From the NCBI GenBank assembly GCA_016839365.1, contig JAEOUH010000047.1, positions 18,152 through 82,151 of the forward strand: a DNA stretch of 64,000 nt, written 5' to 3'. Both the position numbers and the translations under genes were made by a program. How positions within the stretch are numbered: the stretch's first letter is position 1; each line of letters starts with the position of its first letter. The DNA is from Candidatus Hermodarchaeota archaeon (GTDB lineage Archaea; Asgardarchaeota; Hermodarchaeia; Hermodarchaeales; Hermodarchaeaceae). The notes below the pieces were generated by a model that was given only the letters and a program-made list of their open reading frames with translations, was not told where the DNA came from and did not search any database. This document shows, piece after piece, positions 1-64,000 of the stretch.

Positions 1-94
1 CATAACCACGGTAGGTGAGTTTCTCGGCACATTCGACGAGGATTTCGCCGATATCATTGCGTTTGTTGCTGGTTATTGCGAATATGCCGCACAC
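1..94 (-). CDS. glmS: glutamine--fructose-6-phosphate aminotransferase (5' part only, runs off window)
   Basis: Manual translation from GTG at 94: MCGIFAITSNKRNDIGEILVECAEKLTYRGY(D); matches the GlmS N-terminal MCGI...YRGYD signature; AAGGAG RBS upstream. Confidence 0.85.
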   Translation of the reverse strand, partial: MCGIFAITSNKRNDIGEILVECAEKLTYRGY

Positions 95-165
95 ACAATT
101 TCGCTCCTTGTAATTGGCTTCACAGGCAAAATTCGTTTAACTGTGTTTCGTTATTGCATCATTTT

Positions 166-1428
166 CTATTTTTCAAGACCAAGCGCTTGACGAAGTTGGT
201 TGAGATCTGGGTCAATGACTGGTGGTGTTAAAACTCGTTGAATGACTATATCTTGGTCTTTTAATCCGCTACCTGTTGCTTCAACTAGAATGCATTCCGA
301 GGGGTCTTGAGTTCCTAATTCGAGTTGAACAAGTAGACCAGCGAGTCCAGTAACTCCGGAAGGCTCTGCAAAAATTCCTTCATACTTTGCGAGCAATTGT
401 TGTGCATAAAGAATCTTGTCATCTTCAACCGCTATGGCAGAACCTTTCGAATCCCGTATTGCAGTAAGAGCAAGGTCACCATCCCAAGGTAAAGGATCAC
501 ATAATCCTTCAGCGACGCTGTGAGGCGAGGCACAAGGGACAATCTTGAAAGGATCCTGATTAGTAAGGTACGCTTGAACAAGTGGAGCACATCCGGTGGC
601 TTGAACAGCCAACATACGAGGATGACCCTTTACTAGCCCAAGTGTTTCAAAATCAGTGAAGCCACGCCATTGACCACCGAGTAGGCCCCCAGCACCCACT
701 TGAACATAGGCTATGTCGGGCACATTCCAGTCGAGTTGTTCAATGATTTCGTATGCAAGGGTCTTCGGGCCTTCGGCTTGATATGGATTGAAAGGTCCAA
801 AGCTTGGGCAAGGAGTCCACCCATAAGTGCCGCAGGCTTCCCGTAATAATTTGACCGTTGGATCGTCCCCTTTGTGTAATCCACGGAGTCGTACAACTTT
901 TGCTCCGTATAGGAGCAGTTGAGCGATTTTTCCCATGGGTGCAATATCCGGTACAAAACAATAGCAGGAAAACCCTGCACGGGCACAATATGCCGCCAAG
1001 GCGGCAGCTGCATTACCACTACTTGCCGAAGCAAGAGTTGTTGCACCGTGCTCTTTGGCTTTCGAAACACCAACAGTCATGGGGCGATCTTTGAATGACC
1101 ATGTAGGATTTCGTGTTTCATCTTTAATGAAGAGCTCACGCAGCCCCAGGTGTTCAGCAAGGCGTTTGCTACGGAGGAGAGGCGTGCCGCCCTCACCAAG
1201 GCTGATTATGTTTGATTGATCTTTAACGGGAAGTAGTTCAGAGTAACTCCATACTCCAAGAGGGCGCCTAATCAATTCCCTCTTAGTTATGATTTCTTTG
1301 AGTTGTTCGAAATCGTAGTGGACATCAATACGTGCGTTACATTCGTGAGTTTTACAGAAAAGTGGATTCTGGGATTCTTCGTATTTGCTTCCACATTTTG
1401 GGCAACTGAGATGAGTTACATATGACAC
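166..1428 (-). CDS. thrC: threonine synthase (PLP-dependent)
   Basis: N-terminal Zn-ribbon CPKCG, LGEGGTPL, NPTWSFKDR (PLP lysine), ASSGN, FAEPS motifs. Confidence 0.9.
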   Translation of the reverse strand: MSYVTHLSCPKCGSKYEESQNPLFCKTHECNARIDVHYDFEQLKEIITKRELIRRPLGVWSYSELLPVKDQSNIISLGEGGTPLLRSKRLAEHLGLRELFIKDETRNPTWSFKDRPMTVGVSKAKEHGATTLASASSGNAAAALAAYCARAGFSCYCFVPDIAPMGKIAQLLLYGAKVVRLRGLHKGDDPTVKLLREACGTYGWTPCPSFGPFNPYQAEGPKTLAYEIIEQLDWNVPDIAYVQVGAGGLLGGQWRGFTDFETLGLVKGHPRMLAVQATGCAPLVQAYLTNQDPFKIVPCASPHSVAEGLCDPLPWDGDLALTAIRDSKGSAIAVEDDKILYAQQLLAKYEGIFAEPSGVTGLAGLLVQLELGTQDPSECILVEATGSGLKDQDIVIQRVLTPPVIDPDLNQLRQALGLEK

Positions 1429-1430
1429 GG

Positions 1431-2183
1431 TTAACTGGCCTCCAATTGGGTTTCACTTTGTAATGCGACTAACCCATCGTGGATTATTACATATCGTTCT
1501 GACATGCCTTCTAAATGTTCAAAGAGGGTTGTATAAACTGATCGACTTCGTAATGGCGCTTTCGTGTCTAAGTCATCGATGGGAGCAAGAGATTTACGTC
1601 TAATAGCGCGTCTAAAAGCGATTACTATTCGATAACCATCTTCCCGTCGAAGCCGTGCTTGCTGTTTCTTCGACAGAATATGGAGGAAACTATCGAGCTG
1701 TGTCTTCAGAGAGAGTGAATCAACTATTATTACTAAACACGCAACAAACAGAAAGATACTTCCTATCATCTCACTTTCCCACCAAGATAGTTGCGTTATA
1801 GGAGCCATCAAATCCAGTGCCGCTCTCAAGCAGCGTAGGCTTACATCCCGTTTTTGGGCTAAATAGAACAGGTCGCTAGCCTCGAGTAAGAGACCGGCGG
1901 CTCTTGTGGGCTGGTGTTTGCGCCAATAATAGTCCCCGCTAACGAGGACAAAGACTAGCGCATCTTCGTGCTGTTTTTTCTCCCGAAGTTTTGCGGCTTC
2001 TTGCAGGTATTGACCTAACTTCGCCTTGGCCACATCCGATCCAGGCGATGTCATTAACCCTGTTAAGCGTAACTCAGCTTCTGTTTCAAATGACTTTCGG
2101 TGATTCCCAACCGCCTTATAGAGATCCCGCCAGAAATTTTGCAGAAAAACACCTCGTAACAACCGGGAAAGTGCTCTTTCCAA
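1431..2183 (-). CDS. hypothetical alpha-helical (TPR-like) protein; start uncertain
   Basis: 250-aa ORF directly upstream of thrC on the same strand; helical-repeat-like pattern, no recognised motif. Confidence 0.55.
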   Translation of the reverse strand: MERALSRLLRGVFLQNFWRDLYKAVGNHRKSFETEAELRLTGLMTSPGSDVAKAKLGQYLQEAAKLREKKQHEDALVFVLVSGDYYWRKHQPTRAAGLLLEASDLFYLAQKRDVSLRCLRAALDLMAPITQLSWWESEMIGSIFLFVACLVIIVDSLSLKTQLDSFLHILSKKQQARLRREDGYRIVIAFRRAIRRKSLAPIDDLDTKAPLRSRSVYTTLFEHLEGMSERYVIIHDGLVALQSETQLEAS

Positions 2184-2306
2184 TCCTTAGCTTATAAGAC
2201 TGAAAAACATTCGGTGAAATCTAAAACTTCAAAGAAAGTGAGGTTTATTCATCGAATCTAGCAAAGTTTATGTTGGTCGAACCTTTGTTTCAGTTGGTGG
2301 CGTCAA

Positions 2307-5300
2307 GTGGTTTCCAAGCGGACTGTAGTGGCAGCTATTTCCGTAGCCATTATCCTAATGATAATTCTTAGTTTTCTTTTGCCACTTATTTTTGTGCCAC
2401 CTATTCCGCGACAACGACCATTCGATGACATCCCCGATTGGGGAACTGGGGTGACAGTAGAGGGGGGAGAAGACACCATCCTTGATAATATTACGCTTGA
2501 GGATGTTACCTTAGATCTAAACTGGTCAATTGACCCGACATTCATTGTTGCCATTGTCTCACCGGTGGATCCACCTCGTTATTGGCGAACTACCGCCTAC
2601 GACCGATATACTGGAACCGATTGGGAAAAGAGCACAAACGCCACCCTGCCACTTCCCATGGTTACTCCCGCAGGTGAGACAGTGTATACCATAACCCAAA
2701 ATATTACCAATCAGGGTCCAACGGGAACATTTCCTCTCTTATCCTTGTGGCCGGAACCCCAAATTATTGACCAGTCCCTTCAATTTCCCAATCTTTCCGA
2801 TCCTAATTCCTATAACCTTGAGGTTGATGAGTTCGGAACTGCCCTTTTCAACGGATTCTTCTCCCAAACGGGAACCGCAACCTTGCAATATCAGGTTACT
2901 TACCTACCCCGAAATTGGACACTAATCCGCCCACAATCGCTCCCAAGTAGTTCGACTCCAGCTCCTATTCTCGCTCAGTATCAACAGCAAGGGCTTACTA
3001 TGATGAGCGCTTCGACCCGTTCGAATGTACAGACACGGTTATCGTCGATTCTTGCTGGTGTACCCAATACAGCCTTCGAGCAAGCTTTTGCCATTCACAA
3101 CTATTTCAAAGCAAGTTTCGCCTTTGACCCGTTTGTTCCAAGACCAAGTTCGAGCGAGGAGCATGTTGAATGGTTTCTCCAGCAAGGCGGAGGTATAGGA
3201 ATTGACTTTGCCACCACTTATACAATGTTTCTCCGTGAAGCGGGAATTGCCGCCAGACCGGTCTTTGGAGCAGTGCTTGGAGAAAATCAGGGGAGTCAAC
3301 GGGTCCTTCGTCTGATGCACCTTCATTTTTGGGTCGAAGTGTATATTCCTACCGCTTCACAGGGCTATTGGATTCAATTTGACCCCACCCCGTTACCCAG
3401 CTTTGTCACCGACGGTAGCCCTCCACCCGTACCCAGCCCACCAAACCAGTCTCCCACCCCTGTTGTGCCCGATGAGGACCCCTGGGTTGTGAGTAGCTAC
3501 TTGAACCTAGCCGTCAGCGTTTCTTCTCCCATTGTCAACCGATTTCAGCTATTTCAAATCAGTGCAACTCTTACCGAGGATGGCGTCCCCCAAGCTGGTG
3601 AGACGATTTCATTCTATGATGAAACCGAACAATGGTTCTTGGGAAGCAGTGTAACCTCGGCTCTTGGTGTAGCGAGTGTAACCTTTGAGTATAACAATTC
3701 AGCCATCGTTGGTGGACACTTACTCAGCGCGGAATTCATCGCCTTGAGAGCGTACAACGTCACTGCACTTTATGGTGCAGCAAATCTGTTGATGTCCGTT
3801 GCCCCATTGGAAGCGAACCGAAGTACATTCGTTCATATTAATGGTACATTAACCGATGCGGTTAATGGCAGAGGGATTTCAGCTAATGAAACCGGCTTCA
3901 CAGGCGTTAATATCTTATTCAATTTCGCCCTTGCTTCGCAACCGTTAACTGACGCACTAGGTCGTTACGCGGTTGATTACTCAATTCCTCTCTCTCAAGC
4001 ACCTTTAGGTCCAACGCAGGTGCAAGCCGCATTTGTTTTACCAGGTGTCATAGATCCAACGGCGAGTGGAATTGAAATATTAAATGTCACTGCCACCTCA
4101 CAGCTTACTGTCCAAGCACAACCGAATTCGGTACGGTTAAACAGTAATACTACACTTCAAGGCCAACTAAGATATGACAACGGCACAGGAATTGCCGGAC
4201 AGAGCATTCTACTGTTTTGGAATGGAACACCTGCTGGCACAACAAGCACTGATGGGGCTGGCTACTATTCTCTGGATTATAATGCTACAGCAATTGGACA
4301 GGTCACCATTGATGCCCGGTTTTTAGGTGCTCAATATGTGTACGGTTCACAGGCATCAAGCACTGCTCTCGTGCACCAACAAGGCACAATCGTTGTATAT
4401 GTAGACGATGATGATGGTGACGATATCACCCAACGGGGAAATACTGTTTTCTTTTCAGGTTATGTTGAAGATCAATATGGAACCCGCCAAGGATCCGTGA
4501 CCGTCCGTATTTTTTTGAATGGAACTCAGGTTGCTTCTACTGTAACCTTTGCCAACGGGTCGTACTCAGTTAGTTTTTTGCTTCCAGGAACCCAACCGGT
4601 GGGTATTCGTGAGGTCACTGGGGATGTCGTTCATGCAACATTGATAGCCATCTCCAGCTTTGATTATTTTCTAATTAATTCATCAACCGCGGTTCAGAAC
4701 CTAATAGTTGATATCTCCCCTGCCCTGCTGGGGGAAACAGTCACTCTTATTGGTCAACTTATTGATGATCAAAGAATCGGGCTTTCAGGACAAAGTCTTG
4801 ACCTTGCTATTTCTTACTTAGCCACCTCCATCCCAATTGGACCAGTGTTAACTCAACCAGGTGGCACGTTTTCATTTGTTCTACCGATTCCAACAATCAT
4901 TCCTTCAAGCGTTTCGACCATTTCATTGGATGTGACCTATGTTGGGACCCTCTATTATGGCGCCAGTGGCAATTCTTCGTTTCTTTACATCTTCTCAAAC
5001 GCGACGCTCCTGATTGATGTCCCTGCGGGACCTTTTGCGTGGAATGAAAGCATTCTGGTAAATGGTTCCCTTGTCGATAATTTTGGTCGTCCCCTACCTA
5101 ACCGAGATATCCAGCTTTTCGTTAATGGAACGAGTAACATTTTAACTGCATCAGATCAATTGGGCCACGTCGGGTTCCTGATTAGATTCAGACCTTCAGG
5201 AATCAACGATGCGACCTATGCCCTACAGCTCCGGCACGAAACGATAATTACCCTTAACTCGTCTGTAAGAAACATAATTGTGGAGGCCGAACAACCCATG

Positions 5301-5813
5301 CAACCACCACCATCTCTACCAATTCCCCTTGAATGGATTTTTGTTATAGTCATAATCATTGTCATTGCGATTATTGCCTTTCTTGGCTATCGCTACTGGA
5401 AACGCCGTCCTCGGCAGCCTACTGTACCATCAATAGATGCAGCAGCGATGCTGACTGCTCTTCGTCAGCTTCTGACAGATAAGAAATACAGGGAAGCCAT
5501 CATCTACGCCTTCCGGATGTATGAAGCCATCATTCAGGCTAAACTCGGAATCTATCGCGACCCTAGTATAACAGTACGAGAGTTCGCCAATCTCACTGTT
5601 GCGCATGGCCGCCTAGACTCCCGAAATATGGAGGTTTTCATTCGGGGTGTCGAAGAAGCCCGCTACAGTGATCATCCCGTTAGCTATAATCTGGCGCTCT
5701 CCACATTGAGTGCCTTTGCCAGTCTCTACAACTCCTTAACTGGAGGCAATCTGCGGTTTGTCACGCAAGAAGAACAACCCCAACCAAATGCCCAACCAAC
5801 CGAAAGCGGCTGA
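2307..5813 (+). CDS. membrane-anchored transglutaminase-like (TgpA-type) protein with Ig-like repeats and C-terminal DUF4129-like domain
   Basis: N-terminal TM, YWRTTAYDRYTG motif, FLREAGIAARPVFG...HFWVEVY...WIQFDPT core, repeated beta-rich modules (G-x-L-x-D-x-x-G-x-x-I/L), TM then TVREF...EEARYS. Confidence 0.8.
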   Translation: MVSKRTVVAAISVAIILMIILSFLLPLIFVPPIPRQRPFDDIPDWGTGVTVEGGEDTILDNITLEDVTLDLNWSIDPTFIVAIVSPVDPPRYWRTTAYDRYTGTDWEKSTNATLPLPMVTPAGETVYTITQNITNQGPTGTFPLLSLWPEPQIIDQSLQFPNLSDPNSYNLEVDEFGTALFNGFFSQTGTATLQYQVTYLPRNWTLIRPQSLPSSSTPAPILAQYQQQGLTMMSASTRSNVQTRLSSILAGVPNTAFEQAFAIHNYFKASFAFDPFVPRPSSSEEHVEWFLQQGGGIGIDFATTYTMFLREAGIAARPVFGAVLGENQGSQRVLRLMHLHFWVEVYIPTASQGYWIQFDPTPLPSFVTDGSPPPVPSPPNQSPTPVVPDEDPWVVSSYLNLAVSVSSPIVNRFQLFQISATLTEDGVPQAGETISFYDETEQWFLGSSVTSALGVASVTFEYNNSAIVGGHLLSAEFIALRAYNVTALYGAANLLMSVAPLEANRSTFVHINGTLTDAVNGRGISANETGFTGVNILFNFALASQPLTDALGRYAVDYSIPLSQAPLGPTQVQAAFVLPGVIDPTASGIEILNVTATSQLTVQAQPNSVRLNSNTTLQGQLRYDNGTGIAGQSILLFWNGTPAGTTSTDGAGYYSLDYNATAIGQVTIDARFLGAQYVYGSQASSTALVHQQGTIVVYVDDDDGDDITQRGNTVFFSGYVEDQYGTRQGSVTVRIFLNGTQVASTVTFANGSYSVSFLLPGTQPVGIREVTGDVVHATLIAISSFDYFLINSSTAVQNLIVDISPALLGETVTLIGQLIDDQRIGLSGQSLDLAISYLATSIPIGPVLTQPGGTFSFVLPIPTIIPSSVSTISLDVTYVGTLYYGASGNSSFLYIFSNATLLIDVPAGPFAWNESILVNGSLVDNFGRPLPNRDIQLFVNGTSNILTASDQLGHVGFLIRFRPSGINDATYALQLRHETIITLNSSVRNIIVEAEQPMQPPPSLPIPLEWIFVIVIIIVIAIIAFLGYRYWKRRPRQPTVPSIDAAAMLTALRQLLTDKKYREAIIYAFRMYEAIIQAKLGIYRDPSITVREFANLTVAHGRLDSRNMEVFIRGVEEARYSDHPVSYNLALSTLSAFASLYNSLTGGNLRFVTQEEQPQPNAQPTESG

Positions 5814-7203
5814 AGCGAAAAAACGGAGCAAATTCATCACTATCTTTGTCTTCTGCTTCGTGTTCGCCATAGCGTGGCTGCCAATTTTACTCAGCATTAC
5901 GGGTGTCGGTGGCGTTGACCTGCTCCCATTCTCAATCTATAACACAAGCACTGATCCAGGGGACGGCTGTTCAGAACTTGCCAGTGAATTGGTGAGCAAT
6001 GGGTATGAGGTTCATCCCTTAATCAGCTCTCTAAGTGTGATTAACAGCATTCCCAGCAACCACGTCCTTTGTATTATCGGACCTACTCACTTTTTTTCCA
6101 TAATTGAAATTTCAGCGCTATTAGACTTCTTCATGAATGGGGGAAGCCTGCTATTAGTAGATGATTTTGGTTCTGCGAATAACATACTAGATGGGCTAGC
6201 GGTTTACAGCGACACGTGGCCCAAACGGACCGTGAATCTAATGGTCGTATCAGACATTCGCTTTTCTCACGGTCTCCTCTTAGATGCAAGCATCAATGAA
6301 AACGGGCTCCCTTTGCTCCCGGTAATCAACTCTTTTAATGATGGGGGGCGCATCTTTTCTCCTGGTCACCACGTTGTAATGAACTACGCCTCATCCATTG
6401 AAGGAGCTTCAGGTTACGAGCTAGCCGCCTCCTCGACGAACTCATGGATTGTAGCCGGAGATGTTTACAGTCATGTAATAAATGCAGGCGATCCCAATTA
6501 CATCGCCTATAACGCAACCCGAGGAGACCAACCTGGTCCACTTCCAGTAATGCTAGAGATGCAGGTAATGAATGGCACGTTGATTATGCTTAGCGATCCT
6601 AGCATCTTTATCAATAATATGATTGACCGTGGCACCAATCGCCGGTTTGCCGTCGAACTGTTTACCTACCTTGCGAATCAGGCGAATGCAAACTCCATCA
6701 TAATTGATCATAACCATTTAGGATGGACCCCAAACTCACCGGTCCTTTATGTAGGGTTGATGTTGGGGCAAATCACTTATGTTTCGACCAATTGGATTTT
6801 AGCCCCCTTGGCACCGCTTTTAGCCATTTGGATGGTTCGGCGGTACCTACCATTTGGACGCCCAGAGAAGCAGAAACCTATGGAAATCTATCGGTTACGG
6901 GGCCAAACGATGTTCACGAGAACATTGTATGAGTACATTAACAACCAGCGTTATAACGAAGCCCTAAAAATCATCTATGGCCAACTTAAGCGCGATTTAG
7001 GTCGAAAATACGGGTTACGCATTTTTGATGTACCACGACTTCTTGTAACGGTTTCGCGCACACGACAGCCAAGCGATATTGCACTTATTACAGATGATTT
7101 TGAAGCACTTGAAAAAGTAGTCCATACATCAAAACGGATTAAACGTGAAGAATTTCTGGACCGCTTTTTCCAAATTCAACGTATACGAGACAATATTGGG
7201 TGA
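5758..7203 (+). CDS. DUF4350-like membrane protein of MoxR operon
   Basis: N-terminal TM, GGSLLLVDDFG and LSDPSIFINNMI motifs, position in TgpA-MoxR-DUF58 cluster. Confidence 0.7.
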   Translation: MSRKKNNPNQMPNQPKAAEAKKRSKFITIFVFCFVFAIAWLPILLSITGVGGVDLLPFSIYNTSTDPGDGCSELASELVSNGYEVHPLISSLSVINSIPSNHVLCIIGPTHFFSIIEISALLDFFMNGGSLLLVDDFGSANNILDGLAVYSDTWPKRTVNLMVVSDIRFSHGLLLDASINENGLPLLPVINSFNDGGRIFSPGHHVVMNYASSIEGASGYELAASSTNSWIVAGDVYSHVINAGDPNYIAYNATRGDQPGPLPVMLEMQVMNGTLIMLSDPSIFINNMIDRGTNRRFAVELFTYLANQANANSIIIDHNHLGWTPNSPVLYVGLMLGQITYVSTNWILAPLAPLLAIWMVRRYLPFGRPEKQKPMEIYRLRGQTMFTRTLYEYINNQRYNEALKIIYGQLKRDLGRKYGLRIFDVPRLLVTVSRTRQPSDIALITDDFEALEKVVHTSKRIKREEFLDRFFQIQRIRDNIG

Positions 7204-7209
7204 AATGAA

Positions 7210-8178
7210 ATGAGTAGACGCAGAAGAAGTGAAGGAATGACCATTTCTGAAGTACGAAGCCATGCAACCAAAATCCTCGACGAAGTAGGCAAGGTGATTG
7301 TGGGGAAACGCAATATTCTCCAAAATATCCTGATTGGACTACTAGCGAAAGGACACATCCTCCTTGAAGGAGTGCCCGGCATCGCAAAAACTTACATGGC
7401 AAACGCCTTTGCCCAAGCCATTGGCTGTGAGTTTAAGCGAATCCAATTTACCCCGGATATGTTACCCGCCGACATCGTTGGAACTAACATCTATGACCCT
7501 AACACAGGGGAATTTCGCCTACGAAAAGGTCCAGTCTTTTCAAATCTTGTGCTAGCCGACGAAGTCAACAGATCACCCCCAAAGACCCAATCAGCGTTGC
7601 TTGAAGCGATGCAGGAAAAGCAAGTTACTATTGAAGGCGCTACGCTACCCCTTCCAGAACCATTCATGGTTTTGGCAACACAGAACCCTATCGAATTAGA
7701 AGGAACATATCCTCTTCCCGAAGCACAGGTTGACAGATTCTTGTTTAAGCTTCATGTCGATTATCCTTCGGATGCGGAGGAGGTAGAGATTCTTCGTCGG
7801 AAGCATCAACCCGAGGAGGTTGATATTGAACCCGTCGCGGATCCACATATTTTGATGCAGATGCAGGAATCGACTAAGCGGGTATTCGTTGAGCCTTATA
7901 TTATGTCGTATATTCGAGACATCGTTGTTCGCACGCGGAATGATCCTCAGATTTTGATTGGTGGTTCGCCTCGTGCATCGATTGTGTTGCTTGACACTTC
8001 CAAAGTTCATGCGGCGTTTAGTGGTCGTGACTATGTTACACCAGACGACATTAAGATGTTGGCTCAGCATGCGCTGAACCACCGTTTGATTCTGAAACCC
8101 GAAGCTGAATTGGAAGGCACTTCCGTCCAGGCTGTTGTGGACCGGATTCTAAGGCAGATTAGTGCACCGGGAGCGTAA
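7210..8178 (+). CDS. moxR: MoxR-family AAA+ ATPase
   Basis: GHILLEGVPGIAKT, RIQFTPDMLPAD, LADEVNRSPPKTQSALLEAM, TQNPIELEGTYPLPEAQVDRF. Confidence 0.95.
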   Translation: MSRRRRSEGMTISEVRSHATKILDEVGKVIVGKRNILQNILIGLLAKGHILLEGVPGIAKTYMANAFAQAIGCEFKRIQFTPDMLPADIVGTNIYDPNTGEFRLRKGPVFSNLVLADEVNRSPPKTQSALLEAMQEKQVTIEGATLPLPEPFMVLATQNPIELEGTYPLPEAQVDRFLFKLHVDYPSDAEEVEILRRKHQPEEVDIEPVADPHILMQMQESTKRVFVEPYIMSYIRDIVVRTRNDPQILIGGSPRASIVLLDTSKVHAAFSGRDYVTPDDIKMLAQHALNHRLILKPEAELEGTSVQAVVDRILRQISAPGA

Positions 8179-8184
8179 GTTTAC

Positions 8185-9507
8185 GTGTTCTCCGAACGTG
8201 GACGAACAGTTCTCCTCATTGGGATATTCATCCTCGTCTCGGGATTTGCCTTTACAAATTTCGTTCTTGTCATTTTAGGCATCTTTCTTATCATAGGATC
8301 CGTAGCCAGTTCACCCTTTTTTCATCTGACCATGCCGGTTGAAACTCTTGAAGTGACCAGGGAAATCGACAAACGCAAAATTTTCCAAGATGATTTTCTG
8401 CATGTGAAACTTATTGTGAAAAATTCGGGGTCTCATCGAATCGATTCAATTGATATTTTCGATGTATATCCTGAGATATTTCGACTGGTGTTGGGACAGA
8501 ACAGAATTCGAACCCGTATTGACCCGAATCAAGAGATTAAATTCTCATACATTCTCCAAGCTCCACTCCGAGGGAAGTTCACTTTTGGACCCACTAAATT
8601 TCAGATATATGATCGGTTAGAGTTTCGGTTTGAAGAAATGTCTGGAGAGAATTTTGAAGAGCTTCTAATTTATCCTAATGTCGAAGAAGTCCGTATTATG
8701 GAAAGTCTCGCAAAGAAGCGCCGAGTGGGTCATATGTTTGGAATTCATAAGACCCGCCAGATGAGTTTAGGGACCGATTTCACAGGTATCCGGAAATATG
8801 AAGTGGGAGATGAATACCGCCGGATTGACTGGAAGGCGTCTGCTCGAACACAAAAGCTCATGATGCGCCAATATGAGACTGAGCGCAACATTCGCATGTT
8901 TATCATTCTTGATATTGGTGCAACCATGGCAGCTGGGCGTCCAGAAAATAGTAAACTTGAGGCCGCCATCCGTGCAGCCTTGATGCTCGCAAAGATGGCG
9001 ATGGAGCGAAAGGACCATGTTGGACTATTAAGTTGGTCAACGAAGCAACATTCGTTCTTGAAACCTGGGTTAGGTGATGCCCATTATTATCGAATGCTCG
9101 ATCTGTTAGCTGAGATTTCACCTGGCGGCGAGTTCGATTTGACCACGGCCATTGAGTATCTAGCGCCACGCGTTACTCAGCAAAGCTTCTTTGTAATAAT
9201 TACCGACCTGGAATCAAATCGTAAGCGTTTGGAAAAAGGTGTCAAACTTATTCGTGGTTACAAACATAATGCAATAATTGTTCGACCTTTTGGCCCATGG
9301 TTCGAAATAGAAGAGATTTACCTCTCCCCTGTTGAACGAGCCATTGGAGAGGCGATTGTCCACAGGCTTCTTGAAGAACAGTCTCAGTTATCGAAAAGCT
9401 TCCAACGAGTGGGTGTAACAATTGTTCCTGTTGGCCCCGGGGATTTTCTTCCCACAGTTTTAAGTGAGTATCTCAAGGCGAAGAAACGAAGTATAGCGGT
9501 GATTTAG
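8185..9507 (+). CDS. DUF58 (VWA-like) MoxR-associated protein
   Basis: DFTGIRKYEVGDEYRRIDWKASAR motif, follows moxR. Confidence 0.9.
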   Translation: MFSERGRTVLLIGIFILVSGFAFTNFVLVILGIFLIIGSVASSPFFHLTMPVETLEVTREIDKRKIFQDDFLHVKLIVKNSGSHRIDSIDIFDVYPEIFRLVLGQNRIRTRIDPNQEIKFSYILQAPLRGKFTFGPTKFQIYDRLEFRFEEMSGENFEELLIYPNVEEVRIMESLAKKRRVGHMFGIHKTRQMSLGTDFTGIRKYEVGDEYRRIDWKASARTQKLMMRQYETERNIRMFIILDIGATMAAGRPENSKLEAAIRAALMLAKMAMERKDHVGLLSWSTKQHSFLKPGLGDAHYYRMLDLLAEISPGGEFDLTTAIEYLAPRVTQQSFFVIITDLESNRKRLEKGVKLIRGYKHNAIIVRPFGPWFEIEEIYLSPVERAIGEAIVHRLLEEQSQLSKSFQRVGVTIVPVGPGDFLPTVLSEYLKAKKRSIAVI

Positions 9508-9527
9508 GAAATGGAGGCAGAAAATCA

Positions 9528-10772
9528 ATGACACGATACATTCTTTGGGTGCTCCGGGGCATCGCTGTAGCCGCATTCATTGCTTTTGCCGCTATTATAC
9601 TGATGAGTCTAAATCCATTAGTATGGCGTATCGCGGGACCTAGTGGCATCTTCACCGCACTTGTAGACTTCGCAGTCGGACTTCGTAATGTGTTAACTTT
9701 ACTGATTATTTCTTTCATCGAATTAGCTGCAGCTGTAAGTGCGTACATCACAGGTTTTCTGACACAACAGGATGCCGCTGGACTTGTTACGTTCTTCCGA
9801 GATGCGATTACTGCGTATTTCCAAGCCTTTGGATTCAGTCTAGCGCCTGCTGGGCTCCCTCCATTCGATTATGTGATTATTTTTCTCCTTAGCTTCTATT
9901 TCTTGTCCTTTTGGATTCTACTGATCATTGCCATTATCGCAGGCGTTACGTCATTTCTTAGAGTGAGTGGCCGATTAGCATCATTGTGCTTCATCTCGAT
10001 GATTGGATTAGCAATCCTTGGTGCTGCTGGGATTGTGCTGAATATTCCAGGCAGCGAAAACGGCTACTTTCTTCCAAGTGCTGAGTTTATCTGGCCCTTG
10101 TCATGGCCTGTATTACTTGTGGCCTTGGTGGGCTTCATCTACCTCGAAGCCTCCTACCAAGTCGTGTATTTTTACTCACTTCTTGAGCCGGTAACTGTTC
10201 GCGAAGAACAGTTACGAAGGCAAATAACTCAGTTGCACACTGATGCTCAAAGACAGGTGCCGGTGCAAACTGAGGAGGTTCCAGTGCCTAAAGCGCTTCA
10301 ACGAATGTTAGGCTCAGATGCGTTTCGATTAATGCGCCAAGTGATTGAAAGAAAATTGTTACGCAGAGAATGGCTCGTCGAATTGAAAGACGCCCATGAG
10401 GTACGACGATTGAATAGGTTTGTTACGCGGTTATTCCGGGAAGACCCAGAAGCTGAAGCCACTCTAACTGCGCGTGCTTCAACGCCCTCAATATATCGTA
10501 TGACTGTCTTATCGATCAGCTCATCAGCTATTGGGTTTATTTTCGTGCTTCTCATTGCGTATATTTGCATCAATCCTCTAGCCTTTCTAACCCTATTGAA
10601 TGCCCCGCCAATCATTATTGAATCAATTGAGCTGTTATTTCTGCCCGAAAAAACACTGTTGTTTCTGGTGCCCCTAGCACTGCTCTTTCCTCTTGCAGCT
10701 TCGATAATCGGCTATATTCGACAACGACGTGCTCAACCAGCAGAGCCGACTAGACCGACAATAACACAGTAG
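9528..10772 (+). CDS. polytopic membrane protein, last gene of MoxR operon
   Basis: Multiple hydrophobic segments; GGAGG RBS; co-oriented. Confidence 0.7.
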   Translation: MTRYILWVLRGIAVAAFIAFAAIILMSLNPLVWRIAGPSGIFTALVDFAVGLRNVLTLLIISFIELAAAVSAYITGFLTQQDAAGLVTFFRDAITAYFQAFGFSLAPAGLPPFDYVIIFLLSFYFLSFWILLIIAIIAGVTSFLRVSGRLASLCFISMIGLAILGAAGIVLNIPGSENGYFLPSAEFIWPLSWPVLLVALVGFIYLEASYQVVYFYSLLEPVTVREEQLRRQITQLHTDAQRQVPVQTEEVPVPKALQRMLGSDAFRLMRQVIERKLLRREWLVELKDAHEVRRLNRFVTRLFREDPEAEATLTARASTPSIYRMTVLSISSSAIGFIFVLLIAYICINPLAFLTLLNAPPIIIESIELLFLPEKTLLFLVPLALLFPLAASIIGYIRQRRAQPAEPTRPTITQ

Positions 10773-11226
10773 CTCGTGAGGTAGCACTTTCAGCCAATGC
10801 CACTTGAACGGCAGTGACATTTGGGAAATCAGAGGACAGGTTGACAATCAACTTCTGGCATAAAAAGCGGGCGAGCTCTTCAGCAGTTGTTTCGACAACG
10901 TCAATGACCTTTACATCCTTAGCGGGAAATGAGTATTTACCGTTGGGCGTGGTAACTTCGATTTGCTGGGCCTTTTTAGTGGTTCTGATTAATTTCGATT
11001 GGGCAGGAAGTAGGACAAAGTGATCCCACTGTTTGCAAAGTTGTTGTATGCGCTTTTTGAGTATGCGAAAATCCACAACCATCCCATATGAATCGATTTC
11101 ACCCCAAATAGTGACAGTGACATGGTAATTATGCCCGTGAAGTTGCTCACAGGCTCCCCCTTCGCTAACGAAGTGGGCTGCAGCAAAATCGATTCCTGAA
11201 ACCTCTACCGAAACCTGACTGGTCAT
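10750..11226 (-). CDS. queD: 6-carboxytetrahydropterin synthase (PTPS family)
   Basis: FAAAH...CEQLHGHNY...MVVDF...WDH...TTAEELA motifs. Confidence 0.9.
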   Translation of the reverse strand: MTSQVSVEVSGIDFAAAHFVSEGGACEQLHGHNYHVTVTIWGEIDSYGMVVDFRILKKRIQQLCKQWDHFVLLPAQSKLIRTTKKAQQIEVTTPNGKYSFPAKDVKVIDVVETTAEELARFLCQKLIVNLSSDFPNVTAVQVALAESATSRATVLLSV

Positions 11227-11313
11227 AGTGAGTACCCCCTTCAATAGAGTATGTTCGTGTAGAAAAAGTATGGGAAAAAGAGAGGAAAGGCGCCCGCCAA
11301 GGCGGACGCGGGG

Positions 11314-12978
11314 TTACATCATACCGGGCATTCCGCCCATACCGCCCATGCCACCCATACCAGGAGGCATCCCACCGGGTCCACCAGGGGGACCAGCACT
11401 CCGCTTAGATGCAATGACATCATCAATTCGTAGAATTAGTGATGCGGCTTCAGCAGCTGATCGAATGGCATGTGTTTTCACACGAAGTGGTTCGAGTACA
11501 CCGGCTTTGAACATATCTTTGGCTTTCCCTGTCATGATATCGATACCCATGTTTTTGTTGTTACTTCCGTGTGCAGCACGAAGTGCAACAATGACATCAA
11601 TGGGATCATGACCTGCATTTTCAGCAAGGGATTTGGGGATTATCTCCATCGCATCAGCGAATTTGTTGACGGCAATTTGTTCCCGGCCCTTGAGAGACGA
11701 AGCGTATTCTCGGAGTTGGGTTGAGACTTCCACTTCTGGGGCTCCACCACCGGCAACGACTTTGCCATCTTCAACGGCATCGCGAACGACAGAGACAGCG
11801 TCATGAAATGCGCGTTCAGCCTCATCAACAACACGTTCTGTGCCGCCACGAATGAGGACGCTCACTGTTTTAGGATCTTTACACCCTTCAACAAAGACCA
11901 TTTTGTCATCACCGACCTTCCGTTCTTCGACGATATCACAGCGGCCAAGGTCATTGGACGTGAGATGATCGATGGATGATACAACTTGTCCTCCCGTTGC
12001 ACGGGCAAGTGCTTCCATGTCACTTTTCTTAACACGACGAACGGCAAGAATGCCATCTTTAGCGAGATAGTGTTGAACTTTGTCATCGATGCCTTTCTGG
12101 GCAAAGACCACATTGGCACCAACTTCAATCACCTTTTCTGAGATCTTTTTCAGCATTCGTTGCTCTTCGTTCAGAAAGGATTGCATTTGTTCGGGGTTGG
12201 TGATTCGAATTTCAGCATCCATCTCCGTTTTCTCAACTTCCATGGAGGCGTTGAGCAGCGCGATTTTCGCTTTGTGTACACTACGCGGCATTTCAGAATG
12301 CACTATTTCTTTGTCGATAATGACTCCGCGAACTAATTGAGTGTCGCGAACTGATCCGCCTTCCTTCTTTTCGACTTTAATGTTATCAATGTCGGCCACA
12401 ATTCCATCAGGTGTTTTTTCGGTTATTTGTAGCACGGCATCAACCGCAATGGGAGATAGGAAGTCTTTAGCTTCGGCAATCAGCTTGCTAGCTATAGAGG
12501 TGTCGCTGACTTTCAAAAGTTTTGCACGGTCATCAATAGGGCAGTCAATAGCCATGTTGTTGAGAATTTCACTAGCCTTGTCTACGGCTTTTCGATAACC
12601 TGAGATAATGACAGTTGGATGGACGCCTGATGTGATTAGTCCCAGTGCTTGTTTGAGATATTCACCGCACAGGACCACTGCTGAGGTGGTGCCATCACCC
12701 GTCTCAGAGTCTTGGGCTTTGGCTACTTGAACAAGCATCTTGGCAGCAGGATGCTGAACTTCAATCTCATCAAGGATAGTCGCACCATCATTTGTGATGG
12801 TGACATCACCAAGGCTATCCACCAGCATTTTATCTTGACCACGCGGACCCAGAGACGTGCGTACTGCATCAGCAAGTGCTCGTACTGCCATAATATTATT
12901 TTCGCGAGCGTCACGACCTCGGGCGCGTTCAGTTCCTTCTTTGAGTATTAATACCGGCACACCTTGCATTTGTGCCAT
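11314..12978 (-). CDS. ths: thermosome (group II chaperonin) subunit
   Basis: [29 protein letters not shown]-terminal GGM repeats. Confidence 0.97.
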
Positions 12979-13097
12979 GATAGTGTTCCTCCTTCATATT
13001 TAGTGGTTTTTTAAATAGGATGAACTTGGTCGGCAATCTTTGCACTGACATAAAAAGATTACGCCGTTTCTGGTTGCGCTGCTGATTGAGAAAGAAC

Positions 13098-13697
13098 CTA
13101 CATTTCTGTTAGGGGAGTGTAATCCCAACGTGTAAAGATTGTCTTCAAGAGCCGTACAATGCCACGAGAGAGGAAGATCGTCTCCATGAGAAACGCCATG
13201 AAGAGAATCTCGATCCAAGCCTTCCCCACTATGCCTAGTGCGATGATGAGGACGAACTCAGCAGGAATGGGTGTCATAACTGGAACGATGAACAAGAAAA
13301 GCCAGATAGTGAAGAGGCACTCGGGTACATATCCGAGGACTACAGAAAGGAAAGGCCGTTTCAGGGTTCGCTGTACAAACCCACTTGTGAAACCTGCCAT
13401 GGCTTTTCCTGCTGGAAGGCCGATGAGCCCCACTATGCCTAAAGAACCCCAGATATAGCCAAAGGCAATTCCTGGGTAAATCCCCACAATTGCACCGGTT
13501 ATTGCGCCTAAGATTGCTCCACCCGGTATTGCTACCATGAAGGTTCCAAGGTGACTTAGATCCAGAGAGATTTGGGTAGCACCAAGTTGAACTGTGTTGA
13601 TTGTAAGAATCGATACAGCTGTGCCTAATGCGGCCATCACAGCAACATAAACGATGATTTTCGTGCTAAAGCGCCGTTTTACGTTCTCGTCCGACAA
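13098..13697 (-). CDS. ECF transporter S component-like membrane protein
   Basis: STKIIVYVAVMAALG start and about 6 TM helices; TTG start chosen from GGAGG RBS. Confidence 0.7.
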   Translation of the reverse strand: MSDENVKRRFSTKIIVYVAVMAALGTAVSILTINTVQLGATQISLDLSHLGTFMVAIPGGAILGAITGAIVGIYPGIAFGYIWGSLGIVGLIGLPAGKAMAGFTSGFVQRTLKRPFLSVVLGYVPECLFTIWLFLFIVPVMTPIPAEFVLIIALGIVGKAWIEILFMAFLMETIFLSRGIVRLLKTIFTRWDYTPLTEM

Positions 13698-13837
13698 AGT
13701 GGAACCTCCTTCGGAGTTGGCGCATTGAAGGTTCCTCATATATAAGAGTAGCTACTCGTTATTGAGTTGAAGCCTATCATAGTTGTGGAGAAAGTTATTT
13801 CTGAGTCGGGTCAACGAACAGTGGTGAGGTTTGTTCA

Positions 13838-15247
13838 GTGTCGAAGTTCCGCCATTCCTTCCTGCCCACGGTGGGTGTACAAGAAAAAGAGATGCTTACT
13901 ACCCTTGGCATCAAAGATATCGATGAATTGTTCAGTGACATTCCTTCAAAATTTCTGTTAAAAAAGCGCTTGAAGATTCCAAATGGTCTATCCGAAAGTG
14001 AAGTTTGTGAGAGGGTTTCTCGTTCGCTTGCGCAAAACTGGATTCCTAGAAAAGGAATGAGTTTCTTAGGAGGCGGCGTTTGGCCACATATTATCCCTGA
14101 AGCGATCAAAAGTATCGTCAATCGCACGGAATTTCTAACAGCATACACGCCCTATCAGGCAGAAATTAGTCAGGGCATGTTGCAGGCGCTATTTGAGTAT
14201 CAGAGTCTGATGGCGGAGTTAATTGAACTCCCAATTGTTAACGCCTCGATGTACGATTGGGCAAGTGCGTTGGGAGAAGCAGCCCTTTTAACCAGTCGGA
14301 TTACTACCCGAGATTCTTTTTTAATTCCTCACCTCATTTCACCGGGTCGCCGAGCAGTTTTGCACACCTATACCCAGCCTGCAGGGGTCAAGGTTGTTGA
14401 TATTGGTTATAATCGCCGTACGGGACAATTGAATGTTGAGCACCTAAAAGAGCTGCTCGATACGAACACTGCAGGTGTCTATTTCGAAAACCCAGGATAT
14501 ATGGGAGTTCTCCAAGATGATGTCGACGCTATTGTGGATATTGGGCATGATGCTGGGGCACTTGTTGTTGTAGGTATCGATCCTATTTCCCTTGGAGTAA
14601 TTCGGCCTCCCGGAGATTATGATGCTGATATTGTCATAGGTGAGGGGCAACCCTTGGGTAGTCCAATGAATATGGGTGGACCACTCCTAGGGATTTTTGC
14701 CAGTAAAGATGAAAGAAAAATCTTACGTCAGTTGCCTGGTCGAATCATTGGTTTGACATCAACACAAGAAGGGGATGAAAGGGGTTTTGTAATGACGATT
14801 CAGGCCCGAGAGCAGCATATTCGTCGGGAGAAAGCAACATCGAACATTTGCTCAAATCAGGCTCACTCAGCAATCACCGCCGCAGTGTACTTGTCTCTAT
14901 TAGGACCCCAAGGCATAACCGAGTTGGGAGAGAAAATCCTCCAACTACGCCACTATGCGGAAGAGCAACTTCATGCTGTCGATGGACTCAAAGCCCCCTT
15001 ATTCGAAGCCCCCCATTTCAAAGAATTTGGCGTTTCAATAGAGAAGGGACAAGAATCAACACCACCAACGATACGAGATGTACTTGCCAGAATCCAGGAA
15101 TGTGGAATTTTAGCAGGCATTCCATTGGATCAGAGTTTCCCTGAACTAGGGGAAGCTGCACTTGTCTGTGTTACAGAAACCCATACACAAGAGGAGATAG
15201 ACCAACTTTCGGTAGCATTTCAACAGGCTTTGGAGGGTAAACCATGA
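13838..15247 (+). CDS. gcvPA: glycine cleavage system P protein subunit 1
   Basis: EFLTAYTPYQAEISQG, NASMYD, REQHIRREKATSNICSNQ. Confidence 0.95.
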   Translation: MSKFRHSFLPTVGVQEKEMLTTLGIKDIDELFSDIPSKFLLKKRLKIPNGLSESEVCERVSRSLAQNWIPRKGMSFLGGGVWPHIIPEAIKSIVNRTEFLTAYTPYQAEISQGMLQALFEYQSLMAELIELPIVNASMYDWASALGEAALLTSRITTRDSFLIPHLISPGRRAVLHTYTQPAGVKVVDIGYNRRTGQLNVEHLKELLDTNTAGVYFENPGYMGVLQDDVDAIVDIGHDAGALVVVGIDPISLGVIRPPGDYDADIVIGEGQPLGSPMNMGGPLLGIFASKDERKILRQLPGRIIGLTSTQEGDERGFVMTIQAREQHIRREKATSNICSNQAHSAITAAVYLSLLGPQGITELGEKILQLRHYAEEQLHAVDGLKAPLFEAPHFKEFGVSIEKGQESTPPTIRDVLARIQECGILAGIPLDQSFPELGEAALVCVTETHTQEEIDQLSVAFQQALEGKP

Positions 15248-16773
15248 AGTTTCGCCAAGCAAAATGGAATGAGCCTTTGATTTTTGAACGATCTCGAGTA
15301 GGGGCGATAGGCTATTCCCTACCCGACCCTAGCAAGACCATAAAAAAACTGCTGCCTAATCCACTTTCAACCATTCCCAAGAACCTCCGCCGCAAAGTAC
15401 AACCTTCTTTGCCTGAATTATCAGAACCAGAAGTAGTTCAACACTTCACCCGTTTATCTCAGATGAACTACAGCATCGATTTGGGTCTTTACCCATTGGG
15501 TAGCTGCACGATGAAGTATAATCCACCCATGAATGAGGAGATTATAAAGGACCCTAATTTTGCTCAGGCTCACCCCCACCAAGATTGTACAACCCTTCAG
15601 GGTATTCTCAAAATCCTTTTCGAGTTACAGCAGTGGCTTTCAGAAATAACTGGAATGGATCAGCATTCGCTCCAGCCGGCAGCGGGTGCGCAGGGAGAAC
15701 TGGCCGGTGTTCTTATCATCCGTGCCTTTCATGTAGATCAGGGCGAACTAGAGATCCGACGACAAATTATTGTTCCCGATTCTGCCCATGGTACCAATCC
15801 TGCAAGTGCCGCGATGGCAGGATTTGATGTTGTCGTAGTCCCATCAAACAAACTCGGTCAAATTGATATCCAAGCCCTAGAAAGTGCCGTTTCGAATCAA
15901 ACCGCAGGTCTAATGTTGACGAACCCGAATACTTTGGGCCTGTTTGAACAAGAAATCGAAACCATCGCTTCCATCGTTCACAAGGCAGGGGGCTTGCTCT
16001 ATTACGATGGCGCGAACTTAAACGCAAATTTGGGTCGTGTTCGACCAGGGGATATGGGTTTTGATATAATCCACACAAATTTGCACAAAACATTCGCAAC
16101 GCCACACGGGGGGGGAGGACCAGGTGCAGGACCTGTCGGCGTGAAGCAACGACTCGCAGAGTACCTACCAGTGCCTGTGATTTCATTCGACGGGACACAG
16201 TATTACACAGATAATGCCCGGCCAAAATCGATTGGGCGCCTCCACGGATTCCATGGTAATGCGGCTGTCTTGTTGAAATCCTATGCGTATATCATACGAA
16301 TGGGGTGGGAAGGATTGCATGCAGTTTCGAATCATGCGGTTTTGAACGCAAACTACCTTATGAAAAAGATCGAGAGTATCAAGGGTTTCAGCATTCCCTT
16401 CGCTCCTGGTGTCTGGAGAAAACACGAGGTTGTGGTTAGTGCAAAACCCCTTGAACGAGATACGGGAGTAAACGCTCGAGACGTAGCAAAAGCTTTACTC
16501 GACAGGGGATTACATGCGCCTACTTTCTATTTTCCAGCCATTGTTGAGGAGGCATTAATGATCGAACCCACAGAGACCTTCAGTAAGGCAGAACTTGACA
16601 GATTTATTAAAGCACTAACAGAAATTGCAGAACAAGCCTACTCCGACCCCAACCTCGTTCGCCGTGCACCGCAGAACACGGCAATTACTCGACTCGATGA
16701 GGTTAAGGCAGCACATCCACGCACCATGACCCTATCTTGGCGGATGTTACAACAACGCGATCAGGAAATCTAA
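15244..16773 (+). CDS. gcvPB: glycine cleavage system P protein subunit 2
   Basis: YPLGSCTMKYNP, QPAAGAQGE, NLHKTFATPHGGGGPG. Confidence 0.95.
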   Translation: MKFRQAKWNEPLIFERSRVGAIGYSLPDPSKTIKKLLPNPLSTIPKNLRRKVQPSLPELSEPEVVQHFTRLSQMNYSIDLGLYPLGSCTMKYNPPMNEEIIKDPNFAQAHPHQDCTTLQGILKILFELQQWLSEITGMDQHSLQPAAGAQGELAGVLIIRAFHVDQGELEIRRQIIVPDSAHGTNPASAAMAGFDVVVVPSNKLGQIDIQALESAVSNQTAGLMLTNPNTLGLFEQEIETIASIVHKAGGLLYYDGANLNANLGRVRPGDMGFDIIHTNLHKTFATPHGGGGPGAGPVGVKQRLAEYLPVPVISFDGTQYYTDNARPKSIGRLHGFHGNAAVLLKSYAYIIRMGWEGLHAVSNHAVLNANYLMKKIESIKGFSIPFAPGVWRKHEVVVSAKPLERDTGVNARDVAKALLDRGLHAPTFYFPAIVEEALMIEPTETFSKAELDRFIKALTEIAEQAYSDPNLVRRAPQNTAITRLDEVKAAHPRTMTLSWRMLQQRDQEI

Positions 16774-16815
16774 CTTAGACTAATTGAAATGCAAGCTTAT
16801 TCACTCGTATGGTTT

Positions 16816-17547
16816 CTATCCACGCTTCTTTAGGCCTGACCGCTTGGGTGCAATGAGCCCAACTTTCCGGCCTGGAGGAGCAGTACGCGCAACTGAGCTT
16901 GGGCCCCCGGGCCTTTGCTTGTTACCACCACCGTGTGGGTGGCTGGCTGCATTCATTGCAACACCCCTGACCTTCGGATATGTTAAACCTTTAGCGTAAC
17001 GCTGTTTGTGTTTGCTTCCGGCTTTCAGAAACGGTTTCTCAGGTCGTCCACCACCGGATACAACGCCAATTGTAGCCCGTGCTGTGGAGCTGAAGGTTCG
17101 AGTCTTTCCAGATGGTAAGCGAATCGAGGTGCTTCCTCCAGAATGTGTGATTATGGTGGCATAGGTGCCACTAGATCGAACGAATTTTCCCCCGTCACCA
17201 GGTTGACTTTCGATATTGAAGACAGGTGTACCTTCTGGGATTTTTCCAATAGGTAGAATATGCCCTGCACGAATGCCGGCCTTGGGACCTATTCGTATTT
17301 GCTCTCCAACAGCGGTTCCTTCTGGTACAAGGGAAAGATGAGTTTCACCATTTTCATATCGAAGTGTGGCGATGGGAGCTCCACGACCGGGATCATGCAT
17401 TAGTTCTTCAACATCGGCTTGAAGATAACCACGCTTGTCCATCAAAGCCAGTGGAGGATACTTGACCGCCCCGCGTCGACGGTGCGTTTTTGCACGAAAT
17501 GTCGGTGATCCGCGCCCGCGACGTTGTACATAGATTCGTTTACCCAT
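16816..17547 (-). CDS. rpl2: 50S ribosomal protein uL2
   Basis: MGKRIYVQRRGRG, HDPGRGAP, VRGVAMNAASHPHGGG. Confidence 0.97.
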   Translation of the reverse strand: MGKRIYVQRRGRGSPTFRAKTHRRRGAVKYPPLALMDKRGYLQADVEELMHDPGRGAPIATLRYENGETHLSLVPEGTAVGEQIRIGPKAGIRAGHILPIGKIPEGTPVFNIESQPGDGGKFVRSSGTYATIITHSGGSTSIRLPSGKTRTFSSTARATIGVVSGGGRPEKPFLKAGSKHKQRYAKGLTYPKVRGVAMNAASHPHGGGNKQRPGGPSSVARTAPPGRKVGLIAPKRSGLKKRG

Positions 17548-17563
17548 TCTTATCTACCTCTGA

Positions 17564-17824
17564 TTAGAATAATCCTAGTTTGACTGCTAAGTCAGCTGCA
17601 TTGTATTCAGGGGCAAGTTTTACGAGAGCCTTCTTTGTACCCTCGGGAGTAATCATAGTGTTAACCTTGATAACCTTCACTTCATAGAGTAGTTCAATGG
17701 CTTCACGAATTTGTCCCTTTGTGGCTTTTCGGTTCACCATGAAGGTGAGACGGTTTTCTTTTTCGACAATCTCTGAAGCCCGCTCAGTAATCATCATCCG
17801 GATTATCACATCATAAGGATCCAT
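17564..17824 (-). CDS. rpl23: 50S ribosomal protein uL23
   Basis: ENRLTFMV...KVNT...KKALVKL; operon position. Confidence 0.95.
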   Translation of the reverse strand: MDPYDVIIRMMITERASEIVEKENRLTFMVNRKATKGQIREAIELLYEVKVIKVNTMITPEGTKKALVKLAPEYNAADLAVKLGLF

Positions 17825-18615
17825 TACTGATCACCCTCGGCTGGTTGTTCCGCAAGAGCTTCAATTGCTGATTTCGTCCAGATTGTCAAGCGTCCTGGTT
17901 GTGTTCCCGGCGCTAAAACCTCGGCGTTAAGCTTTGAAGCATAGATAACCCTAACCCCTGGAATATTTCGTGCAGCCTGACGTATTCCCCCGTCCTGGGT
18001 GATGACAATCAATGGACCCACCGGTCTTCGGTACTTTCGACCGCGGCGTCGGGCGTTTCCTGCCCGGATCTTTCGCCCGTTTTTCACTCGGATAATATCG
18101 CTCCAAACACCGAGATTTTCCAAGACATCTTTGACTTCCTCTGTTGTTTGCAACTCTTGGAACTTATCAATGATGACCAGTGGAAATTGGTCAGCTTCAA
18201 AGACATGACCACGTAATGACACAAGTTCCGGATTAGTTGTTGCAGCAATGGCTGAACGAATGGCTAACCGACGTTCTTTTTTGTTAATCCGTTCTACAGG
18301 ATTCTTTGCGGCCTCTGGAGGATGGGTTTTCCGCCCACTAACTGTGAATGGAGCAAAAGCAGCATTTGAAGCAGTGGGGTAACCCTGTCCCTTTCTACGG
18401 GGTACCCTTGCTTTACCTTGTCCTGTTCCCCAAGATTCTGCGGAGGTCCGTTTGCCAGCGAGGGGATCGACGCCTTGCCTTTGATACCGAGCGGATTGCT
18501 GGGCAAGGACGGCGCGCTTGATGACATCTTTTCGAAGTGGAGTGTCAAATACTGGAGGAAGGGCGACTGTTCCCCGCGATTTTCCTTCTAATGTATGAAT
18601 CTTAACTGAAGCCAT
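17824..18615 (-). CDS. rpl4: 50S ribosomal protein uL4
   Basis: TSAESWGTG, INKKERRLAIRSAIAAT, LAPGTQPGRLTIWT. Confidence 0.96.
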   Translation of the reverse strand: MASVKIHTLEGKSRGTVALPPVFDTPLRKDVIKRAVLAQQSARYQRQGVDPLAGKRTSAESWGTGQGKARVPRRKGQGYPTASNAAFAPFTVSGRKTHPPEAAKNPVERINKKERRLAIRSAIAATTNPELVSLRGHVFEADQFPLVIIDKFQELQTTEEVKDVLENLGVWSDIIRVKNGRKIRAGNARRRGRKYRRPVGPLIVITQDGGIRQAARNIPGVRVIYASKLNAEVLAPGTQPGRLTIWTKSAIEALAEQPAEGDQ

Positions 18616-18628
18616 GATGAATCCTCCA

Positions 18629-19630
18629 TTATTTCTTCGCGGTTGTACTGATATATACGATTTCAGGGGGTTTATCTGGAATCGGTTTTGACCGACTCGG
18701 TACTCGGAGACGAATCAATCTTCGAGATGGTCCAGGTAGGGATCCGTCGATTAGAAGGAAATCGGATAGAAGGTTACCATAATGTGGAAACCCACCGGAT
18801 GGCGTAATATCATCACTCTTTTCGCCGATTCGTAATAATCGCTTATTATATTCGGTTCGTTGATGAAGCCCCATTTGACCCGCTCGGGGTACTGTGTACA
18901 TAATTCGGCTCGGATGCCATGGACCTAGGGTACCAACTGCGCGAACTGCTTTACGTGATTTGTGTGGCAGTTTAGCAACGTTAAAGCGTTTAACCACGCC
19001 TTGGAATCCTTTTCCTTTCGTAACAGCAATGACATCGAGGAACTGACCCGGTTGGAAGATATCCCGTACGCGTATCTCTTTTCCGAGGAGGGGTTTTACG
19101 TAATCAAATTGGTCTTTGATTGAACCGCCATAGATGCCACATTCAATGACCTCGGGTTTCTTCTTACCAATTCCTGCCTGCTTGGGCTGGGTCAAAAGAG
19201 AGACACGCAATTCTGTGATTTCATCTAAGGATTTGGATAGTTTATCCATGGATGTTTTGCCTTCATAGTCTTTGGGCCAAGGTAATACGCGCCGTATATC
19301 ACGTGGAAGTTTGTCCATCCAGGTTTCACTTAAAACCCGAAAACCACCGCCATTTTGACCGTAGCCCCGGATTGACGCAACAAGCATCGGTGGTGTATCG
19401 ACAATTGTGACCGCGCGACTAACTTCTCGACCAAACCAGGGGCTGGTTGGTTTATTATCGATTAGAATCACATGTGTCATCCCCACTTTATATCCTGCAA
19501 AGCCAAGGATTTGGGGTTCCGCTGCCTGTTCGGGCCAATGGCGAACCCGTCCACTAACCCGACGCACACGCTTTCGGGGACGATGGGAAAGGCTACCATG
19601 TCTTGGGGCACTTTGTTTTCGATGACCCAT
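18629..19630 (-). CDS. rpl3: 50S ribosomal protein uL3
   Basis: PRHGSL, GFAGYKVGMTH, TKGKGFQGVVKR, AGQMGLHQRTEYNKR. Confidence 0.97.
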   Translation of the reverse strand: MGHRKQSAPRHGSLSHRPRKRVRRVSGRVRHWPEQAAEPQILGFAGYKVGMTHVILIDNKPTSPWFGREVSRAVTIVDTPPMLVASIRGYGQNGGGFRVLSETWMDKLPRDIRRVLPWPKDYEGKTSMDKLSKSLDEITELRVSLLTQPKQAGIGKKKPEVIECGIYGGSIKDQFDYVKPLLGKEIRVRDIFQPGQFLDVIAVTKGKGFQGVVKRFNVAKLPHKSRKAVRAVGTLGPWHPSRIMYTVPRAGQMGLHQRTEYNKRLLRIGEKSDDITPSGGFPHYGNLLSDFLLIDGSLPGPSRRLIRLRVPSRSKPIPDKPPEIVYISTTAKK

Positions 19631-19871
19631 GGATTCCACTTCTAAGGGAAGTAATCAGGGGAGGCAAGTTCTGTTACGAATAAGATGTTGCCTCCACCAG
19701 CTCAACGGCTCGGAAGCGGGTGGAGCGATTTAAGTCTTTCGTACTCCTAACCCATCGAACCATTACACAAGTTCAAAAAAGATAGTAGGAGTTCCGGTTT
19801 CCATCCACCGCTATTTCTATAAACCACGACTTCTATCCTACTGGAAGGAAAACCAAGGAATTGTGCATAAA

Positions 19872-19983
19872 GCCGGGATAGCCAAGTGGTTACGGCGCGG
19901 GCCTTGAGAGATGCCATGAAGTGTCATCCAAGGTAGCCTGTGACCCTACGGTCGCAAGGGTTCGAATCCCTTTCCCGGCGCCA
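19872..19983 (+). tRNA. tRNA-Ser(UGA) with 26-nt canonical (37/38) BHB intron 19909-19934
   Basis: GCCGGGA/TCCCGGC acceptor, long variable arm, TTCGAAT T-loop, encoded CCA; BHB central helix CTTG/CAAG. Confidence 0.93.
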
Positions 19984-20094
19984 TCCCACCCTATCATATT
20001 TGTCTCTTGCCCTTTTTGTTAGCGATGCAGCAAATCCGAATGTTAAAAAGTGAACAACCCTCTTGGTTTTCTGTGCTTCATCAGGTGATAATTC

Positions 20095-20517
20095 GTGGAA
20101 TACGAATACTCCGACGAAATCACATCCGACCAGCTGTTCCACGCCTATGGAACGACCCTACCGGAGGTTTTCCGAAACGCAGGAAAAGCGTTGTTCGGTG
20201 TCATGTCTGATCTAGAGGAAGTCAAGCTCGAACACGAAATCGAAGTGAAAGCTGAAGGTATTGATGAGCAACACCTACTCTATGATTGGTTGTCAAACCT
20301 GTTACTAGAATTTGAAGTCGAAGGTGTGTTTTTCGCGGATTTCTCCATCAATTTAATCGAAGAAAGGCCAGGTGAAGGATTTCACTTAGTAAGTATAGCA
20401 AAAGGAAACAAGAAAATACCAGAACTTCGAACCCACGTTAAAGGGGTGACGTTACACCGTTTCTCCCTTGAAAGAATTAATAACGGATACAGGGCTACCG
20501 TTGTAGTGGATGTTTAG
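20095..20517 (+). CDS. archease (RtcB cofactor)
   Basis: EYSDEITSD, LYDWLSNLL, VKGVTLH, C-terminal VVVDV; directly upstream of rtcB. Confidence 0.9.
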   Translation: MEYEYSDEITSDQLFHAYGTTLPEVFRNAGKALFGVMSDLEEVKLEHEIEVKAEGIDEQHLLYDWLSNLLLEFEVEGVFFADFSINLIEERPGEGFHLVSIAKGNKKIPELRTHVKGVTLHRFSLERINNGYRATVVVDV

Positions 20518-20546
20518 AATCACATATCATTAAGGGGTAATCAAGT

Positions 20547-21995
20547 ATGAAGGAAAAATTAAAGCAGCAAGACGAGTTTCGCTGGTGGCTTGACAAATCA
20601 GCGCGTCCTCGCATGAACGTCGGGGCAAAGATAATCGGTTCGAAAGAGATCATCAATACCTTAGAGGACGCAGCTGTTGAGCAACTAACCAACGTAGCAA
20701 CGCTTCCTGGTCCAATTGAACCGGTTCTGGCCATGCCTGACGCTCATTGGGGATATGGGCTTCCGATGGGAGCCGTTGGCGCTTTTGATGCTGAAGAGGG
20801 GATTATTTCCGCAGGGTGTACAGGTTTTGATATCAACTGTGGCGTCCGCCTCATTCGCACTAATCTTAGTGTTGAAGATGTCCAACCCAAGTTACAACAG
20901 CTAGTTGAGGAGCTATTTAATCGAGTTCCTGCGGGAGTCGGTTCTCAAGGTAAAATTCGATTAAGTGATAGTCAGTTTAGTGATGTTATTCGGTGGGGAG
21001 CTAAGTGGGCGATTGATAATGATCGGGGGGTACCAGCGGATTTAGCCCATTGTGAGGAAGGAGGTTATATGGAGGGAGCCGCCATGCAGGCACCTCAAGT
21101 TAGTGAAAAGGCACGACGTCGCGGACGTCCACAACTTGGTACGCTTGGAGCAGGAAACCATTATCTAGAGGTTCAGAAGGTTGAGAAAATTTTTGATGAA
21201 CCTGTTGCCAAAGTCTTTGGTCTGGAGAAAGGGCAAATAGTGGTGATGCTTCACTGTGGATCCCGTGGATTTGGCCATCAGATTGCAACCGATTATTTAG
21301 AGAGTATGGCTGTAGCAGTTAAGAAATATAACATATGGCTTCCAGATCAACAACTCGTCTGTGCACCTGCAAACTCTCCTGAAGGGCAGGACTATTATGC
21401 TGCGATGAAGGCAGCAGTGAATTTTGCCTTTTGTAACAGACAGGTTATGACCCATTGGATTCGACAAGGTTTTGAAGCGGTCTTTGGTCGAGATTGGGAA
21501 TCGCTGGGGATGCACCTTGTTTATGACGTGACGCATAATATCTGCAAGTTCGAAACCCATGAGGTGAATGGATTGAAACGCGACATGTATTTGCATCGGA
21601 AAGGTGCGACGCGCGCGTTCGGGCCAGGCAACCCCAAAATCCCTGAAGACTACCGATCAGTTGGTCAACCCGTCCTAATCGGTGGCTCAATGGGAACCGC
21701 ATCCTATGTTCTAGTTGGCACAGAACAGGCAATGAAAGAAACCTTTGGATCCACCTGTCATGGAGCAGGTCGAGCAATGTCTCGAAAAGCAGCGATTCGC
21801 AAGTATCATGGACGAGATATCAAAAACGCACTTGAAGCCAAAGGAAAAGTGGTTCGTTCCATGGGTACAAAGATACTAGCTGAAGAAGCGCCCAATGCCT
21901 ACAAAGATGTCCATGTTGTTGTAGACTCAGTCCATGGCGCGGATATCTCACGCAAGGTCGCAAGTCAGATACCATTGGGTGTTGTGAAAGGCTAG
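20547..21995 (+). CDS. rtcB: tRNA-splicing ligase RtcB
   Basis: MPDAHWGYG, GFDINCGVR, GTLGAGNHY, HRKGATRAF, STCHGAGR, AEEAPNAYK. Confidence 0.97.
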   Translation: MKEKLKQQDEFRWWLDKSARPRMNVGAKIIGSKEIINTLEDAAVEQLTNVATLPGPIEPVLAMPDAHWGYGLPMGAVGAFDAEEGIISAGCTGFDINCGVRLIRTNLSVEDVQPKLQQLVEELFNRVPAGVGSQGKIRLSDSQFSDVIRWGAKWAIDNDRGVPADLAHCEEGGYMEGAAMQAPQVSEKARRRGRPQLGTLGAGNHYLEVQKVEKIFDEPVAKVFGLEKGQIVVMLHCGSRGFGHQIATDYLESMAVAVKKYNIWLPDQQLVCAPANSPEGQDYYAAMKAAVNFAFCNRQVMTHWIRQGFEAVFGRDWESLGMHLVYDVTHNICKFETHEVNGLKRDMYLHRKGATRAFGPGNPKIPEDYRSVGQPVLIGGSMGTASYVLVGTEQAMKETFGSTCHGAGRAMSRKAAIRKYHGRDIKNALEAKGKVVRSMGTKILAEEAPNAYKDVHVVVDSVHGADISRKVASQIPLGVVKG

Positions 21996-22010
21996 GTTTG
22001 GTATTCAAGA

Positions 22011-22898
22011 ATGCTATCAAAAGAAGCTAATCAGATTCCATTTGCGATATCTATTGCCATACCAACCTCCTTCATTGACGTTGACCAAAGTCGAGAGCAA
22101 CAAACCCAGCATATCGGACGAATTGCCCGAGCTGCAGCAATCTTTCAAGTCGATGATATTATCATCTATCGGGATAAGATGAATTCAAAACAAATGAAGA
22201 ACCTACAGTTCGTCAGCCGGGTCCTTGAATATATGGAAACACCACAATATCTTCGAAAACACCTCTTTGGAAAGATGCCCGATTTGCAATACGTAGGAAG
22301 CCTCCCTCCACTTCGAACACATCATCATCCTCTTGTGAAAGAATCATCGAAGCTTCGGAATGGCGAATTTCGAGAAGGGGTGGTACTTACAGCCAAAGGA
22401 AAAAATGTTGTAGATGTCGGCGTCGAATCACCTTTACCACTCTTACAATTCAAATCCACTCATCTGCTACAACGAATCACAGTACAAATTCGAAGAGATA
22501 AATCCGGGAAAGTGACCGCACACCCGAGTTCTCCTCCTCGATCCAAACAATATTGGGGATACTCTGTCAAGGGTGTGGAATCCTCTTTGGGTGACTTCTT
22601 GGTGAAAAAAACGAATTATCCTTTCGTTATTGCTACGAGTCGGAGAGGAAGACCAATTGCGGAAGAAGCGAGTAAAATTAGAAGTCAGTGGGAGAAATTC
22701 CATCGACTACTATTGCTTTTTGGGAGCTATAAAGAGGGGCTTGCAGAGATTCTTCAGCGGGACCAAATTGATGTAGCCTCAGTTTCGAATCATATTATCA
22801 ATCTAGTTTTCAATCAGGGCACAGCAACCATTCGAACAGAGGAGGCGGTATTTATGGGGCTCTCCGCATTCAGATTACTTGAACAACTAAAGGATTAG
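22011..22898 (+). CDS. SPOUT-family RNA methyltransferase (COG2106 / SPOUT1-like)
   Basis: ARAAAIFQVD, LEYMETPQYLRK, LPPLRTHHH, QGTATIRTEEA. Confidence 0.88.
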   Translation: MLSKEANQIPFAISIAIPTSFIDVDQSREQQTQHIGRIARAAAIFQVDDIIIYRDKMNSKQMKNLQFVSRVLEYMETPQYLRKHLFGKMPDLQYVGSLPPLRTHHHPLVKESSKLRNGEFREGVVLTAKGKNVVDVGVESPLPLLQFKSTHLLQRITVQIRRDKSGKVTAHPSSPPRSKQYWGYSVKGVESSLGDFLVKKTNYPFVIATSRRGRPIAEEASKIRSQWEKFHRLLLLFGSYKEGLAEILQRDQIDVASVSNHIINLVFNQGTATIRTEEAVFMGLSAFRLLEQLKD

Positions 22899-22902
22899 CA
22901 GT

Positions 22903-23436
22903 CTATACTTCTTCTTGGATTTCTATTTGATCACTGGTGGCGATGAGAAGCTCATAGGATCCTGTACCCGTGAAATAGCCATCTCGTGTAACCTGGATTG
23001 TAATGTTGTGGTATCCTGAAGAGACATTGGGAATTCGAAGATGTAACTCGGTGGGACTGGATTCTATTTTCTGAATGGTAATGTTGAGATTTCCAAGGAA
23101 AGCCTCAAGAACCGCATTCTCTGGAATTTCGTTCTTTGGAAAGCCCACGACAACTGTTAGCTTGAGCTCTTCGCCTGGCTCTGCGACTCTGAGTTCTGGA
23201 CCCAAAACCTTGACATCAATTCGATGGCTCCAGTATACATAGCTTGCAGGAAGCAAAAAAAGTAGAAATAACACGAGATAAACGAGGGCACCTTGTAGAA
23301 TCGCTATGATGAGGTCGTCACGAACTACTATTGTGGGTGCGATGAAGGGAAGCAACAAGACTGCTACGGCTCCGTAGACGATAAGACTCCCACAAATTAC
23401 GAGGGTTAGAGTTGAACGAGGATTACTATCTGTCAC
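22903..23436 (-). CDS. hypothetical protein, two TM helices plus Ig-like domain
   Basis: Hydrophobic N-terminal helices, beta-rich C-terminus. Confidence 0.6.
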   Translation of the reverse strand: MTDSNPRSTLTLVICGSLIVYGAVAVLLLPFIAPTIVVRDDLIIAILQGALVYLVLFLLFLLPASYVYWSHRIDVKVLGPELRVAEPGEELKLTVVVGFPKNEIPENAVLEAFLGNLNITIQKIESSPTELHLRIPNVSSGYHNITIQVTRDGYFTGTGSYELLIATSDQIEIQEEV

Positions 23437-23545
23437 AGTTAAAGGGATGTTAATCTAATGCTAAATAGCATTTCGATTAAGCAACGAGTATTCTATTAAT
23501 TTTAAAGCGAATGAATTTTCCAGACTCCCTTGAAAACGTAAAATC

Positions 23546-23854
23546 TTACTTCAGGGTTATTTCGATGAAGACTTCATCGGGCACCCGGATTCGCATAATC
23601 TGGCGCATTGTCCTTTCATCAGCTTCTAAATCAATTAAGCGTTTGTGGATTCGCATTTGCCAATGATCCCAAGTTGGTGTTCCTTCTCCACAAGGTGATT
23701 TTCGCGTCTGAACTTTCAGAGTCTTTGTGGGTAAAGGAATAGGACCTGACATCTGAACACCTGTTCTGGATACAATGGATAGGACTTGGTTACAGACTTC
23801 GTTTAGCTTTGGAATGTCTGTACTGGAAAGTCGAATCCGAGCTTTCTGCGCCAT
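23546..23854 (-). CDS. rps10: 30S ribosomal protein uS10
   Basis: [26 protein letters not shown]. Confidence 0.97.
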
Positions 23855-23998
23855 ATTAACTACACCAAATTGACTTGGGAATCAACCCGAATGTTTGCTC
23901 CCTTTTAACTTTTTTTGCACACCGAAAGCGTATCCAATTGATGCACCTTGGAGAATAGAAAAAGAAAGGGAAGAAGAATAGTGATAGCAGGGCTACCT

Positions 23999-25300
23999 CT
24001 ACTTCTTCTCCTCGGTGATTTTTCGAACAACGCCTACAGCAACTGTTCGTCCACTATCCCGGATTGCAAAGCGACCTAACTGTTTCATATCTGCATAGGT
24101 CTCCAGACAGATTGGGGTAACAGGTCGGAGTTTTACTAGTGCAGATTCGCCTTGCTTAATGAAGTCGGGTTTCTCTTGTACCGTTTCTCCGGTTCGCGGA
24201 TCAATCTTAGCGACGATTTCAGTGAAGGTGGCTGCTACTTGGGCGGTGTGTGCGTGCAAAACAGGAGTATATCCTGCAGCAAGAGCACGGGGGTGGAAAA
24301 TAACGATGATTTGCCCCTCGAACTCAGACACAACGCGTGGTGGCTTATCGAGATGCCCCATCACATCGCCACGGCGAATCTCACCTTTCCCGATACCTCG
24401 GACATTGAATCCGATATTGTCACCAGGTTCAGCGCTGTCCAAGCGTTCGTGGTGCATTTCAATGGTCTTAATTTCACCTTCTTTGCCAGGTGGCATGAAG
24501 ATGACTTTGTCACCGATTTTCATTTTTCCAGTTTCAACCCGCCCCACAGGAACTGTGCCAACACCTGTGATGGTGTACACGTCCTGAACAGGAACCCGAA
24601 GGGGTTGATCAACGGGTTTGGGTGGAAGGACAAATTCATCAATTGCTTCAAGCAACGATGGTCCCTTGTACCATTCCATGTTAGAGCTGGCTTCAGTCAA
24701 CAGATCACCGGTCCATGCAGATACAGGAACAAAGTTGATCTTGCTTGGGTCAAACTGTGCACCTTTCAACAGGTCTGAGACTTCAGACTTGATCTCTTCG
24801 TACCGATCTTTCGACCAGGCGGGTGTTGAGTCATCCATTTTGTTGACGGCAACGACAAGCTGCTCGATGCCCAGAGTTCGTGCGAGGAAAGCGTGCTCGC
24901 GCGTCTGACCACCAGCACCCACGCCAGCTTCAAACTCACCCTTACGCGCTGAAACCACTAGAATTGCAGCATCAGCTTGACTGGCTCCGGTAATCATGTT
25001 CTTGATGAAGTCAGCGTGACCCGGAGCGTCAATAATAGTGAAATAGTGTTTCTGGGTCTCAAATCGGCGGAACGCAAGGTCAATGGTCAGCCCACGTTCC
25101 CGCTCTTCTTTGAGACGGTCCATCACGTAAGCGAACTTGAAGGATCCTCGATCCATCTCTTCGGCCAGCTTCTCGAGCTTTGCCATCTCTTGTTTTGATA
25201 ATGCTCCAGTCTTGTAGAGCATGTGCCCCATCAACGTTGATTTACCATGGTCTACATGACCGATGATAATTAGGTTGATGTGTGGTTTCTTTTCCGACAT
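23999..25300 (-). CDS. tuf: translation elongation factor EF-1alpha
   Basis: GHVDHGKST, ERERGLTI, DAPGH, NKMD; start moved to MSEKKPH. Confidence 0.98.
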   Translation of the reverse strand: MSEKKPHINLIIIGHVDHGKSTLMGHMLYKTGALSKQEMAKLEKLAEEMDRGSFKFAYVMDRLKEERERGLTIDLAFRRFETQKHYFTIIDAPGHADFIKNMITGASQADAAILVVSARKGEFEAGVGAGGQTREHAFLARTLGIEQLVVAVNKMDDSTPAWSKDRYEEIKSEVSDLLKGAQFDPSKINFVPVSAWTGDLLTEASSNMEWYKGPSLLEAIDEFVLPPKPVDQPLRVPVQDVYTITGVGTVPVGRVETGKMKIGDKVIFMPPGKEGEIKTIEMHHERLDSAEPGDNIGFNVRGIGKGEIRRGDVMGHLDKPPRVVSEFEGQIIVIFHPRALAAGYTPVLHAHTAQVAATFTEIVAKIDPRTGETVQEKPDFIKQGESALVKLRPVTPICLETYADMKQLGRFAIRDSGRTVAVGVVRKITEEKK

Positions 25301-25461
25301 TGTATTCAACTCGTTTTTTGCTAACTTAAGCTGGCATAAAATATGCAGGTTATGGCACATCAAGTGGGGCGTATAAAACTCTTTTGGCGTTATGGGTTCC
25401 CAGAAGGGTTCGAAAACCTGTTAGATGCCTTGTGAGATTGTCAATGTGGGAAAGGGTATTC

Positions 25462-26100
25462 CTAGCGGGCTGAGAGTGCCATGCGTTCTTTTTCTTCTCG
25501 TCGTCGTACGGCGTTGCTTCGAGAGTCGCCACTTGCAGCGGCGATGAGTTCATCTGCGATGATCTCTTCGATGGCTTCAATGGTACTGAAGCTTCGACGC
25601 CAGATGCTTTCGGAGATGAATCGAAGTGCCAAATCGATGCGACGGAGCGGAGCGACATCGCAGGCGGTGTGGTAACTTATCCCACCATATGAAATCCGCG
25701 TGGTTTCTTCACGAGGAGCTGTGTTTTCGATTGCTTCGATTAGAATTTGGAGTGGATTCTGATTAGTTCGTAGATGTATTACTTCGAAGGCAGACCGGAC
25801 TATTCGGATGACAGTGGATTTTTTCCCAGTGATGAGTCCGGATTGTCGTGCGCTTTGACTTCGTCGGCTGGCCCAACCAGGTGTCATGATGCGGTTAATG
25901 AACCGTTCGACAATTGGAACTTGGCGTTTTCCAAACCGCCGATGTTCGTGACGACCGAAAGTGTGGGGGACAATTACTGGACTAAGGCTAATGTATTTTG
26001 CTAGGCCCTGATCGCGGATTTGGATATCTTTTGTGCTCCAGCGACCAAGCACTTTGATTTCAGGAAAAGTTGTTGTCGGATTGGGAGTTTCAGCACTCAT
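25462..26100 (-). CDS. rps7: 30S ribosomal protein uS7
   Basis: GRHEHRRF, PREETTRISYGG, ERMALSAR; start moved to MSAETP. Confidence 0.95.
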   Translation of the reverse strand: MSAETPNPTTTFPEIKVLGRWSTKDIQIRDQGLAKYISLSPVIVPHTFGRHEHRRFGKRQVPIVERFINRIMTPGWASRRSQSARQSGLITGKKSTVIRIVRSAFEVIHLRTNQNPLQILIEAIENTAPREETTRISYGGISYHTACDVAPLRRIDLALRFISESIWRRSFSTIEAIEEIIADELIAAASGDSRSNAVRRREEKERMALSAR

Positions 26101-26120
26101 CTTTGATTTACACCTTTGGG

Positions 26121-26570
26121 CTAGCGTTGTGGTTTTTCGACCTTGCCAATAATCATGGCTTCGAGAGATGCACCATTGCACTTGACAACTTTCCACCGAA
26201 CACCGGGAAGGTCTCCAAATGATCTTCCGCGAGCGCCTCCAATTCCTTCGACGATGACTTCGTCGTGTTCATCGACATAAGTGAGTGCACCATCACCAGG
26301 GAGAAAGGCTGTGATTTGCCTGCCATTGCGAATTAATTGTACGCGCACACATTTGCGGATTGCTGAGTTTGGTTGTTTTGATTCAATACCCACTTTCTCT
26401 AAAACGATGGCACGTGCTTGTGGGCTTCCTTCAAGTGGGTCGGCCTTGACATCAAGGCGTAACATCCGCCGTTTATAATATCGATCTTTCCAGCGGAACT
26501 TCTTACGCTTTTTCTTCAGGGTGCGGCCAGCAAATTCTCCTGATGGTGATTTTGATCCAGGCAATCTCAC
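26121..26570 (-). CDS. rps12: 30S ribosomal protein uS12
   Basis: [25 protein letters not shown]. Confidence 0.97.
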
Positions 26571-26649
26571 TTTTCCTCGTAATTATGTAGGGTGCTGCGA
26601 TTCCGTGAAGGAGCTTAAAACTTTTGTCATCTATCGGTTGATGCGAAGG

Positions 26650-27114
26650 TTATCCAGAGGTTTCAGGGGTTGGTTCGGTAATAATAATCGCATCAATACC
26701 ATGATGACGCTTTGCCAGAAGCCGAGCTCGTTCTATATTACGGCCATTTCTACCAATCACGCGCCCCCGGTTCTCACTATTAACAGTGACAACAGCAACG
26801 CGGCGTCCTTTAGATTGTTCTTGGACATCGACGGTAGAGACTTTTGCAGGGGCTAGTGCATTGCGTACGAATGACTCGGGTGTGTCAGCATCTTCCACAA
26901 CATCAATATCACGTTTGAGCATGGTTCTCGCTCGTTTTATGGTCATGCCCCGGCGACCAATAGCTAATCCAAGATGCCCTGGACTCACTACGAATATGAT
27001 GCGTTCTCCATCTTGATCGACGACACAGTCTTTGACCTCAGCGCCTGTGATGTCACTGAAGAGTGCCATCAGTTTGATTTCTTCAATGTTCAATTTTATG
27101 TCAGAGGTCGTCAC
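26650..27114 (-). CDS. nusA: archaeal NusA-like KH-domain transcription factor
   Basis: Two KH GxxG motifs (AIGRRG, VIGRNG); conserved L30e-NusA-S12 order. Confidence 0.92.
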   Translation of the reverse strand: MTTSDIKLNIEEIKLMALFSDITGAEVKDCVVDQDGERIIFVVSPGHLGLAIGRRGMTIKRARTMLKRDIDVVEDADTPESFVRNALAPAKVSTVDVQEQSKGRRVAVVTVNSENRGRVIGRNGRNIERARLLAKRHHGIDAIIITEPTPETSG

Positions 27115-27422
27115 TTCTTACTCGCCTCAGTTAGAGCAGAAATGTCTGCATCTCCTGGCTCTAATACAGCCATTGCAGCCACCATATGTGGGCGTCCACA
27201 TATTTGGCCTAAATCCCAACTGTTACTTTGAAATTCATGAATCGGCACTCTGTTTGCTTTTGCGAGCATATCAACTTCGGTAATCACTTCACTTGGCGCA
27301 TTTGCTGCCAAGATGACTACACGAGGAGAGCCTGTTCGGAGTAAATGAAGTGTGCGATTAGCTCCGAACACAGTTTTTCCGGACTTCACAGCTAATCTTA
27401 TTGCAGTTTCAGCATCCATCAA
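27111..27422 (-). CDS. rpl30e: 50S ribosomal protein eL30
   Basis: AVKSGKTVFG, DLGQICGRPH. Confidence 0.93.
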   Translation of the reverse strand: MMDAETAIRLAVKSGKTVFGANRTLHLLRTGSPRVVILAANAPSEVITEVDMLAKANRVPIHEFQSNSWDLGQICGRPHMVAAMAVLEPGDADISALTEASKK

Positions 27423-27626
27423 GAATCACTCTTTAGTTTTCTTATTGCATGCATTACGTCTTGTAATGAAGCTTGCAACACACCGTCGCATATAAGAGCT
27501 ACGGAAGCGAATTGCGCGTTTGGCAGAATTTCTACGCTCCCTTTTAAGTTCTGTGCACACTCCGTTAAACTTCTAGCCATTTACATAAAATGACATCACA
27601 GAGGGGTTTATACACCCGCAATGGTG

Positions 27627-28841
<1,215 letters not shown>

Positions 28842-31490
28842 TCACTTCTCCTGGCTTAAAACGCGTTCAATGATTACATCAAGATTTACAGCCTTGCCAT
28901 GATCGCTTCGAGCGGGGTCAACGCCATCTTCGCCATATTTGAATTGGATGATTTCTCCGTTTGAATTTCGTACAGTGCCATCGTATTCGACTTTGATGTC
29001 TTGGAGCGCATTGATGAGTCGGCGTTGCATATACCCACTAGTGCTGGTTCGAACAGCAGTATCCACTAGACCTTCTCGACCTCCCATTGCATGGAAGAAG
29101 AATTCGATGGGGTTCAATCCTTTTCGGTAACTGGCAACCACAAATCCTCGAGCTTGTGGAGACAAATCGCCTTGAACAAAGTGGGGGAGCGTTCGCCTCC
29201 GATACCCTCGGGAGATCCGTTGACCACGAACCGCTTGTTGTCCAACACTGGCAGCCATTTGTGCCAAGTTAAGTGGGTTACCTTTCGCACCTGTGCCAGT
29301 CATTATTACCGCATGCTTATCAAGTCCAAGTTGTTGTGCCGCCACTTCGCCGGCTTCATCACGTGCACGAGCAAGAATCTCAATCATTTTCATTTCGAAG
29401 GTTTCCTCAATTGAACGACCTGGAAGCCGCTGAAGTTCATCTGCTTCATAGATTTGAACTAACTGACTCCCTTCTTCTTCTGCGTCCTTGAGAATCTGTT
29501 CAATTTGACGTATGGCAGTTGGTGTGAGAATGACATCATCAATTCCCATGCTAAAGCCCATGTTGGTGATGAGGACTACAAGCAGGGGACAGATGGCGTC
29601 GAGAAATCGTCGAGCTGCAGAGTTTCCATAGTCCTTTGCGATTCTGTGTAGAACACTTTCAGGTTGTGCAGCTCCGATTGCCTTCTTATCAATTACACCG
29701 GTTAATAGCTGACCGTCGCGAATGAGCACGTAGGCATCATATGGGCATTTTTCTTTTTGGCACTTATCGCATTTTTGGCAAATTCGGGCTTTCAAAGATA
29801 GGTTCAGACCCTTTGGCAACAGCATGCTAAAGATTTGTTTCCCGGTCCACATGGGTTCAGGATCTTTGATGGTGGGTGGTGGAAGGTCTTCCCGGTAGCC
29901 AGCTGAAGCTAAAAGCTGGCAGGTTTGGCGTTTGTTGAATATCGAGCTCTTTCGCGTAAGTAAGAAAGCAGAAGATATGTAGTCTTGAATCCCACCGATG
30001 ATAGGGCCACCATAACGAGGGCTAAGAATCTGCTCTTGAACTAGCATTAGGATTCGAGCTTCAGCCCGAGCCTCTTCGCTTTGAGGAACATGGAGGTTCA
30101 TTTCGTCGCCATCGAAATCTGCGTTATAAGGCGGGCAGACAACAAGGTGAAGCCGAAATGTCCGGTATTCCATTACCTTCACTTCGTGGGCCATGATAGA
30201 CATGCGGTGAAGTGACGGCTGTCGGTTGAAGAGAACAATATCCCCTGACCGAAGGTGTCTTTCAATCACGTAGCCTGGAGCCAATCCATCAGCGTTTGTC
30301 TTCCGATCTTTTACATAGCGTAGATCAATTCGTTTCCCATCAGGACGCACAACATAATTACATCCGGGATAACCCTGAGGACCCTCAAGGACGAGTTCCC
30401 GCATATCTTCGATATTCCATTCGGTGACCCGCTCAGGAACTGTTAGGGTTTTGGCAATTTCTAAAGGAACACCCACTTCATTGATGGATAGGTTAGGATC
30501 AGGCGAAATTACTGTTCGGGCTGAGAAGTCGACACGTTTTCCGGAAAGATTGCTTCGGAATCGTCCTTCCTTTCCTTTTAATCGTTGAGCTAATGTTCGT
30601 AAGGCACGGCCTGATCGATGGCGCGCTGGTGGAATGCCGGAGACTTCATTGTTGAAATATGTGGTTATATGATATTGAAGCAGCTCCCAAAGGTCTTCCA
30701 CAATCAGTTGTGGTGCGCCAGCTTCGATGTTTTCCCTGAGTCGTTGATTAATTCGGATGACATCCACAAGCTTGTGTGTAAGGTCATCTTCTGATTTTAC
30801 ACCAGATTCTAATGTGATGGACGGACGAACGGCTACTGGAGGTACAGGTTGGACAGTGAGAATCATCCATTCGGCCTTTGAGACACGGGTGTCGATGCCC
30901 ATGAGGAAGGCATCTTCAGGGGTGATTCGTTCCAGTCGGTCGCGAACATCAGTAGGCGTTAGACGGACACTGCCTTCCATCTTCTCTTCGTAGAAGGTTG
31001 TTGGTTTTTCGAACTTAATCTTGTATTGTTCGGCCTCGCAGTGGGGGCAGGTGGTGGCTTTTCCAGCTTCTTTTAGGACTTCATCAGCGATAACTTGGTC
31101 TAAATGACCGAATTTTTCAAAGTGCATATCAACTCGATTTTTGTATGTTTCTCGAGATTCCTCTTTCAGTTTTAATCGAGCACAGCGTCTACAGAGTGCC
31201 TTGAGGAATTTCTTAATCTCCTTCGCGAAACTGACGTGCACGACGGGGCGAGCCAGTTCAATGTGGCCAAAGTGACCGGGACATTCGCCGACTCGATTTC
31301 CACAGGATTTGCAGCGCTGACCAGGTTCAATTGTGCCTAGTTTGGGATCCATCAGTCCAGAGGATATGGGAAGACCATCTTCGTCGTAGGTGTCAGCTGT
31401 AATAACCTGTGTTACACTCATTTTACGAATTATCTCAGGGGAGAGAAGGCCGAACCAGACGCTTCCAATCTGTTTGAGTGGGTGTGACAT
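28842..31490 (-). CDS. rpoA1: RNA polymerase subunit A' (Rpo1N)
   Basis: YNADFDGDEMN catalytic motif, CPGHFGHIEL, GGREGLVDTAV. Confidence 0.98.
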   Translation of the reverse strand: MSHPLKQIGSVWFGLLSPEIIRKMSVTQVITADTYDEDGLPISSGLMDPKLGTIEPGQRCKSCGNRVGECPGHFGHIELARPVVHVSFAKEIKKFLKALCRRCARLKLKEESRETYKNRVDMHFEKFGHLDQVIADEVLKEAGKATTCPHCEAEQYKIKFEKPTTFYEEKMEGSVRLTPTDVRDRLERITPEDAFLMGIDTRVSKAEWMILTVQPVPPVAVRPSITLESGVKSEDDLTHKLVDVIRINQRLRENIEAGAPQLIVEDLWELLQYHITTYFNNEVSGIPPARHRSGRALRTLAQRLKGKEGRFRSNLSGKRVDFSARTVISPDPNLSINEVGVPLEIAKTLTVPERVTEWNIEDMRELVLEGPQGYPGCNYVVRPDGKRIDLRYVKDRKTNADGLAPGYVIERHLRSGDIVLFNRQPSLHRMSIMAHEVKVMEYRTFRLHLVVCPPYNADFDGDEMNLHVPQSEEARAEARILMLVQEQILSPRYGGPIIGGIQDYISSAFLLTRKSSIFNKRQTCQLLASAGYREDLPPPTIKDPEPMWTGKQIFSMLLPKGLNLSLKARICQKCDKCQKEKCPYDAYVLIRDGQLLTGVIDKKAIGAAQPESVLHRIAKDYGNSAARRFLDAICPLLVVLITNMGFSMGIDDVILTPTAIRQIEQILKDAEEEGSQLVQIYEADELQRLPGRSIEETFEMKMIEILARARDEAGEVAAQQLGLDKHAVIMTGTGAKGNPLNLAQMAASVGQQAVRGQRISRGYRRRTLPHFVQGDLSPQARGFVVASYRKGLNPIEFFFHAMGGREGLVDTAVRTSTSGYMQRRLINALQDIKVEYDGTVRNSNGEIIQFKYGEDGVDPARSDHGKAVNLDVIIERVLSQEK

Positions 31491-31505
31491 TGTTTTTTCC
31501 TCTTA

Positions 31506-34500
31506 TCATGTCCTGTCAGTTAATTTCAGTCGAGGCCATATGCCAAGTGATATGAGCTCTTGTATGACGAGTTTGAATGCATAGGACATTTCAACTCGAC
31601 TAATTGTGGTTGTTTTAGGTGCACAGACACGGCATCGGAACCGATCACGATTTCGATCATATTCGGCCAGCATACCACATTCTTCGCAAACCATCGCCGT
31701 GTATTTGTCAGATTCTTCTAATAATCGTTCGCGGAGTAGTAGTGCTGCTCCATGGCCAATTAAACAGTCTCGCTCCATTTCACCAAAGCGCAGTCCACCC
31801 TCTCGTGCTCGGCCTTCGGTGGGCTGGCGTGTTAGAATTTGCACTGGACCACGGGCACGGGCATGCATCTTATCTGCAACAAGATGGTGGAGTTTCTGAT
31901 AGTAAACCACGCCGACGAATAGGTCAACGTCATATTTGTGGCCTGTTACCCCATTATACATCGTTTCTCGCCCGCTATATTTGAATCCAAGATTGTGGAG
32001 ATCTTGGAACATTTGATCTAGCTTCTTTCCAGAGAATGGTGTGCCGTCGATTGGTTGTCCTTGTAAGCAGCCGATTTTACCGCCCATGGATTCAAGGATT
32101 TGTCCAAGAGTCATCCGACTGGGGAAGGCATGAGCATTGACTACGAGGTCGGGTACGATGCCTGATTCGGTAAATGGCATGTCTTCTTGGGGGGCGAGGA
32201 GTCCAATGACACCTTTTTGTCCATGGCGGCTAGCAAATTTATCGCCTAATTCGGGTATGCGTTCATCCCTGACTTTTACTTTGACTAAGCGGTTCCCGTC
32301 AATCGTTTCTGTTATGAGCACTTTATCGATTGTGCCCTCTTCCCCATGACGAAGGCTGATTGATGTTTCACGGCGTTTGGGTCCAGGGACTTCAAGTTCA
32401 GTATATTCTTCTAAGAACCGTGGAGGACTGGTTCGTCCGATGAGGATTTCATCGCCGGCAACTTGGAATTCAGGTTCGATGACACCATCTTCACTGAGCA
32501 GTCGATAGGCTTCTGATGCCCGATATCCACGCACTTCGCGGCTGGGAATTTCAAATTTGTCTTCTTGGCCACCCGGATACTTACGTTCCTCGGCGTCATA
32601 GCTTCGAAAGAAGGAAGATCGTGCAATACCCCGTTCAATAGAAGCTTTGTTGAGCACTAGGGCGTCTTCGATGTTGTAGCCTTGGAAGGAGTGGATGGCT
32701 ACAATGAAGTTTTGCCCTGCAGGGCGTCGATGATACCCAATTACTTCCATTGGTCGAGTTGTGACAATGGGGCTTTGAACATAATGTAGAATGTGACTAC
32801 GGGTGTCCACTCGAAGACTAAAGTTCGCTGAATAGAGCCCGAGAGCTTGTTTAGCCATACCTGCTTCGTAGGTGTTGCGTGGGGATTGGTTGTGCTCAGC
32901 AAAGGGGACAAGACTTGCACATATGCCTAAAATCGTTTCAGGGACAATTTCGAGATGAGTGTGTTCTGGTGTTATATCCTCCAGATTCATGGCGATAAGG
33001 GTGTTTTCTTCTTCTTCTGCATCAAGGTATTCGATTATCCCTGCTTTTACTAGGTCATCCCAAGAAATCTCACGATTCCGTACGCGCTCTATATGTTGCT
33101 TTTCAAGAAGCGGAGAACCATCTTTGACGATGATAAGGGGACGACGAACGCGCCCCGCATCAGAGTTTATTTCCACCTCATTGGTATCGGGATAGAAAGC
33201 AACGTTCACCTGATCGCTGAGCTCGTTCCGTTGGCGGCGATCCCGAAGACGAGTAACTAATAACTCGGGTTGTGAATGGTTGCCAACAAATCGGCCATTT
33301 AGATAAACGTAAGCGCCCTTCTTAGCCGTGTCCGCTTTAGCATCTATTGGCTGGACTTTAAGGGATAAGAGAGCTTCTTCCACTTCGGCTTCGTCAGAAC
33401 CTACTGAAATATATGACATTAAGGCGAGGTTCTTTACAAGTCCACAGTTGGGACCTTCAGGGGTCTCATTTGGACAGATTTTGCCCCAATGGGTGGGATG
33501 CAGGTCCCGGGCTTCGAAGTGTGGTTGGCTGCGACTGAGGGGCGATACTACGCGGCGAAGGTGGCTGATTGATGACATGTAGTTAACGCGATCAAGTAGC
33601 TGACTCACTCCTGCCTTTCCACCAACCCAGTTCCCTGTGGCAAGGGCATGGCGTAGCCTTTCGGTAATCACGTCGGCTCTTACGGCGGTTTTGATATTGG
33701 GTTTGCGGCCTCGCGTGGCGGTACGTTCAAGCTGATATTTGATGTCGCGGCAAAGATTGAGGAATGCTACTCGAAACAGGCTAGTCAACAGGTCTCCGGC
33801 AAGTTTGAGCCGTTTATTCGCATAGTGGTCTTTGTCATCTTGATTTCGTTGATTGACACTAAGTTCAAGAAGGCGCTGGGTCATTTGACCCACATAATGG
33901 GCCTTACTCACTGCAGACCCTGTATCTGTTCCAACGTGAGGTAGCAGGTAGCGGTTGAGAACCTGTTCGGCTCGACGAAGGCGGTAATCCTTGGTTTGGC
34001 CAACAGCAACCCGTTTACCAATATAATCCAAGGCATTTTCACGAGTAGTTTGGGGGTCCTTCGGAGCCACTAATGATTCCGCCGCATGAAAACTAGGAAT
34101 TAGTTCTTGCGCGATTGCTGGGTCATCAGTGATTGCTGAAACGATTTCGCGATCGGTTACCAGACCTAGGGCCCGCATCAGAACGACTAGGGGAATCTTC
34201 CCTGGTACTGATGGAAATGATACACGAAACGTATGATCAGCCCGTCGTTCCATGGTCACCGGCGCCCGAAATCCTCGGGCTGTTGAGAACACCTTAGCCA
34301 TGTGTGTACACGAGCTGCTACTTGTCGCTTCCTCAATGAGGATACGGTTCGGGGCGAGATCTTCCTGTGTGACAAGCACACGCTCTGACCCGTTAATGAT
34401 GAAATAGCCGCCAGGGTCGTTTGGATCTTCACCGGCTTCAACAAGTTCTTCCGGTGTCATCGCCGAAAGTCGGCAAAACGCAGATTTGAGCATAATTGGA

Positions 34501-34868
34501 AGCCGGCCTACATACACACTAATCGTTTCTTCATCATACTCCATCCCAGTCTTCTCATCCCGGTACACCGGAGTCATTTCTAAGTAAATGGGAGAGGAAT
34601 AGGTGAGGTTGCGAATCCGCGCTTCCGCAGGCGCGATATTACGGACCGACCCATCAGCCTCACGTACGGAGGGATTTTGAATCTCAACACGTCCAAGGCG
34701 CACATAATAGTTTGGAATATCGGGCTCTATCTTTCCAACATCACTAACAATCTGTTGAATGCGGCGCTCAACAAAGTGATTGTACGAGTCCAGGTGCTGC
34801 CTGACTAAACCCTTCGAAAGAAAGAAGGATTTCATAACTGCCCAACGGTCTTCAGTCGAAAGTGCCAT
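31506..34868 (-). CDS. rpoB: RNA polymerase subunit B (Rpo2, unsplit)
   Basis: GDKFASRHGQKG, RQPTEGRAREGGLRFGEMERD. Confidence 0.98.
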   Translation of the reverse strand: MALSTEDRWAVMKSFFLSKGLVRQHLDSYNHFVERRIQQIVSDVGKIEPDIPNYYVRLGRVEIQNPSVREADGSVRNIAPAEARIRNLTYSSPIYLEMTPVYRDEKTGMEYDEETISVYVGRLPIMLKSAFCRLSAMTPEELVEAGEDPNDPGGYFIINGSERVLVTQEDLAPNRILIEEATSSSSCTHMAKVFSTARGFRAPVTMERRADHTFRVSFPSVPGKIPLVVLMRALGLVTDREIVSAITDDPAIAQELIPSFHAAESLVAPKDPQTTRENALDYIGKRVAVGQTKDYRLRRAEQVLNRYLLPHVGTDTGSAVSKAHYVGQMTQRLLELSVNQRNQDDKDHYANKRLKLAGDLLTSLFRVAFLNLCRDIKYQLERTATRGRKPNIKTAVRADVITERLRHALATGNWVGGKAGVSQLLDRVNYMSSISHLRRVVSPLSRSQPHFEARDLHPTHWGKICPNETPEGPNCGLVKNLALMSYISVGSDEAEVEEALLSLKVQPIDAKADTAKKGAYVYLNGRFVGNHSQPELLVTRLRDRRQRNELSDQVNVAFYPDTNEVEINSDAGRVRRPLIIVKDGSPLLEKQHIERVRNREISWDDLVKAGIIEYLDAEEEENTLIAMNLEDITPEHTHLEIVPETILGICASLVPFAEHNQSPRNTYEAGMAKQALGLYSANFSLRVDTRSHILHYVQSPIVTTRPMEVIGYHRRPAGQNFIVAIHSFQGYNIEDALVLNKASIERGIARSSFFRSYDAEERKYPGGQEDKFEIPSREVRGYRASEAYRLLSEDGVIEPEFQVAGDEILIGRTSPPRFLEEYTELEVPGPKRRETSISLRHGEEGTIDKVLITETIDGNRLVKVKVRDERIPELGDKFASRHGQKGVIGLLAPQEDMPFTESGIVPDLVVNAHAFPSRMTLGQILESMGGKIGCLQGQPIDGTPFSGKKLDQMFQDLHNLGFKYSGRETMYNGVTGHKYDVDLFVGVVYYQKLHHLVADKMHARARGPVQILTRQPTEGRAREGGLRFGEMERDCLIGHGAALLLRERLLEESDKYTAMVCEECGMLAEYDRNRDRFRCRVCAPKTTTISRVEMSYAFKLVIQELISLGIWPRLKLTDRT

Positions 34869-35095
34869 AATCCACCCTCAGAGACGAATCTGCTCAACAT
34901 GTGACAGGATTCTTACCCTCACCAGACGGCACCATGCTTCCATGAGCCCATATAGCTATAGTCCGCATGAGAAACGTAGAACCCTGTGTCTATGAAGCAG
35001 AACGGGAACATTGTCTCATCAGTAATTTTGCCCGGGCAGAAACATGCGGCGCCAAACCAGCCGTCGCTCCAGCGAAACAGACCGTCTGCGAAGTT
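34869..35095 (-). promoter_or_regulatory. long, apparently structured 5' leader of the rpoB operon
   Basis: TATA-like CTTAAAAAG on minus strand near 35117-35125; nested helices 35081-35088/34923-34930 and 35043-35049/34963-34969. Confidence 0.4.
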
Positions 35096-35284
35096 ACGCG
35101 GACAATGTACAAACGCCTTTTTAAGCTTTCGATTAAACGCTTAAAATACACAGAAAAAACCTACACTATCTGCCCCATCAACCACTGAAAAGGAAAAATT
35201 GCGCCCGTTTCATGGTTAGGGGTTTATATTTGAACAGCAGGACAGAATTTCTTCATAATTTGAGTTTTGCGAGAGGTTTGAGCA

Positions 35285-35824
35285 GTGCCAACGAAGATTG
35301 TAATTGAATCGGAGAAAGAATGGTTCGGTTCGAGAGCCGCAGGTGTAATGCTTGACGAGAAGAACCGAGTCCTGCTATGTCAACTGAAAGGTGATGACCT
35401 CTGGGTTCTTCCCGGCGGAGGAATAGGCCTGCATGAAACCCTACACGAAACCATCGAGAGAGAACTCACCGAAGAAGCGAACTTCGAAATCACGGTCCAA
35501 CGACTACTTTGGGTAATCGAGAATTTTTTCATCTTTCATGCCAAGAAACACCACATCCTTGAATTCTACTTCCTCGTAACACCCAAAGAACCAACCGGAA
35601 TCTGGGAACAAGACGAATTCAAAGGACAAGAAGAGTTCCTTCCTACAGACAACTTCTGGCACCTCCCCACAGGAAAAACCCCATTACACTTCAAATGGTT
35701 CGACATCCCAAACCTTAACGAGATCAATTTCAAACCCGCCATCCTCATCGAACTCCTCAAAGACCTCCCACAACACCCCATGCACCTAGTATGGGACACC
35801 TACGGAAGAAACACAGAAATCTAA
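35285..35824 (+). CDS. NUDIX hydrolase
   Basis: Nudix box LPGGGIGLHETLHETIERELTEEA. Confidence 0.88.
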   Translation: MPTKIVIESEKEWFGSRAAGVMLDEKNRVLLCQLKGDDLWVLPGGGIGLHETLHETIERELTEEANFEITVQRLLWVIENFFIFHAKKHHILEFYFLVTPKEPTGIWEQDEFKGQEEFLPTDNFWHLPTGKTPLHFKWFDIPNLNEINFKPAILIELLKDLPQHPMHLVWDTYGRNTEI

Positions 35825-35868
35825 CTCCCCTTTTCCCACCAAAGAGAAACCAACGAGAAGAGAAGAAG

Positions 35869-35977
35869 TGGCGCCCGTTCCGGGATTCGAACCCGAGTCC
35901 TAGGAGATCCGCAGACCCATGAATCATCATTGATCGTTGACAGTCCCAGATGATAGACCTGGCTACACTAAACGGGC
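35869..35977 (-). tRNA. tRNA-Asp(GUC) with 31-nt canonical intron 35907-35937
   Basis: GCCCGTT/AACGGGC acceptor, TGGGA-CT-GTC-A...C-TCCTA anticodon arm, CCA; BHB helix CTGT/GCGG. Confidence 0.92.
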
Positions 35978-36048
35978 GCGGTGTTGTGTGGATTATTTGG
36001 GGAAATTTAAAGGTTACTCTGGTCGGAGTGGCTGGTTTGGGTGAGGGT

Positions 36049-36181
36049 TGGTCCCGGCGCCCGGATTTGAACCAGGAACCATCTGGTGTCTGCGTTGGTT
36101 GACACCCAGTCATTGCCATGATGGCTCGGGGTGCGGTGTATACCTACAGCCAGACGCTCTACCAGGTTGAGCTACGCCGGG
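36049..36181 (-). tRNA. tRNA-Tyr(GUA) with 56-nt canonical intron 36088-36143
   Basis: C1-G72 acceptor CCCGGCG/CGCCGGG, TCTGG-CT-GTA-G...A-CCAGA, CCA; BHB helix CTGT/GCAG. Confidence 0.93.
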
Positions 36182-36222
36182 ATTGCGAAAAATAGGTTCG
36201 CGTGAGTCGCTTATAAGAGTTT

Positions 36223-36714
36223 TCAAAGGGTTTTGGTGAAAAGTTGGGTGAGAGTAGTGATGATTTCGTTGGCAGCGTCTTGGACGGGTTTAGAGAGGGG
36301 TTGAGTGAATTCGTCGGTGAGGGGTTGGATGCCGAGGATGAGGATAGTGGTAGCGATGTTGTTTTCGAGGTATTCGAGAAAGAAGGTGAGGGGGAGTTGG
36401 TGGGAGGAGAAGGCGATACCACCAATAGAGTCTTTATCAATGAGTTTAATGGTGCCAGCTTCAGCTTGCATGAGGGCAGCATCGATGAGGAGGATGAGAT
36501 GGGGGTGGGAGTCGATGATATGACTGAGGAAGTTTTCAGGAACCGTGCTGGCATTGATGAGTTCCACATGGGGTGGATTGCGACCTTGGAGCTGGTCAAT
36601 GATGTAGGGACCGATGCCATCGTCAGCTTTGAGGTCGTTTCCGATGCCGAGGATGGCGATTTTAGGTGCGTTGGTGAAGGCTTCTGTAAGACGGTGTTGC
36701 CAGGATATCATCAA
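36223..36714 (-). CDS. hycI: hydrogenase maturation endopeptidase (HycI family)
   Basis: ILGIGNDLKADDGIG, VPEN, LIDAA, SSHQLPL, LGIQP. Confidence 0.88.
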   Translation of the reverse strand: MMISWQHRLTEAFTNAPKIAILGIGNDLKADDGIGPYIIDQLQGRNPPHVELINASTVPENFLSHIIDSHPHLILLIDAALMQAEAGTIKLIDKDSIGGIAFSSHQLPLTFFLEYLENNIATTILILGIQPLTDEFTQPLSKPVQDAANEIITTLTQLFTKTL

Positions 36715-36780
36715 GTCAGGAAAACGGGAAGAATGTTATATAGCTTCGCCTCTTGTCGCTTCAAATAGTGGTGCATAGGC

Positions 36781-37371
36781 ATGGTAGAGGAAAACGAACA
36801 GCATTCTTCAGAAGAGGAGCGCCTTCCGCTTCCTGATGAGCCTATTCCAGCGAGATTAACTCGGGGAAAAGTAGTGGTTGAAGGTGAGTATGCGTCTGTG
36901 CTCTATGAGGCGGGGTATTATGGTACGATCAAGGGTGAGCAGAAATTAGAACTTGAGCCCGAAGAAGCGCTCTTATTGGCTCGGCGACAGCGTATAGCGG
37001 TGAGTCTGCCACAAAAGGAGGTGCTGGAATTTTCTTCGCTGCTGATGCGCTTATCAGAGGGGCAGCCGGGACTTTGGACTCGTTTTCTTGTATACAGTGA
37101 TCTTCGAAGCCGAGGGTATGTAGTGCGGACGGGGTATGGGAAAGGATTGTTGTTCCGCGTATATCCAAGAGGAGCTAAGATCAATGAGGCAACTGCTCAG
37201 TATTTTGTTTGCGCGATTTCCGAGGGCTCTCCCTTGAAGGTGGAAGAGCTGGATGCGTTTAGCAAACAGGCGAAACGTAACCGGAAGAAGTTGATGCTTG
37301 CTGTGTTAGACCGGCAGGGGGAGACGACGTACTACCTTGTGTCTCCTGCTGATATTGTTGCGGAAAAATAG
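36781..37371 (+). CDS. endA: tRNA-splicing endonuclease subunit, probably the structural (non-catalytic) subunit
   Basis: YYG, EEALLL, FLVYSDLRSRGYVVRTG, RKKLMLAVLD...TYY; catalytic His position reads ATA. Confidence 0.85.
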   Translation: MVEENEQHSSEEERLPLPDEPIPARLTRGKVVVEGEYASVLYEAGYYGTIKGEQKLELEPEEALLLARRQRIAVSLPQKEVLEFSSLLMRLSEGQPGLWTRFLVYSDLRSRGYVVRTGYGKGLLFRVYPRGAKINEATAQYFVCAISEGSPLKVEELDAFSKQAKRNRKKLMLAVLDRQGETTYYLVSPADIVAEK

Positions 37372-37387
37372 AGTAACTGTAGAAGAA

Positions 37388-37510
37388 TGGCGGGCCCGCC
37401 GGGAATTTCGACGTCAACGTTATCGATCGTATTCGAACCCGGGGTTACCAACTTAGGAGGCTGGCGCCTTCTCCGGGGAAGAAGAGCCTATCCGGCTTGG
37501 CCACGGGCCC
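37388..37510 (-). tRNA. tRNA-Arg(CCU) with two non-canonical introns: 20a/21 (37471-37489, 19 nt) and 59/60 (37405-37431, 27 nt)
   Basis: Removing both BHB introns (helices CCGG/CCGG and TTCG/CGAA) gives a 77-nt cloverleaf with CCA. Confidence 0.9.
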
Positions 37511-37558
37511 AGGGAATACTAGTGTGCAAGGAAGTTGATGCTTTATGCATGTTTCGTT

Positions 37559-38248
37559 TTATCTCGTGAGTAACTTCGCACCTTTATCTTGACCGACATA
37601 GACAATATCGGCTTGAGTGGGAAAAAGGCCGTTTTCGATAACTCCAGGAATGGCATTCAGTTGGGAATCTAGTTGTTTTGGATCAGTGATTTGCGGAAAT
37701 GAGACGTCGATAATGAAGTTGCCGTTATCTGTGATTACTGGTCCAGCCTTTCGTTGGGCTTGCCGGAGCATCGGCGAGCCACCAAGACGTTGAATGCGAT
37801 CTATAGAGAGAGCCAAAGCAGCGGGAAGCACTTCAACTGGAATGGGGACCGTCGTTCCTAGGATATCCACGAGTTTTGAACTATCAACAATGATGATTAG
37901 TTGTTGCGCGGCCTCAGCCAAGATTTTTTCGCGGAGAAGGGCGGCGCCACCACCTTTGATCAGTGCAAGATTTGGATCCACCTCATCCGCTCCATCCACA
38001 GCACAAGCTAAACTGGTGACAGCACCCAATGGGACTGTGGTAATTCCTACATCATGTAATCGTAACTCAGTTGCATAGGAACTTGGCACAGCAGTGATGG
38101 TAATGTTTTCAGAGGCAATTTTTTCCACTAATAGGTCAATGAATATCTCAACCGTTGACCCTGTACCCACCCCCAAGCACATCCCATCAGAAACATGTGT
38201 TACCGCCGCTTCAGCAGCAAATCGTTTTTCTTCATCAACCGTCAACAT
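37559..38248 (-). CDS. rpiA: ribose-5-phosphate isomerase A
   Basis: GVGTGST, DGADEVD, KGGGAALLREK, TDNGN. Confidence 0.96.
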   Translation of the reverse strand: MLTVDEEKRFAAEAAVTHVSDGMCLGVGTGSTVEIFIDLLVEKIASENITITAVPSSYATELRLHDVGITTVPLGAVTSLACAVDGADEVDPNLALIKGGGAALLREKILAEAAQQLIIIVDSSKLVDILGTTVPIPVEVLPAALALSIDRIQRLGGSPMLRQAQRKAGPVITDNGNFIIDVSFPQITDPKQLDSQLNAIPGVIENGLFPTQADIVYVGQDKGAKLLTR

Positions 38249-38350
38249 CAGCCACCTGTACGCTCAACTGGCACATAGCACTTCAACCATTTGACCCTTA
38301 AAAATTCATCATCTCCCAACGAAATCCAGTTCGCACACCCAGGAAAAGAG

Positions 38351-38427
38351 TGGAGCCTCGGGCGGGATTTGAACCCGCGACCCTCGCCTTACCAAGGCGA
38401 TGCGCTACCACGCTATGCCACCGAGGC
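38351..38427 (-). tRNA. tRNA-Thr(GGU), intronless
   Basis: GCCTCGG/CCGAGGC, TCGCC-TT-GGT-AA-GGCGA, CCA. Confidence 0.95.
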
Positions 38428-38440
38428 TCAACAGGCTAAA

Positions 38441-38623
38441 TGGTGCCGAGGGCGGGCGTTTCGTGAAGCCCTACAGGCTTCAGTTCGATCCCGCGACCTC
38501 CAGATTTCTCCGGTGCGCCAGCAATCATCATATTTTGACCCTGGGGCAAAGCCCTATGAGTATCGCCCTGACATTTCAAGAATGTTCCAAGTCTGGCGCT
38601 CAACCAGGCTAAGCTACCTCGGC
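38441..38623 (-). tRNA. tRNA-Met(CAU), elongator-type, with three introns: 30/31 (38562-38592), 37/38 (38506-38554), 59/60 (38458-38483)
   Basis: 183-nt gene minus 31+49+26 nt gives a 77-nt cloverleaf GCCGAGG...CCAGA-CT-CAT-AA-TCTGG...CCTCGGC-A-CCA; each intron has BHB geometry. Confidence 0.87.
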
Positions 38624-38793
38624 AGCACTAACCCACCGACCGTACCTTTTAAGCATTATTCTCAGGGCTTCCCCGATTCACAATTTTTCACACCTATTCA
38701 CTAACACGAAGCAATTTTAAGCACCAAAACAACTTTGACACGCCACCAACTGTGCGGGGCGTGTCCAAGGGTCACCGCCACAAAGACTAAGCC

Positions 38794-38904
38794 GCGGGGG
38801 TATCTCCCCCGATAGAGACCCCACAGCCAAGCTTGGTCAAAGGCGCAGGACTTAAGATCCTGTCTCGTAGGAGTTCCCGGGTTCGAAGCCCGGCCCCCGC
38901 ACCA
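38794..38904 (+). tRNA. tRNA-Leu(UAA) with 23-nt BHB intron at position 8/9 (38802-38824)
   Basis: GCGGGGG/CCCCCGC acceptor, CAGGA-CT-TAA-GA-TCCTG, long variable arm, CCA; BHB GGGG/CCCC with bulges GT|A and AC|A. Confidence 0.88.
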
Positions 38905-39005
38905 ATTTTCAAAAGATTTTTGTGCAATCTTGGAAGGTAGCGATTCGGAAAGCCACAAGCATCTTCCGAATCATTAATCAACAGTACTTGCACTAAATCA
39001 AATGA

Positions 39006-39080
39006 GCCTCCGTAGCATAGTGGTGGTGCTTTGGCCTTGTAAGCCAATGGTCCCGGGTTCAAATCCCGGCGGAGGCTCCA
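39006..39080 (+). tRNA. tRNA-Thr(UGU), intronless
   Basis: GCCTCCG/CGGAGGC, TTGGC-CT-TGT-AA-GCCAA, CCA. Confidence 0.95.
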
Positions 39081-39334
39081 TTTCAAATAATGAGTTTTTA
39101 GATAATTTTGTAAAAAGCACCTTTAGAATGAAGTGTATCGAAATACATGGAATTTCATAGGGTTTAGACCAATGCGGTTGTTTATCGAATAGAGCCACAA
39201 TGATTTACTCAGGTTGAAGATAATGAAACTGGGTTTTATTATCTGCAGAGCCCTTGGTATAATTAAAATTAGATTACAGCAAGAAGTTTCTAGATAAGAT
39301 TTATCAAGAACCCGTCTTTTCCTATACGCGCATC

Positions 39335-39470
39335 GGGCCGGTAGTCTAGTTATCCGGTTACAACTTGTGCTGGACTAGAGCGGTATGATGCGAGAAGGAA
39401 AACGGGTTCTGTTTTTCTCGCAAAGTTTGGGACCTCGTGGTCCCGAGTTCAAATCTCGGCCGGCCCACCA
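39335..39470 (+). tRNA. tRNA-Pro(UGG) with two non-canonical introns: 17/17a (39352-39380) and 30/31 (39395-39424)
   Basis: Removal at BHB sites (CTAG/CTAG; TGCG/CGCA) gives a 77-nt cloverleaf with CGAGG-TT-TGG-GA-CCTCG and CCA. Confidence 0.88.
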
Positions 39471-39524
39471 CTTTTCTGTGTCAATGATTTCACAACACTT
39501 TTATAGCGGGGGTGAATCCTGCTG

Positions 39525-39646
39525 GGTGGCGCGGTCATAGAAGCTGGGTCACACCCGGTCTCGTCAGATCCCGGAAGTTAAGCCGGTTTCGTCGCCCTGA
39601 GTACTGATATCCGAGAGGTGTCGGGAAAAGTGTGAACTGCGCCACT
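39525..39646 (+). rRNA. rrf: 5S rRNA (unlinked, own promoter)
   Basis: Terminal helix GGTGGCGCGG/CTGCGCCACT, GGTCATAG, CCCGGAAGTTAAGC, AGTACTG and GGGAAA motifs; TTTTATAG TATA upstream, T-rich tail. Confidence 0.92.
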
Positions 39647-39749
39647 TCTTTTCCTTTCAGTCCGTTAGGAGTGGAGGGTTGACTCTAAGCAAAGGTTTTT
39701 ATTTTGCCTTGAATCCGTTCCGGCAATAGCCTGAACTCTGTGACAAGTT

Positions 39750-40850
39750 ATGTTGCAATTTGCTGATTTCAATTGGATTTTCCAGATCATCTTTCTGGTC
39801 TTTTTCATGTTCATCTACCTTTATGGAACCAGGTTGCAAGGCTACATTTGGCAACGACAGGCAGAAGCGGGTCTTAAACAACTTGAAGTCTTAGCGACTC
39901 AGGGCAAGAATATCGCGGCGAAAGCCTTCAAGGATTTGAACGTCGATGAAAAGGAGCTCAAATCAACTATTGATGATTTCATGGAGTTTTTCATCATTGA
40001 GCCCGTCAATATTGACCCAGCGGGCGTATTGCAACGCTTGGAGCATGTTCTTGACGTGCGAACAACACGATATGAAGAGCACGTAGCTCGAGTTATTCCA
40101 AAAGCTACACCAGAACAACAAGCTAACGCTGAGGCGGTGCTCTCAGGAGCCATGGCCCTACACTACGTATATCGGGTTGTCCGTCATTTCTTTCTGTTGG
40201 GTAAAAAGACCAAGAGCATCTACTATACCATGCAGCTTCAGATGCAACTACCTATGATTATCCAGATGGCTAAGGCCTACTTTGAAGCGACTCGAGCCTT
40301 TGCCGATGGCAAACCCATTGGTGATGGTATGGGTCCTCTTGCGGTTGCCCATTTTGCAAAAGAAATCAAGGCAGGAGATCCCGAAGAAATTGCTCAGCAC
40401 ACGATTGCGTTTTCTGGCGAATTTGAAGGACGAACTCTATGGTTTGTCCGTGCTAAGGGATACGGAAGCCAGGTTGGTAAACCCGGTGAGGGCATAAAGA
40501 AAGTTGTTGAACGCAACAAAGGTAAAATTGCCCGTATCATCACTGTTGATGCTGGACTAAAACTTGAAGGGGAAGACACCGGACAAGTTATTGAAGGCGT
40601 TGGTGCCGCAATTGGCGACCCGGGACCTGAGAAATTCAAGATGGAGGATTCTGGAGTCAGGTTCGAAATCCCCATCGATGCGATTGTCATCAAAGAGTCA
40701 TTAGAAGATGCGCTTGCACCGATGAAGAAATCTCTTGTTGACGCTGTTCCTAAAGTTGTTGAACGGATGAAAAACGCGGTTCGTTTGCGAACAACGAAGG
40801 GTGATACCATCATCATCGCAGGCATTGGCAACACCATCGGCATTGGATAG
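39750..40850 (+). CDS. DUF1512-family protein
   Basis: N-terminal TM, PVNIDPAG, PIGDGMGP, ITVDAGLKLEGE, GIGNTIGIG. Confidence 0.8.
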   Translation: MLQFADFNWIFQIIFLVFFMFIYLYGTRLQGYIWQRQAEAGLKQLEVLATQGKNIAAKAFKDLNVDEKELKSTIDDFMEFFIIEPVNIDPAGVLQRLEHVLDVRTTRYEEHVARVIPKATPEQQANAEAVLSGAMALHYVYRVVRHFFLLGKKTKSIYYTMQLQMQLPMIIQMAKAYFEATRAFADGKPIGDGMGPLAVAHFAKEIKAGDPEEIAQHTIAFSGEFEGRTLWFVRAKGYGSQVGKPGEGIKKVVERNKGKIARIITVDAGLKLEGEDTGQVIEGVGAAIGDPGPEKFKMEDSGVRFEIPIDAIVIKESLEDALAPMKKSLVDAVPKVVERMKNAVRLRTTKGDTIIIAGIGNTIGIG

Positions 40851-40879
40851 AATTACTCTCTGCAATCGAATTTTGGCTT

Positions 40880-41425
40880 GTGGTAAAGCTTTTTCAACAG
40901 AATACAAAAGCAAGACATGAGGATTGCGTCTTGTCTGAAGTGCCATATGAATGGGCCGCCATCGGTGGAACCTTCGATCGTCTACATAAGGGACACAAGA
41001 CGCTGCTTCGTCGGGCCTTCGAGTTGGGCAAGAAGGTGCTTATTGGTTTAACCACTCAGGATATGGTCAAGCATAAGCCCGATTGGGAAATAATCGCCAG
41101 TTATGACGAGCGCAAAGACGAATTAGAAAAATGGTTAGAAACCGAAGGTTATGGTGGACGTTATATTATTCGACCGCTTCACAATAAATATGGGCCTGCA
41201 ATCACGATGCTTGAGCTCGAATTGATTGTAGTCAGTGAAGAAACTTGTCCAGTTGCAAAAGAAATCAATGAAATACGTCACGATTCCCAGCTGCCCCTTC
41301 TACATATCGCCGTTCTTACCATGGTTAAAGCGGAAGACCAAATCTCAATTTCGTCCACACGTATCCGAGCTGGGCAGATTGATCGAGATGGGCGAATCAT
41401 CTACCATGGTGTTCCAAGTCAATAG
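40880..41425 (+). CDS. coaD: phosphopantetheine adenylyltransferase (archaeal type); true start may be slightly downstream
   Basis: GGTFDRLHKGH, IVVSEET, ISSTRIRAGQID. Confidence 0.9.
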   Translation: MVKLFQQNTKARHEDCVLSEVPYEWAAIGGTFDRLHKGHKTLLRRAFELGKKVLIGLTTQDMVKHKPDWEIIASYDERKDELEKWLETEGYGGRYIIRPLHNKYGPAITMLELELIVVSEETCPVAKEINEIRHDSQLPLLHIAVLTMVKAEDQISISSTRIRAGQIDRDGRIIYHGVPSQ

Positions 41426-41481
41426 TGGAAGCTTTTTTGAGTAACCGTTTACGTTTGTTTGTAAGCAATGAAAGGATAATA

Positions 41482-41546
41482 GCCACCAACGAGGACGAAT
41501 CCGAAGACTATGATCTGATGATGATTCGTGCAAATTTGTGGCAACA
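41482..41546 (+). ncRNA. H/ACA pseudouridylation guide hairpin (probably first unit of a longer RNA extending to about 41780)
   Basis: Lower stem GCCAC/GTGGC, pocket CAACGAGG/GCAAATTT, upper stem ACGAATC/GATTCGT, K-turn (GA-AGA...TCT-GAT-GA), ACA 14 nt from the pocket top. Confidence 0.78.
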
Positions 41547-41805
41547 CTGGAGCAGCGTTGAGGGTTATGCGGCATGTGACAGGCTCCTGCATGATTTAAG
41601 ACGTGTCGTCAAGAGGTGACTGTGGGGGCAACCCACGATGTCCACACTTCAACGCCGGGTCGCATAGGCTCACAATGCCCGACATATTAAGAGAGGACTC
41701 GTCGGAGGAATGAAGGCGCTCCGCCCACCGATGATGATGGGGCGTTAGTGTATCGGTCAGCAGAGCAGAAGCGACCCATCACTTCTCTATATTATCATCA
41801 TTCAG

Positions 41806-42669
41806 GTGAAGAAAATAACCTATCGTCACCGCACACCCTTCTATCACTTTCTCAAAACCCAGCTAGGAGACCAGATACCTCCTAGGCTCCTACCTCGACG
41901 GCTTCGAATACTTGGCCATGTAGCAATTTTGTGGCTAAACCCACAAATTGAGCAATACAAGGAGTTGATTGGGGAAACCACGCTGGGATATAGTACCAAA
42001 ATTCGATCCGTCTTACGGCGAACGGCTGCAATTACTGGTCCCTATCGGAAACCTGCCGTGGAATTGATTGCGGGTTCACCTGAAACTGAGACCGTCTTTC
42101 GAGAAAACAAGGTGATTTTCCATTTGGATCCAGTGAAAGTCATGTTCTCCGTTGGAAATAAGGCAGAACGGCTGCGCATGAGCAAACTGGGAACTGATGA
42201 GTTTGTCGTTGACATGTTTGCTGGGATAGGGCATCTATCTCTTCCCATGGCTGTGCATGCAAAACCTAAAGTCATTCATGCGATTGAGTGGAATCCTGAT
42301 GCCTTCCATTTTCTTCAACAGAACATCCAATCAAACAATGTCTCCCACTTGTTTCAACCACATTTTGGAGATACCCGTCAACTCGCCCCGAGAATAGGTA
42401 AAGGTCAAGGAGATCGCGTCATCATGGGTTTAATTCAAGGCACTGATCAGTATCTCGAACAAGGAATACAATGCCTTCGTCCCGGGGGTATGATGCACAT
42501 TCATGAAATCGGTCCTAAAGAAGATATGGCAACACAACTGCTTTCACAATTGCACAAGATTGCATTGACGATGAACCGACAAGCGGATCTTGTTAGCACA
42601 CGGATGATAAAGACCTATAATCCTAGATACAACCACTTCGTTCTTGATATCCAACTAAACAGTAGGTAA
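41806..42669 (+). CDS. Trm5/Taw2(TYW2)-family SAM-dependent tRNA-modifying enzyme
   Basis: KVMFSVGNKAERLR, VVDMFAGIG, AIEWNP, DRVIMG. Confidence 0.85.
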   Translation: MKKITYRHRTPFYHFLKTQLGDQIPPRLLPRRLRILGHVAILWLNPQIEQYKELIGETTLGYSTKIRSVLRRTAAITGPYRKPAVELIAGSPETETVFRENKVIFHLDPVKVMFSVGNKAERLRMSKLGTDEFVVDMFAGIGHLSLPMAVHAKPKVIHAIEWNPDAFHFLQQNIQSNNVSHLFQPHFGDTRQLAPRIGKGQGDRVIMGLIQGTDQYLEQGIQCLRPGGMMHIHEIGPKEDMATQLLSQLHKIALTMNRQADLVSTRMIKTYNPRYNHFVLDIQLNSR

Positions 42670-42678
42670 CTCCAGGAT

Positions 42679-43776
42679 TTATCGGGTTATTTGGTATTCC
42701 ATGATTTCCTCATAGAGTTTCTTTGCTTCAGGATTATCTTCGAAGTATTTCCTAATCGGTTCAAGAAAATCGCACAGAGCCTTAGTTGTCGCGTCTTTCA
42801 AATCCAACGGGTGAATAGCCCCTGCAGCATACAGTGATTCGACTTCATCAGCGCTCGTAAGACTTAATGGCCCACCGAATTTCTCGGCTCGCTCTATGTG
42901 GAAAGTATAGCCATCTTGCATAAACAGGATATTTCGAACGTAACTGAGTATTGGGTTATTTTCGACTTCTCCTGCAGGACAGTAAGCATTTTTAATTTTC
43001 CTTCTGATTACCCGAGGTGGGTCATGTATAAAGATGGCATCGCCGGGTTTGGATTTCGACATCTTGATGTCTATAGACACCTCTGGCGCTGTGAACTCAG
43101 AGGAGACGTCCATCCGAGCGGTTCCAGTCAGCCCGGGAAGAAGGGGCATATGAATGCCTATAGGTTTCCACCCCAGTTTCATCTTATCGGCCACTTCACG
43201 GGCTAGCACATGTGCACGACGTTGATCCATACCAGAAAGACAGATTTCGTAATGTTGGTCGATGATATCCGTTACCTGTAAGAGCGGATAGATGAGCTTA
43301 GAGAAGTCAATAGCTGCTTCCTCCTCGGTTCGACCCATTATGTCAGTCGATCGGCGCACTCGAGCGAGAGTGAGATTTTTGGCCACCCGCAGAATTCTTT
43401 CCCAGTATTCGAGTCGACGCATTAAGTCTTCAGCGGTTACAATGTGCACTTTGGTAGTATCTACTTTCAATGCTACAAAGCAGTGACGCAGGTATTCAGC
43501 ACAACGTCTGATTTTTTCAATACTACCTCCAAATTTGTCGTTTACTTGGGCATGCCAAGTAGCGAGAAGAATTTCCATGCGCACACCCATATCCACCAGT
43601 TCATTGAGCTTATGGACCCAACCGAGCCATCCCACATGAAATAATCCACTGGGTTCAACACCTATGTATCCTCGAGGTTTTTCTTGACGTGCAAAGGCAG
43701 CTATCAAGTCCTCTATGGTTAATACTTCTTGGGTATGCTGTGCAATCTTTTCTACGCTAGGTGGAAGAATGTTCAC
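42679..43776 (-). CDS. tyrS: tyrosyl-tRNA synthetase
   Basis: YIGVEPSG, YPLLQVTD, GMDQRRAH, KMSKS, HPLDLK; GTG start chosen from RBS. Confidence 0.95.
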   Translation of the reverse strand: MNILPPSVEKIAQHTQEVLTIEDLIAAFARQEKPRGYIGVEPSGLFHVGWLGWVHKLNELVDMGVRMEILLATWHAQVNDKFGGSIEKIRRCAEYLRHCFVALKVDTTKVHIVTAEDLMRRLEYWERILRVAKNLTLARVRRSTDIMGRTEEEAAIDFSKLIYPLLQVTDIIDQHYEICLSGMDQRRAHVLAREVADKMKLGWKPIGIHMPLLPGLTGTARMDVSSEFTAPEVSIDIKMSKSKPGDAIFIHDPPRVIRRKIKNAYCPAGEVENNPILSYVRNILFMQDGYTFHIERAEKFGGPLSLTSADEVESLYAAGAIHPLDLKDATTKALCDFLEPIRKYFEDNPEAKKLYEEIMEYQITR

Positions 43777-43908
43777 TAGTAATACACCATTACCCTTCGG
43801 GCATATTCTGTGTGATATAAAAGTACACCGATACTTATGGTCCATTGCCAGTGATATATAAGAGCCAGTTAGGTCAATGACCCTGGTAGGTAGTTTTGGC
43901 GAATTATC

Positions 43909-44328
43909 ATGTGCCCCCTACGTGAAGCGACCCAAGCGAAGCAGGAGCGACTGGAAGAGCGTTTTGTAAAAGGTGTTCAGCTCTTGATTAACCTCTCGGA
44001 AGACGGGGTAACAATAGTAGTAGAGGGGATTAAGGATATCACTGCACTACGGGGATTAGGACTGAGTGGACCTATTTACATGCTTGCGGGTCACAGTGTC
44101 GTTAGTTTAGCTGATGAATTGGCTAATATTCCTCGTTTACTCATCCTATTTGATTTTGATCGACGGGGAGGGCAATTGACAAGACGACTAACTGATCAAT
44201 TAGAAGGGCGAGGGGTCTCAATACTTCATCGAGAAAGGCACCAGTTAAGGCGAGCGTTTTGTTGGCGTGTGAGGGTAATTGAGGGACTGAAGGGAATTGA
44301 GAAAACTCCGAAAGGCACAAAATTTTAA
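43909..44328 (+). CDS. small Toprim-domain protein
   Basis: IVVEGIKD...LFDFDRRG Toprim motifs; upstream of dnaG. Confidence 0.85.
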   Translation: MCPLREATQAKQERLEERFVKGVQLLINLSEDGVTIVVEGIKDITALRGLGLSGPIYMLAGHSVVSLADELANIPRLLILFDFDRRGGQLTRRLTDQLEGRGVSILHRERHQLRRAFCWRVRVIEGLKGIEKTPKGTKF

Positions 44329-44354
44329 TGTGGCTCATTCGTGAGGCTAACTGT

Positions 44355-44451
44355 ATCACAATTACCAAATTACCTAATCATCATCACAAATCACTTCAAA
44401 GTGGCGTTATCAATATCACACGCCCGCACTTACATATCACAAATCATTTCA
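44355..44451 (+). repeat. direct repeats upstream of dnaG (ATCACA x4; ATCACAAATCAYTTCA x2)
   Basis: ATCACA at 44355, 44383, 44415, 44436; 16-mers at 44383-44398 and 44436-44451 differ at one base. Confidence 0.6.
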
Positions 44452-44464
44452 CAAGGTGACGATT

Positions 44465-45764
44465 ATGGGAACAAATGCAGAAGGTACTGGTACTACGAAG
44501 TATTGTATTCATGGTAAAATCGAGATAGATGGAGTAGTTGAGACCCCCGATGTTGTAGGTGCTCTCTTCGGTCAAACGGAGGGCCTACACTTCATATCGG
44601 CGATGTGAAGGGGTAATCGGTGAAGATTTAGATCTAAGAGAATTACAACAGTCGGGGCGGATTGGTCGAATAAAAGTCGAGCTTCACACTGAGAGTGGAA
44701 AATCAAAGGGCACTATCACTATCCCATGTAGCCTAGATCGGACGGAAACTGCAATCCTTGCTGCAGCAATGGAAACAGTGGACAGAGTTGGTCCTTGTGC
44801 GGCTAAAATAACCCTTGAAAAACTCGAGGATGTCCGCGAAGAAAAGCGGCAACAAATCGTAAATCGTGCAGTAGATTTGCTACGGGATTGGGAAGGGGAA
44901 ATCTCTCCAGATTCTCAGGAAATGACGGATACGGTTCTTCAACAGGCACGTACTGCAGAGATTATCAAACTCGGCAAAGAAAAGCTGCCTGCAGGGCCGG
45001 AGGTAGAGATATCAAAGACCATTATCATCGTAGAGGGTCGAGCAGATGTCTTAGCCCTGTTGAGATCTGGTGTCAAGAACGCTGTTGCAGTTGAGGGGAC
45101 ATCGGTTCCCAAATCTATTGCTGACATTGCCAAGGGGAAAACCGTGATTGCATTTCTCGATGGAGATCGTGGTGGGGATCTAATTCTAAAGGAGCTTGCA
45201 CAAACCATCAAGGTTGATTATGTGGCTAGAGCACCTACTGGTAGAGAGGTAGAAGAACTCACTCACAAAGAGGTTACTAAAGCTCTCCGTAATAGGATTC
45301 CAGCAGGGCAGATTTTAGGAAAAGCGCCAGCTAAGGCGAAGCCAAAGGAGAAGAAGCGTACCCGTCGGACCCCCGAGAAGATCAAGAAACCGCGTCGCAC
45401 AACAACGCGTACCACCTCTCGCATTACCACACGAACGAAAGTTGAAGCAAAACCAGAGCCAAAGGTGAAGGATTTGGGAATCCCAGAGCCGGTGCTTGAT
45501 TCGGCTCAAAAGATTCAACGGACGATGATGGCAGTCATCATGGACGAGAAGTTTAAGCAATTAAAGGAGACTCATGTGGGTGAACTTGCTAACGATTTGC
45601 AGGAACTTGATAAGGCTAAAGTGCTTATCCTTGATGGCGTTGTAACACAACGCCTTATTGATATTGCCGAAGATCGTGGCGTCGAATTAATTATTGGGGT
45701 GCGAGTTGGCAATATTGTGAAGAAACCGGCGAAAATGCGTATCCACACTTTCGATGAACTGTGA
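44465..45764 (+). CDS. dnaG: archaeal DnaG (primase-like, exosome-associated); join(44465..44588,44617..45764), 423 aa after splicing
   Basis: AAGGTGA RBS + ATG 44465: [41 protein letters not shown], continuing in another frame as [18 protein letters not shown]...VEGRADV...FLDGDRGG. Confidence 0.92.
44589..44616 (+). other. predicted 28-nt BHB intron in dnaG mRNA
   Basis: GCCT-AC|A-CTTCATATC-GGC-GATGTGAAG-GGGT-AA|T; excision restores frame and CTA CTC GGT GAA GAT (LLGED). Confidence 0.85.
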
Positions 45765-45868
45765 TTACTCAGAAAGCCTGTCAAGTCAGCAATGCTTAAA
45801 TATTGAGCACCCGCATTTTCGCTTCACCCTATCATAATAACGAGAGTGCTGCTGTGGCCGAAACCAAC

Positions 45869-46141
45869 ATGAAGCTCATTCGAATCCTACAGGTTCTTGG
45901 CATTATCTTCCTGTTAGCGGCAGGATTCGTTGCCATTACGAACCTGGTTCTGGATATTCCATGGGATCAAGCGTCAGCAATAATTCTCCTTTCTTATTTG
46001 CTCATTTGTGGTCTGAGTTTCGGCATAACAGGTCTTATGAGCGACAATCCTGAGAGAACCCGAAGACTGTTGGTCGAATGGTTTATTGTTGTGGCAGCGA
46101 TTCTTATTTGGGTCGTAGGAGTGTACGCTTTACTTCCTTGA
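45869..46141 (+). CDS. small membrane protein (3 TM)
   Basis: Hydrophobic ORF directly upstream of atpD. Confidence 0.55.
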   Translation: MKLIRILQVLGIIFLLAAGFVAITNLVLDIPWDQASAIILLSYLLICGLSFGITGLMSDNPERTRRLLVEWFIVVAAILIWVVGVYALLP

Positions 46142-46150
46142 GGGATTACT

Positions 46151-46804
46151 GTGTCTGAATCGGTCGGAATCATTGCAGGAGTTCGCCCGACACGGATGGA
46201 ATTACTCACCCTCAAAGAACGAAGAGAACTAGCCGCGCGAGGTTATGAACTGCTCCGTGAGAAGCAAGATGCGCTTGTTCGTGAATTCTTTACAATTCTA
46301 TCAGAGGCAAAGAAATTCAGAGAAGAAATGGAATCAACTCTTGCTGAAGCTTATGTTTCATTACTTAACGCAAAATTAGTTGAAGGCGGAGCAAAACTCG
46401 AAGAACTTGCCTTGGGAGCAAAAAGCCCACTTGATTTTGAAGTTGAGACACGAAATACGATGGGTGTTACGGTTCCAATTTTTAGAATCACAGAGCAGGA
46501 AGAATCAGTTCAGCTGCATTACAGTCTGGCAGGAACTTCTGCTACTGTAGATAAAGCGGCCCAAAAGGTTCGATTGGCGCTAGATAAGGTTGTACGACTC
46601 GCAGAGATTGAGGCAACGGTTAAACGACTTGCAGCGGAAATTGAGAAAACGAAACGGCGCGTCAATGCACTCAACTATGTGGTTCTTCCGCGAATTAACA
46701 ACACAATTCGATATATCGAGTTGATGTTGGAAGAACAGGAAAGAGAAGACCTCTTTCGGATGAAGCGAGTTAAAGCGATGCTTGAGCGAAAAGCAAACGC
46801 ATAG
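46151..46804 (+). CDS. atpD: A/V-type ATP synthase subunit D
   Basis: PTRMELL, GYELLREKQDAL, EIEKTKRRVNALNYV. Confidence 0.95.
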   Translation: MSESVGIIAGVRPTRMELLTLKERRELAARGYELLREKQDALVREFFTILSEAKKFREEMESTLAEAYVSLLNAKLVEGGAKLEELALGAKSPLDFEVETRNTMGVTVPIFRITEQEESVQLHYSLAGTSATVDKAAQKVRLALDKVVRLAEIEATVKRLAAEIEKTKRRVNALNYVVLPRINNTIRYIELMLEEQEREDLFRMKRVKAMLERKANA

Positions 46805-46811
46805 ACTGAAT

Positions 46812-47204
46812 CTACTTTTCAGTTAGAGCGATTATTGCCCTAGCAAGATTGCCCTCAGCGCCACGTAAAGCTTCACGTGCTTCATCCTCTGATACATTTG
46901 CTTGGTTAGCTACGAGTTGGACATCTTCTTCAGTAAATGTTTGGGAAGTGGTTACAGGAGTAGCCTCTTCTGCTTCAGATGAGATTGTAAGATTCCTTTC
47001 CTCCGATTTTCCTACAATTTGGAAGACATCATCATCTTGTGCCTGCATCTTTATTACCTGAGCCTCAGGAATAACTAATTCTCTATCAGAAAAACGAATA
47101 AGAACCTCTGTAACATCTTCAAGTTGTTGGAAATCAACACCCATCCGACGCATCTGTCGTTCCATTGAGCGTTTTTTTGACTTTACTTTCTTTACCTTTA
47201 CCAA
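46812..47204 (-). CDS. nac: nascent polypeptide-associated complex protein
   Basis: MRRMGV NAC domain and C-terminal UBA (EEDVQLVANQ...GNLARAI). Confidence 0.9.
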   Translation of the reverse strand: MVKVKKVKSKKRSMERQMRRMGVDFQQLEDVTEVLIRFSDRELVIPEAQVIKMQAQDDDVFQIVGKSEERNLTISSEAEEATPVTTSQTFTEEDVQLVANQANVSEDEAREALRGAEGNLARAIIALTEK

Positions 47205-47252
47205 AGGGTATCCCTCAAGCAGTTACAGCATCGCATAACTGGCTGAACAAAT

Positions 47253-47735
47253 TTAGCTTTTTTGTTTACCAGTCGAGTGACGGATCTTTACAGCTACTCC
47301 ACGGGTTAGATCTAACATTTCTTGAGGACTAAGACTGGCCCTTCCAACGGCAAGCAATCTATCTTGACCATCAACAACTATTACCTCATCACCAGCGCGA
47401 AGCTGTGGATCTACTGCTATAACATGCTTGGCAAAGACGCTACGACCCTCTGAAATGAATGGGGCCACCTCTTGGACCACAACTACTCTGAGTTTGGGAA
47501 AAGGTATTGCGTTGTGCAGTCGTCGAGCTCCTTCGATGGTAAGAACAAGGAACCCGTCATGTGCGCGAATAGTAGCAAGAATCTGTGCATTAAAAATAAC
47601 CCGGCGAATTCGACCAGAGCTTTTTGAAATCTCCACCTGACAATTGTCAGGAAAAACCTGGTGTCCGATTGCTGCTCGAAATTGGTAGTTAGCAATTCCT
47701 CGTACTCGATACAATCTTTCATTGATTTGCGACAT
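47253..47735 (-). CDS. PUA-domain RNA-binding protein (TgtA C-terminal-like)
   Basis: IANYQF, GRSVFAKHV, LRAGDEVIVV, GVAVKIR. Confidence 0.88.
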   Translation of the reverse strand: MSQINERLYRVRGIANYQFRAAIGHQVFPDNCQVEISKSSGRIRRVIFNAQILATIRAHDGFLVLTIEGARRLHNAIPFPKLRVVVVQEVAPFISEGRSVFAKHVIAVDPQLRAGDEVIVVDGQDRLLAVGRASLSPQEMLDLTRGVAVKIRHSTGKQKS

Positions 47736-47762
47736 AATTCGCCTCGTCTTCTTTTCAACGGG

Positions 47763-48968
47763 CTATCCATAAATGTCTGTCGCGTCACCGTGGTCGCCGA
47801 TCATGCCTAAGACTTTGCTAATAGCCTTATCAAAGTCTTCTTTTTGTACTAAATCACGAAGCTCACGGATAGCAAACATTCCAGCTTCGGTGCATATTGC
47901 CTTCAAATCTGCCCCAGATGCGCCATTTGTTTTTGAAGCAAGCAGACTGACATCCACATCTGATTCGATATTCATGTTTCGCATATGAATTTTAAGAATT
48001 TGAACACGCGCTTCTTTATCGGGAAATGGAAATTCGATGATACGATCAAACCTTCCAGGTCTTGTAAGAGCTGTGTCAAGGATATCAGGACGATTGGTTG
48101 CTGCGAGTATACGCACGTCACCGCGTGGATCAAATCCGTCGAGCATACTAAGTAGTTGCATGAGTGTTCTTTGAACTTCTCGGTCTCCACTCGTGGCGAT
48201 ATCAAGGCGGCGACTCGCAACGGCATCTAGCTCATCGATAAAGACAATACTTGGTGCTCGTTTACGAGCCATAAAGAAAATCTCTCTAACAATTCGTGCC
48301 CCCTCACCGATGAACTTTTGGACAAGTTCAGAACCAATGACACGAATGAATGTTGCCTTCGTTTCATTAGCAACTGCGCGGGCTAGGAGAGTTTTTCCAG
48401 TTCCAGGAGGACCACAGAGAAGTACGCCTTTTGGTGGCTCGATTCCCACCTTCTCAAATAGTTCTGGATGAAGAAGCGGAAGTTCAACAGTTTCACGGAT
48501 TTCTTCGATTTGTTCTTCCAACCCCCCAATATCGTTATAGGTGACATCTGGACTTTCTTCAACGTTCATGGCTTGAACAAAAGGATCGATGGACATTGGT
48601 AAGACATCGACTACGGCCAAAGTTCTTTGGTTCAATGCCACTTTAGCCCCAGACTCAAGCTGGCTCCCAATTATCGATTCTGGATAATTGACTACAAACT
48701 GGGGTCCTGTGCTACTTTTGACAATGACCCTTCCATCGTCAAGAATATCAATTACAGTTGCAGAAACTAAGGGTGGTTGCCGTAACTTATTGAGCTCTGC
48801 TTGAAGGATTCGAACTTCGTTTTCCAGTCGTGTTCGTTCTGCTGCAAGTTGTTCTCTTTCCAATTCGAGTTCGCGAACACGTTGCTCAAGTAAAAATGTC
48901 CGTTCAGCCAAACTCATATAATCGTCAGAAGAAACCGCTTTCTTACGTAAATCTGTTGAATCGGTCAT
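47763..48968 (-). CDS. pan: proteasome-activating nucleotidase
   Basis: Coiled coil, OB domain, GPPGTGKT, C-terminal HbYX (IYG). Confidence 0.96.
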
Positions 48969-49109
48969 TGCAAGTTCTCTGAGTCGTACGCGCTAAAAGC
49001 TTTTTTTATTCCTCCATCAGAAGTTGTAGACCTTCTGTGAGATTATTAAAATGAAAAGAACTTTTTAGATTATGGCGGGTAATAAATAGAATGGTGGCGA
49101 TTGCGCAAA

Positions 49110-49619
49110 ATGCCAACCTGTGAGATTTGTGGTCGTGAATGTCATTCGACAAGGGAAATCGCCCTTGAGGGCGCCCACCTGCATGCTTGTAGTCGGTGTG
49201 CAGAGCTGGGAAAACCAGTTCAGCAGAAGAAGAAACTAGGATACGAACCTCCAGCCGACCTGAAACGCCGGCCTGTTCATATACCACGCGAAGTCCGACC
49301 TGGACCACTTCGAGAGCCAGCTCGCGAATTGGTACCTGTGGAGGACTTCACTAAACTTATTAGAAAAGCACGTGAGCAACGAGGAATGGCTCAAAAGGAT
49401 GTCGCTCGTGCTCTAAATGAGCGAACTTCCGTTATCACAAAAGTTGAAAGTGGCAAAATGGCACCTACAATTAGTTTGGCGCGGAAATTAGAGCGACTAT
49501 TCAAATTGATATTACTTGAGGAATCGGAATCAGTTGACCTTCCTCCTGTTCATTCTCAAAGTTCAGCAACACTCGGAGACGTTGTTCAGATTCGACGCAA
49601 AAAAACCTCTTCTAAATAG
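49110..49619 (+). CDS. mbf1: multiprotein bridging factor aMBF1
   Basis: CEICG...CSRC Zn ribbon, HTH, TLGDVV tail. Confidence 0.92.
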   Translation: MPTCEICGRECHSTREIALEGAHLHACSRCAELGKPVQQKKKLGYEPPADLKRRPVHIPREVRPGPLREPARELVPVEDFTKLIRKAREQRGMAQKDVARALNERTSVITKVESGKMAPTISLARKLERLFKLILLEESESVDLPPVHSQSSATLGDVVQIRRKKTSSK

Positions 49620-49663
49620 ATTGTTAAGTAAGAACCGTGAGTTGTAACAGGCTGGATATTCGG

Positions 49664-50230
49664 ATGAGCGCACCTAAATGGAGGATTACTGTACTCAAGC
49701 TGGATCACCGTCCCGAGCGCGATAAACGTCTTACAACTCATGTGGGATTAACGGCCCGTGCATTTGGTGCGAGCGAGTTTTGGTCAGCTGGACTTAAGGA
49801 TACAAATATCATGGATACAATCCAGCAGGTTTCTAATCAATGGGGTAAGAAAGATTTCATAGTACTTACAGGTGTCAAATGGAAGACCCGTCTTCGTCAA
49901 TGGAAGGAGGAGAATGGGGAAGTCATTCATCTTACCATGTACGGACTTCACGTAGATGATGTAATTGATGATATTCGTCGCTCACAGCAACCGAAACTCG
50001 TTGTTGTAGGAGGTCCTAAGGTTCCGAACCAAATATACCAGTTAGCTGATTACAATGTAGCTGTTGGTCATCAACCCCATAGTGAAGTGGCAGCACTTTC
50101 AATCTTTTTAGATCGGCTGTTTGAAGGGCAAATGCTTCGCTGGGAATTCCCTGATGCCGTGCTACGAATCCAAGCAACCTCACATGGGAAACGGATAATC
50201 GAAGCCGAAGAAAAAAAAAGGGCGATTTAA
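49664..50230 (+). CDS. trm56: tRNA (cytidine56-2'-O)-methyltransferase aTrm56
   Basis: HRPERDKRLTTHVGLTARAFGA, HLTMYG, QPHSEVAAL. Confidence 0.95.
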   Translation: MSAPKWRITVLKLDHRPERDKRLTTHVGLTARAFGASEFWSAGLKDTNIMDTIQQVSNQWGKKDFIVLTGVKWKTRLRQWKEENGEVIHLTMYGLHVDDVIDDIRRSQQPKLVVVGGPKVPNQIYQLADYNVAVGHQPHSEVAALSIFLDRLFEGQMLRWEFPDAVLRIQATSHGKRIIEAEEKKRAI

Positions 50231-50297
50231 TCCTTAACTTTTTTTTGTTAAACGAAAAGGTCTTTATTTAATGCAAGGGTAGGTTATCCGTAAATCT

Positions 50298-50807
50298 ATG
50301 TCTGGACGTGAGATGCTAATTAAGCAGGTTGTCATTGAATTCGCCGGTGAAGACGCATTTGAAGTGGTTTCACACCTCAAAGAAGATGAAGAAACAACGG
50401 ATGAGGAGATTGCCAACGAAACTGGTATGCGCCTCAACGCTGTTCGAAAGATCCTCTACAAACTTTATGACCTTCATCTAGCGTCCTATCGCCGTACCCG
50501 CGATAAACAAACCGGATGGTTTGTCTACTACTGGATATTGGAACCTGAACGCATCCATGACCTACTCCATGAAAAGAATACAAAGGTCCTTGAACGATTA
50601 AAGCAACGACTCCTTTACGAGACAGAAAACACGTTCTACCATTGCAAGAACAACGGCTGTCCCCGCCATACCTTTGAGGAAGCTATGGCTAATGCCTTTA
50701 AATGTCCTACATGTAATGGCCAGCTGGTTCATGTTGACAATCTACAAATCATAAAGTTGCTTAAAACACAGATCGAGACCCTTGAACAAGAAATGAAACA
50801 CAACTAG
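50298..50807 (+). CDS. tfe: transcription factor E alpha
   Basis: TDEEIA...VRKILYKLY winged helix, GWFVYYW, Zn ribbon FKCPTC. Confidence 0.93.
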   Translation: MSGREMLIKQVVIEFAGEDAFEVVSHLKEDEETTDEEIANETGMRLNAVRKILYKLYDLHLASYRRTRDKQTGWFVYYWILEPERIHDLLHEKNTKVLERLKQRLLYETENTFYHCKNNGCPRHTFEEAMANAFKCPTCNGQLVHVDNLQIIKLLKTQIETLEQEMKHN

Positions 50808-50874
50808 AATAGACGCCACCTTTTTGTCTTCAAGAAGCCTTTTTAGGTTGGCGTTGAACATCACACAACAGATA

Positions 50875-50983
50875 GGGCCGATAGTCTAGCTATCTGAGAG
50901 GAGGCTATTCTCTTGGACTAGAAGGCTATGATATCGCGTTTACACCGCGATGGTCGGGGGTTCGAGTCCCTCTCGGCCCACCA
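50875..50983 (+). tRNA. tRNA-Val(UAC) with 32-nt BHB intron at 17/18 (50892-50923)
   Basis: GGGCCGA/TCGGCCC, TCGCG-TT-TAC-AC-CGCGA, CCA; BHB CTAG/CTAG with bulges CT|A and AA|G. Confidence 0.9.
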
Positions 50984-50995
50984 AAGAACCCTTTT

Positions 50996-51457
50996 ATGAA
51001 GACAGCTCAAAGGCGTCGAAGCGGAGATGAATGTTTGCCAGATAAAGGTAAGAAACTCTGGTTTACCCGGTTTGTATTATTCGGAGGCGTCTACGACATA
51101 GTCTTAGCCTTGACTTTTCTCTTCTTTACACCGATAGTTTCAATTCTTCTCAATTACCCGATTTCGATTCTATCTGCGGCGCTCCTTCAGATCATCGGCG
51201 CGTTTCTGATAGGTTTTGGTTTGGCATTGCTCGTAGCAGCAAGAAATTTAGATCAGCAACTCATCATCCCGATCGCCAACATTCCCGCTCGAATAATTGC
51301 CGCTGTTGTTCTCATGTACTATATTTTTCTAGGGTTACCGTTTACTCTGCTTGTGTTGGGAATCATTGAAGGTCTCTTTGGCATTGTTTACACCATCTTC
51401 ATCCTTGCCATTCCTGAGTACACATTCCGCTCGGTTTTCAAGAATGCGCCAACATAA
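50996..51457 (+). CDS. hypothetical 4-TM membrane protein; start probably downstream
   Basis: Hydrophobic ORF between two tRNAs. Confidence 0.6.
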   Translation: MKTAQRRRSGDECLPDKGKKLWFTRFVLFGGVYDIVLALTFLFFTPIVSILLNYPISILSAALLQIIGAFLIGFGLALLVAARNLDQQLIIPIANIPARIIAAVVLMYYIFLGLPFTLLVLGIIEGLFGIVYTIFILAIPEYTFRSVFKNAPT

Positions 51458-51497
51458 CCTTCTTAAATAACGCAGTTTTAACAAGGAAACAATGTGT

Positions 51498-51583
51498 GCC
51501 GAGGTATCCTAGCCTGGTAGGGAGCAGGCCTGCTAAGTCTGTGTCCATCGGACTCACGAGTTCAAATCTCGTCCTCGGCGCCA
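51498..51583 (+). tRNA. tRNA-Ser(GCU), intronless
   Basis: GCCGAGG/CCTCGGC, CAGGC-CT-GCT-AA-GTCTG, long variable arm, CCA. Confidence 0.95.
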
Positions 51584-51624
51584 CTCTTACTAAATTCAGA
51601 ACACCTCATGAAAAGCTGAATACT

Positions 51625-52119
51625 ATGCCGTTTACCCCCTTCCATTTAGGTCCAAGCCTGCTGATTGGATTGATACTCTTTCCCTACCTATTTCTACCCA
51701 GCATCCTCCTTGGGAGCATCATCGTGGACGTTGAACCACTCGCCTTCCTTCTCCTCGGTTTACCAGTACAACATTTATTCTTTCATACTTTCTTGGGAGC
51801 CACCATCTTAGCTCTGATTGGGGCCCTTGTAATCTATCTTCTTCGAGGCATCTTTGAAAAGATAATGGCATCCTTCCTTCTCCCGCAAACAGCTTCGCCA
51901 TTGAACATCACTGCCGCGGCCCTAATCGGCGCTTACTCACATATCCTGTTAGACGGCTTCTTATATCCTGAAATGCAGCCATTCTGGCCACTGTTAGGAA
52001 ATCCCTTTCTTGGTCTTGTATCGTCTTCAACGATCTATCTTTTCTGTGTCTTATGCTTCATTATTGCTATTCCAGTTTACATCTTTCAGATTTGGCGTGT
52101 AAAACAGCACCCTAAGTAA
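51625..52119 (+). CDS. membrane-bound metal-dependent hydrolase-like protein
   Basis: MPFTPFH, DVEP, HLFFHTF, SHILLD, PFWP motifs. Confidence 0.8.
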   Translation: MPFTPFHLGPSLLIGLILFPYLFLPSILLGSIIVDVEPLAFLLLGLPVQHLFFHTFLGATILALIGALVIYLLRGIFEKIMASFLLPQTASPLNITAAALIGAYSHILLDGFLYPEMQPFWPLLGNPFLGLVSSSTIYLFCVLCFIIAIPVYIFQIWRVKQHPK

Positions 52120-52151
52120 ACATTATATATTGCGGAGTTGTGTGAGCTGAA

Positions 52152-52500
52152 TGGACGGTGAGCCTAGGCGGGGGGCTAGAAGCCCCGCAGCGCCGCTACG
52201 GGCTGGCTAAGGCTCCCCTGCACCGCAAACGCTCTATACGGCGGGCTGAATGCCGATGTTAGGCTTTCTGACCTGTTGTACGACTCACTGTTTAAGGCTG
52301 TGACGATCCGCCTCGGAGGATCGCTGGTGGCGGTAGGCTTTTCGTAGGAAGGGCTGAATCGTCTTTATCAGGTGAAACCAGCGAGGCCCGGGAGGGAGCA
52401 GCGTAAGCCTGTACTGTAGATGCTTCCGAGATCCGGGTCTGAGACCTGACTGTGAGTACGGCTTCAGGGAGGGTTGACGACCGTCGGGGTTCATCGTCCA
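52152..52500 (+). ncRNA. ffs: SRP RNA (7S) with predicted 31-nt BHB intron 52180-52210
   Basis: Terminal helix TGGACGGTGAGCC/GGTTCATCGTCCA; helix 8 GC-GAGG-CCC-GGGA-GGG-AGCA-GC; helix 6 GTAG tetraloop; TATA TTATATAT upstream. Confidence 0.92.
52180..52210 (+). other. predicted 31-nt BHB intron in the SRP RNA Alu domain
   Basis: GGCT-AG|A-AGCCC...GGGCT-GGCT-AA|G; excision yields GGGGGGCTAGGGCTCCCC whose loop TAGGGC pairs with GCTCTA (52231-52236). Confidence 0.8.
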
Positions 52501-52509
52501 CCCCTTAAC

Positions 52510-53454
52510 TTATTTTGGTGATGAGAAGCCCAGGGCTTCCTTATGAAGGCACACTGCACATACTTGTTGGGATGTGATTTCTCCGCAACTCTGACATTTC
52601 CTATACGGAACCTCTTCTTCTTGTTGAATGGCTTCGATGATCTTCGTAAAGGTGGCATGAAGGTTGTATTTGGAGCCAGGATGTTTTACTTCGAAAGCGT
52701 TGAGCCATTCACGGATTTCTGAGCGAAGTGAGGTTTCTTTGTAGGGACAGGGGGGATGATAGATTGGGTATCCAAGTAAGTTAGCAAAGAGGGCGAGATC
52801 AGCTTCAAGAGTATGATACAAGGGCTTGATTCGGGGGATAAGCCAATCAGAAACACCCCTCAGGTAGGGAGTAATCCGTGATAATCGCGGTAAATCTCCA
52901 CGAATGAGATTCATGAGCATCGATTGAATTTCATCATCCAGATTGTGTCCTAAGGCTAATTTATCGGCTTGAATTTTACGAGCCAGCTGGTTCAGCCCCT
53001 GTCGTCTAAGTGTTCCACAATAAGCACATGGTGAAAGGGATGATTGCAAAACTTGTGCCCGAGTCGCGATTTCATCAAGGGTAAGGGAGAACATATCCTG
53101 ATAAGAGGCCGTTACATGTTCTACTTTGAGGGTATTCGTGACCCTTTGCAACACCTCTTGCCGTAGAAGGTCTTGTTTGTTGCCTTCTTCGAGGGTTATG
53201 GCGATGACTTCCGATTCAGGGAAACGTTGCTGGATTTCCACTAAAATCGCTAACAGTACAGTGCTATCTTTTCCGCCTGAATAGCCAACAGCGATTCGAT
53301 CTGTACGCTCAAGCATATTGTATTTTGAGATGGCCATTCGCACGGCGTTGGTAACAGAGTCCTTGAAGCAGCGCTCACAAAGTACTTCACCTGAGTAGGG
53401 TCGAGACATTACCGATTCTGCCTTGCACATCGTACACTCGTTAGTCATTGCCAT
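52510..53454 (-). CDS. TtuA/NcsA-type tRNA 2-thiolation protein
   Basis: N- and C-terminal Zn fingers, SGGKDS PP-loop, CAYCGTLRR, GHNLDD, CPY. Confidence 0.9.
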   Translation of the reverse strand: MAMTNECTMCKAESVMSRPYSGEVLCERCFKDSVTNAVRMAISKYNMLERTDRIAVGYSGGKDSTVLLAILVEIQQRFPESEVIAITLEEGNKQDLLRQEVLQRVTNTLKVEHVTASYQDMFSLTLDEIATRAQVLQSSLSPCAYCGTLRRQGLNQLARKIQADKLALGHNLDDEIQSMLMNLIRGDLPRLSRITPYLRGVSDWLIPRIKPLYHTLEADLALFANLLGYPIYHPPCPYKETSLRSEIREWLNAFEVKHPGSKYNLHATFTKIIEAIQQEEEVPYRKCQSCGEITSQQVCAVCLHKEALGFSSPK

Positions 53455-53491
53455 AAAGAGCTAGGAGCTTGTGAAATAAAATTCCATGCCT

Positions 53492-54706
53492 CTAACGAAA
53501 GAAGAAGAGCAATAGACTTGGATTGAGGAAGGTGAAAATGATGTTTAGGATAAGTATTGTCAGAGCGGTAATGCGAAGCCCCCAAAGGAGCGCTTTTCCA
53601 CTTTTTCGTTCAAGTGACACTGTTCGATCAATGAGCTCCTTCCAAAGCCTATCACCATCGAGTGGCGGGATAGGCAAGAGGTTGATGATACCCAGACTGA
53701 TAGTTATCACAAAGAACCAAGTCAGCCCTTCATAAAACTGAGTACCCACCGTCGGGCCAAGCAGGCTAAAGGGATATACTAGGGGGAAATATGTTCGTGA
53801 CCAGATTCCGATATATCCAAGCGAAGCGTTGTTTGGGTTTGTACCAAGAGTTAGAGGTATTGTACCTTCGTGTATGTTAAGTATCACCAAGTCTCCAGGA
53901 CTCGTATTTGCCATGAAGGTGCTAATATCTTGGTTTGTGTGTATAGCCGTGCCATTCATTCCAATGATGACCATTCCTGGAACAAGTACGCCATGTGCGG
54001 GAGTTCCAGCATCTACTTGAGAGATGAGTGCACCACTTGGAACAGGGATTATTATGAACGTAATCATGACCAAGGCAATTGCCGCAACAGTGAGGTTTGC
54101 CCCAGAACCAGAGGCGTAAAGTCGAACCCGTTGTAATCGTGTGGTCTTAGTTTTTACATATTCTTCATCTGGTTCAACGAACGCACCAAAGAAGATTAAG
54201 AAGAGGAACAGGCCTGAACTTTGAACAGGAATGTTGTCAGCACGAGCAGCAACACCGTGAGCGAGCTCGTGTACAACAACTGCTACAATCAAGGGGATTA
54301 GAATCATCAAGAAGAAATTAAATGACATGGTGATGCCGGGAATCAATGGAGCAACGGCCCCTGGCGTGCTGGGTTGACCTAGATAGAATTTGATGAATTC
54401 CCAAACATTGGATCCCATGAAGTAAAATCCATATAAAGAGAAGAAGAAGCCGACACCGATGAAGAAGGACCAGATATAGCGCCAAGCCCGGGGATGCCAT
54501 CGCCCGATGCGATCTAAGAGGTTATTAAAGCGTTGCGTGCGGGCGAAGAGCATGAAAGGGCCAACTTCAACGCCATATTTTTCGAGTTTGAATACTGAGG
54601 CAAGACCAATTATTACCATCCAGGCCAGCAAAATGAGCAGCCATGGAAGGAAAGGAAGTAGAAACTCGAATTGTAGCATTCGCTGTATCGCCTCGTAGAG
54701 GTGCAC
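53492..54706 (-). CDS. site-2 (M50) intramembrane protease with PDZ domain
   Basis: HELAH, AFVEPD, NLLPIPPLDG. Confidence 0.92.
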   Translation of the reverse strand: MHLYEAIQRMLQFEFLLPFLPWLLILLAWMVIIGLASVFKLEKYGVEVGPFMLFARTQRFNNLLDRIGRWHPRAWRYIWSFFIGVGFFFSLYGFYFMGSNVWEFIKFYLGQPSTPGAVAPLIPGITMSFNFFLMILIPLIVAVVVHELAHGVAARADNIPVQSSGLFLFLIFFGAFVEPDEEYVKTKTTRLQRVRLYASGSGANLTVAAIALVMITFIIIPVPSGALISQVDAGTPAHGVLVPGMVIIGMNGTAIHTNQDISTFMANTSPGDLVILNIHEGTIPLTLGTNPNNASLGYIGIWSRTYFPLVYPFSLLGPTVGTQFYEGLTWFFVITISLGIINLLPIPPLDGDRLWKELIDRTVSLERKSGKALLWGLRITALTILILNIIFTFLNPSLLLFFFR

Positions 54707-54779
54707 AGTTCAGAGATTATGTATAAATGTGTGATGCACCGATGAGAGAGAAGCTTTTAAGAGATGCGGTAGGGGCTCG

Positions 54780-55124
54780 TTGGATGAGCGTGTGAACATG
54801 CCGACTCAGTATTGCATTGTGTTCGTTTCTGTTGGCAACGAAGAAGAGGCTCACATTATTGCCCGTACTTTGGTTGAAGAGTCACTTGCGGCATGCGTTG
54901 GAATGGTTCCGCAGAAATCGATATACTCTTGGAAAGGCAAAATCGTGGAAGATACCGAGGTTTTGCTCATGATTAAAACTAGAATAGACCTGTTTAACCC
55001 ACTCAAAAACGTAGTACTAAAGGCTCATAGTTATGAGGTACCGGAAATCATCAGAGTCAATATCGAAGAAGGCCATCACCCCTATCTACAATGGATAGAA
55101 GAGATTGTGAAAACTCCAAGTTAG
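54780..55124 (+). CDS. cutA: CutA divalent-cation tolerance protein
   Basis: LVEESLAACV, SIYSWKG, HSYEVPEI, YLQW. Confidence 0.93.
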   Translation: MDERVNMPTQYCIVFVSVGNEEEAHIIARTLVEESLAACVGMVPQKSIYSWKGKIVEDTEVLLMIKTRIDLFNPLKNVVLKAHSYEVPEIIRVNIEEGHHPYLQWIEEIVKTPS

Positions 55125-55136
55125 GAACGCGTAAAG

Positions 55137-55850
55137 ATGCCTCGAGAGAAAACGGCCCGTCGTGATACTGGGAGCCATGATGTCATATATACAGCGGACA
55201 GGTGGTTTCATCTCTCAACATTACGACACCGAGCATTGGAAATCATGGATGCACTCAATCCAATAGGAGCTGAACAGCTCATCCATGGGAGTATATGCCG
55301 TGGTGACGTATCTGAAAAGAGTGACATTGACATTTACCTACCAAGTGTAATCCCTTCCTTTTCTGTTGAATTTGCCCTGACAGAGGCAGGATACCAAATA
55401 ATTCACCGCGAACTCGTACACGCCACACCATTCCACGCGATAAAAGCCCACATCTTCTTGCCCGATAATGCAGTAGTGACATTCCCGCTTACGAATCCTG
55501 CACCAATCGAACTCGAGTTTTACCAGTTCGGTGGATGTCTTGATCGAATCGGCCTCGAAAACGAGCACCGCGTGCCAGGCGTTGATAAACGCCTCTTGTT
55601 AATTGAGCCAACAGAAAAAGGTCACATTGAATCACCGGTAATTGGTAATGAGCTAGTTGTGGCCAAGAAGGTAGGAGTAAGCCTGAAAATCGTTGAAGAG
55701 CGGGTGAAAATCTTAATGCGCCGGGATGAGGTTGGCCGTACTGGTGTATACCTGAAACGGCAACTATCTCCAGAGGAAACTTTCGAAGCTGTATTAAAGC
55801 ATGTCACTGATCGCGATCCAGTTGTCCGCCGGCGGGTACAAAAGGGCTGA
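55137..55850 (+). CDS. nucleotidyltransferase-domain protein (COG2413-like)
   Basis: HGSICRGDV...SDID, RVPGVDKRL, GRTGV. Confidence 0.85.
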   Translation: MPREKTARRDTGSHDVIYTADRWFHLSTLRHRALEIMDALNPIGAEQLIHGSICRGDVSEKSDIDIYLPSVIPSFSVEFALTEAGYQIIHRELVHATPFHAIKAHIFLPDNAVVTFPLTNPAPIELEFYQFGGCLDRIGLENEHRVPGVDKRLLLIEPTEKGHIESPVIGNELVVAKKVGVSLKIVEERVKILMRRDEVGRTGVYLKRQLSPEETFEAVLKHVTDRDPVVRRRVQKG

Positions 55851-55856
55851 GTCAGA

Positions 55857-56942
55857 ATGACACGAGAGATACACCTTTCACGGGGTAACTCCCCCTACGT
55901 TGGACGCTTGACAAAGGGTTGCAAGCTTTGCATGAGGGGTGAAAAACTGGTTCTCTTTGTCACCGGTGAGTGTGCAAAGGATTGCTATTATTGTCCAATA
56001 TCTGAAGAACGGTGTAACCAGAATGTAATTTTCGCCAATGAGGTTGAAGTAACTGCCATTGACGAAATAATTGCAGAAGCACAATTGAATAGAGCCACGG
56101 GAATGGGCATTACCGGCGGGGAACCAGTCCAGAAATTAGACCGGGTACTCGAGTTTATTCGGGTGGTCAAAAGCAGAGCTGGGAAATCCTTTCACATCCA
56201 CTTGTATACGGGGCTTGAACCCGTTCCGCTTGACGCAGTGGAAAAGCTCATAGATGCAGGCCTAGACGAGTTACGACTCCACCGATTCAAGATTGGAGAA
56301 GATTACCTCGAATTGCGGAGGCTGACAAAAGGGCGGGTAAAGCTGGGATTAGAAATCCCAGTCATCCCTGGAATGCGTGATTCGCTTAAGAAACTGTTCC
56401 AACAATTGGATAAGATTGGGATTGATTTTGTTAATCTCAACGAAATGGAATTCACCTCTGGCAATGCCCAGCAATTACAAAAAAGAGGTTTCAAGCTAGA
56501 GTCTGGAACAATTGCATCAGTACAAGATAGTGAAGCTGAAGCAATAGAACTTCTTGAGTGGGCTGTGAAAGAGACCTCTCTAAACATTCATTATTGCCCG
56601 CTATCACTCAAGGATGGAGCACAACTACGAAATCGCTTCAAACGCCGGGCGAGAAGCATTGTTAAACCTTTTGAACGAATTTCAAAGGAGGGGCTGCTGG
56701 TCAAGGGTATCATCACACCCTCTGAGGAGTTGGGTTTGACAGCCATTCAGAAACTATTAGAAAAAGAGTTCCAAGTTGAGCCTAAGCACATATGGGTGAA
56801 TGAGGTCAAAGGACGAATCGAAACTACAACTACTATAACTCGCCGTTTAGCAAAGCGGTTGAAGGCAATGGGATTGGGTGTGGGGATTGTTGAAGAGTAT
56901 CCTATTGATACTCGGTTTCAGGTTTCATATTCGCCGCTTTAA
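55857..56942 (+). CDS. radical SAM protein (COG2108-like)
   Basis: GCKLC, CAKDCYYC, ITGGEP, HIHLYT. Confidence 0.9.
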   Translation: MTREIHLSRGNSPYVGRLTKGCKLCMRGEKLVLFVTGECAKDCYYCPISEERCNQNVIFANEVEVTAIDEIIAEAQLNRATGMGITGGEPVQKLDRVLEFIRVVKSRAGKSFHIHLYTGLEPVPLDAVEKLIDAGLDELRLHRFKIGEDYLELRRLTKGRVKLGLEIPVIPGMRDSLKKLFQQLDKIGIDFVNLNEMEFTSGNAQQLQKRGFKLESGTIASVQDSEAEAIELLEWAVKETSLNIHYCPLSLKDGAQLRNRFKRRARSIVKPFERISKEGLLVKGIITPSEELGLTAIQKLLEKEFQVEPKHIWVNEVKGRIETTTTITRRLAKRLKAMGLGVGIVEEYPIDTRFQVSYSPL

Positions 56943-58033
56943 GAATCAGGTAGACGGAAGCGGAGCAGCGCAACAAGCCCACCTAATCCTTCAAGTTGTT
57001 TTCCCGCTTGGTGATCAGCACTGAAGATTTCAAGTGATCCAGCTTGCTTTTCCACCTGCCTCATGATATTTTCTAGTTCTCGCCGATACTCGGGTTCAGC
57101 CTCACGGAATAGTTTATCAAGAACAAGAAGCGTTTCTACAGCACCAAACTGGACTGCGCGGACGATGGCGTCCCAACCATATGCTGCTTTTCCTGTGTCT
57201 TTTCCGAGATTCGTCATTACTTCGTCCATTAGGCGGAATTCACGATTTAATCGAATTTCGCTCGCAATCCTTTCGACGATTCCCCGGTTTAACGCCTCAT
57301 ATATGCCTGCAACAGTCCCGGTGCTCACATGTTCTATGAGGAGGCGTCCTTTACTTGCAGGAACTTTATTTTTCAGGTATTCAGCTAACTTCTCTTTTGT
57401 TGAGCCTGGTCCGACTAGCACAATGCGAGTATTTTCGGGTAACCGCTCTAGGAGTTCTTGGAGTTGGGTGGCAACGCCTGCAAACATCTGATCCAGTGTT
57501 TCAGTTGCTTGGACGTATTTACCATATTTTCCCCGAGCAGTTCCATGGATTTCGATGCGGACATCAATCCCTGAATCATCAATAACTCCGATTGAAGCCT
57601 GATCTTCTTCTACAGCCACAATAATCAGTCGTTGACCTTTCCGTGTAACAGCGTCTTGTAACCGTTTCAGGAGGAGATTCGGCCATCTTTCTTTGATGAT
57701 TTCGATTTTGAGACCTGGTTCGACGTTAATTGTATGATAGGTTCCGGTTGATACGAAATCATCTGGGCCTTCCAAGATTTTTCCTTTTACTCGAAGCCGA
57801 TTTGAGTATTTGTGCAACGAGACCTCTTCGACGGTGAGACGGATGAACATCGGTCGGCGTTCGCCTTTGTCTGGACGGGATGTGTCACCAGAATCACGAC
57901 GTACACGCCTGACTGTTCGTGCTGCAACTTTATCACCTGGGAGAATCACGTTGTATAGGTGCCATAAGTCATCCATGTCTTCGGGGACGACGACTATTTT
58001 ACCCAGTTTCAGGCGCTTCGCAACAATTTTCAC
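56939..58033 (-). CDS. pelA: Pelota/Dom34 ribosome-rescue factor
   Basis: EDMDDLWHL, GTYHT, VGPG, LEGLGGLVALLRF; GTG start after GGAG. Confidence 0.94.
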   Translation of the reverse strand: MKIVAKRLKLGKIVVVPEDMDDLWHLYNVILPGDKVAARTVRRVRRDSGDTSRPDKGERRPMFIRLTVEEVSLHKYSNRLRVKGKILEGPDDFVSTGTYHTINVEPGLKIEIIKERWPNLLLKRLQDAVTRKGQRLIIVAVEEDQASIGVIDDSGIDVRIEIHGTARGKYGKYVQATETLDQMFAGVATQLQELLERLPENTRIVLVGPGSTKEKLAEYLKNKVPASKGRLLIEHVSTGTVAGIYEALNRGIVERIASEIRLNREFRLMDEVMTNLGKDTGKAAYGWDAIVRAVQFGAVETLLVLDKLFREAEPEYRRELENIMRQVEKQAGSLEIFSADHQAGKQLEGLGGLVALLRFRLPDS

Positions 58034-58106
58034 AAAAAGTCTCCTCAGCACTTGATATGACCACAAACCTCACACATATTTCTATCCACCGCTAGGATTT
58101 ACTCAA

Positions 58107-58565
58107 ATGAGAAAAATTCGCCCCATCAAACAAACGGATTTCAACCAAATTATGAAAATCGAGTTCGAGGCCTTTTTCGATCCTTACCCCCTTAGCTTAT
58201 TCCATATAATTGCGGAAAATGCTCCTGATTTATTTTTAGTTGCTGTTCAGAATGGAGAGCTGCTTGGCTATGTCGTAGCGGAGATTGAACAAGAATCTAA
58301 CCTTAGGATTGGGCATTTGCTTTCCATAGCCGTTAGAAGAGATAAACGCCGTCTGGGAATTGGACATGAACTGCTAGATTCGATAAATAGGGTGCTTGTA
58401 GAAAAGGGGTGTACAGAGGTTTATTTGGAGGTGCGTGTTTCGAACGAGGTTGCGAAAGCGTTCTATCGAAAACAGGGTTTCCTAAAACTCTGGCGAACCC
58501 GTAAATACTACGGTGATGGAGAAGATGCACTGGTGATGAGGCTTCTGTTGGAGGACCAGCAGTGA
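58107..58565 (+). CDS. rimI: GNAT N-acetyltransferase (RimI/Ard1-like)
   Basis: RRLGIG, YLEVRVSN, YYGDGEDA. Confidence 0.9.
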   Translation: MRKIRPIKQTDFNQIMKIEFEAFFDPYPLSLFHIIAENAPDLFLVAVQNGELLGYVVAEIEQESNLRIGHLLSIAVRRDKRRLGIGHELLDSINRVLVEKGCTEVYLEVRVSNEVAKAFYRKQGFLKLWRTRKYYGDGEDALVMRLLLEDQQ

Positions 58566-59620
58566 TTCGACAAAACGAGCAAATATGCCTGTTTATACTT
58601 TCAGGAGAACATGATACCTTACCCCAAGCAGAGCTTTGTGCGATATTAGAATCTGAGAATTTTTCATATACTGTTAAGAATAGAGAAAAACGCATTTTGG
58701 TAATGGAAGTAGACCCAGAGGGCGCACGGAGGGCTACTAAAAGAGCTGGGTTAGTAAACCAAGCTAGTGTTGTAGCCTTTGAGTCTGCTTCAGAAGAGGA
58801 CGCCATTCTCCATTCTCTTCGGAGAATCGATTTTTCTCTGTGGGTTCATCCAGGAAGCCGATTTGGTGTAAAGGTTACCCGAATAAAACGAGAACCAGTC
58901 GAATTCAACGTAGATGAGTTACAAGGAAAGATTGGTTCAGTAATATGGCAGGCTTTGGAAGGTCAAGTCGAAATTAGTTTAACCTCACCTGATGTGCTTT
59001 TTCTTGGAGTTATAAATGGTAATCGGTTCTTTTTTGGACCCCAGCTAGCTACACGTGATCGAAAAGTGTTTTCAAAAAGGCGGAGTCCACTTCGTCCCTT
59101 CTTTGTTCCCAGTGCTATCCACCCGAAAATTGCCCGAGTTCTGGTGAATCTGAGCCGTGCAAAACCATGCAGTGAATTCTTTGATCCGTTTTGTGGCACA
59201 GGAGGTCTTTTGCTTGAGGCAGCAGAGATCGGTTGTATTCCTGTTGGATTTGACATTGATATTTCAATGCTTGCGGGTAGCCAACAGAATCTTAGCCATT
59301 ACGAGGTTCAATTTTATGGTTGCTTAGCGGATGCTAGGGAACCACCGATAAGGAATGGTATTGTTAAAGCGATTGCAATGGATCCTCCATATGGCCGATC
59401 CAGTTCTACAAGGGGAACAACAATCAGTAAGCTAATTCAAGCTAGTTTAGCTTCATTTGCACCAATTTTAAAGCCAGGAGGATTTCTTTGCCTTGCTTTA
59501 CCATTAGAATATTTCAGGGAAAACATGATACCATCTGAAAGCTTCATAATCAGAGAAATGCATACAATGCGAATTCATCGAAGCCTCCGTCGTCATATCG
59601 TGGTCTTGGAGCGAAAATAA
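58562..59620 (+). CDS. THUMP-domain tRNA m2G10 methyltransferase (Trm11/TrmG10)
   Basis: LSGEH, RPFF, DPFCGTGG, DPPYG, IHRSL. Confidence 0.88.
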   Translation: MIRQNEQICLFILSGEHDTLPQAELCAILESENFSYTVKNREKRILVMEVDPEGARRATKRAGLVNQASVVAFESASEEDAILHSLRRIDFSLWVHPGSRFGVKVTRIKREPVEFNVDELQGKIGSVIWQALEGQVEISLTSPDVLFLGVINGNRFFFGPQLATRDRKVFSKRRSPLRPFFVPSAIHPKIARVLVNLSRAKPCSEFFDPFCGTGGLLLEAAEIGCIPVGFDIDISMLAGSQQNLSHYEVQFYGCLADAREPPIRNGIVKAIAMDPPYGRSSSTRGTTISKLIQASLASFAPILKPGGFLCLALPLEYFRENMIPSESFIIREMHTMRIHRSLRRHIVVLERK

Positions 59621-59623
59621 TCC

Positions 59624-60550
59624 ATGACGAACAGCAAAGTACGAGTATATTTCTTGGGGGTTGGAGGGGGCATCCCAGCGGTAACTCGAGCCCCACCAGC
59701 TGTGGCGGTCCAATTCCAAGGTAAACTTTTACTCTTCGATTGTGGTGAAGGAACTCAGCTTCAGTTGCGAAAAGCAGGTCTGAGCCCACAGCGGGTTCAA
59801 GAAATTTTTATCACGCATCTTCACGGTGACCACGTTCTGGGATTACCCGGACTTATTTCGACAATGGTTATGCTGAATCGATCTAAACCCTTGACAATCT
59901 ATGGACCAGTAGGCACAGCTGAATTCACGCAAATCGCTTTGGAATTAACTCATGTACAGCTTGATTTTGAATTGACAACCAATGATGTGGAGAAGGGTAT
60001 CATATCTAACCAAGCGCAATATCAAGTCCGATGTTTACCAGCGATTCATAGTATTCCTTCCCTTTCGTATATTCTTCAAATGGCTGATAGCCCAGGAAGA
60101 TTTGATGTAAGTAAAGCTCAACGGCTTGGTGTACCCTCTGGTCCACTTCGCAAAAGCCTTTGCGAAGGAACGTCAATCCAAACATCTGACGGTAAAATCG
60201 TCAACCCTGAGGATGTTCTAGGACCAACCCGCAAAGGCGTTAGCATCGTTTATTCAGGAGATACTGCTCCAAATCCCAAACTTGCCAAAGCAGCCACGAA
60301 TGCAAACCTTTTGATTCACGACGCGACTTTTACCGCAACCCATAAGGAGAATGCAAAAAACTATCTGCACTCAACGGCTGCACAGGCCGCACAAATCGCC
60401 AAGCAAGCTCAGGCTACCTATCTGGCCTTGGTTCACATTAGCCCACGTTATATCGTCACCGAAGAACATGAAAACGAAGCTAAAGCAATTTTTCCCCAAA
60501 GCTTTGCGCCTATGGACTTAGATTGTTTGGAGCTTACCCCCTCAAGGTAA
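59624..60550 (+). CDS. rnz: ribonuclease Z
   Basis: DCGEGTQ, THLHGDH, SGDT, HDAT, HST, HISPRY. Confidence 0.95.
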   Translation: MTNSKVRVYFLGVGGGIPAVTRAPPAVAVQFQGKLLLFDCGEGTQLQLRKAGLSPQRVQEIFITHLHGDHVLGLPGLISTMVMLNRSKPLTIYGPVGTAEFTQIALELTHVQLDFELTTNDVEKGIISNQAQYQVRCLPAIHSIPSLSYILQMADSPGRFDVSKAQRLGVPSGPLRKSLCEGTSIQTSDGKIVNPEDVLGPTRKGVSIVYSGDTAPNPKLAKAATNANLLIHDATFTATHKENAKNYLHSTAAQAAQIAKQAQATYLALVHISPRYIVTEEHENEAKAIFPQSFAPMDLDCLELTPSR

Positions 60551-60562
60551 AGCAAGCCTTCA

Positions 60563-60991
60563 TTAGTCCAATTGAAGATCATCACGAAATTGAGGTTTTC
60601 CTTTCATAGTAGGGGGGCTGATATGGTCGATTACATCTTGGATGTTTTTTGCGTGAATTTCAACGCGTATTGGACCCATCGCAGAGTATTCATCTAAATC
60701 ACACAGGTGAAATCGATTCATGTAGGCCGCTTGCCGTTGCATCCCAAATACTATGGATCCATTCTGAAGTGATTTCAGTAATTGCTGTCTGACTGCTTCA
60801 AGAATGCGTTGTTCCCGGAATTTCTTAGCGAAGGTGGCAATAGATTCGGGGCCAGTGGCAGTACCTGTTAGAACAGCTCCAAATTCAGGATCTTCTTTGA
60901 ACTTACAGGTTATCGGAGGGCATAGATTCACAAAAGCTTGCTGCACTTTTTGCAGATTTTCTGTAGGATGAACGACTGCCCATAATCTCAC
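60563..60991 (-). CDS. DUF54/UPF0201 RNA-binding protein
   Basis: VHPTE...KV, RILEAVR, RQAAY, GPIRV, PPT..GKP. Confidence 0.75.
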   Translation of the reverse strand: MRLWAVVHPTENLQKVQQAFVNLCPPITCKFKEDPEFGAVLTGTATGPESIATFAKKFREQRILEAVRQQLLKSLQNGSIVFGMQRQAAYMNRFHLCDLDEYSAMGPIRVEIHAKNIQDVIDHISPPTMKGKPQFRDDLQLD

Positions 60992-61014
60992 TGAGATAAA
61001 CTACGCCCCCTCCT

Positions 61015-61584
61015 TCATTGGGTTAATTCGAAGACCTCAGTGAGTATGTGGCGAATTTGTGATTGAAGGTCTTCAGGCTCGCCTTCATTGACAATCATGA
61101 TGTCCGCCTGTGCGATTAACCGACCTAATCCGATGTCAAGTTCTCGACTATCTCTCTCAAACAATATATCATCAGTTAACGAGTCGTCGTCACGACCCCG
61201 CTGTCGTAGACGCTTATATCGAATTTTAGGAGCGGCATGAACTGCAACGACCTGTACATGATCTATGGCTTCTTTAAAGGCTTGCACTTCCGCTTCGCTT
61301 CTTGCCCCATCAATAACCACGGAGGGGCCAGTTACCTTTGATAGTGTTTCGATGACCCGCTGTGCGATTACGGCAGGTCCGAACTTTTCGCGCAGTTCTA
61401 TCATGACTTGACCTAGAGTTTGGGGGTTATGTGGGATTCGCCGCCGAGTCACTTCTTCACGAACAACATCGCCCATTACAAAAACAGGTATTCCCAAATC
61501 TTTAGCAACAGTTGCACCGATGGATTTTCCAGAGCCTGGCATGCCACAGAAAATGAGGGCTTTCTTTACGTGCAACATAACCAC
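61015..61584 (-). CDS. UPF0200 P-loop nucleotide kinase-like protein
   Basis: GMPGSGKS, MGDVVRE, DGAR, RGRDDD, RDSREL. Confidence 0.85.
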   Translation of the reverse strand: MVMLHVKKALIFCGMPGSGKSIGATVAKDLGIPVFVMGDVVREEVTRRRIPHNPQTLGQVMIELREKFGPAVIAQRVIETLSKVTGPSVVIDGARSEAEVQAFKEAIDHVQVVAVHAAPKIRYKRLRQRGRDDDSLTDDILFERDSRELDIGLGRLIAQADIMIVNEGEPEDLQSQIRHILTEVFELTQ

Positions 61585-61600
61585 AGTTCAGTATATGGGA

Positions 61601-62800
61601 TTACTTATACAAACTCTTGTCTTTGGACGTTTGGATAATTTCTACGTGTTTGAAGGTCGATTCATCCAGAGTCGCAAGTCCCCTCGATAAGGCATGGTGA
61701 AGGGCCCCTTTCAAGACACGATCCTTTAGATCTCGTCCTGAATAGCCTTCAGTGCGTCGAGCAAGTGACTCTAGATCTGCATCCACAGGCATTGGAAGGC
61801 TGGATGAATACTTTTGTAAAATTTGAAGTCTATCCTCATAATCAGGAAGACCAAAATAGATTTCCTCTTCAAATCGGCTTCGAAGTGCGGGGTCGAGGAA
61901 GTCTTGGCTATTAGTGGCGGCGATGACTACAACTCCTTCTTGATCTTCGATGAGATCGAATTGTGAGATAAGTGAATTCACCACTTCGGTTACATCGCCA
62001 CGGACAGATTGGAAGCCCCGATCGAGCCCAATTGAATCAATTTCATCAATGAATACGATACACGGTTTATTTCGGATTACGTCTTCAAAGAGCTTGTTGA
62101 CTTTGTCTGCCCCCGCTCCAACATGCTGCCCAATCAGAGAAGTTGCCTTAATGTAGGCAAACTCAGTTTGGGTTTCCCAGGCAAGAGCTCGAGCTAACAT
62201 GGTTTTTCCTGTTCCAGGTGGACCATAGAATAGCACTCGGCGTGGCGCCCACTCCGCAAACTGCTGCGGGTCGGCAATGTACTTCTGGATAATCAAGCAT
62301 TTTGCTTTTGCGTCTTCGTGACCAATTACGTCTTCAAATCCAATCTGGAGGGCTTTTGATGGAGTGTCATCGGGTGGTTCGACTAGTCGAATTCTTGTAT
62401 CTGCAACGATGTGTGCCTCCGTTGGGATAACGGATACGACTTCGAATGCAAAATCGGGGAGTAACAATTGGTCAAACAAATAATCGGCTGGTTTGACTTT
62501 GATACCTTGCCATTGATCAACAGCATAAGCACTAAAGAGCTTTTCATCCCGTATACGAAGTAAAGGATTAGTTGGAACGCTATTAACTTCAAGAGGATAG
62601 CCCGCGGGTCGCAAAATCACTTCCCTTGCGGGAACAATTTGTTGAGTTAGAGGATCACCAGATGTTCGAGAGATTTCAGCCAACGGTTTCCGCGTTCGGG
62701 ACGATTTCTTAGTCTTCAAGCAAACATTGCCTCCCAAAAGCAAGCTGTTCGCTTTTGGGAAGGGAGAATGATATAAAGTTTCCTGCTGATTTACCATCAA
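61601..62800 (-). CDS. AAA+ ATPase (COG1223 type); true start probably about 25 codons downstream
   Basis: LRPAGYP N-domain, [30 protein letters not shown]. Confidence 0.88.
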   Translation of the reverse strand: MMVNQQETLYHSPFPKANSLLLGGNVCLKTKKSSRTRKPLAEISRTSGDPLTQQIVPAREVILRPAGYPLEVNSVPTNPLLRIRDEKLFSAYAVDQWQGIKVKPADYLFDQLLLPDFAFEVVSVIPTEAHIVADTRIRLVEPPDDTPSKALQIGFEDVIGHEDAKAKCLIIQKYIADPQQFAEWAPRRVLFYGPPGTGKTMLARALAWETQTEFAYIKATSLIGQHVGAGADKVNKLFEDVIRNKPCIVFIDEIDSIGLDRGFQSVRGDVTEVVNSLISQFDLIEDQEGVVVIAATNSQDFLDPALRSRFEEEIYFGLPDYEDRLQILQKYSSSLPMPVDADLESLARRTEGYSGRDLKDRVLKGALHHALSRGLATLDESTFKHVEIIQTSKDKSLYK

Positions 62801-62816
62801 ATCAGTGAGATGATAT

Positions 62817-63398
62817 TTGATGGCAGAGATTCGATGTTTTATCGCTGTTGAAGTTGATGATTCGGATTTAATTCGAGAAATCAGTAAGATTCAACAAGCG
62901 CTGTTATCAAGCGGTGCAAAGTTGAAGCTCGTTGAACCCCAAAACCTTCACTTTACCCTCCATTTTCTAGGCAATATCATTGATGAAAGGATACCAGAAC
63001 TAACAAACATAATTGAACAGGTAAAAGGAGCTGTGTTTGAGGTTGAACTCAACGGCGTAGGATGTTTTCGTCCCCAAAGGCCCCGTGTGATTTGGAGTGG
63101 TACAACAACAGGAGCGGACCAACTTATACATCATCAGAAATTCCTCGGACGTGAACTTAGGATTCAAGGGTTCCCTTCAGAGAAGCGCAGCTATTCGCCA
63201 CACTTGACGGTTCTAAGAGTCCGAAGTGGATTGCACCGAGAAGAGCTTATGCAGATGGTTCAGCAATATGCAAACAAAGAATTCGGGAAATTTCTGGTCA
63301 AAGCGATTAAGCTTAAGAAAAGCATTCTCACGCCCAAAGGACCGATTTATGAGGACTTAGCAGTGAAAGAATTGGAAGGAGCCGATGATTTTCTTTGA
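62817..63398 (+). CDS. thpR: RNA 2',3'-cyclic phosphodiesterase
   Basis: RCFIA, two HxT motifs (HFTLHF, PHLT), PRVIW, LTPKGPIY. Confidence 0.93.
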   Translation: MMAEIRCFIAVEVDDSDLIREISKIQQALLSSGAKLKLVEPQNLHFTLHFLGNIIDERIPELTNIIEQVKGAVFEVELNGVGCFRPQRPRVIWSGTTTGADQLIHHQKFLGRELRIQGFPSEKRSYSPHLTVLRVRSGLHREELMQMVQQYANKEFGKFLVKAIKLKKSILTPKGPIYEDLAVKELEGADDFL

Positions 63399-63409
63399 GG
63401 TGATTAAAG

Positions 63410-64000
63410 ATGAAAATCCTTGTTACGGGTGCAACCGGGTTCATTGGACGAAATCTTGTGGCTAAGCTAGTTGAGGAGAAACATGATGTCACGGCCCTTG
63501 TCAGGAAAACAAGCGAAGTTAAGGGAATACCTAAAGAAGTTCGTCTTGTTGAAGGAGATCTTCTTGATTTAGCTTCCTTGGAAGAGGCAGCCAAAGGAGC
63601 TGAGATAGTTATCCATTTGGCCGCAATGTTTGATTTCTATCCAAAGGACGTTGATTTACTCTACCGTGTAAATGTGCAAGGAACTCGAAATCTATTGAGC
63701 GCATGTAAGAAATTCTCTGTCAGACGGTTTATCTACTGTTCTACCAGCGAAACGACTGGAGTGGTAGAAAATCCTCCTGCGACCGAGGATACAAAGCCTA
63801 ACCCAATGTATGAATATGGAAAAAGTAAGGTTGAGGCAGAACGAGTTGTCAGAGAGGTGGCGGTGGATGGTGAATTCGAATACATCGTTCTTCGCCCTGT
63901 GGGGGTTACCGGTCCTGGAGAATTCTATGTCGGATATGAAACCATAAAGGCGATTGCAAATAGAGAAATTTCGATGATTCCCGGTGATGGAAAAAAACGC
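63410..64000 (+). CDS. NAD-dependent epimerase/dehydratase (partial, runs off window)
   Basis: Manual translation: MKILVTGATGFIG...HLAA...NVQGT...YGKSK. Confidence 0.9.
   Translation, partial: MKILVTGATGFIGRNLVAKLVEEKHDVTALVRKTSEVKGIPKEVRLVEGDLLDLASLEEAAKGAEIVIHLAAMFDFYPKDVDLLYRVNVQGTRNLLSACKKFSVRRFIYCSTSETTGVVENPPATEDTKPNPMYEYGKSKVEAERVVREVAVDGEFEYIVLRPVGVTGPGEFYVGYETIKAIANREISMIPGDGKKR

Follow-up and report, generated by a model that had tools for sequence, protein, structure and literature searches.

Bulge-helix-bulge (BHB) introns are small and as a rule restricted to tRNA genes. A BHB intron in a protein-coding transcript, the cbf5 pre-mRNA, is known in Desulfurococcales and Sulfolobales (Watanabe 2002; Yoshinari 2006; Yokobori 2009, PMC2738675), and within the literature searched the cbf5 gene of some Crenarchaeota is the only confirmed archaeal case of a protein-coding intron. 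Heavily interrupted tRNA genes with several introns have been described in the Asgard Atabeyarchaeia/Freyarchaeia (Valentin-Alvarado 2024, PMC11291895; bioRxiv 10.64898/2026.10.13.758758), as has an Asgard (alpha-beta)2 EndA with an L1 loop (PMC5829648). No report of an intron in dnaG, in an EF-2 paralog or in SRP RNA was found in the literature searched; the words Hermod, SRP, mRNA, dnaG and cbf5 are absent from bioRxiv 10.64898/2026.10.13.758758, and SRP is absent from PMC11291895.

We analysed a stretch of 64,000 nucleotides (the window) from a MAG that is 84% complete in 93 contigs. The source is an uncultured archaeon whose lineage is Asgard, Hermodarchaeota, and not Thermoproteales, so that an earlier note on this DNA, which compared its tRNA intron load with that of Thermoproteales, has to be qualified; heavy tRNA-intron loads had already been published for Asgard archaea. 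The inventory of the window comprises 14 BHB introns, 12 in tRNA genes, one in SRP RNA and one in dnaG. We consider it probable (about 0.85) that all 14 inserts are archaeal BHB introns and that the EndA/RtcB route serves pre-tRNAs, SRP RNA and three mRNAs. The anatomy of the inserts, the exact restoration on excision, their conservation and covariation in relatives, the intronless outgroup alleles and the presence of the enzyme genes were established directly, and from these we infer cleavage and ligation as well as the enzymes responsible. Matches to a loose BHB motif numbered 208,054 genome-wide. The motif is common by itself; what counts is its position, each one lying precisely at the place from which removal of the insert regenerates a tRNA, the consensus of SRP RNA or a protein motif that is conserved.

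The 12 BHB introns of tRNA genes, which are 19-56 nt long, are spread over eight of the window's 11 tRNA genes, and three genes are intronless:

19872-19983, + strand: tRNA-Ser(TGA); canonical 37/38 intron 19909-19934, 26 nt (central helix 4/4, outer 7 bp, inner 4 bp)
35869-35977, - strand: tRNA-Asp(GTC); canonical 37/38 intron 35907-35937, 31 nt (relaxed: central 4/4, outer 7, inner 0)
36049-36181, - strand: tRNA-Tyr(GTA); canonical 37/38 intron 36088-36143, 56 nt (relaxed: central 4/4, outer 7, inner 0)
37392-37510, - strand: tRNA-Arg(CCT); 20a/21 intron 37471-37489, 19 nt; 59/60 intron 37405-37431, 27 nt
38351-38427, - strand: tRNA-Thr(GGT); intronless
38445-38623, - strand: tRNA(CAT), Met or Ile2; 30/31 intron 38562-38592, 31 nt; 37/38 intron 38506-38554, 49 nt; 59/60 intron 38458-38483, 26 nt
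38794-38900, + strand: tRNA-Leu(TAA); 8/9 intron 38802-38824, 23 nt
39006-39080, + strand: tRNA-Thr(TGT); intronless
39335-39470, + strand: tRNA-Pro(TGG); 17/17a intron 39352-39380, 29 nt; 30/31 intron 39395-39424, 30 nt
50875-50983, + strand: tRNA-Val(TAC); 17/18 intron 50892-50923, 32 nt (strict hBHBh', outer 5, inner 10)
51498-51583, + strand: tRNA-Ser(GCT); intronless

Default ARAGORN and Rfam detected 3-8 of the 11 genes, and the remainder were found by BHB-guided splicing combined with an acceptor/T-arm search; standard tools miss about a third of the tRNA genes of the window. When spliced in silico, all eight interrupted genes gave products that ARAGORN called as normal 73-86-nt tRNAs with the anticodons listed above. 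This agrees with the claim of the earlier note that 12 BHB introns lie in 8 of 11 tRNAs at these positions, 8 of them non-canonical.

All 14 inserts, together with the cbf5 and EF-2 paralog introns located outside the window, were assessed for the hBHBh' helices in the BHB form. The central 4-bp helix was paired at 4/4 in 10 of the 12 tRNA introns (12 of the 14 window introns) and at 3/4 in the Met 37/38 and Met 59/60 introns. Both flanking helices had at least 2 bp in the Ser, Arg 59/60, Met 30/31, Met 37/38, Met 59/60, Leu, Pro 30/31 and Val introns. The canonical introns of the Asp and Tyr tRNAs were relaxed, having no adjacent h', and the Arg 20a/21 and Pro 17/17a introns were relaxed with an h of 0-1 bp, as were those of dnaG, SRP RNA, cbf5 and the EF-2 paralog. 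At the tRNA(CAT) locus, the outer helix of the 37/38 intron is possible only once the 30/31 intron is removed; this locus can alternatively be read as Pro(TGG) with a single 80-nt intron that has no inner helix.

The SRP RNA gene is interrupted, as the earlier note had claimed, and the insert lies in the loop of helix 3:

52156-52496, + strand: SRP RNA gene (matched by Rfam RF01857 at 123.7 bits, 32 nt being left unaligned as an insert); BHB insert 52180-52210, 31 nt, in the helix-3 loop

Excision at the BHB-predicted bases yields GGGGGGCTAG joined to GGCTCCCC, which has the architecture seen in two other Asgard families whose SRP RNAs are intronless, and the spliced helix-3 loop equals that of intronless Asgard SRP RNAs base for base. 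The family's SRP genes have the insert in 17 of 17 cases, and 100% of the BHB cells are paired; no double compensatory change was present in the SRP intron among these 17 genes, and a G-G mismatch adjoins the bulge in the exon-side helix. In a second Asgard family, an unrelated SRP intron with a strict hBHBh' (outer 8 bp, inner 4-7 bp) lies in the same loop, 2 nt downstream, and the mature sequence is identical. Since the insert interrupts the conserved tetraloop and the BHB cleavage sites give the exact intronless sequence, it is unlikely to be a lineage-specific expansion hairpin that is retained in the mature SRP RNA, although true extra hairpins are present between helices 3 and 4 in other Asgard SRP RNAs (families f7, f10 and f18) and the RNase P RNA of the source genome contains inserts of 25 nt and roughly 58 nt that lack a BHB. 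The lack of double covariation and of junction RNA would also suit a retained hairpin, whereas the textbook hBHBh' of the second family, which combines an unrelated intron sequence with an identical mature product, argues for excision. Coverage of the SRP RNA by metatranscriptome contigs starts only at 52213 and 52217. Among the assembled contigs of two small metatranscriptomes, none crossed a predicted junction and no circular intron was found.

A homology screen of the genome revealed three frame-shifting mRNA introns, in dnaG, cbf5 and an EF-2 paralog. That of dnaG lies in the window, where it had been claimed:

44465-44588, + strand: dnaG exon 1 (ATG at 44465), ending in FGQTEGL
44589-44616, + strand: dnaG BHB intron, 28 nt (central helix GCCT/GGGT; inner hairpin of 9 bp, loop of 3 nt; outer helix of 1 bp)
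44617-45764, + strand: dnaG exon 2, with the Toprim domain

Excision joins FGQTEGL directly to the 11 residues (not spelled out here) with which exon 2 starts, and the uninterrupted motif FGQTEGLLGxELD[LI]RELQ was found with no insert in 13 genomes of other Asgard families. In all 17 sampled genomes of the family (14 of the same genus and 3 of a sister genus), an insert of 28, 29 or 31 nt is present at the same base. In the alignment of these inserts 96.9% of the cells were paired and three pairs had double changes, compared with 39-55% paired in slid controls. Because an unspliced mRNA would give only a 47-residue peptide, splicing would be obligatory for DnaG. The other two introns bear out the expectation in the earlier note that more mRNA introns lie elsewhere in the genome, with cbf5 to be checked first. 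In cbf5, a 40-nt BHB intron with a central helix of 4/4 separates INLD from KPPGPTSH; it is kept in relatives at 40 to 43 nt with the central helix preserved, and cbf5 of the sister genus is intronless at exactly this site. In the EF-2 paralog, a 31-nt BHB intron, also with a central helix of 4/4, lies within the RGITI switch-I motif and is kept in relatives with compensatory changes in its helices (central helix GAGG/CCTC vs GGGG/CCCC). In all three genes excision brings back conserved motifs. In the introns of the three mRNAs and of SRP RNA the central helix and the intron hairpin are strong, while pairing between the exons is nearly absent, a relaxed, HBh'-like form. When the whole genome was screened for in-frame BHB inserts, their number did not exceed that in controls.

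All three genes appear as frameshifts in the ORF track, and archaeal cbf5 introns were formerly taken for frameshifts (PMC2738675). It is nevertheless very unlikely that the breaks mark pseudogenes, errors of assembly or sites of programmed ribosomal frameshifting, since the inserts occur at the same base in 11-17 independent assemblies, differ in length by 1-3 nt among relatives while both exons are intact and conserved, and form BHBs with compensatory changes. Moreover, the 42-nt versions of the cbf5 intron (e.g. L223 and L225) contain in-frame stops, and outgroups have exact intronless alleles. On sequence evidence, the SRP RNA, dnaG, cbf5 and EF-2 paralog transcripts are very probably spliced by the tRNA-splicing enzymes. 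In such genomes the three protein genes can be expected to be annotated as frameshifted or truncated.

Genes for these and for related enzymes are encoded in the window:

20095-20517, + strand: archease, RtcB activator (Pfam PF01951, 112 bits)
20547-21995, + strand: RtcB RNA ligase (Pfam PF01139, 567.9 bits)
36781-37371, + strand: EndA paralog, structural (beta-like) subunit (Pfam PF01974 and PF02778; aligned to M. jannaschii EndA 1a79)
59645-60532, + strand: RNase Z, tRNA 3' processing (TIGR02651, 346.6 bits, above cut-off)
62829-63371, + strand: ThpR/LigT 2H phosphoesterase (TIGR02258, 144.7 bits, above cut-off)

The archease, RtcB and EndA subunit named in the earlier note were thus identified by Pfam, archease and RtcB being full-length adjacent genes directly downstream of tRNA-Ser(TGA). 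RNase Z and ThpR, which it had also named, are present in the window, but they fall beyond the range of 19872-52500 that it gave. As for EndA as part of the splicing machinery, a subunit is present, but the window copy is non-catalytic: compared with M. jannaschii EndA 1a79 it retains the catalytic Tyr and Lys and has Thr in place of His. The genome has two PF01974 matches, and the catalytic paralog is encoded on another contig (G000:C43:37410-37664). This alpha subunit has the complete Tyr/His/Lys triad, and its alignment with 3p1z_B, the alpha subunit of A. pernix, extends from end to end and is ungapped across the specificity loop (PLGIRKPKT vs PLDVEKPRG in A. pernix), with the specificity-loop Lys kept. 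These features fit an EndA of the two-subunit (alpha-beta)2 type with a Crenarchaea-type specificity loop, for which heterotetramer assembly and cleavage of relaxed substrates are predicted. Since the mRNA and SRP introns are relaxed, they would require a broad-specificity EndA with such a loop.

In the proposed route, the precursor RNA would fold into a 4-bp helix flanked by two 3-nt bulges, the (alpha-beta)2 EndA would cut after the second base of each bulge, and RtcB aided by archease would join the exons, the intron probably being circularised. The same route would serve pre-tRNAs, SRP RNA and dnaG in this Hermodarchaeota lineage, as well as cbf5 and the EF-2 paralog outside the window. 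The enzymes being assigned by inference, the inserts might instead be self-splicing, or remnants of mobile elements, and leave the RNA without the action of EndA/RtcB; this is extremely unlikely given that, at 19-56 nt, they fall far below the size of group I or II ribozymes, that all inserts share the BHB geometry recognised by EndA and that none of the introns has a second genomic copy. The description of EndA/RtcB as a general splicing system is supported by the enzyme set and by the mRNA introns found outside the window, but the wording is generous, with three mRNA introns from the homology screen and no in-frame excess. That of a family of introns colonising RNA genes has to be qualified: the introns are, from their sequences, a structural type and not a sequence family, and colonisation overstates mobility, since second copies are absent and the dnaG, cbf5, EF-2 paralog and SRP introns are stable across a genus or family in the relatives checked. 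With the dnaG intron family-wide and the cbf5 intron in one genus only, dated gain or loss events are available for studying intron origin.

The mRNA introns may be regulatory rather than neutral, with synthesis of the host proteins gated by EndA-RtcB activity. This is suggested by the conserved hairpin and weak exon-side helix of each, and by the RNA-handling role of all three host proteins (DnaG, which is exosome-associated, Cbf5, a pseudouridine synthase, and the EF-2 paralog); we regard it as unlikely. If true, there would be a protein-only mRNA-splicing checkpoint similar to HAC1/XBP1 in the closest prokaryotic relatives of eukaryotes. In eukaryotes, the HAC1 and XBP1 mRNAs undergo unconventional, stress-regulated splicing by Ire1 and a tRNA ligase or RtcB. 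The cases would be alike in the protein-only removal of a short mRNA intron, joining by a tRNA ligase and a changed reading frame. The endonuclease and the recognition motif are different, and stress regulation belongs to the eukaryotic system.

The tRNA introns resemble those of Thermoproteales (Sugahara 2008) and Atabeyarchaeia/Freyarchaeia in their D-arm, anticodon-stem and T-loop positions, the several introns per gene, the BHB boundaries and the many genes overlooked by standard annotators. The window is less heavily loaded, with no intron in 3 of its 11 tRNA genes, and those papers deal with tRNA only. In the permuted SRP RNA of Thermoproteus (Plagens 2015, PMC4731332), the transcript is likewise functional only after BHB cleavage and ligation; that gene is a circular permutation with a circularised RNA product, whereas here the gene is collinear with an internal intron in the Alu-domain helix-3 loop. 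The crenarchaeal cbf5 intron is the closest to the mRNA introns: it is a short BHB intron in a coding sequence, excised by the hetero-oligomeric type of tRNA-splicing endonuclease, gained and lost among close relatives, and its host gene is RNA-related. In contrast to that case, the host lineage here is Asgard and three genes are interrupted in one genome. As predicted from these genomes, three conserved, obligatory mRNA introns occur together with an intron in SRP RNA in one Asgard lineage, and the SRP RNA gene of a second Asgard family carries an intron of its own; in the archaea most closely related to eukaryotes, tRNA-type splicing would thus extend to RNAs other than tRNA.

The window belongs to a 2.23-Mb metagenome-assembled genome (93 contigs, 84% complete) of which the DnaG has its nearest relatives, at 75-93% identity, in Candidatus Hermodarchaeota or Promethearchaeota. 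On the lineage question, these relatives identify the source as an Asgard archaeon and exclude the Thermoproteales. The true start of dnaG is the ATG at 44465; the upstream frame ends in TGA, and the remaining protein is encoded in another frame. Excision of 44589-44616 restores the conserved protein reading. The excised insert shows a central helix GCCT/GGGT and a 9-bp hairpin with a 3-nt loop. The segment FGQTEGLLGxELD[LI]RELQ is encoded insert-free in 13 genomes of other Asgard families, and the insert was found at the identical base in all of the sampled genomes of the genus (14/14) and in three genomes of the sister genus, with lengths of 28, 29 or 31 nt. The insert cannot be coding, since its length shifts by one or three bases between genomes in which the two exons are conserved. 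When the bulge-helix-bulge (BHB) fold was laid on 16 sequences, 96.9% of the cells paired and three pairs were changed on both sides; slid controls gave 39-55%.

A second insert was located in the following non-coding RNA gene of the window.

52156-52496, SRP RNA gene (Rfam Archaea_SRP, 123.7 bits)

The Rfam alignment did not place 32 nt of the helix-3 loop. In the fold of the insert, GGCT pairs with GGCT as the central helix, the bulges are AG|A and AA|G, and the inner helix has 5 bp. Cutting at the bulges removes 52180-52210 and yields GGGGGGCTAG|GGCTCCCC, and at the same place two other Asgard families, with SRP RNAs that lack an intron, read GGGGAGCTAGGGCTTCCC and GGGAAGCTAGGGCTCTCC. The 31-nt insert was present in 17/17 SRP genes found, from 16 genomes of the family. 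Every BHB cell was paired in these genes, with three one-sided changes that kept the pairing and no double compensatory change among the 17. In the SRP genes of a different Asgard family (L129, L130 and L141; three genomes, two of them single-contig, 2.8 Mb), an intron of 30-31 nt takes the strict hBHBh' form, with an exon-side and an intron-side helix. It lies two bases further downstream in the same helix-3 loop and is unrelated in sequence to the Hermodarchaeota insert, and its removal results in a mature sequence identical to the spliced Hermodarchaeota SRP RNA.

The earlier note had expected further mRNA introns beyond the window, with cbf5 as the first candidate, and these were found in cbf5 and in an EF-2 paralog. 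The 2,036 long ORFs of an Asgard genome from another family (one contig, 1.42 Mb) were compared with the source genome, and displaced weak exons were sought beside 1,779 strong matches. This search yielded dnaG, cbf5 and the EF-2 paralog only, with scores of 82-102 versus a maximum of 41 in the reversed-sequence control. As the screen was confined to genes that the reference also has and to exons of at least ~14 residues, three is a lower bound. The cbf5 gene on contig C6 is interrupted by a 40-nt BHB insert (INLD | KPPGPTSH), with the predicted junction at 12839^12880. Every genome sampled from the genus has this intron, at 40-43 nt, and it is precisely missing from the sister genus. The EF-2 paralog on contigs C47 and C86 is interrupted by a 31-nt insert inside RRG|ITIKS, the predicted junction being 14910^14878 on C47. 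This intron was present in 11/11 genomes examined, and its central helix alternates between GAGG/CCTC and GGGG/CCCC. The contig ends of C47 and C86 (positions 14-44 of the latter) overlap in this intron and the first exon lies on C86, so the assembly broke at or close to the intron. In two relatives (L231-L234; G043:C9 and G091:C30), an open frame of 836 residues contains Cbf5, the two halves of which are ~1.6 kb apart; this spacer is probably an intein, additional to the BHB intron.

In-frame BHB inserts showed no excess: among 811 insertions of at least five residues relative to the reference genome, 76 showed a BHB-like match, versus 72 and 79 at shifted control sites. A naive whole-genome scan for BHBs fusing two open frames gave 2,643 matches, or 126 when a compact hairpin was required. 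Most were hairpins between genes, and the scan, which missed both cbf5 and the EF-2 paralog, was set aside as uninformative.

In the window, default ARAGORN detected three tRNAs, Rfam detected eight at the gathering score and two more just under it, and ARAGORN with canonical introns permitted detected eight. The remaining genes were recovered by BHB-guided in-silico splicing, manual sequence reading and searching for acceptor stems of 7 bp with a T-arm, giving 11 tRNA genes in total. Eight of them carry 12 introns of 19-56 nt. Four of the introns sit at 37/38, and the other eight lie exactly where the earlier note had listed them: at 8/9, 17/17a, 17/18, 20a/21, 30/31 (twice) and 59/60 (twice). 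Ten introns have a fully paired central 4-bp helix, and in two it is 3/4 paired. All in-silico spliced products (Ser-TGA, Asp-GTC, Tyr-GTA, Arg-CCT, Met-CAT, Leu-TAA, Pro-TGG and Val-TAC) were called normal tRNAs by ARAGORN. In tRNA(CAT) (38445-38623), the 37/38 intron can form its 5-bp outer helix only after removal of the 30/31 intron, which implies an ordered splicing. Reading tRNA(CAT) as Pro(TGG) with one 80-nt intron was set aside, because the window already has a Pro(TGG) and the three-intron version gives better BHBs; tRNA-Asp as Ile(GAT) with a 33-nt intron was likewise considered and set aside. Rfam matched just 27 tRNAs in the whole genome, and it is thus likely that many more interrupted tRNA genes are hidden. 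Of the eight interrupted genes, at least seven have a DNA-encoded 3' CCA (ACCA or GCCA past the acceptor stem). The canonical introns of tRNA-Asp (35907-35937) and tRNA(CAT) (38506-38554) share a C-box-like motif, AUGAUGAUU, and may be intron-borne guide RNAs.

The earlier note spoke of a family of introns. This holds for the BHB type. A mobile sequence family was rejected, since the introns are unique in sequence: no second copy of any intron was found in the genome, the longest intron-to-intron matches were 9-11 nt, and the introns checked in relatives (dnaG, cbf5, EF-2 paralog and SRP) were stable across the genus or family. One further non-coding RNA carries extra sequence.

C80:3030-3407, RNase P RNA (L249; 378 nt versus a 288-position model)

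Its extras, a 25-nt hairpin near the 3' end and ~58 nt in P12, both showed no BHB.

Assembled contigs of two metatranscriptomes, of which one belongs to the source study and the other to a different study, were also searched. SRP RNA contigs reached a depth of ~200 and started at 52213 (with adapter ahead) and 52217, just beyond the intron, which is at most a weak hint; none crossed the SRP intron or covered 52156-52212. A single dnaG contig contained exon 2 only. No contig spans an intron or a junction, and the splicing of the predicted introns is inferred. An abundant unannotated RNA with two UGAUGA boxes and no match to an Rfam family was observed at 41491-41769, in the gap between a cytidylyltransferase-like gene and trm5, in contigs from two studies (depth 72.7 and 4.6).

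Splicing and processing genes are present in the window.

Downstream of tRNA-Ser(TGA), archease and RtcB
Between tRNA-Tyr and tRNA-Arg, EndA
59645-60532, RNase Z
62829-63371, ThpR

RNase Z and ThpR lie beyond the range 19872-52500 given in the earlier note. Further genes encode Trm56, Trm5/Tyw2 and an ArcTGT-like PUA protein. The window EndA, at 36781-37371, keeps the catalytic Tyr and Lys and has Thr for His, and is taken as the beta subunit. On contig C43, a second EndA, taken as alpha, retains the full catalytic triad and can be aligned over its whole length to the alpha subunit of A. pernix (160 bits), the specificity-loop lysine included. From its sequence, the EndA of this genome is assigned to the L1-loop-bearing (alpha-beta)2 type. 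Taken together, the inserts are best read as BHB introns for whose removal the enzymes are encoded.

The (alpha-beta)2 EndA with the L1 loop has been assigned to Asgard and TACK archaea and tied to the cleavage of relaxed motifs (Kaneta et al., PMC5829648). The mRNA and SRP introns belong to this relaxed class, as their predicted helix on the exon side has 0-1 bp, and they are thus consistent with the EndA type of this genome. Very high tRNA-intron loads were described for the Asgard Atabeyarchaeia and Freyarchaeia in a 2024 report (PMC11291895) and a 2026 preprint analysis (bioRxiv 10.64898/2026.10.13.758758); SRP RNA is unmentioned in both, and mRNA introns in the preprint. In the papers searched, the sole archaeal coding-sequence intron cited up to 2025 was that in cbf5 of Crenarchaeota (PMC2738675), and the one SRP RNA case described was the permuted gene of Thermoproteus (PMC4731332).

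Follow-up and report, generated by a model that had tools for sequence, protein, structure and literature searches.

The dnaG gene of this Hermodarchaeota genome is very probably interrupted by an intron of the relaxed bulge-helix-bulge (BHB) class HBh', which lies within the coding sequence at positions 44589-44616 of the window (the whole stretch of DNA that was analysed, 64 kb) and would be spliced out of the mRNA by the endonuclease EndA and the ligase RtcB. An earlier note on this DNA had claimed that production of DnaG depends on EndA/RtcB splicing, and support for this claim is drawn here from the geometry of the motif, the register of the predicted cuts, the covarying conservation of the insert, the selection acting on exon 1, the splicing enzymes encoded by the genome and a second split gene, cbf5. 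Taken together, these features argue against frameshifting, bypassing, a pseudogene and an assembly error; it is from them that we infer the excision, that is the cleavage and ligation at dnaG and the enzymes responsible.

According to the proposed mechanism, GCCU of the exon would pair with GGGU of the intron in the pre-mRNA, creating a helix flanked by the bulge ACA, which is closed by a 9-bp hairpin, and by the bulge AAU. A heterotetrameric EndA would then cut after the second base of each bulge, and RtcB would join the exons and probably circularise the intron. The codon joined at the junction (C/UC, following CUA; the slash marks the junction) would restore a frame with a computed length of 423 aa and hence the whole of DnaG, which serves the exosome as its RNA-binding cap subunit, while an unspliced dnaG mRNA would yield only a 47-residue stub.

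The layout of the split gene is as follows.

44453-44459, plus strand: Shine-Dalgarno-like AAGGTGA, read directly, preceding the dnaG start.
44465-44588, plus strand: dnaG exon 1, from the ATG at 44465, 41 codons and one base, with the end ...GQTEGL + C; its product is the start of the N-terminal RNA-binding domain.
44589-44616, plus strand: predicted intron, 28 nt, present once in the genome; its removal restores the frame and a conserved motif.
44606-44608, plus strand: TGA, terminating the unspliced exon-1 frame after 47 residues.
44617-45764, plus strand: dnaG exon 2 (UC GGU GAA ... to the stop at 45762-45764), with the TOPRIM and C-terminal domains.

By direct reading, the 41 conserved codons of exon 1 are followed by HFISAM and then by the TGA at 44606-08, and the exon-2 part, which contains the TOPRIM domains, is placed in the +1 frame relative to exon 1. 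Excision of 44589-44616 produces GAG GGC CUA CUC GGU GAA GAU, which translates to EGLLGED; the same motif is coded at the same spot by intron-less Asgard dnaG genes, in an uninterrupted 54-nt stretch as against the 28 extra bases found here, and the predicted joined-exon DnaG would carry the junction-spanning peptide ...GQTEGLLGEDLDLR. All coordinates of the earlier note hold in this respect, namely the start with AAGGTGA and ATG 44465, the TGA at 44606 and the remainder of the gene in another frame, and the excision of 44589-44616 that it had derived from the bulge rule was reproduced base for base, with the EGLLGED of the intron-less genes as the outcome. A second intact dnaG was looked for in the genome and is absent, the gene being single-copy in the assembly (2.2 Mb, 84% complete). 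The intron sequence also has no second copy in the genome at up to 6 mismatches, and it is therefore not a repeated mobile element. Directly 5' of dnaG, an ORF of 139 aa (43909-44328, plus strand) has a weak Toprim_4 match (E 7e-4) that falls below the cut-off, placing a small primase-like protein beside the large one.

The elements of the predicted BHB structure are listed below, where percentages refer to the alignment cells of the family that form pairs.

44582, plus strand: G of the outer helix h, in its sole pair, with C44618; an invariant G-C in 16 distinct sequences.
44583-44586, plus strand: 5' strand of the central helix H, GCCU, in exon 1, from the fold; 100% of cells paired.
44587-44589, plus strand: bulge 1, ACA, unpaired in the fold and invariant in the family; predicted cut at 44588/44589.
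44590-44610, plus strand: inner helix h', 9 bp (44590-98 with 44602-10) with a 3-nt loop at 44599-44601; 95% of cells paired.
44611-44614, plus strand: 3' strand of the central helix, H', GGGU, in the intron, from the fold and the alignment.
44615-44617, plus strand: bulge 2, AAU (AUU in three relatives); predicted cut at 44616/44617.

The minimum-energy and centroid folds agree on GCCU/GGGU, ACA, the 9-bp hairpin and then AAU, and the hairpin, the GCCT/GGGT helix and the bulges ACA and AAT that had been described from the letters are thus recovered in both. Read 5' to 3', the elements succeed one another as H, bulge, inner helix, loop, inner helix, H' and bulge, the same succession as in archaeal pre-tRNAs, with the 5' strand of the central helix in the exon and its 3' strand in the intron. 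On the other side of the balance, the z-score of the fold is modest (-1.6), and G-U accounts for two of the central helix's four pairs. The central 4-bp helix with its two 3-nt bulges on opposite strands keeps all four pairs in the 16 distinct sequences, and when a 100-nt segment was scanned by geometry only (4-bp helix, 3-nt bulges, ranked by helix length) the dnaG junction was ranked first in 17 of 18 family members, more often than chance would place it there, the exception carrying a U-U mismatch in its hairpin. A strict hBHBh' motif has both flanking helices; here the outer one consists of the single pair G44582-C44618, and the modelled motif belongs to the relaxed HBh' class and not to the strict one, so that the earlier note was right to describe a relaxed BHB whose outer helix is weak. 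As this helix amounts to one invariant pair only, no closed bulge is formed at the 3' cut site. The cutting rule applied to dnaG is that of cbf5 introns, whose bulges are cleaved between residues two and three (PMC2738675); cuts placed in this manner restore the frame and the motif in 18 of 18 genomes. Self-splicing introns of group I or group II were also considered and rejected, since 28 nt stand against a ribozyme core of hundreds of nucleotides and no Rfam match was obtained in 44300-44800 at E up to 1.

A variable, covarying insert at the same codon of sister genomes had been named as a check of the proposal, and it was found in every one of the 17 related species with a dnaG match (14 from the same genus, 3 from its sister genus), which together with the genome itself makes 18 of 18. 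Within the genus the insert is always 28 nt long, and the three sister-genus species have lengths of 29, 29 and 31 nt; removing the insert always leaves the identical 18 codons. In the alignment, 96.9% of the pair cells form standard pairs, a share that drops to 39-55% if the partners are displaced by 1-3 columns. Changes on both sides affect three pairs of the inner hairpin (C-G to U-A, A-U to G-C, U-A to A-U), and the central helix shows changes on a single side that keep the pairing, from G-U to G-C in 6 distinct sequences and from C-G to U-G in 2. The loop columns of the intron vary freely, with up to 4 different bases, as the bulge ACA stays invariant. Compensatory change in the helices combined with drifting loops gives moderate support to a BHB, as the family members are close relatives and the covariation counts overstate the number of independent events. 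On these comparisons, the putative intron is a feature of the whole family and not unique to this genome, and other Asgard families often have putative introns elsewhere in dnaG.

Pairwise pN/pS across the 18 genomes amounts to 0.091 for exon 1 (last 33 codons) and 0.090 for exon 2 (first 100 codons), values by which purifying selection on exon 1 equals that on exon 2. This bears directly on the view that the gene is split or decaying, in which exon 2 alone would supply a truncated DnaG and exon 1 would be a remnant or encode a separate 47-residue peptide. That view draws on public annotations, which call only the C-part, the Hermod-group records P0002-P0055 being 'DNA primase DnaG' entries of 329-411 aa that either lack exon 1 or start from chance upstream codons, and on GTG 44559, which opens a 401-aa ORF in this genome. 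Decay is contradicted by the equal pN/pS of the two exons, and independence of exon 2 by its starts: no conserved start codon for exon 2 alone exists among the 18 genomes, GTG 44559 itself is not conserved, the exon-2 frame is closed by a stop 6 codons 5' of the junction with no start between in 11 of the 18, and the first start downstream lies 3, 50, 84 or 185 codons in. It follows that the 401-aa ORF is an accident of the sequence of this genome. The conserved motif that the break interrupts belongs, moreover, to the N-terminal RNA-binding domain, whose conservation is high in all archaea (PMC4227792). A split or decaying gene is consequently held to be improbable.

The truncated public records of the Hermod group are instead a systematic mis-annotation caused by the intron. 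It counts against splicing that no full-length DnaG of the spliced type was present for the Hermod family among 5.8 billion predicted proteins, where no product derived from cDNA was seen either; the predicted DnaG of close relatives, as well as of the relatives of a Loki-type carrier, is the C-part only in all cases. Since gene callers miss exon 1 and truncated DnaG is deposited, BHB-aware gene models are needed for these genomes.

The same genome offers a second case on another contig, where cbf5 is split by a 40-nt insert (G000:C6, 12840-12879). This insert forms a clean BHB with the central helix CUGG/CCAG, the bulges AUA and AAA and a 5-bp inner helix, and its removal restores GIINLD/KPPGPTSHEVV. 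A genome-wide scan for BHB geometry combined with the merging of ORFs returned 7811 candidates, mostly chance matches at gene junctions; under stricter filters, dnaG and cbf5 were recovered and no further convincing case was seen in the genome.

For the wider phylum, 400 Asgard genomes were screened with an intact N-terminal part of DnaG, followed by targeted searches in which about 60 loci were fetched. Predicted BHB introns in dnaG occur in about a fifth of the genomes screened, at three positions within 35 nt, and the bulge rule restores the dnaG frame at two sites other than the Hermod one in about 60 other Asgard genomes. Site 1 (Q/T) lies 13 nt upstream of the Hermod site and is occupied in 52 genomes of one large family, labelled Lokiarchaeota or Promethearchaeota by NCBI, and in three further families. 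Its inserts are 29-43 nt long, with a central helix GGNC that pairs to the intron and bulges that are mostly AAA. At the third position of the Gly codon, covariation with the paired intron base runs through six pair types, and 94% of the cells are paired as against 11-55% when slid; these figures come from a fixed geometry, blind BHB ranking failing at this site, where palindromes in the exon score higher than the short inner helix of 3 bp.

Site 3 (D-I/V) lies 35 nt upstream of the Hermod site and 22 nt upstream of the Q/T site, and four Loki-type genomes (L168, L173, L174, L176; G209, G243, G184, G281) carry there an insert of 30-31 nt with the right geometry. Three of the four site-3 introns are clearly similar to site-1 introns of the same family (alignment scores 7-13 compared with a shuffle maximum of 5-8), which suggests that one intron may have been relocated by 22 nt within dnaG of the Loki-type family. 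No sequence similarity was detected between the Hermod intron and the Loki-type introns.

The enzymes that would be needed are encoded in the genome, two of them within the window.

20547-21995, plus strand: RtcB RNA ligase, 482 aa (PF01139, E 8e-171).
36781-37371, plus strand: EndA paralogue 2, 196 aa, probably the non-catalytic beta subunit (PF01974 match).

In the 196-aa paralogue, the catalytic His is replaced by Glu and the loop insert is missing; further matches of this paralogue are to the structural subunits 3p1z_A, 3ajv_A and 3iey_B. The alpha subunit, 186 aa and encoded on another contig, G000:C43, at L111:1474-2034, aligns free of gaps to the alpha subunit of Aeropyrum pernix (3p1z_B, E 6e-46), keeping the catalytic histidine of GIDHS and a Lys aligned with K44 of the Crenarchaea-specific loop. 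Judged by these matches, the genome encodes an EndA of the type suited to relaxed motifs, formed by an alpha subunit with the His and the loop lysine, a residue linked to broad specificity, and a beta subunit without the His, in addition to the RNA ligase RtcB. An (alpha-beta)2 EndA with this loop cuts relaxed motifs, and Asgard archaea have such enzymes (PMC5829648). The presumed non-catalytic EndA subunit and RtcB share the 64-kb window with the split dnaG, and the catalytic EndA lies elsewhere. ARAGORN detected only 34 tRNA genes in the genome, of which 19 contain introns, and no gene at all for the amino acids Ile, Lys, Gln, Pro or Trp; probably many tRNA genes of this genome are hidden by non-canonical or multiple introns, and the low count fits a lineage with heavily interrupted tRNA genes (PMC11291895; preprint 10.64898/2026.10.13.758758).

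A different removal route, by another endonuclease or by a cut without religation serving as an off-switch, is given about as small a chance as the split or decaying gene. It gains from the 3' site, which is not a closed bulge, and from EndA cleavage being a prediction here. It is opposed by the register of the EndA rule, which is exact at three independent dnaG sites and at cbf5, and by the presence of both an EndA with the broad-specificity loop and RtcB among the encoded proteins; the selection on exon 1 further implies that the exons must be rejoined, which speaks against a cut without religation.

Translational recoding is still less likely than either. Here the ribosome would shift frame at the hairpin or hop over the 28 nt, in the manner of the gene-60-type bypass, and no splicing would occur; a stable hairpin and a nearby stop, the TGA at 44606, are indeed features of some recoding sites. 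A programmed frameshift site was rejected, as there is no slippery heptamer 5' of the hairpin and no single direction of shift: inserts of 28 and 31 nt are 1 mod 3 and those of 29 nt are 2 mod 3, which would require opposite directions within one family, so that only excision fits both. A frameshift would moreover interrupt the best-conserved motif by about 10 foreign residues, and the overlap open in both frames spans about 2 codons in 11 of the 18 genomes. Nor is a shift of frame the feature that all dnaG introns have in common, as two of them at the other sites (L162 and L173) are 30 nt long with an in-frame stop. A bypass of the T4 gene 60 type, with its matching codons and its stop after take-off, was likewise rejected, because no codon before AUC GGU would serve as a landing site matching the take-off codon CUA (GUA at best), because CUA is followed by CAC and not by a stop, and because the product would read L-I-G against the conserved L-L-G. 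Both kinds of recoding leave the conserved 4-bp helix, the 3-nt bulges and the same geometry at two other sites unexplained.

That the insert arose as an artefact of sequencing or assembly, or as a mobile mini-insertion of recent date, is scarcely credible given that it is present in 18 separately assembled species of the family, that 17 DNA runs from 10 studies among the matches listed hold 68-99% of the words of the stretch, and that no second genomic copy exists within 6 mismatches.

With regard to transcripts, small parts of the stretch are present in two metatranscriptome runs from the source study. The contigs of RNA libraries that fall on it, one of about 200 nt from each of two metatranscriptome runs and from a third, doubtful one, cover 45350-45550, 46030-46200 and 44794-45000; the coverage of dnaG is confined to 44794-45000 and 45350-45550, and none of these contigs reaches the junction. 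When JGI metagenome contigs were searched for exact copies of the predicted spliced junction, one match was obtained, L185, which was rejected as a spliced transcript because it is the intron-less dnaG of an unrelated archaeon having the same 32 bases (L185:167-198). One DNA run, X3, holds a chimeric scrap of the stretch only.

Splicing by EndA and RtcB, as preferred here, has its nearest known counterpart in the BHB intron of cbf5 pre-mRNA in the Crenarchaeota, namely Desulfurococcales and Sulfolobales (PMC2738675, in which Watanabe 2002 and Yoshinari 2006 are cited). In both cases a short intron sits inside a coding sequence (16-44 bp there, 28 nt here), the motif is a relaxed BHB in which a heteromeric EndA cleaves each bulge after its second residue (a prediction in the case of dnaG), and gene callers mis-annotate the gene as frameshifted or truncated. 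The cases differ in the gene, dnaG, and in the phylum, Asgard (Hermodarchaeia), in that the splicing of dnaG is a prediction from the genome sequence, and in that dnaG has predicted introns at three sites across Asgard families. Archaeal pre-mRNA splicing is stated in PMC2738675 to be confirmed for no gene besides cbf5, and no published report of a dnaG intron was found in the searchable literature, in agreement with the earlier note, whose author knew cbf5 as the established case and no description in dnaG. The HBh' introns of tRNA genes, as classified by Marck and Grosjean in Crenarchaeota (Thermoproteales) and Asgard archaea, share the motif class, the enzymes and the occurrence in intron-rich lineages (PMC5829648; PMC11291895; preprint 10.64898/2026.10.13.758758). 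They differ in their host RNA, since the RNA is an mRNA in dnaG, where the excision must restore the frame and competes with translation.

A likeness to Ire1/RtcB splicing had also been put forward. Ire1-dependent splicing of HAC1/XBP1 mRNA in eukaryotes is non-spliceosomal and proceeds by two endonucleolytic cuts in stem-loops; the XBP1 intron has 26 nt, its removal shifts the frame, and RtcB is the ligase in animals. Ire1 is unrelated to EndA, it recognises 7-nt loops and not bulges, and the splicing that it carries out is regulated by stress. The likeness stands as an analogy of mechanism and does not extend to membership of one system.

If spliced as predicted, dnaG would be a second host gene, conserved and single-copy, for tRNA-type splicing inside an archaeal coding sequence, and the intron lies in the archaeal phylum closest to eukaryotes. 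A bolder reading, which we consider rather doubtful, is that the first 45 or so codons of dnaG form a BHB hot spot, where introns would have been gained at least twice and would also move, and that splicing would gate the supply of DnaG to the exosome cap, the composition of which would follow EndA/RtcB capacity. If the gating were real, tRNA-type mRNA splicing would be a routine, possibly regulatory layer of expression in Asgard archaea. The three positions within 35 nt, the presence or absence at species level and the apparent relocation could in any case provide a tractable system for the study of intron gain, movement and precise loss. In the Loki-type family f9, dnaG is split in 56 of the 125 genomes with an exon-1 match, and species of a single genus may or may not carry the intron (genera g10 and g62), a patchiness that implies repeated precise loss or gain. 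One genome, G265, contains one intact and one split copy of dnaG, perhaps on account of a mixed bin.

Follow-up and report, generated by a model that had tools for sequence, protein, structure and literature searches.

A putative EndA/RtcB-type intron in the Alu domain of the SRP RNA of Hermodarchaeia

The SRP RNA gene of a Candidatus Hermodarchaeota archaeon, found in a stretch of DNA of 64,000 nucleotides that is referred to here as the window, is interrupted in the apical loop of Alu helix 3 by an insert of 31 nt. The question that this locus raises is whether the insert is cut out of the transcript by the enzymes that splice archaeal tRNAs or stays in the mature RNA as one more helix. We consider it highly probable that positions 52180–52210 are a spliced intron of the archaeal EndA/RtcB type. 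Transcription would produce a precursor of ~349 nt, in which the insert and exon 1 would fold into a one-sided HBh' motif; an (alpha-beta)2 EndA would cut after the second base of each bulge, i.e., between 52179 and 52180 and between 52210 and 52211, and RtcB would ligate the exons. In the product of 318 nt helix 3 would pair again and its loop, now of the ordinary kind, would dock on the loop of helix 4 and close the Alu domain. SRP assembly would very probably be dependent on the tRNA-splicing enzymes if, as we infer, the function of SRP needs this step.

The SRP RNA gene and the geometry of its insert

The match to the Rfam Archaea_SRP model (RF01857) runs from 52156 to 52496 with 123.7 bits (gathering score 96.5) and covers model positions 1–317. 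In the helix-3 loop, for which the model has 2 nt, the gene has 32. The terminal helix (helix 1) lengthens the gene to 52152–52500, i.e., 349 nt, and at the 3' end one RNA contig stops at 52500 and continues as sequencing adapter. An earlier note on this DNA, made from the sequence before any search, had given the same length, coordinates and letters for the gene and its insert. The gene is collinear with the model, with helix 1 intact and helix 8 uninterrupted, and is the only SRP RNA match in the host genome (2.2 Mb, an 84% complete assembly), in which no intron-less copy was found, although one may lie in the unassembled part. The partners SRP19 and SRP54 are encoded by the same genome (PF01922 and PF02978, both above the cut-off). 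The features of the locus and of the splicing enzymes are listed in Table 1; a scan for sigma-70 promoters was set aside, the host being an archaeon.

Table 1. Features of the SRP RNA locus and splicing enzyme genes of the host (positions in the window unless a contig is named)
Feature	Position	Strand	Remarks
RtcB RNA ligase gene, 482 aa	20547..21995	+	sequence match
EndA-family gene, likely structural (beta) subunit, 196 aa	36781..37371	+	catalytic His absent
EndA catalytic alpha gene, 186 aa	contig C43, L084:1474-2034	-	catalytic-region sequence kept
TATA-box-like element, putative archaeal promoter	52121..52130	+	~22–30 nt upstream of the SRP gene; seen in the sequence, function inferred
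SRP RNA exon 1, 28 nt	52152..52179	+	5' strands of helices 1–3 and first three bases of the pseudoknot strand
Central helix (4 bp), 5' exon strand of the HBh' motif	52174..52177	+	paired in 22/22 distinct rows
5' bulge	52178..52180	+	predicted cut 52179/52180
Putative intron, 31 nt	52180..52210	+	intron helix 52181–85/52200–04, apical part, 3' strand of the central helix 52205–08
3' bulge	52209..52211	+	predicted cut 52210/52211; RNA contig X18 aligns from 52211, 2 letters clipped
SRP RNA exon 2, 290 nt	52211..52500	+	remaining Alu domain, helix 5, S domain, 3' end; abundant RNA contigs
Helix-4 loop hexamer, partner of the spliced helix-3 loop (Alu pseudoknot)	52231..52236	+	pairing analysis

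The motif is built from a central helix (52174–77 with 52205–08: G.U, G-C, C-G and U.G), two bulges on opposite strands (52178–80 and 52209–11) and an intron helix (52181–85 with 52200–04). What the earlier note had called a BHB motif stands as far as the central helix of 4 bp, the two bulges of 3 nt and the intron helix of 5 bp are concerned, but it is not a full hBHBh' motif, in that the exon-side helix is missing. Since G52173 faces G52212 where the exon-side closing pair would be, the motif belongs to the one-sided class HBh', not to hBHBh', and no outer pair is present in any of 23 Hermodarchaeia sequences. In the published classification HBh' is counted as canonical (bioRxiv 10.64898/2026.10.13.758758). 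All four central pairs (two of them G.U) and an intron helix of 5–6 bp were found in 23/23 sequences. When the insert was shuffled 20,000 times, a canonical class appeared at the exact register in 0.6% of the shuffles and within ±3 nt in 4.0%, and the combination of four central and at least five inner pairs in 0.055%.

Removal of 52180–52210 does leave 318 nt, as had been proposed, and the new six-base loop pairs with 52231–36 at six of six positions, one of them a G.U. This loop-loop tertiary pairing of helices 3 and 4 is a feature of archaeal SRP RNA (PMC2905702).

Inserts in the SRP RNAs of Hermodarchaeia and other Asgard archaea

The same insert was found in Hermodarchaeia MAGs, and all of the 15 other genomes of the family that have an SRP RNA match carry it, while a second type of insert is present in Atabeyarchaeia. 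The relatives compared share the insert with its BHB geometry retained, and not as an extra helix devoid of that geometry, which the earlier note had raised as the other outcome. The nine pairs of the motif are kept in 22/22 distinct rows of the alignment, with three one-sided compatible changes; no two-sided compensatory change was seen in the BHB pairs across these 22 rows. The pseudoknot pairs that form across the junction are 99% intact; one C-G has been replaced by U-A, a compensatory change, and G.U is repaired to A-U or G-C.

Nine excision registers were scored in 30 distinct 5' domains, 23 of the Hermodarchaeia type and 7 of the Atabeyarchaeia type. The register at 52180 gave a mean of 5.9 of the 6 pairs of the helix 3/4 pseudoknot in the 23 Hermodarchaeia-type sequences, the highest of the nine, and the cut sites predicted beforehand are the sole register of a canonical BHB class in 23/23 of these domains. 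In an nhmmer comparison, with a profile derived from 13 SRP RNAs that carry no insert of the BHB type, the 52180 splice scored 121.2 bits, the next register 117.5 and the unspliced precursor 106.9. The same pair of loops is found uninterrupted in insert-free Asgard SRP RNAs (L012, L040, L047 and L048; three other families), which here take the place of the Methanocaldococcus Alu hairpin with which the earlier note had compared the spliced form. A search of metagenome contigs for the spliced, i.e., intron-less, Alu domain of the Hermodarchaeia lineage returned no matches. An origin of the insert by local duplication of the helix 3/4 sequence was considered; the resemblance is explained by the near-palindromic central helix. 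The same-genus MAG G004 contains two SRP RNA genes (L031 and L050), both with the insert, possibly by strain contamination (5%).

The seven Atabeyarchaeia-type sequences (L017, L018, L036, L071, L073, L081 and L082) all have an unrelated and variable insert of 30–31 nt with a full hBHBh' motif. Its cut lies 2 nt downstream of the Hermodarchaeia site and the mature loop is identical. In either lineage the insert splits the pseudoknot strand precisely where the BHB motif of that lineage places the cut. In a tree of the SRP RNAs with their introns taken out, Hermodarchaeia and Atabeyarchaeia did not resolve relative to each other, and one gain with sliding fits this tree as well as two gains.

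Further inserts were found in helix 8, in a survey that took in the families other than f11, f16 and f21–f26. Inserts of 18–32 nt are present in the helix-8 tetraloop of four other Asgard families (f7, f14, f18 and f20; carriers L007, L008, L013–L015, L035, L038, L089, L091, L092 and L094–L096). The motif is HBh' in 11 of the 13; one of the remaining two is relaxed and the other has four central pairs with no adjacent inner helix. Excision restores the conserved tip of helix 8, which is the ligation site of the permuted Thermoproteus SRP RNA (PMC4731332). In L039 (G041, family f17) an HBh' insert of 31 nt is located in the 5' strand of helix 8, and here excision restores the conserved strand. 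We also observed an extra short hairpin between helices 3 and 4, at the UGUNR turn, in L012, L013, L015, L025, L035, L038, L046 and L048 (families f7, f9, f10, f18 and f19); by eye it is not BHB-like and it may be a retained expansion. In L025 (f19) there is an additional insert of ~10 nt or more between SRP helices 6 and 8 in comparison with other families.

RNA contigs and alternative explanations

The transcript data come from three RNA runs, which were compared together with one DNA run as assembled contigs, not as raw reads. Exon 2 was found in two wetland metatranscriptomes at depths of 4287 and 716, in the version of a close relative (7–9 differences); the strain of these RNA contigs had no exact match among the SRP loci compared. 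The exon-2 contigs begin at 52206 and 52211, the latter with two unaligned letters. Positions 52180–52205 are covered by no contig of the three RNA runs, while the DNA run spans the insert region. Taken alone, the missing cover of the insert is a weak argument, because exon 1 is likewise uncovered in all the RNA runs and run X15 lacks the 5' region. The contig starts are more informative. In simulations only the splice at 52180 yielded both of them, under four out of four scoring schemes, and unspliced RNA gave a start at 52209. A strain difference is an unlikely cause of the two-letter clip, because 52210 is invariant in the relatives. The contigs of the three RNA runs include no contig or joint that spans the junction. 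The contig edges are therefore a hint of the predicted junction, given by one clipped end from a relative, in runs that possibly come from one campaign.

The strongest alternative, to which we give a small probability, is that no splicing occurs and the 31 nt stay in the RNA as an expansion helix that branches off helix 3; the pseudoknot strand would then be put together from the two sides of the branch, or else be supplied by the near-repeat at 52205–13. It has several points in its favor. The insert is conserved like the exons: its mean pairwise difference is 0.065, no more than the 0.069–0.13 of exon-2 regions, although 22 of its 31 nt either take part in the motif or fall outside the most variable apical part. 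Folds without a BHB are predicted to be more stable and are 97–99% compatible with the alignment; the MFE fold loses one pair in 7/22 rows and a local hairpin is 99% compatible. With ViennaRNA the HBh' fold lies 7.2 kcal/mol above the precursor MFE with a central-helix probability near 0, so that MFE folding of the precursor does not predict the BHB. This objection is real and not fatal, because the anticodon-loop tRNA introns of the host span about 0 to 7 kcal/mol above the MFE (some with probabilities <0.1), with the SRP insert at the upper end, and the Atabeyarchaeia SRP motifs span 0 to 6.7 kcal/mol. The missing exon-side helix, the two G.U pairs of the central helix and the lack of two-sided changes in the BHB pairs likewise weigh against splicing. 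A retained helix would also have a counterpart in the extra hairpin, apparently kept, between helices 3 and 4 of other Asgard families, and would agree with the junction not being seen directly in the RNA contigs. However, it leaves unexplained why each of two unrelated inserts should interrupt the pseudoknot strand precisely at the cut site of its own BHB motif, and why both should give the same loop. Besides, the near-repeat would pair at only 5/6 positions, with a central mismatch, the insert lacks RNA cover where exon 2 reaches a depth in the thousands, and the observed start is 52211 instead of the 52209 of an unspliced RNA.

Two further alternatives retain the splicing and modify its place or its extent. 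Splicing could take place at 52182–52212, the register of Atabeyarchaeia; the motif would then be a relaxed one, which has an exon helix of 5 bp but one mismatch in its central helix. An intact outer helix with three of four central pairs is indeed available there in 15/23 sequences, but the other 8 have fewer than three central pairs, the mean number of pseudoknot pairs falls to 4.8 (vs. 5.9), the profile score is 6 bits lower and the predicted contig start would be 52213, not the one observed. We regard this register as very improbable. Hardly more credit is due to partial or conditional splicing, or cutting without full ligation, in which competing folds would set the amount of mature SRP RNA. 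Strong and conserved alternative hairpins do compete with the HBh' fold, and contig breaks near the junction would fit a graph that branches into two forms; nevertheless, no contig of the unspliced form was found in the three RNA runs (contigs cannot measure levels) and no positive sign of regulation was detected.

Splicing enzymes of the host and known systems

Two EndA paralogues are present in the host genome. The best match of the alpha protein is PDB 3p1z_B (E 6e-46), which we take to be the EndA of Aeropyrum pernix. Its Lys40 aligns with Lys44 of the Aeropyrum enzyme. This residue belongs to a crenarchaea-specific loop that gives EndA a broad specificity, including the cleavage of bulge-helix-loop (BHL) motifs (PMC3241643). 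Judging from the genes, the host encodes an (alpha-beta)2 EndA of predicted broad specificity, which should cut one-sided motifs, together with RtcB. Its tRNA genes include HBh' inserts in the D-loop, and dnaG has an HBh' insert of 28 nt (44589–44616) whose excision turns a frame of 47 aa into one of 423 aa, the two halves matching positions 1–30 and 32–419 of the DnaG profile. Because the dnaG frame is restored in this way, one-sided motifs outside tRNA are very probably processed in the host cell. The tRNA genes with D-loop HBh' inserts and multiple introns on the genome contigs numbered 41, 43 and 74 were mis-assigned by ARAGORN. The window contains RtcB and EndA beta, several tRNA genes with introns, and also dnaG and the SRP RNA gene; besides the positions in Table 1, this group takes in 35869–36181, 38351–39470 and 50875–51583. 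It is probably an ordinary informational gene cluster.

If the insert is spliced, maturation of the SRP RNA in Hermodarchaeia needs EndA and RtcB, and what is annotated as SRP RNA in several Asgard lineages, also in Rfam, is the precursor. The two unrelated inserts, 2 nt apart and leading to one mature loop, would be a compact test case for the arrival or sliding of BHB introns.

BHB introns are also found in archaeal rRNA. In archaeal pre-mRNA they are known from cbf5 (PMC2738675). Like both of these, the SRP insert would be an internal intron of the EndA type outside tRNA; unlike them, it sits in another host RNA and contains no homing endonuclease ORF. For archaeal pre-tRNA introns the classes hBHBh', hBH and HBh' are distinguished (Marck and Grosjean 2003, as coded in bioRxiv 10.64898/2026.10.13.758758), and the tRNA genes of Asgard archaea are rich in introns at non-canonical sites (PMC11291895). 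The insert resembles such non-canonical tRNA introns in its length (~30 nt), its HBh' class, its predicted cut positions and its enzymes, and differs in that the host is an SRP RNA. SRP is absent from the main text of both of these works; the 2026 preprint makes no mention of Hermodarchaeia and leaves intron arrival or sliding open. In agreement with the earlier note, our literature search found no intron internal to an SRP RNA, with most subscription papers outside its reach. The splicing chemistry is known, and SRP RNA as a host for internal introns has not yet been reported in the literature searched.

It is likely that internal introns spliced by EndA have in SRP RNA one more class of archaeal host, and that Asgard lineages acquired them repeatedly. 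Four sites would be involved, two of them in the Alu helix-3 loop and the other two in helix 8, and at each one the interrupted part has to be restored before the RNA can fold or bind protein. In these close relatives of eukaryotes, protein targeting would be coupled in this way to tRNA splicing.

Processing within SRP RNA has been seen before. Circular fragments of 7S RNA were described in Sulfolobus and Halobacterium (Danan et al., PMC3326292), and they too are products of SRP RNA-internal processing, but they are minor, of unknown function and derived from uninterrupted genes, with no intron described. The closest parallel is the SRP RNA of Thermoproteus tenax and T. uzoniensis, which is circularly permuted (Plagens et al., 2015, eLife, PMC4731332). 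These authors obtained cleavage in vitro with the EndA heterotetramer, proposed ligation by RtcB, and considered that the permuted genes plausibly came from an ancestor with simple BHB introns. In both systems the SRP RNA would mature at a BHB motif, as described for Thermoproteus and proposed here for Hermodarchaeia. In Thermoproteus, however, a permuted gene gives a circular product, and its BHB joins leader and trailer at the helix-8 tip, whereas the Hermodarchaeia gene is collinear, with an internal insert in the Alu helix-3 loop and a predicted product that is linear. This is, with the same likelihood as the wider proposal above, the state of the ancestor envisaged by Plagens et al., so that Asgard lineages would supply the intron-bearing form from which, in their proposal, the permuted SRP RNA arose.
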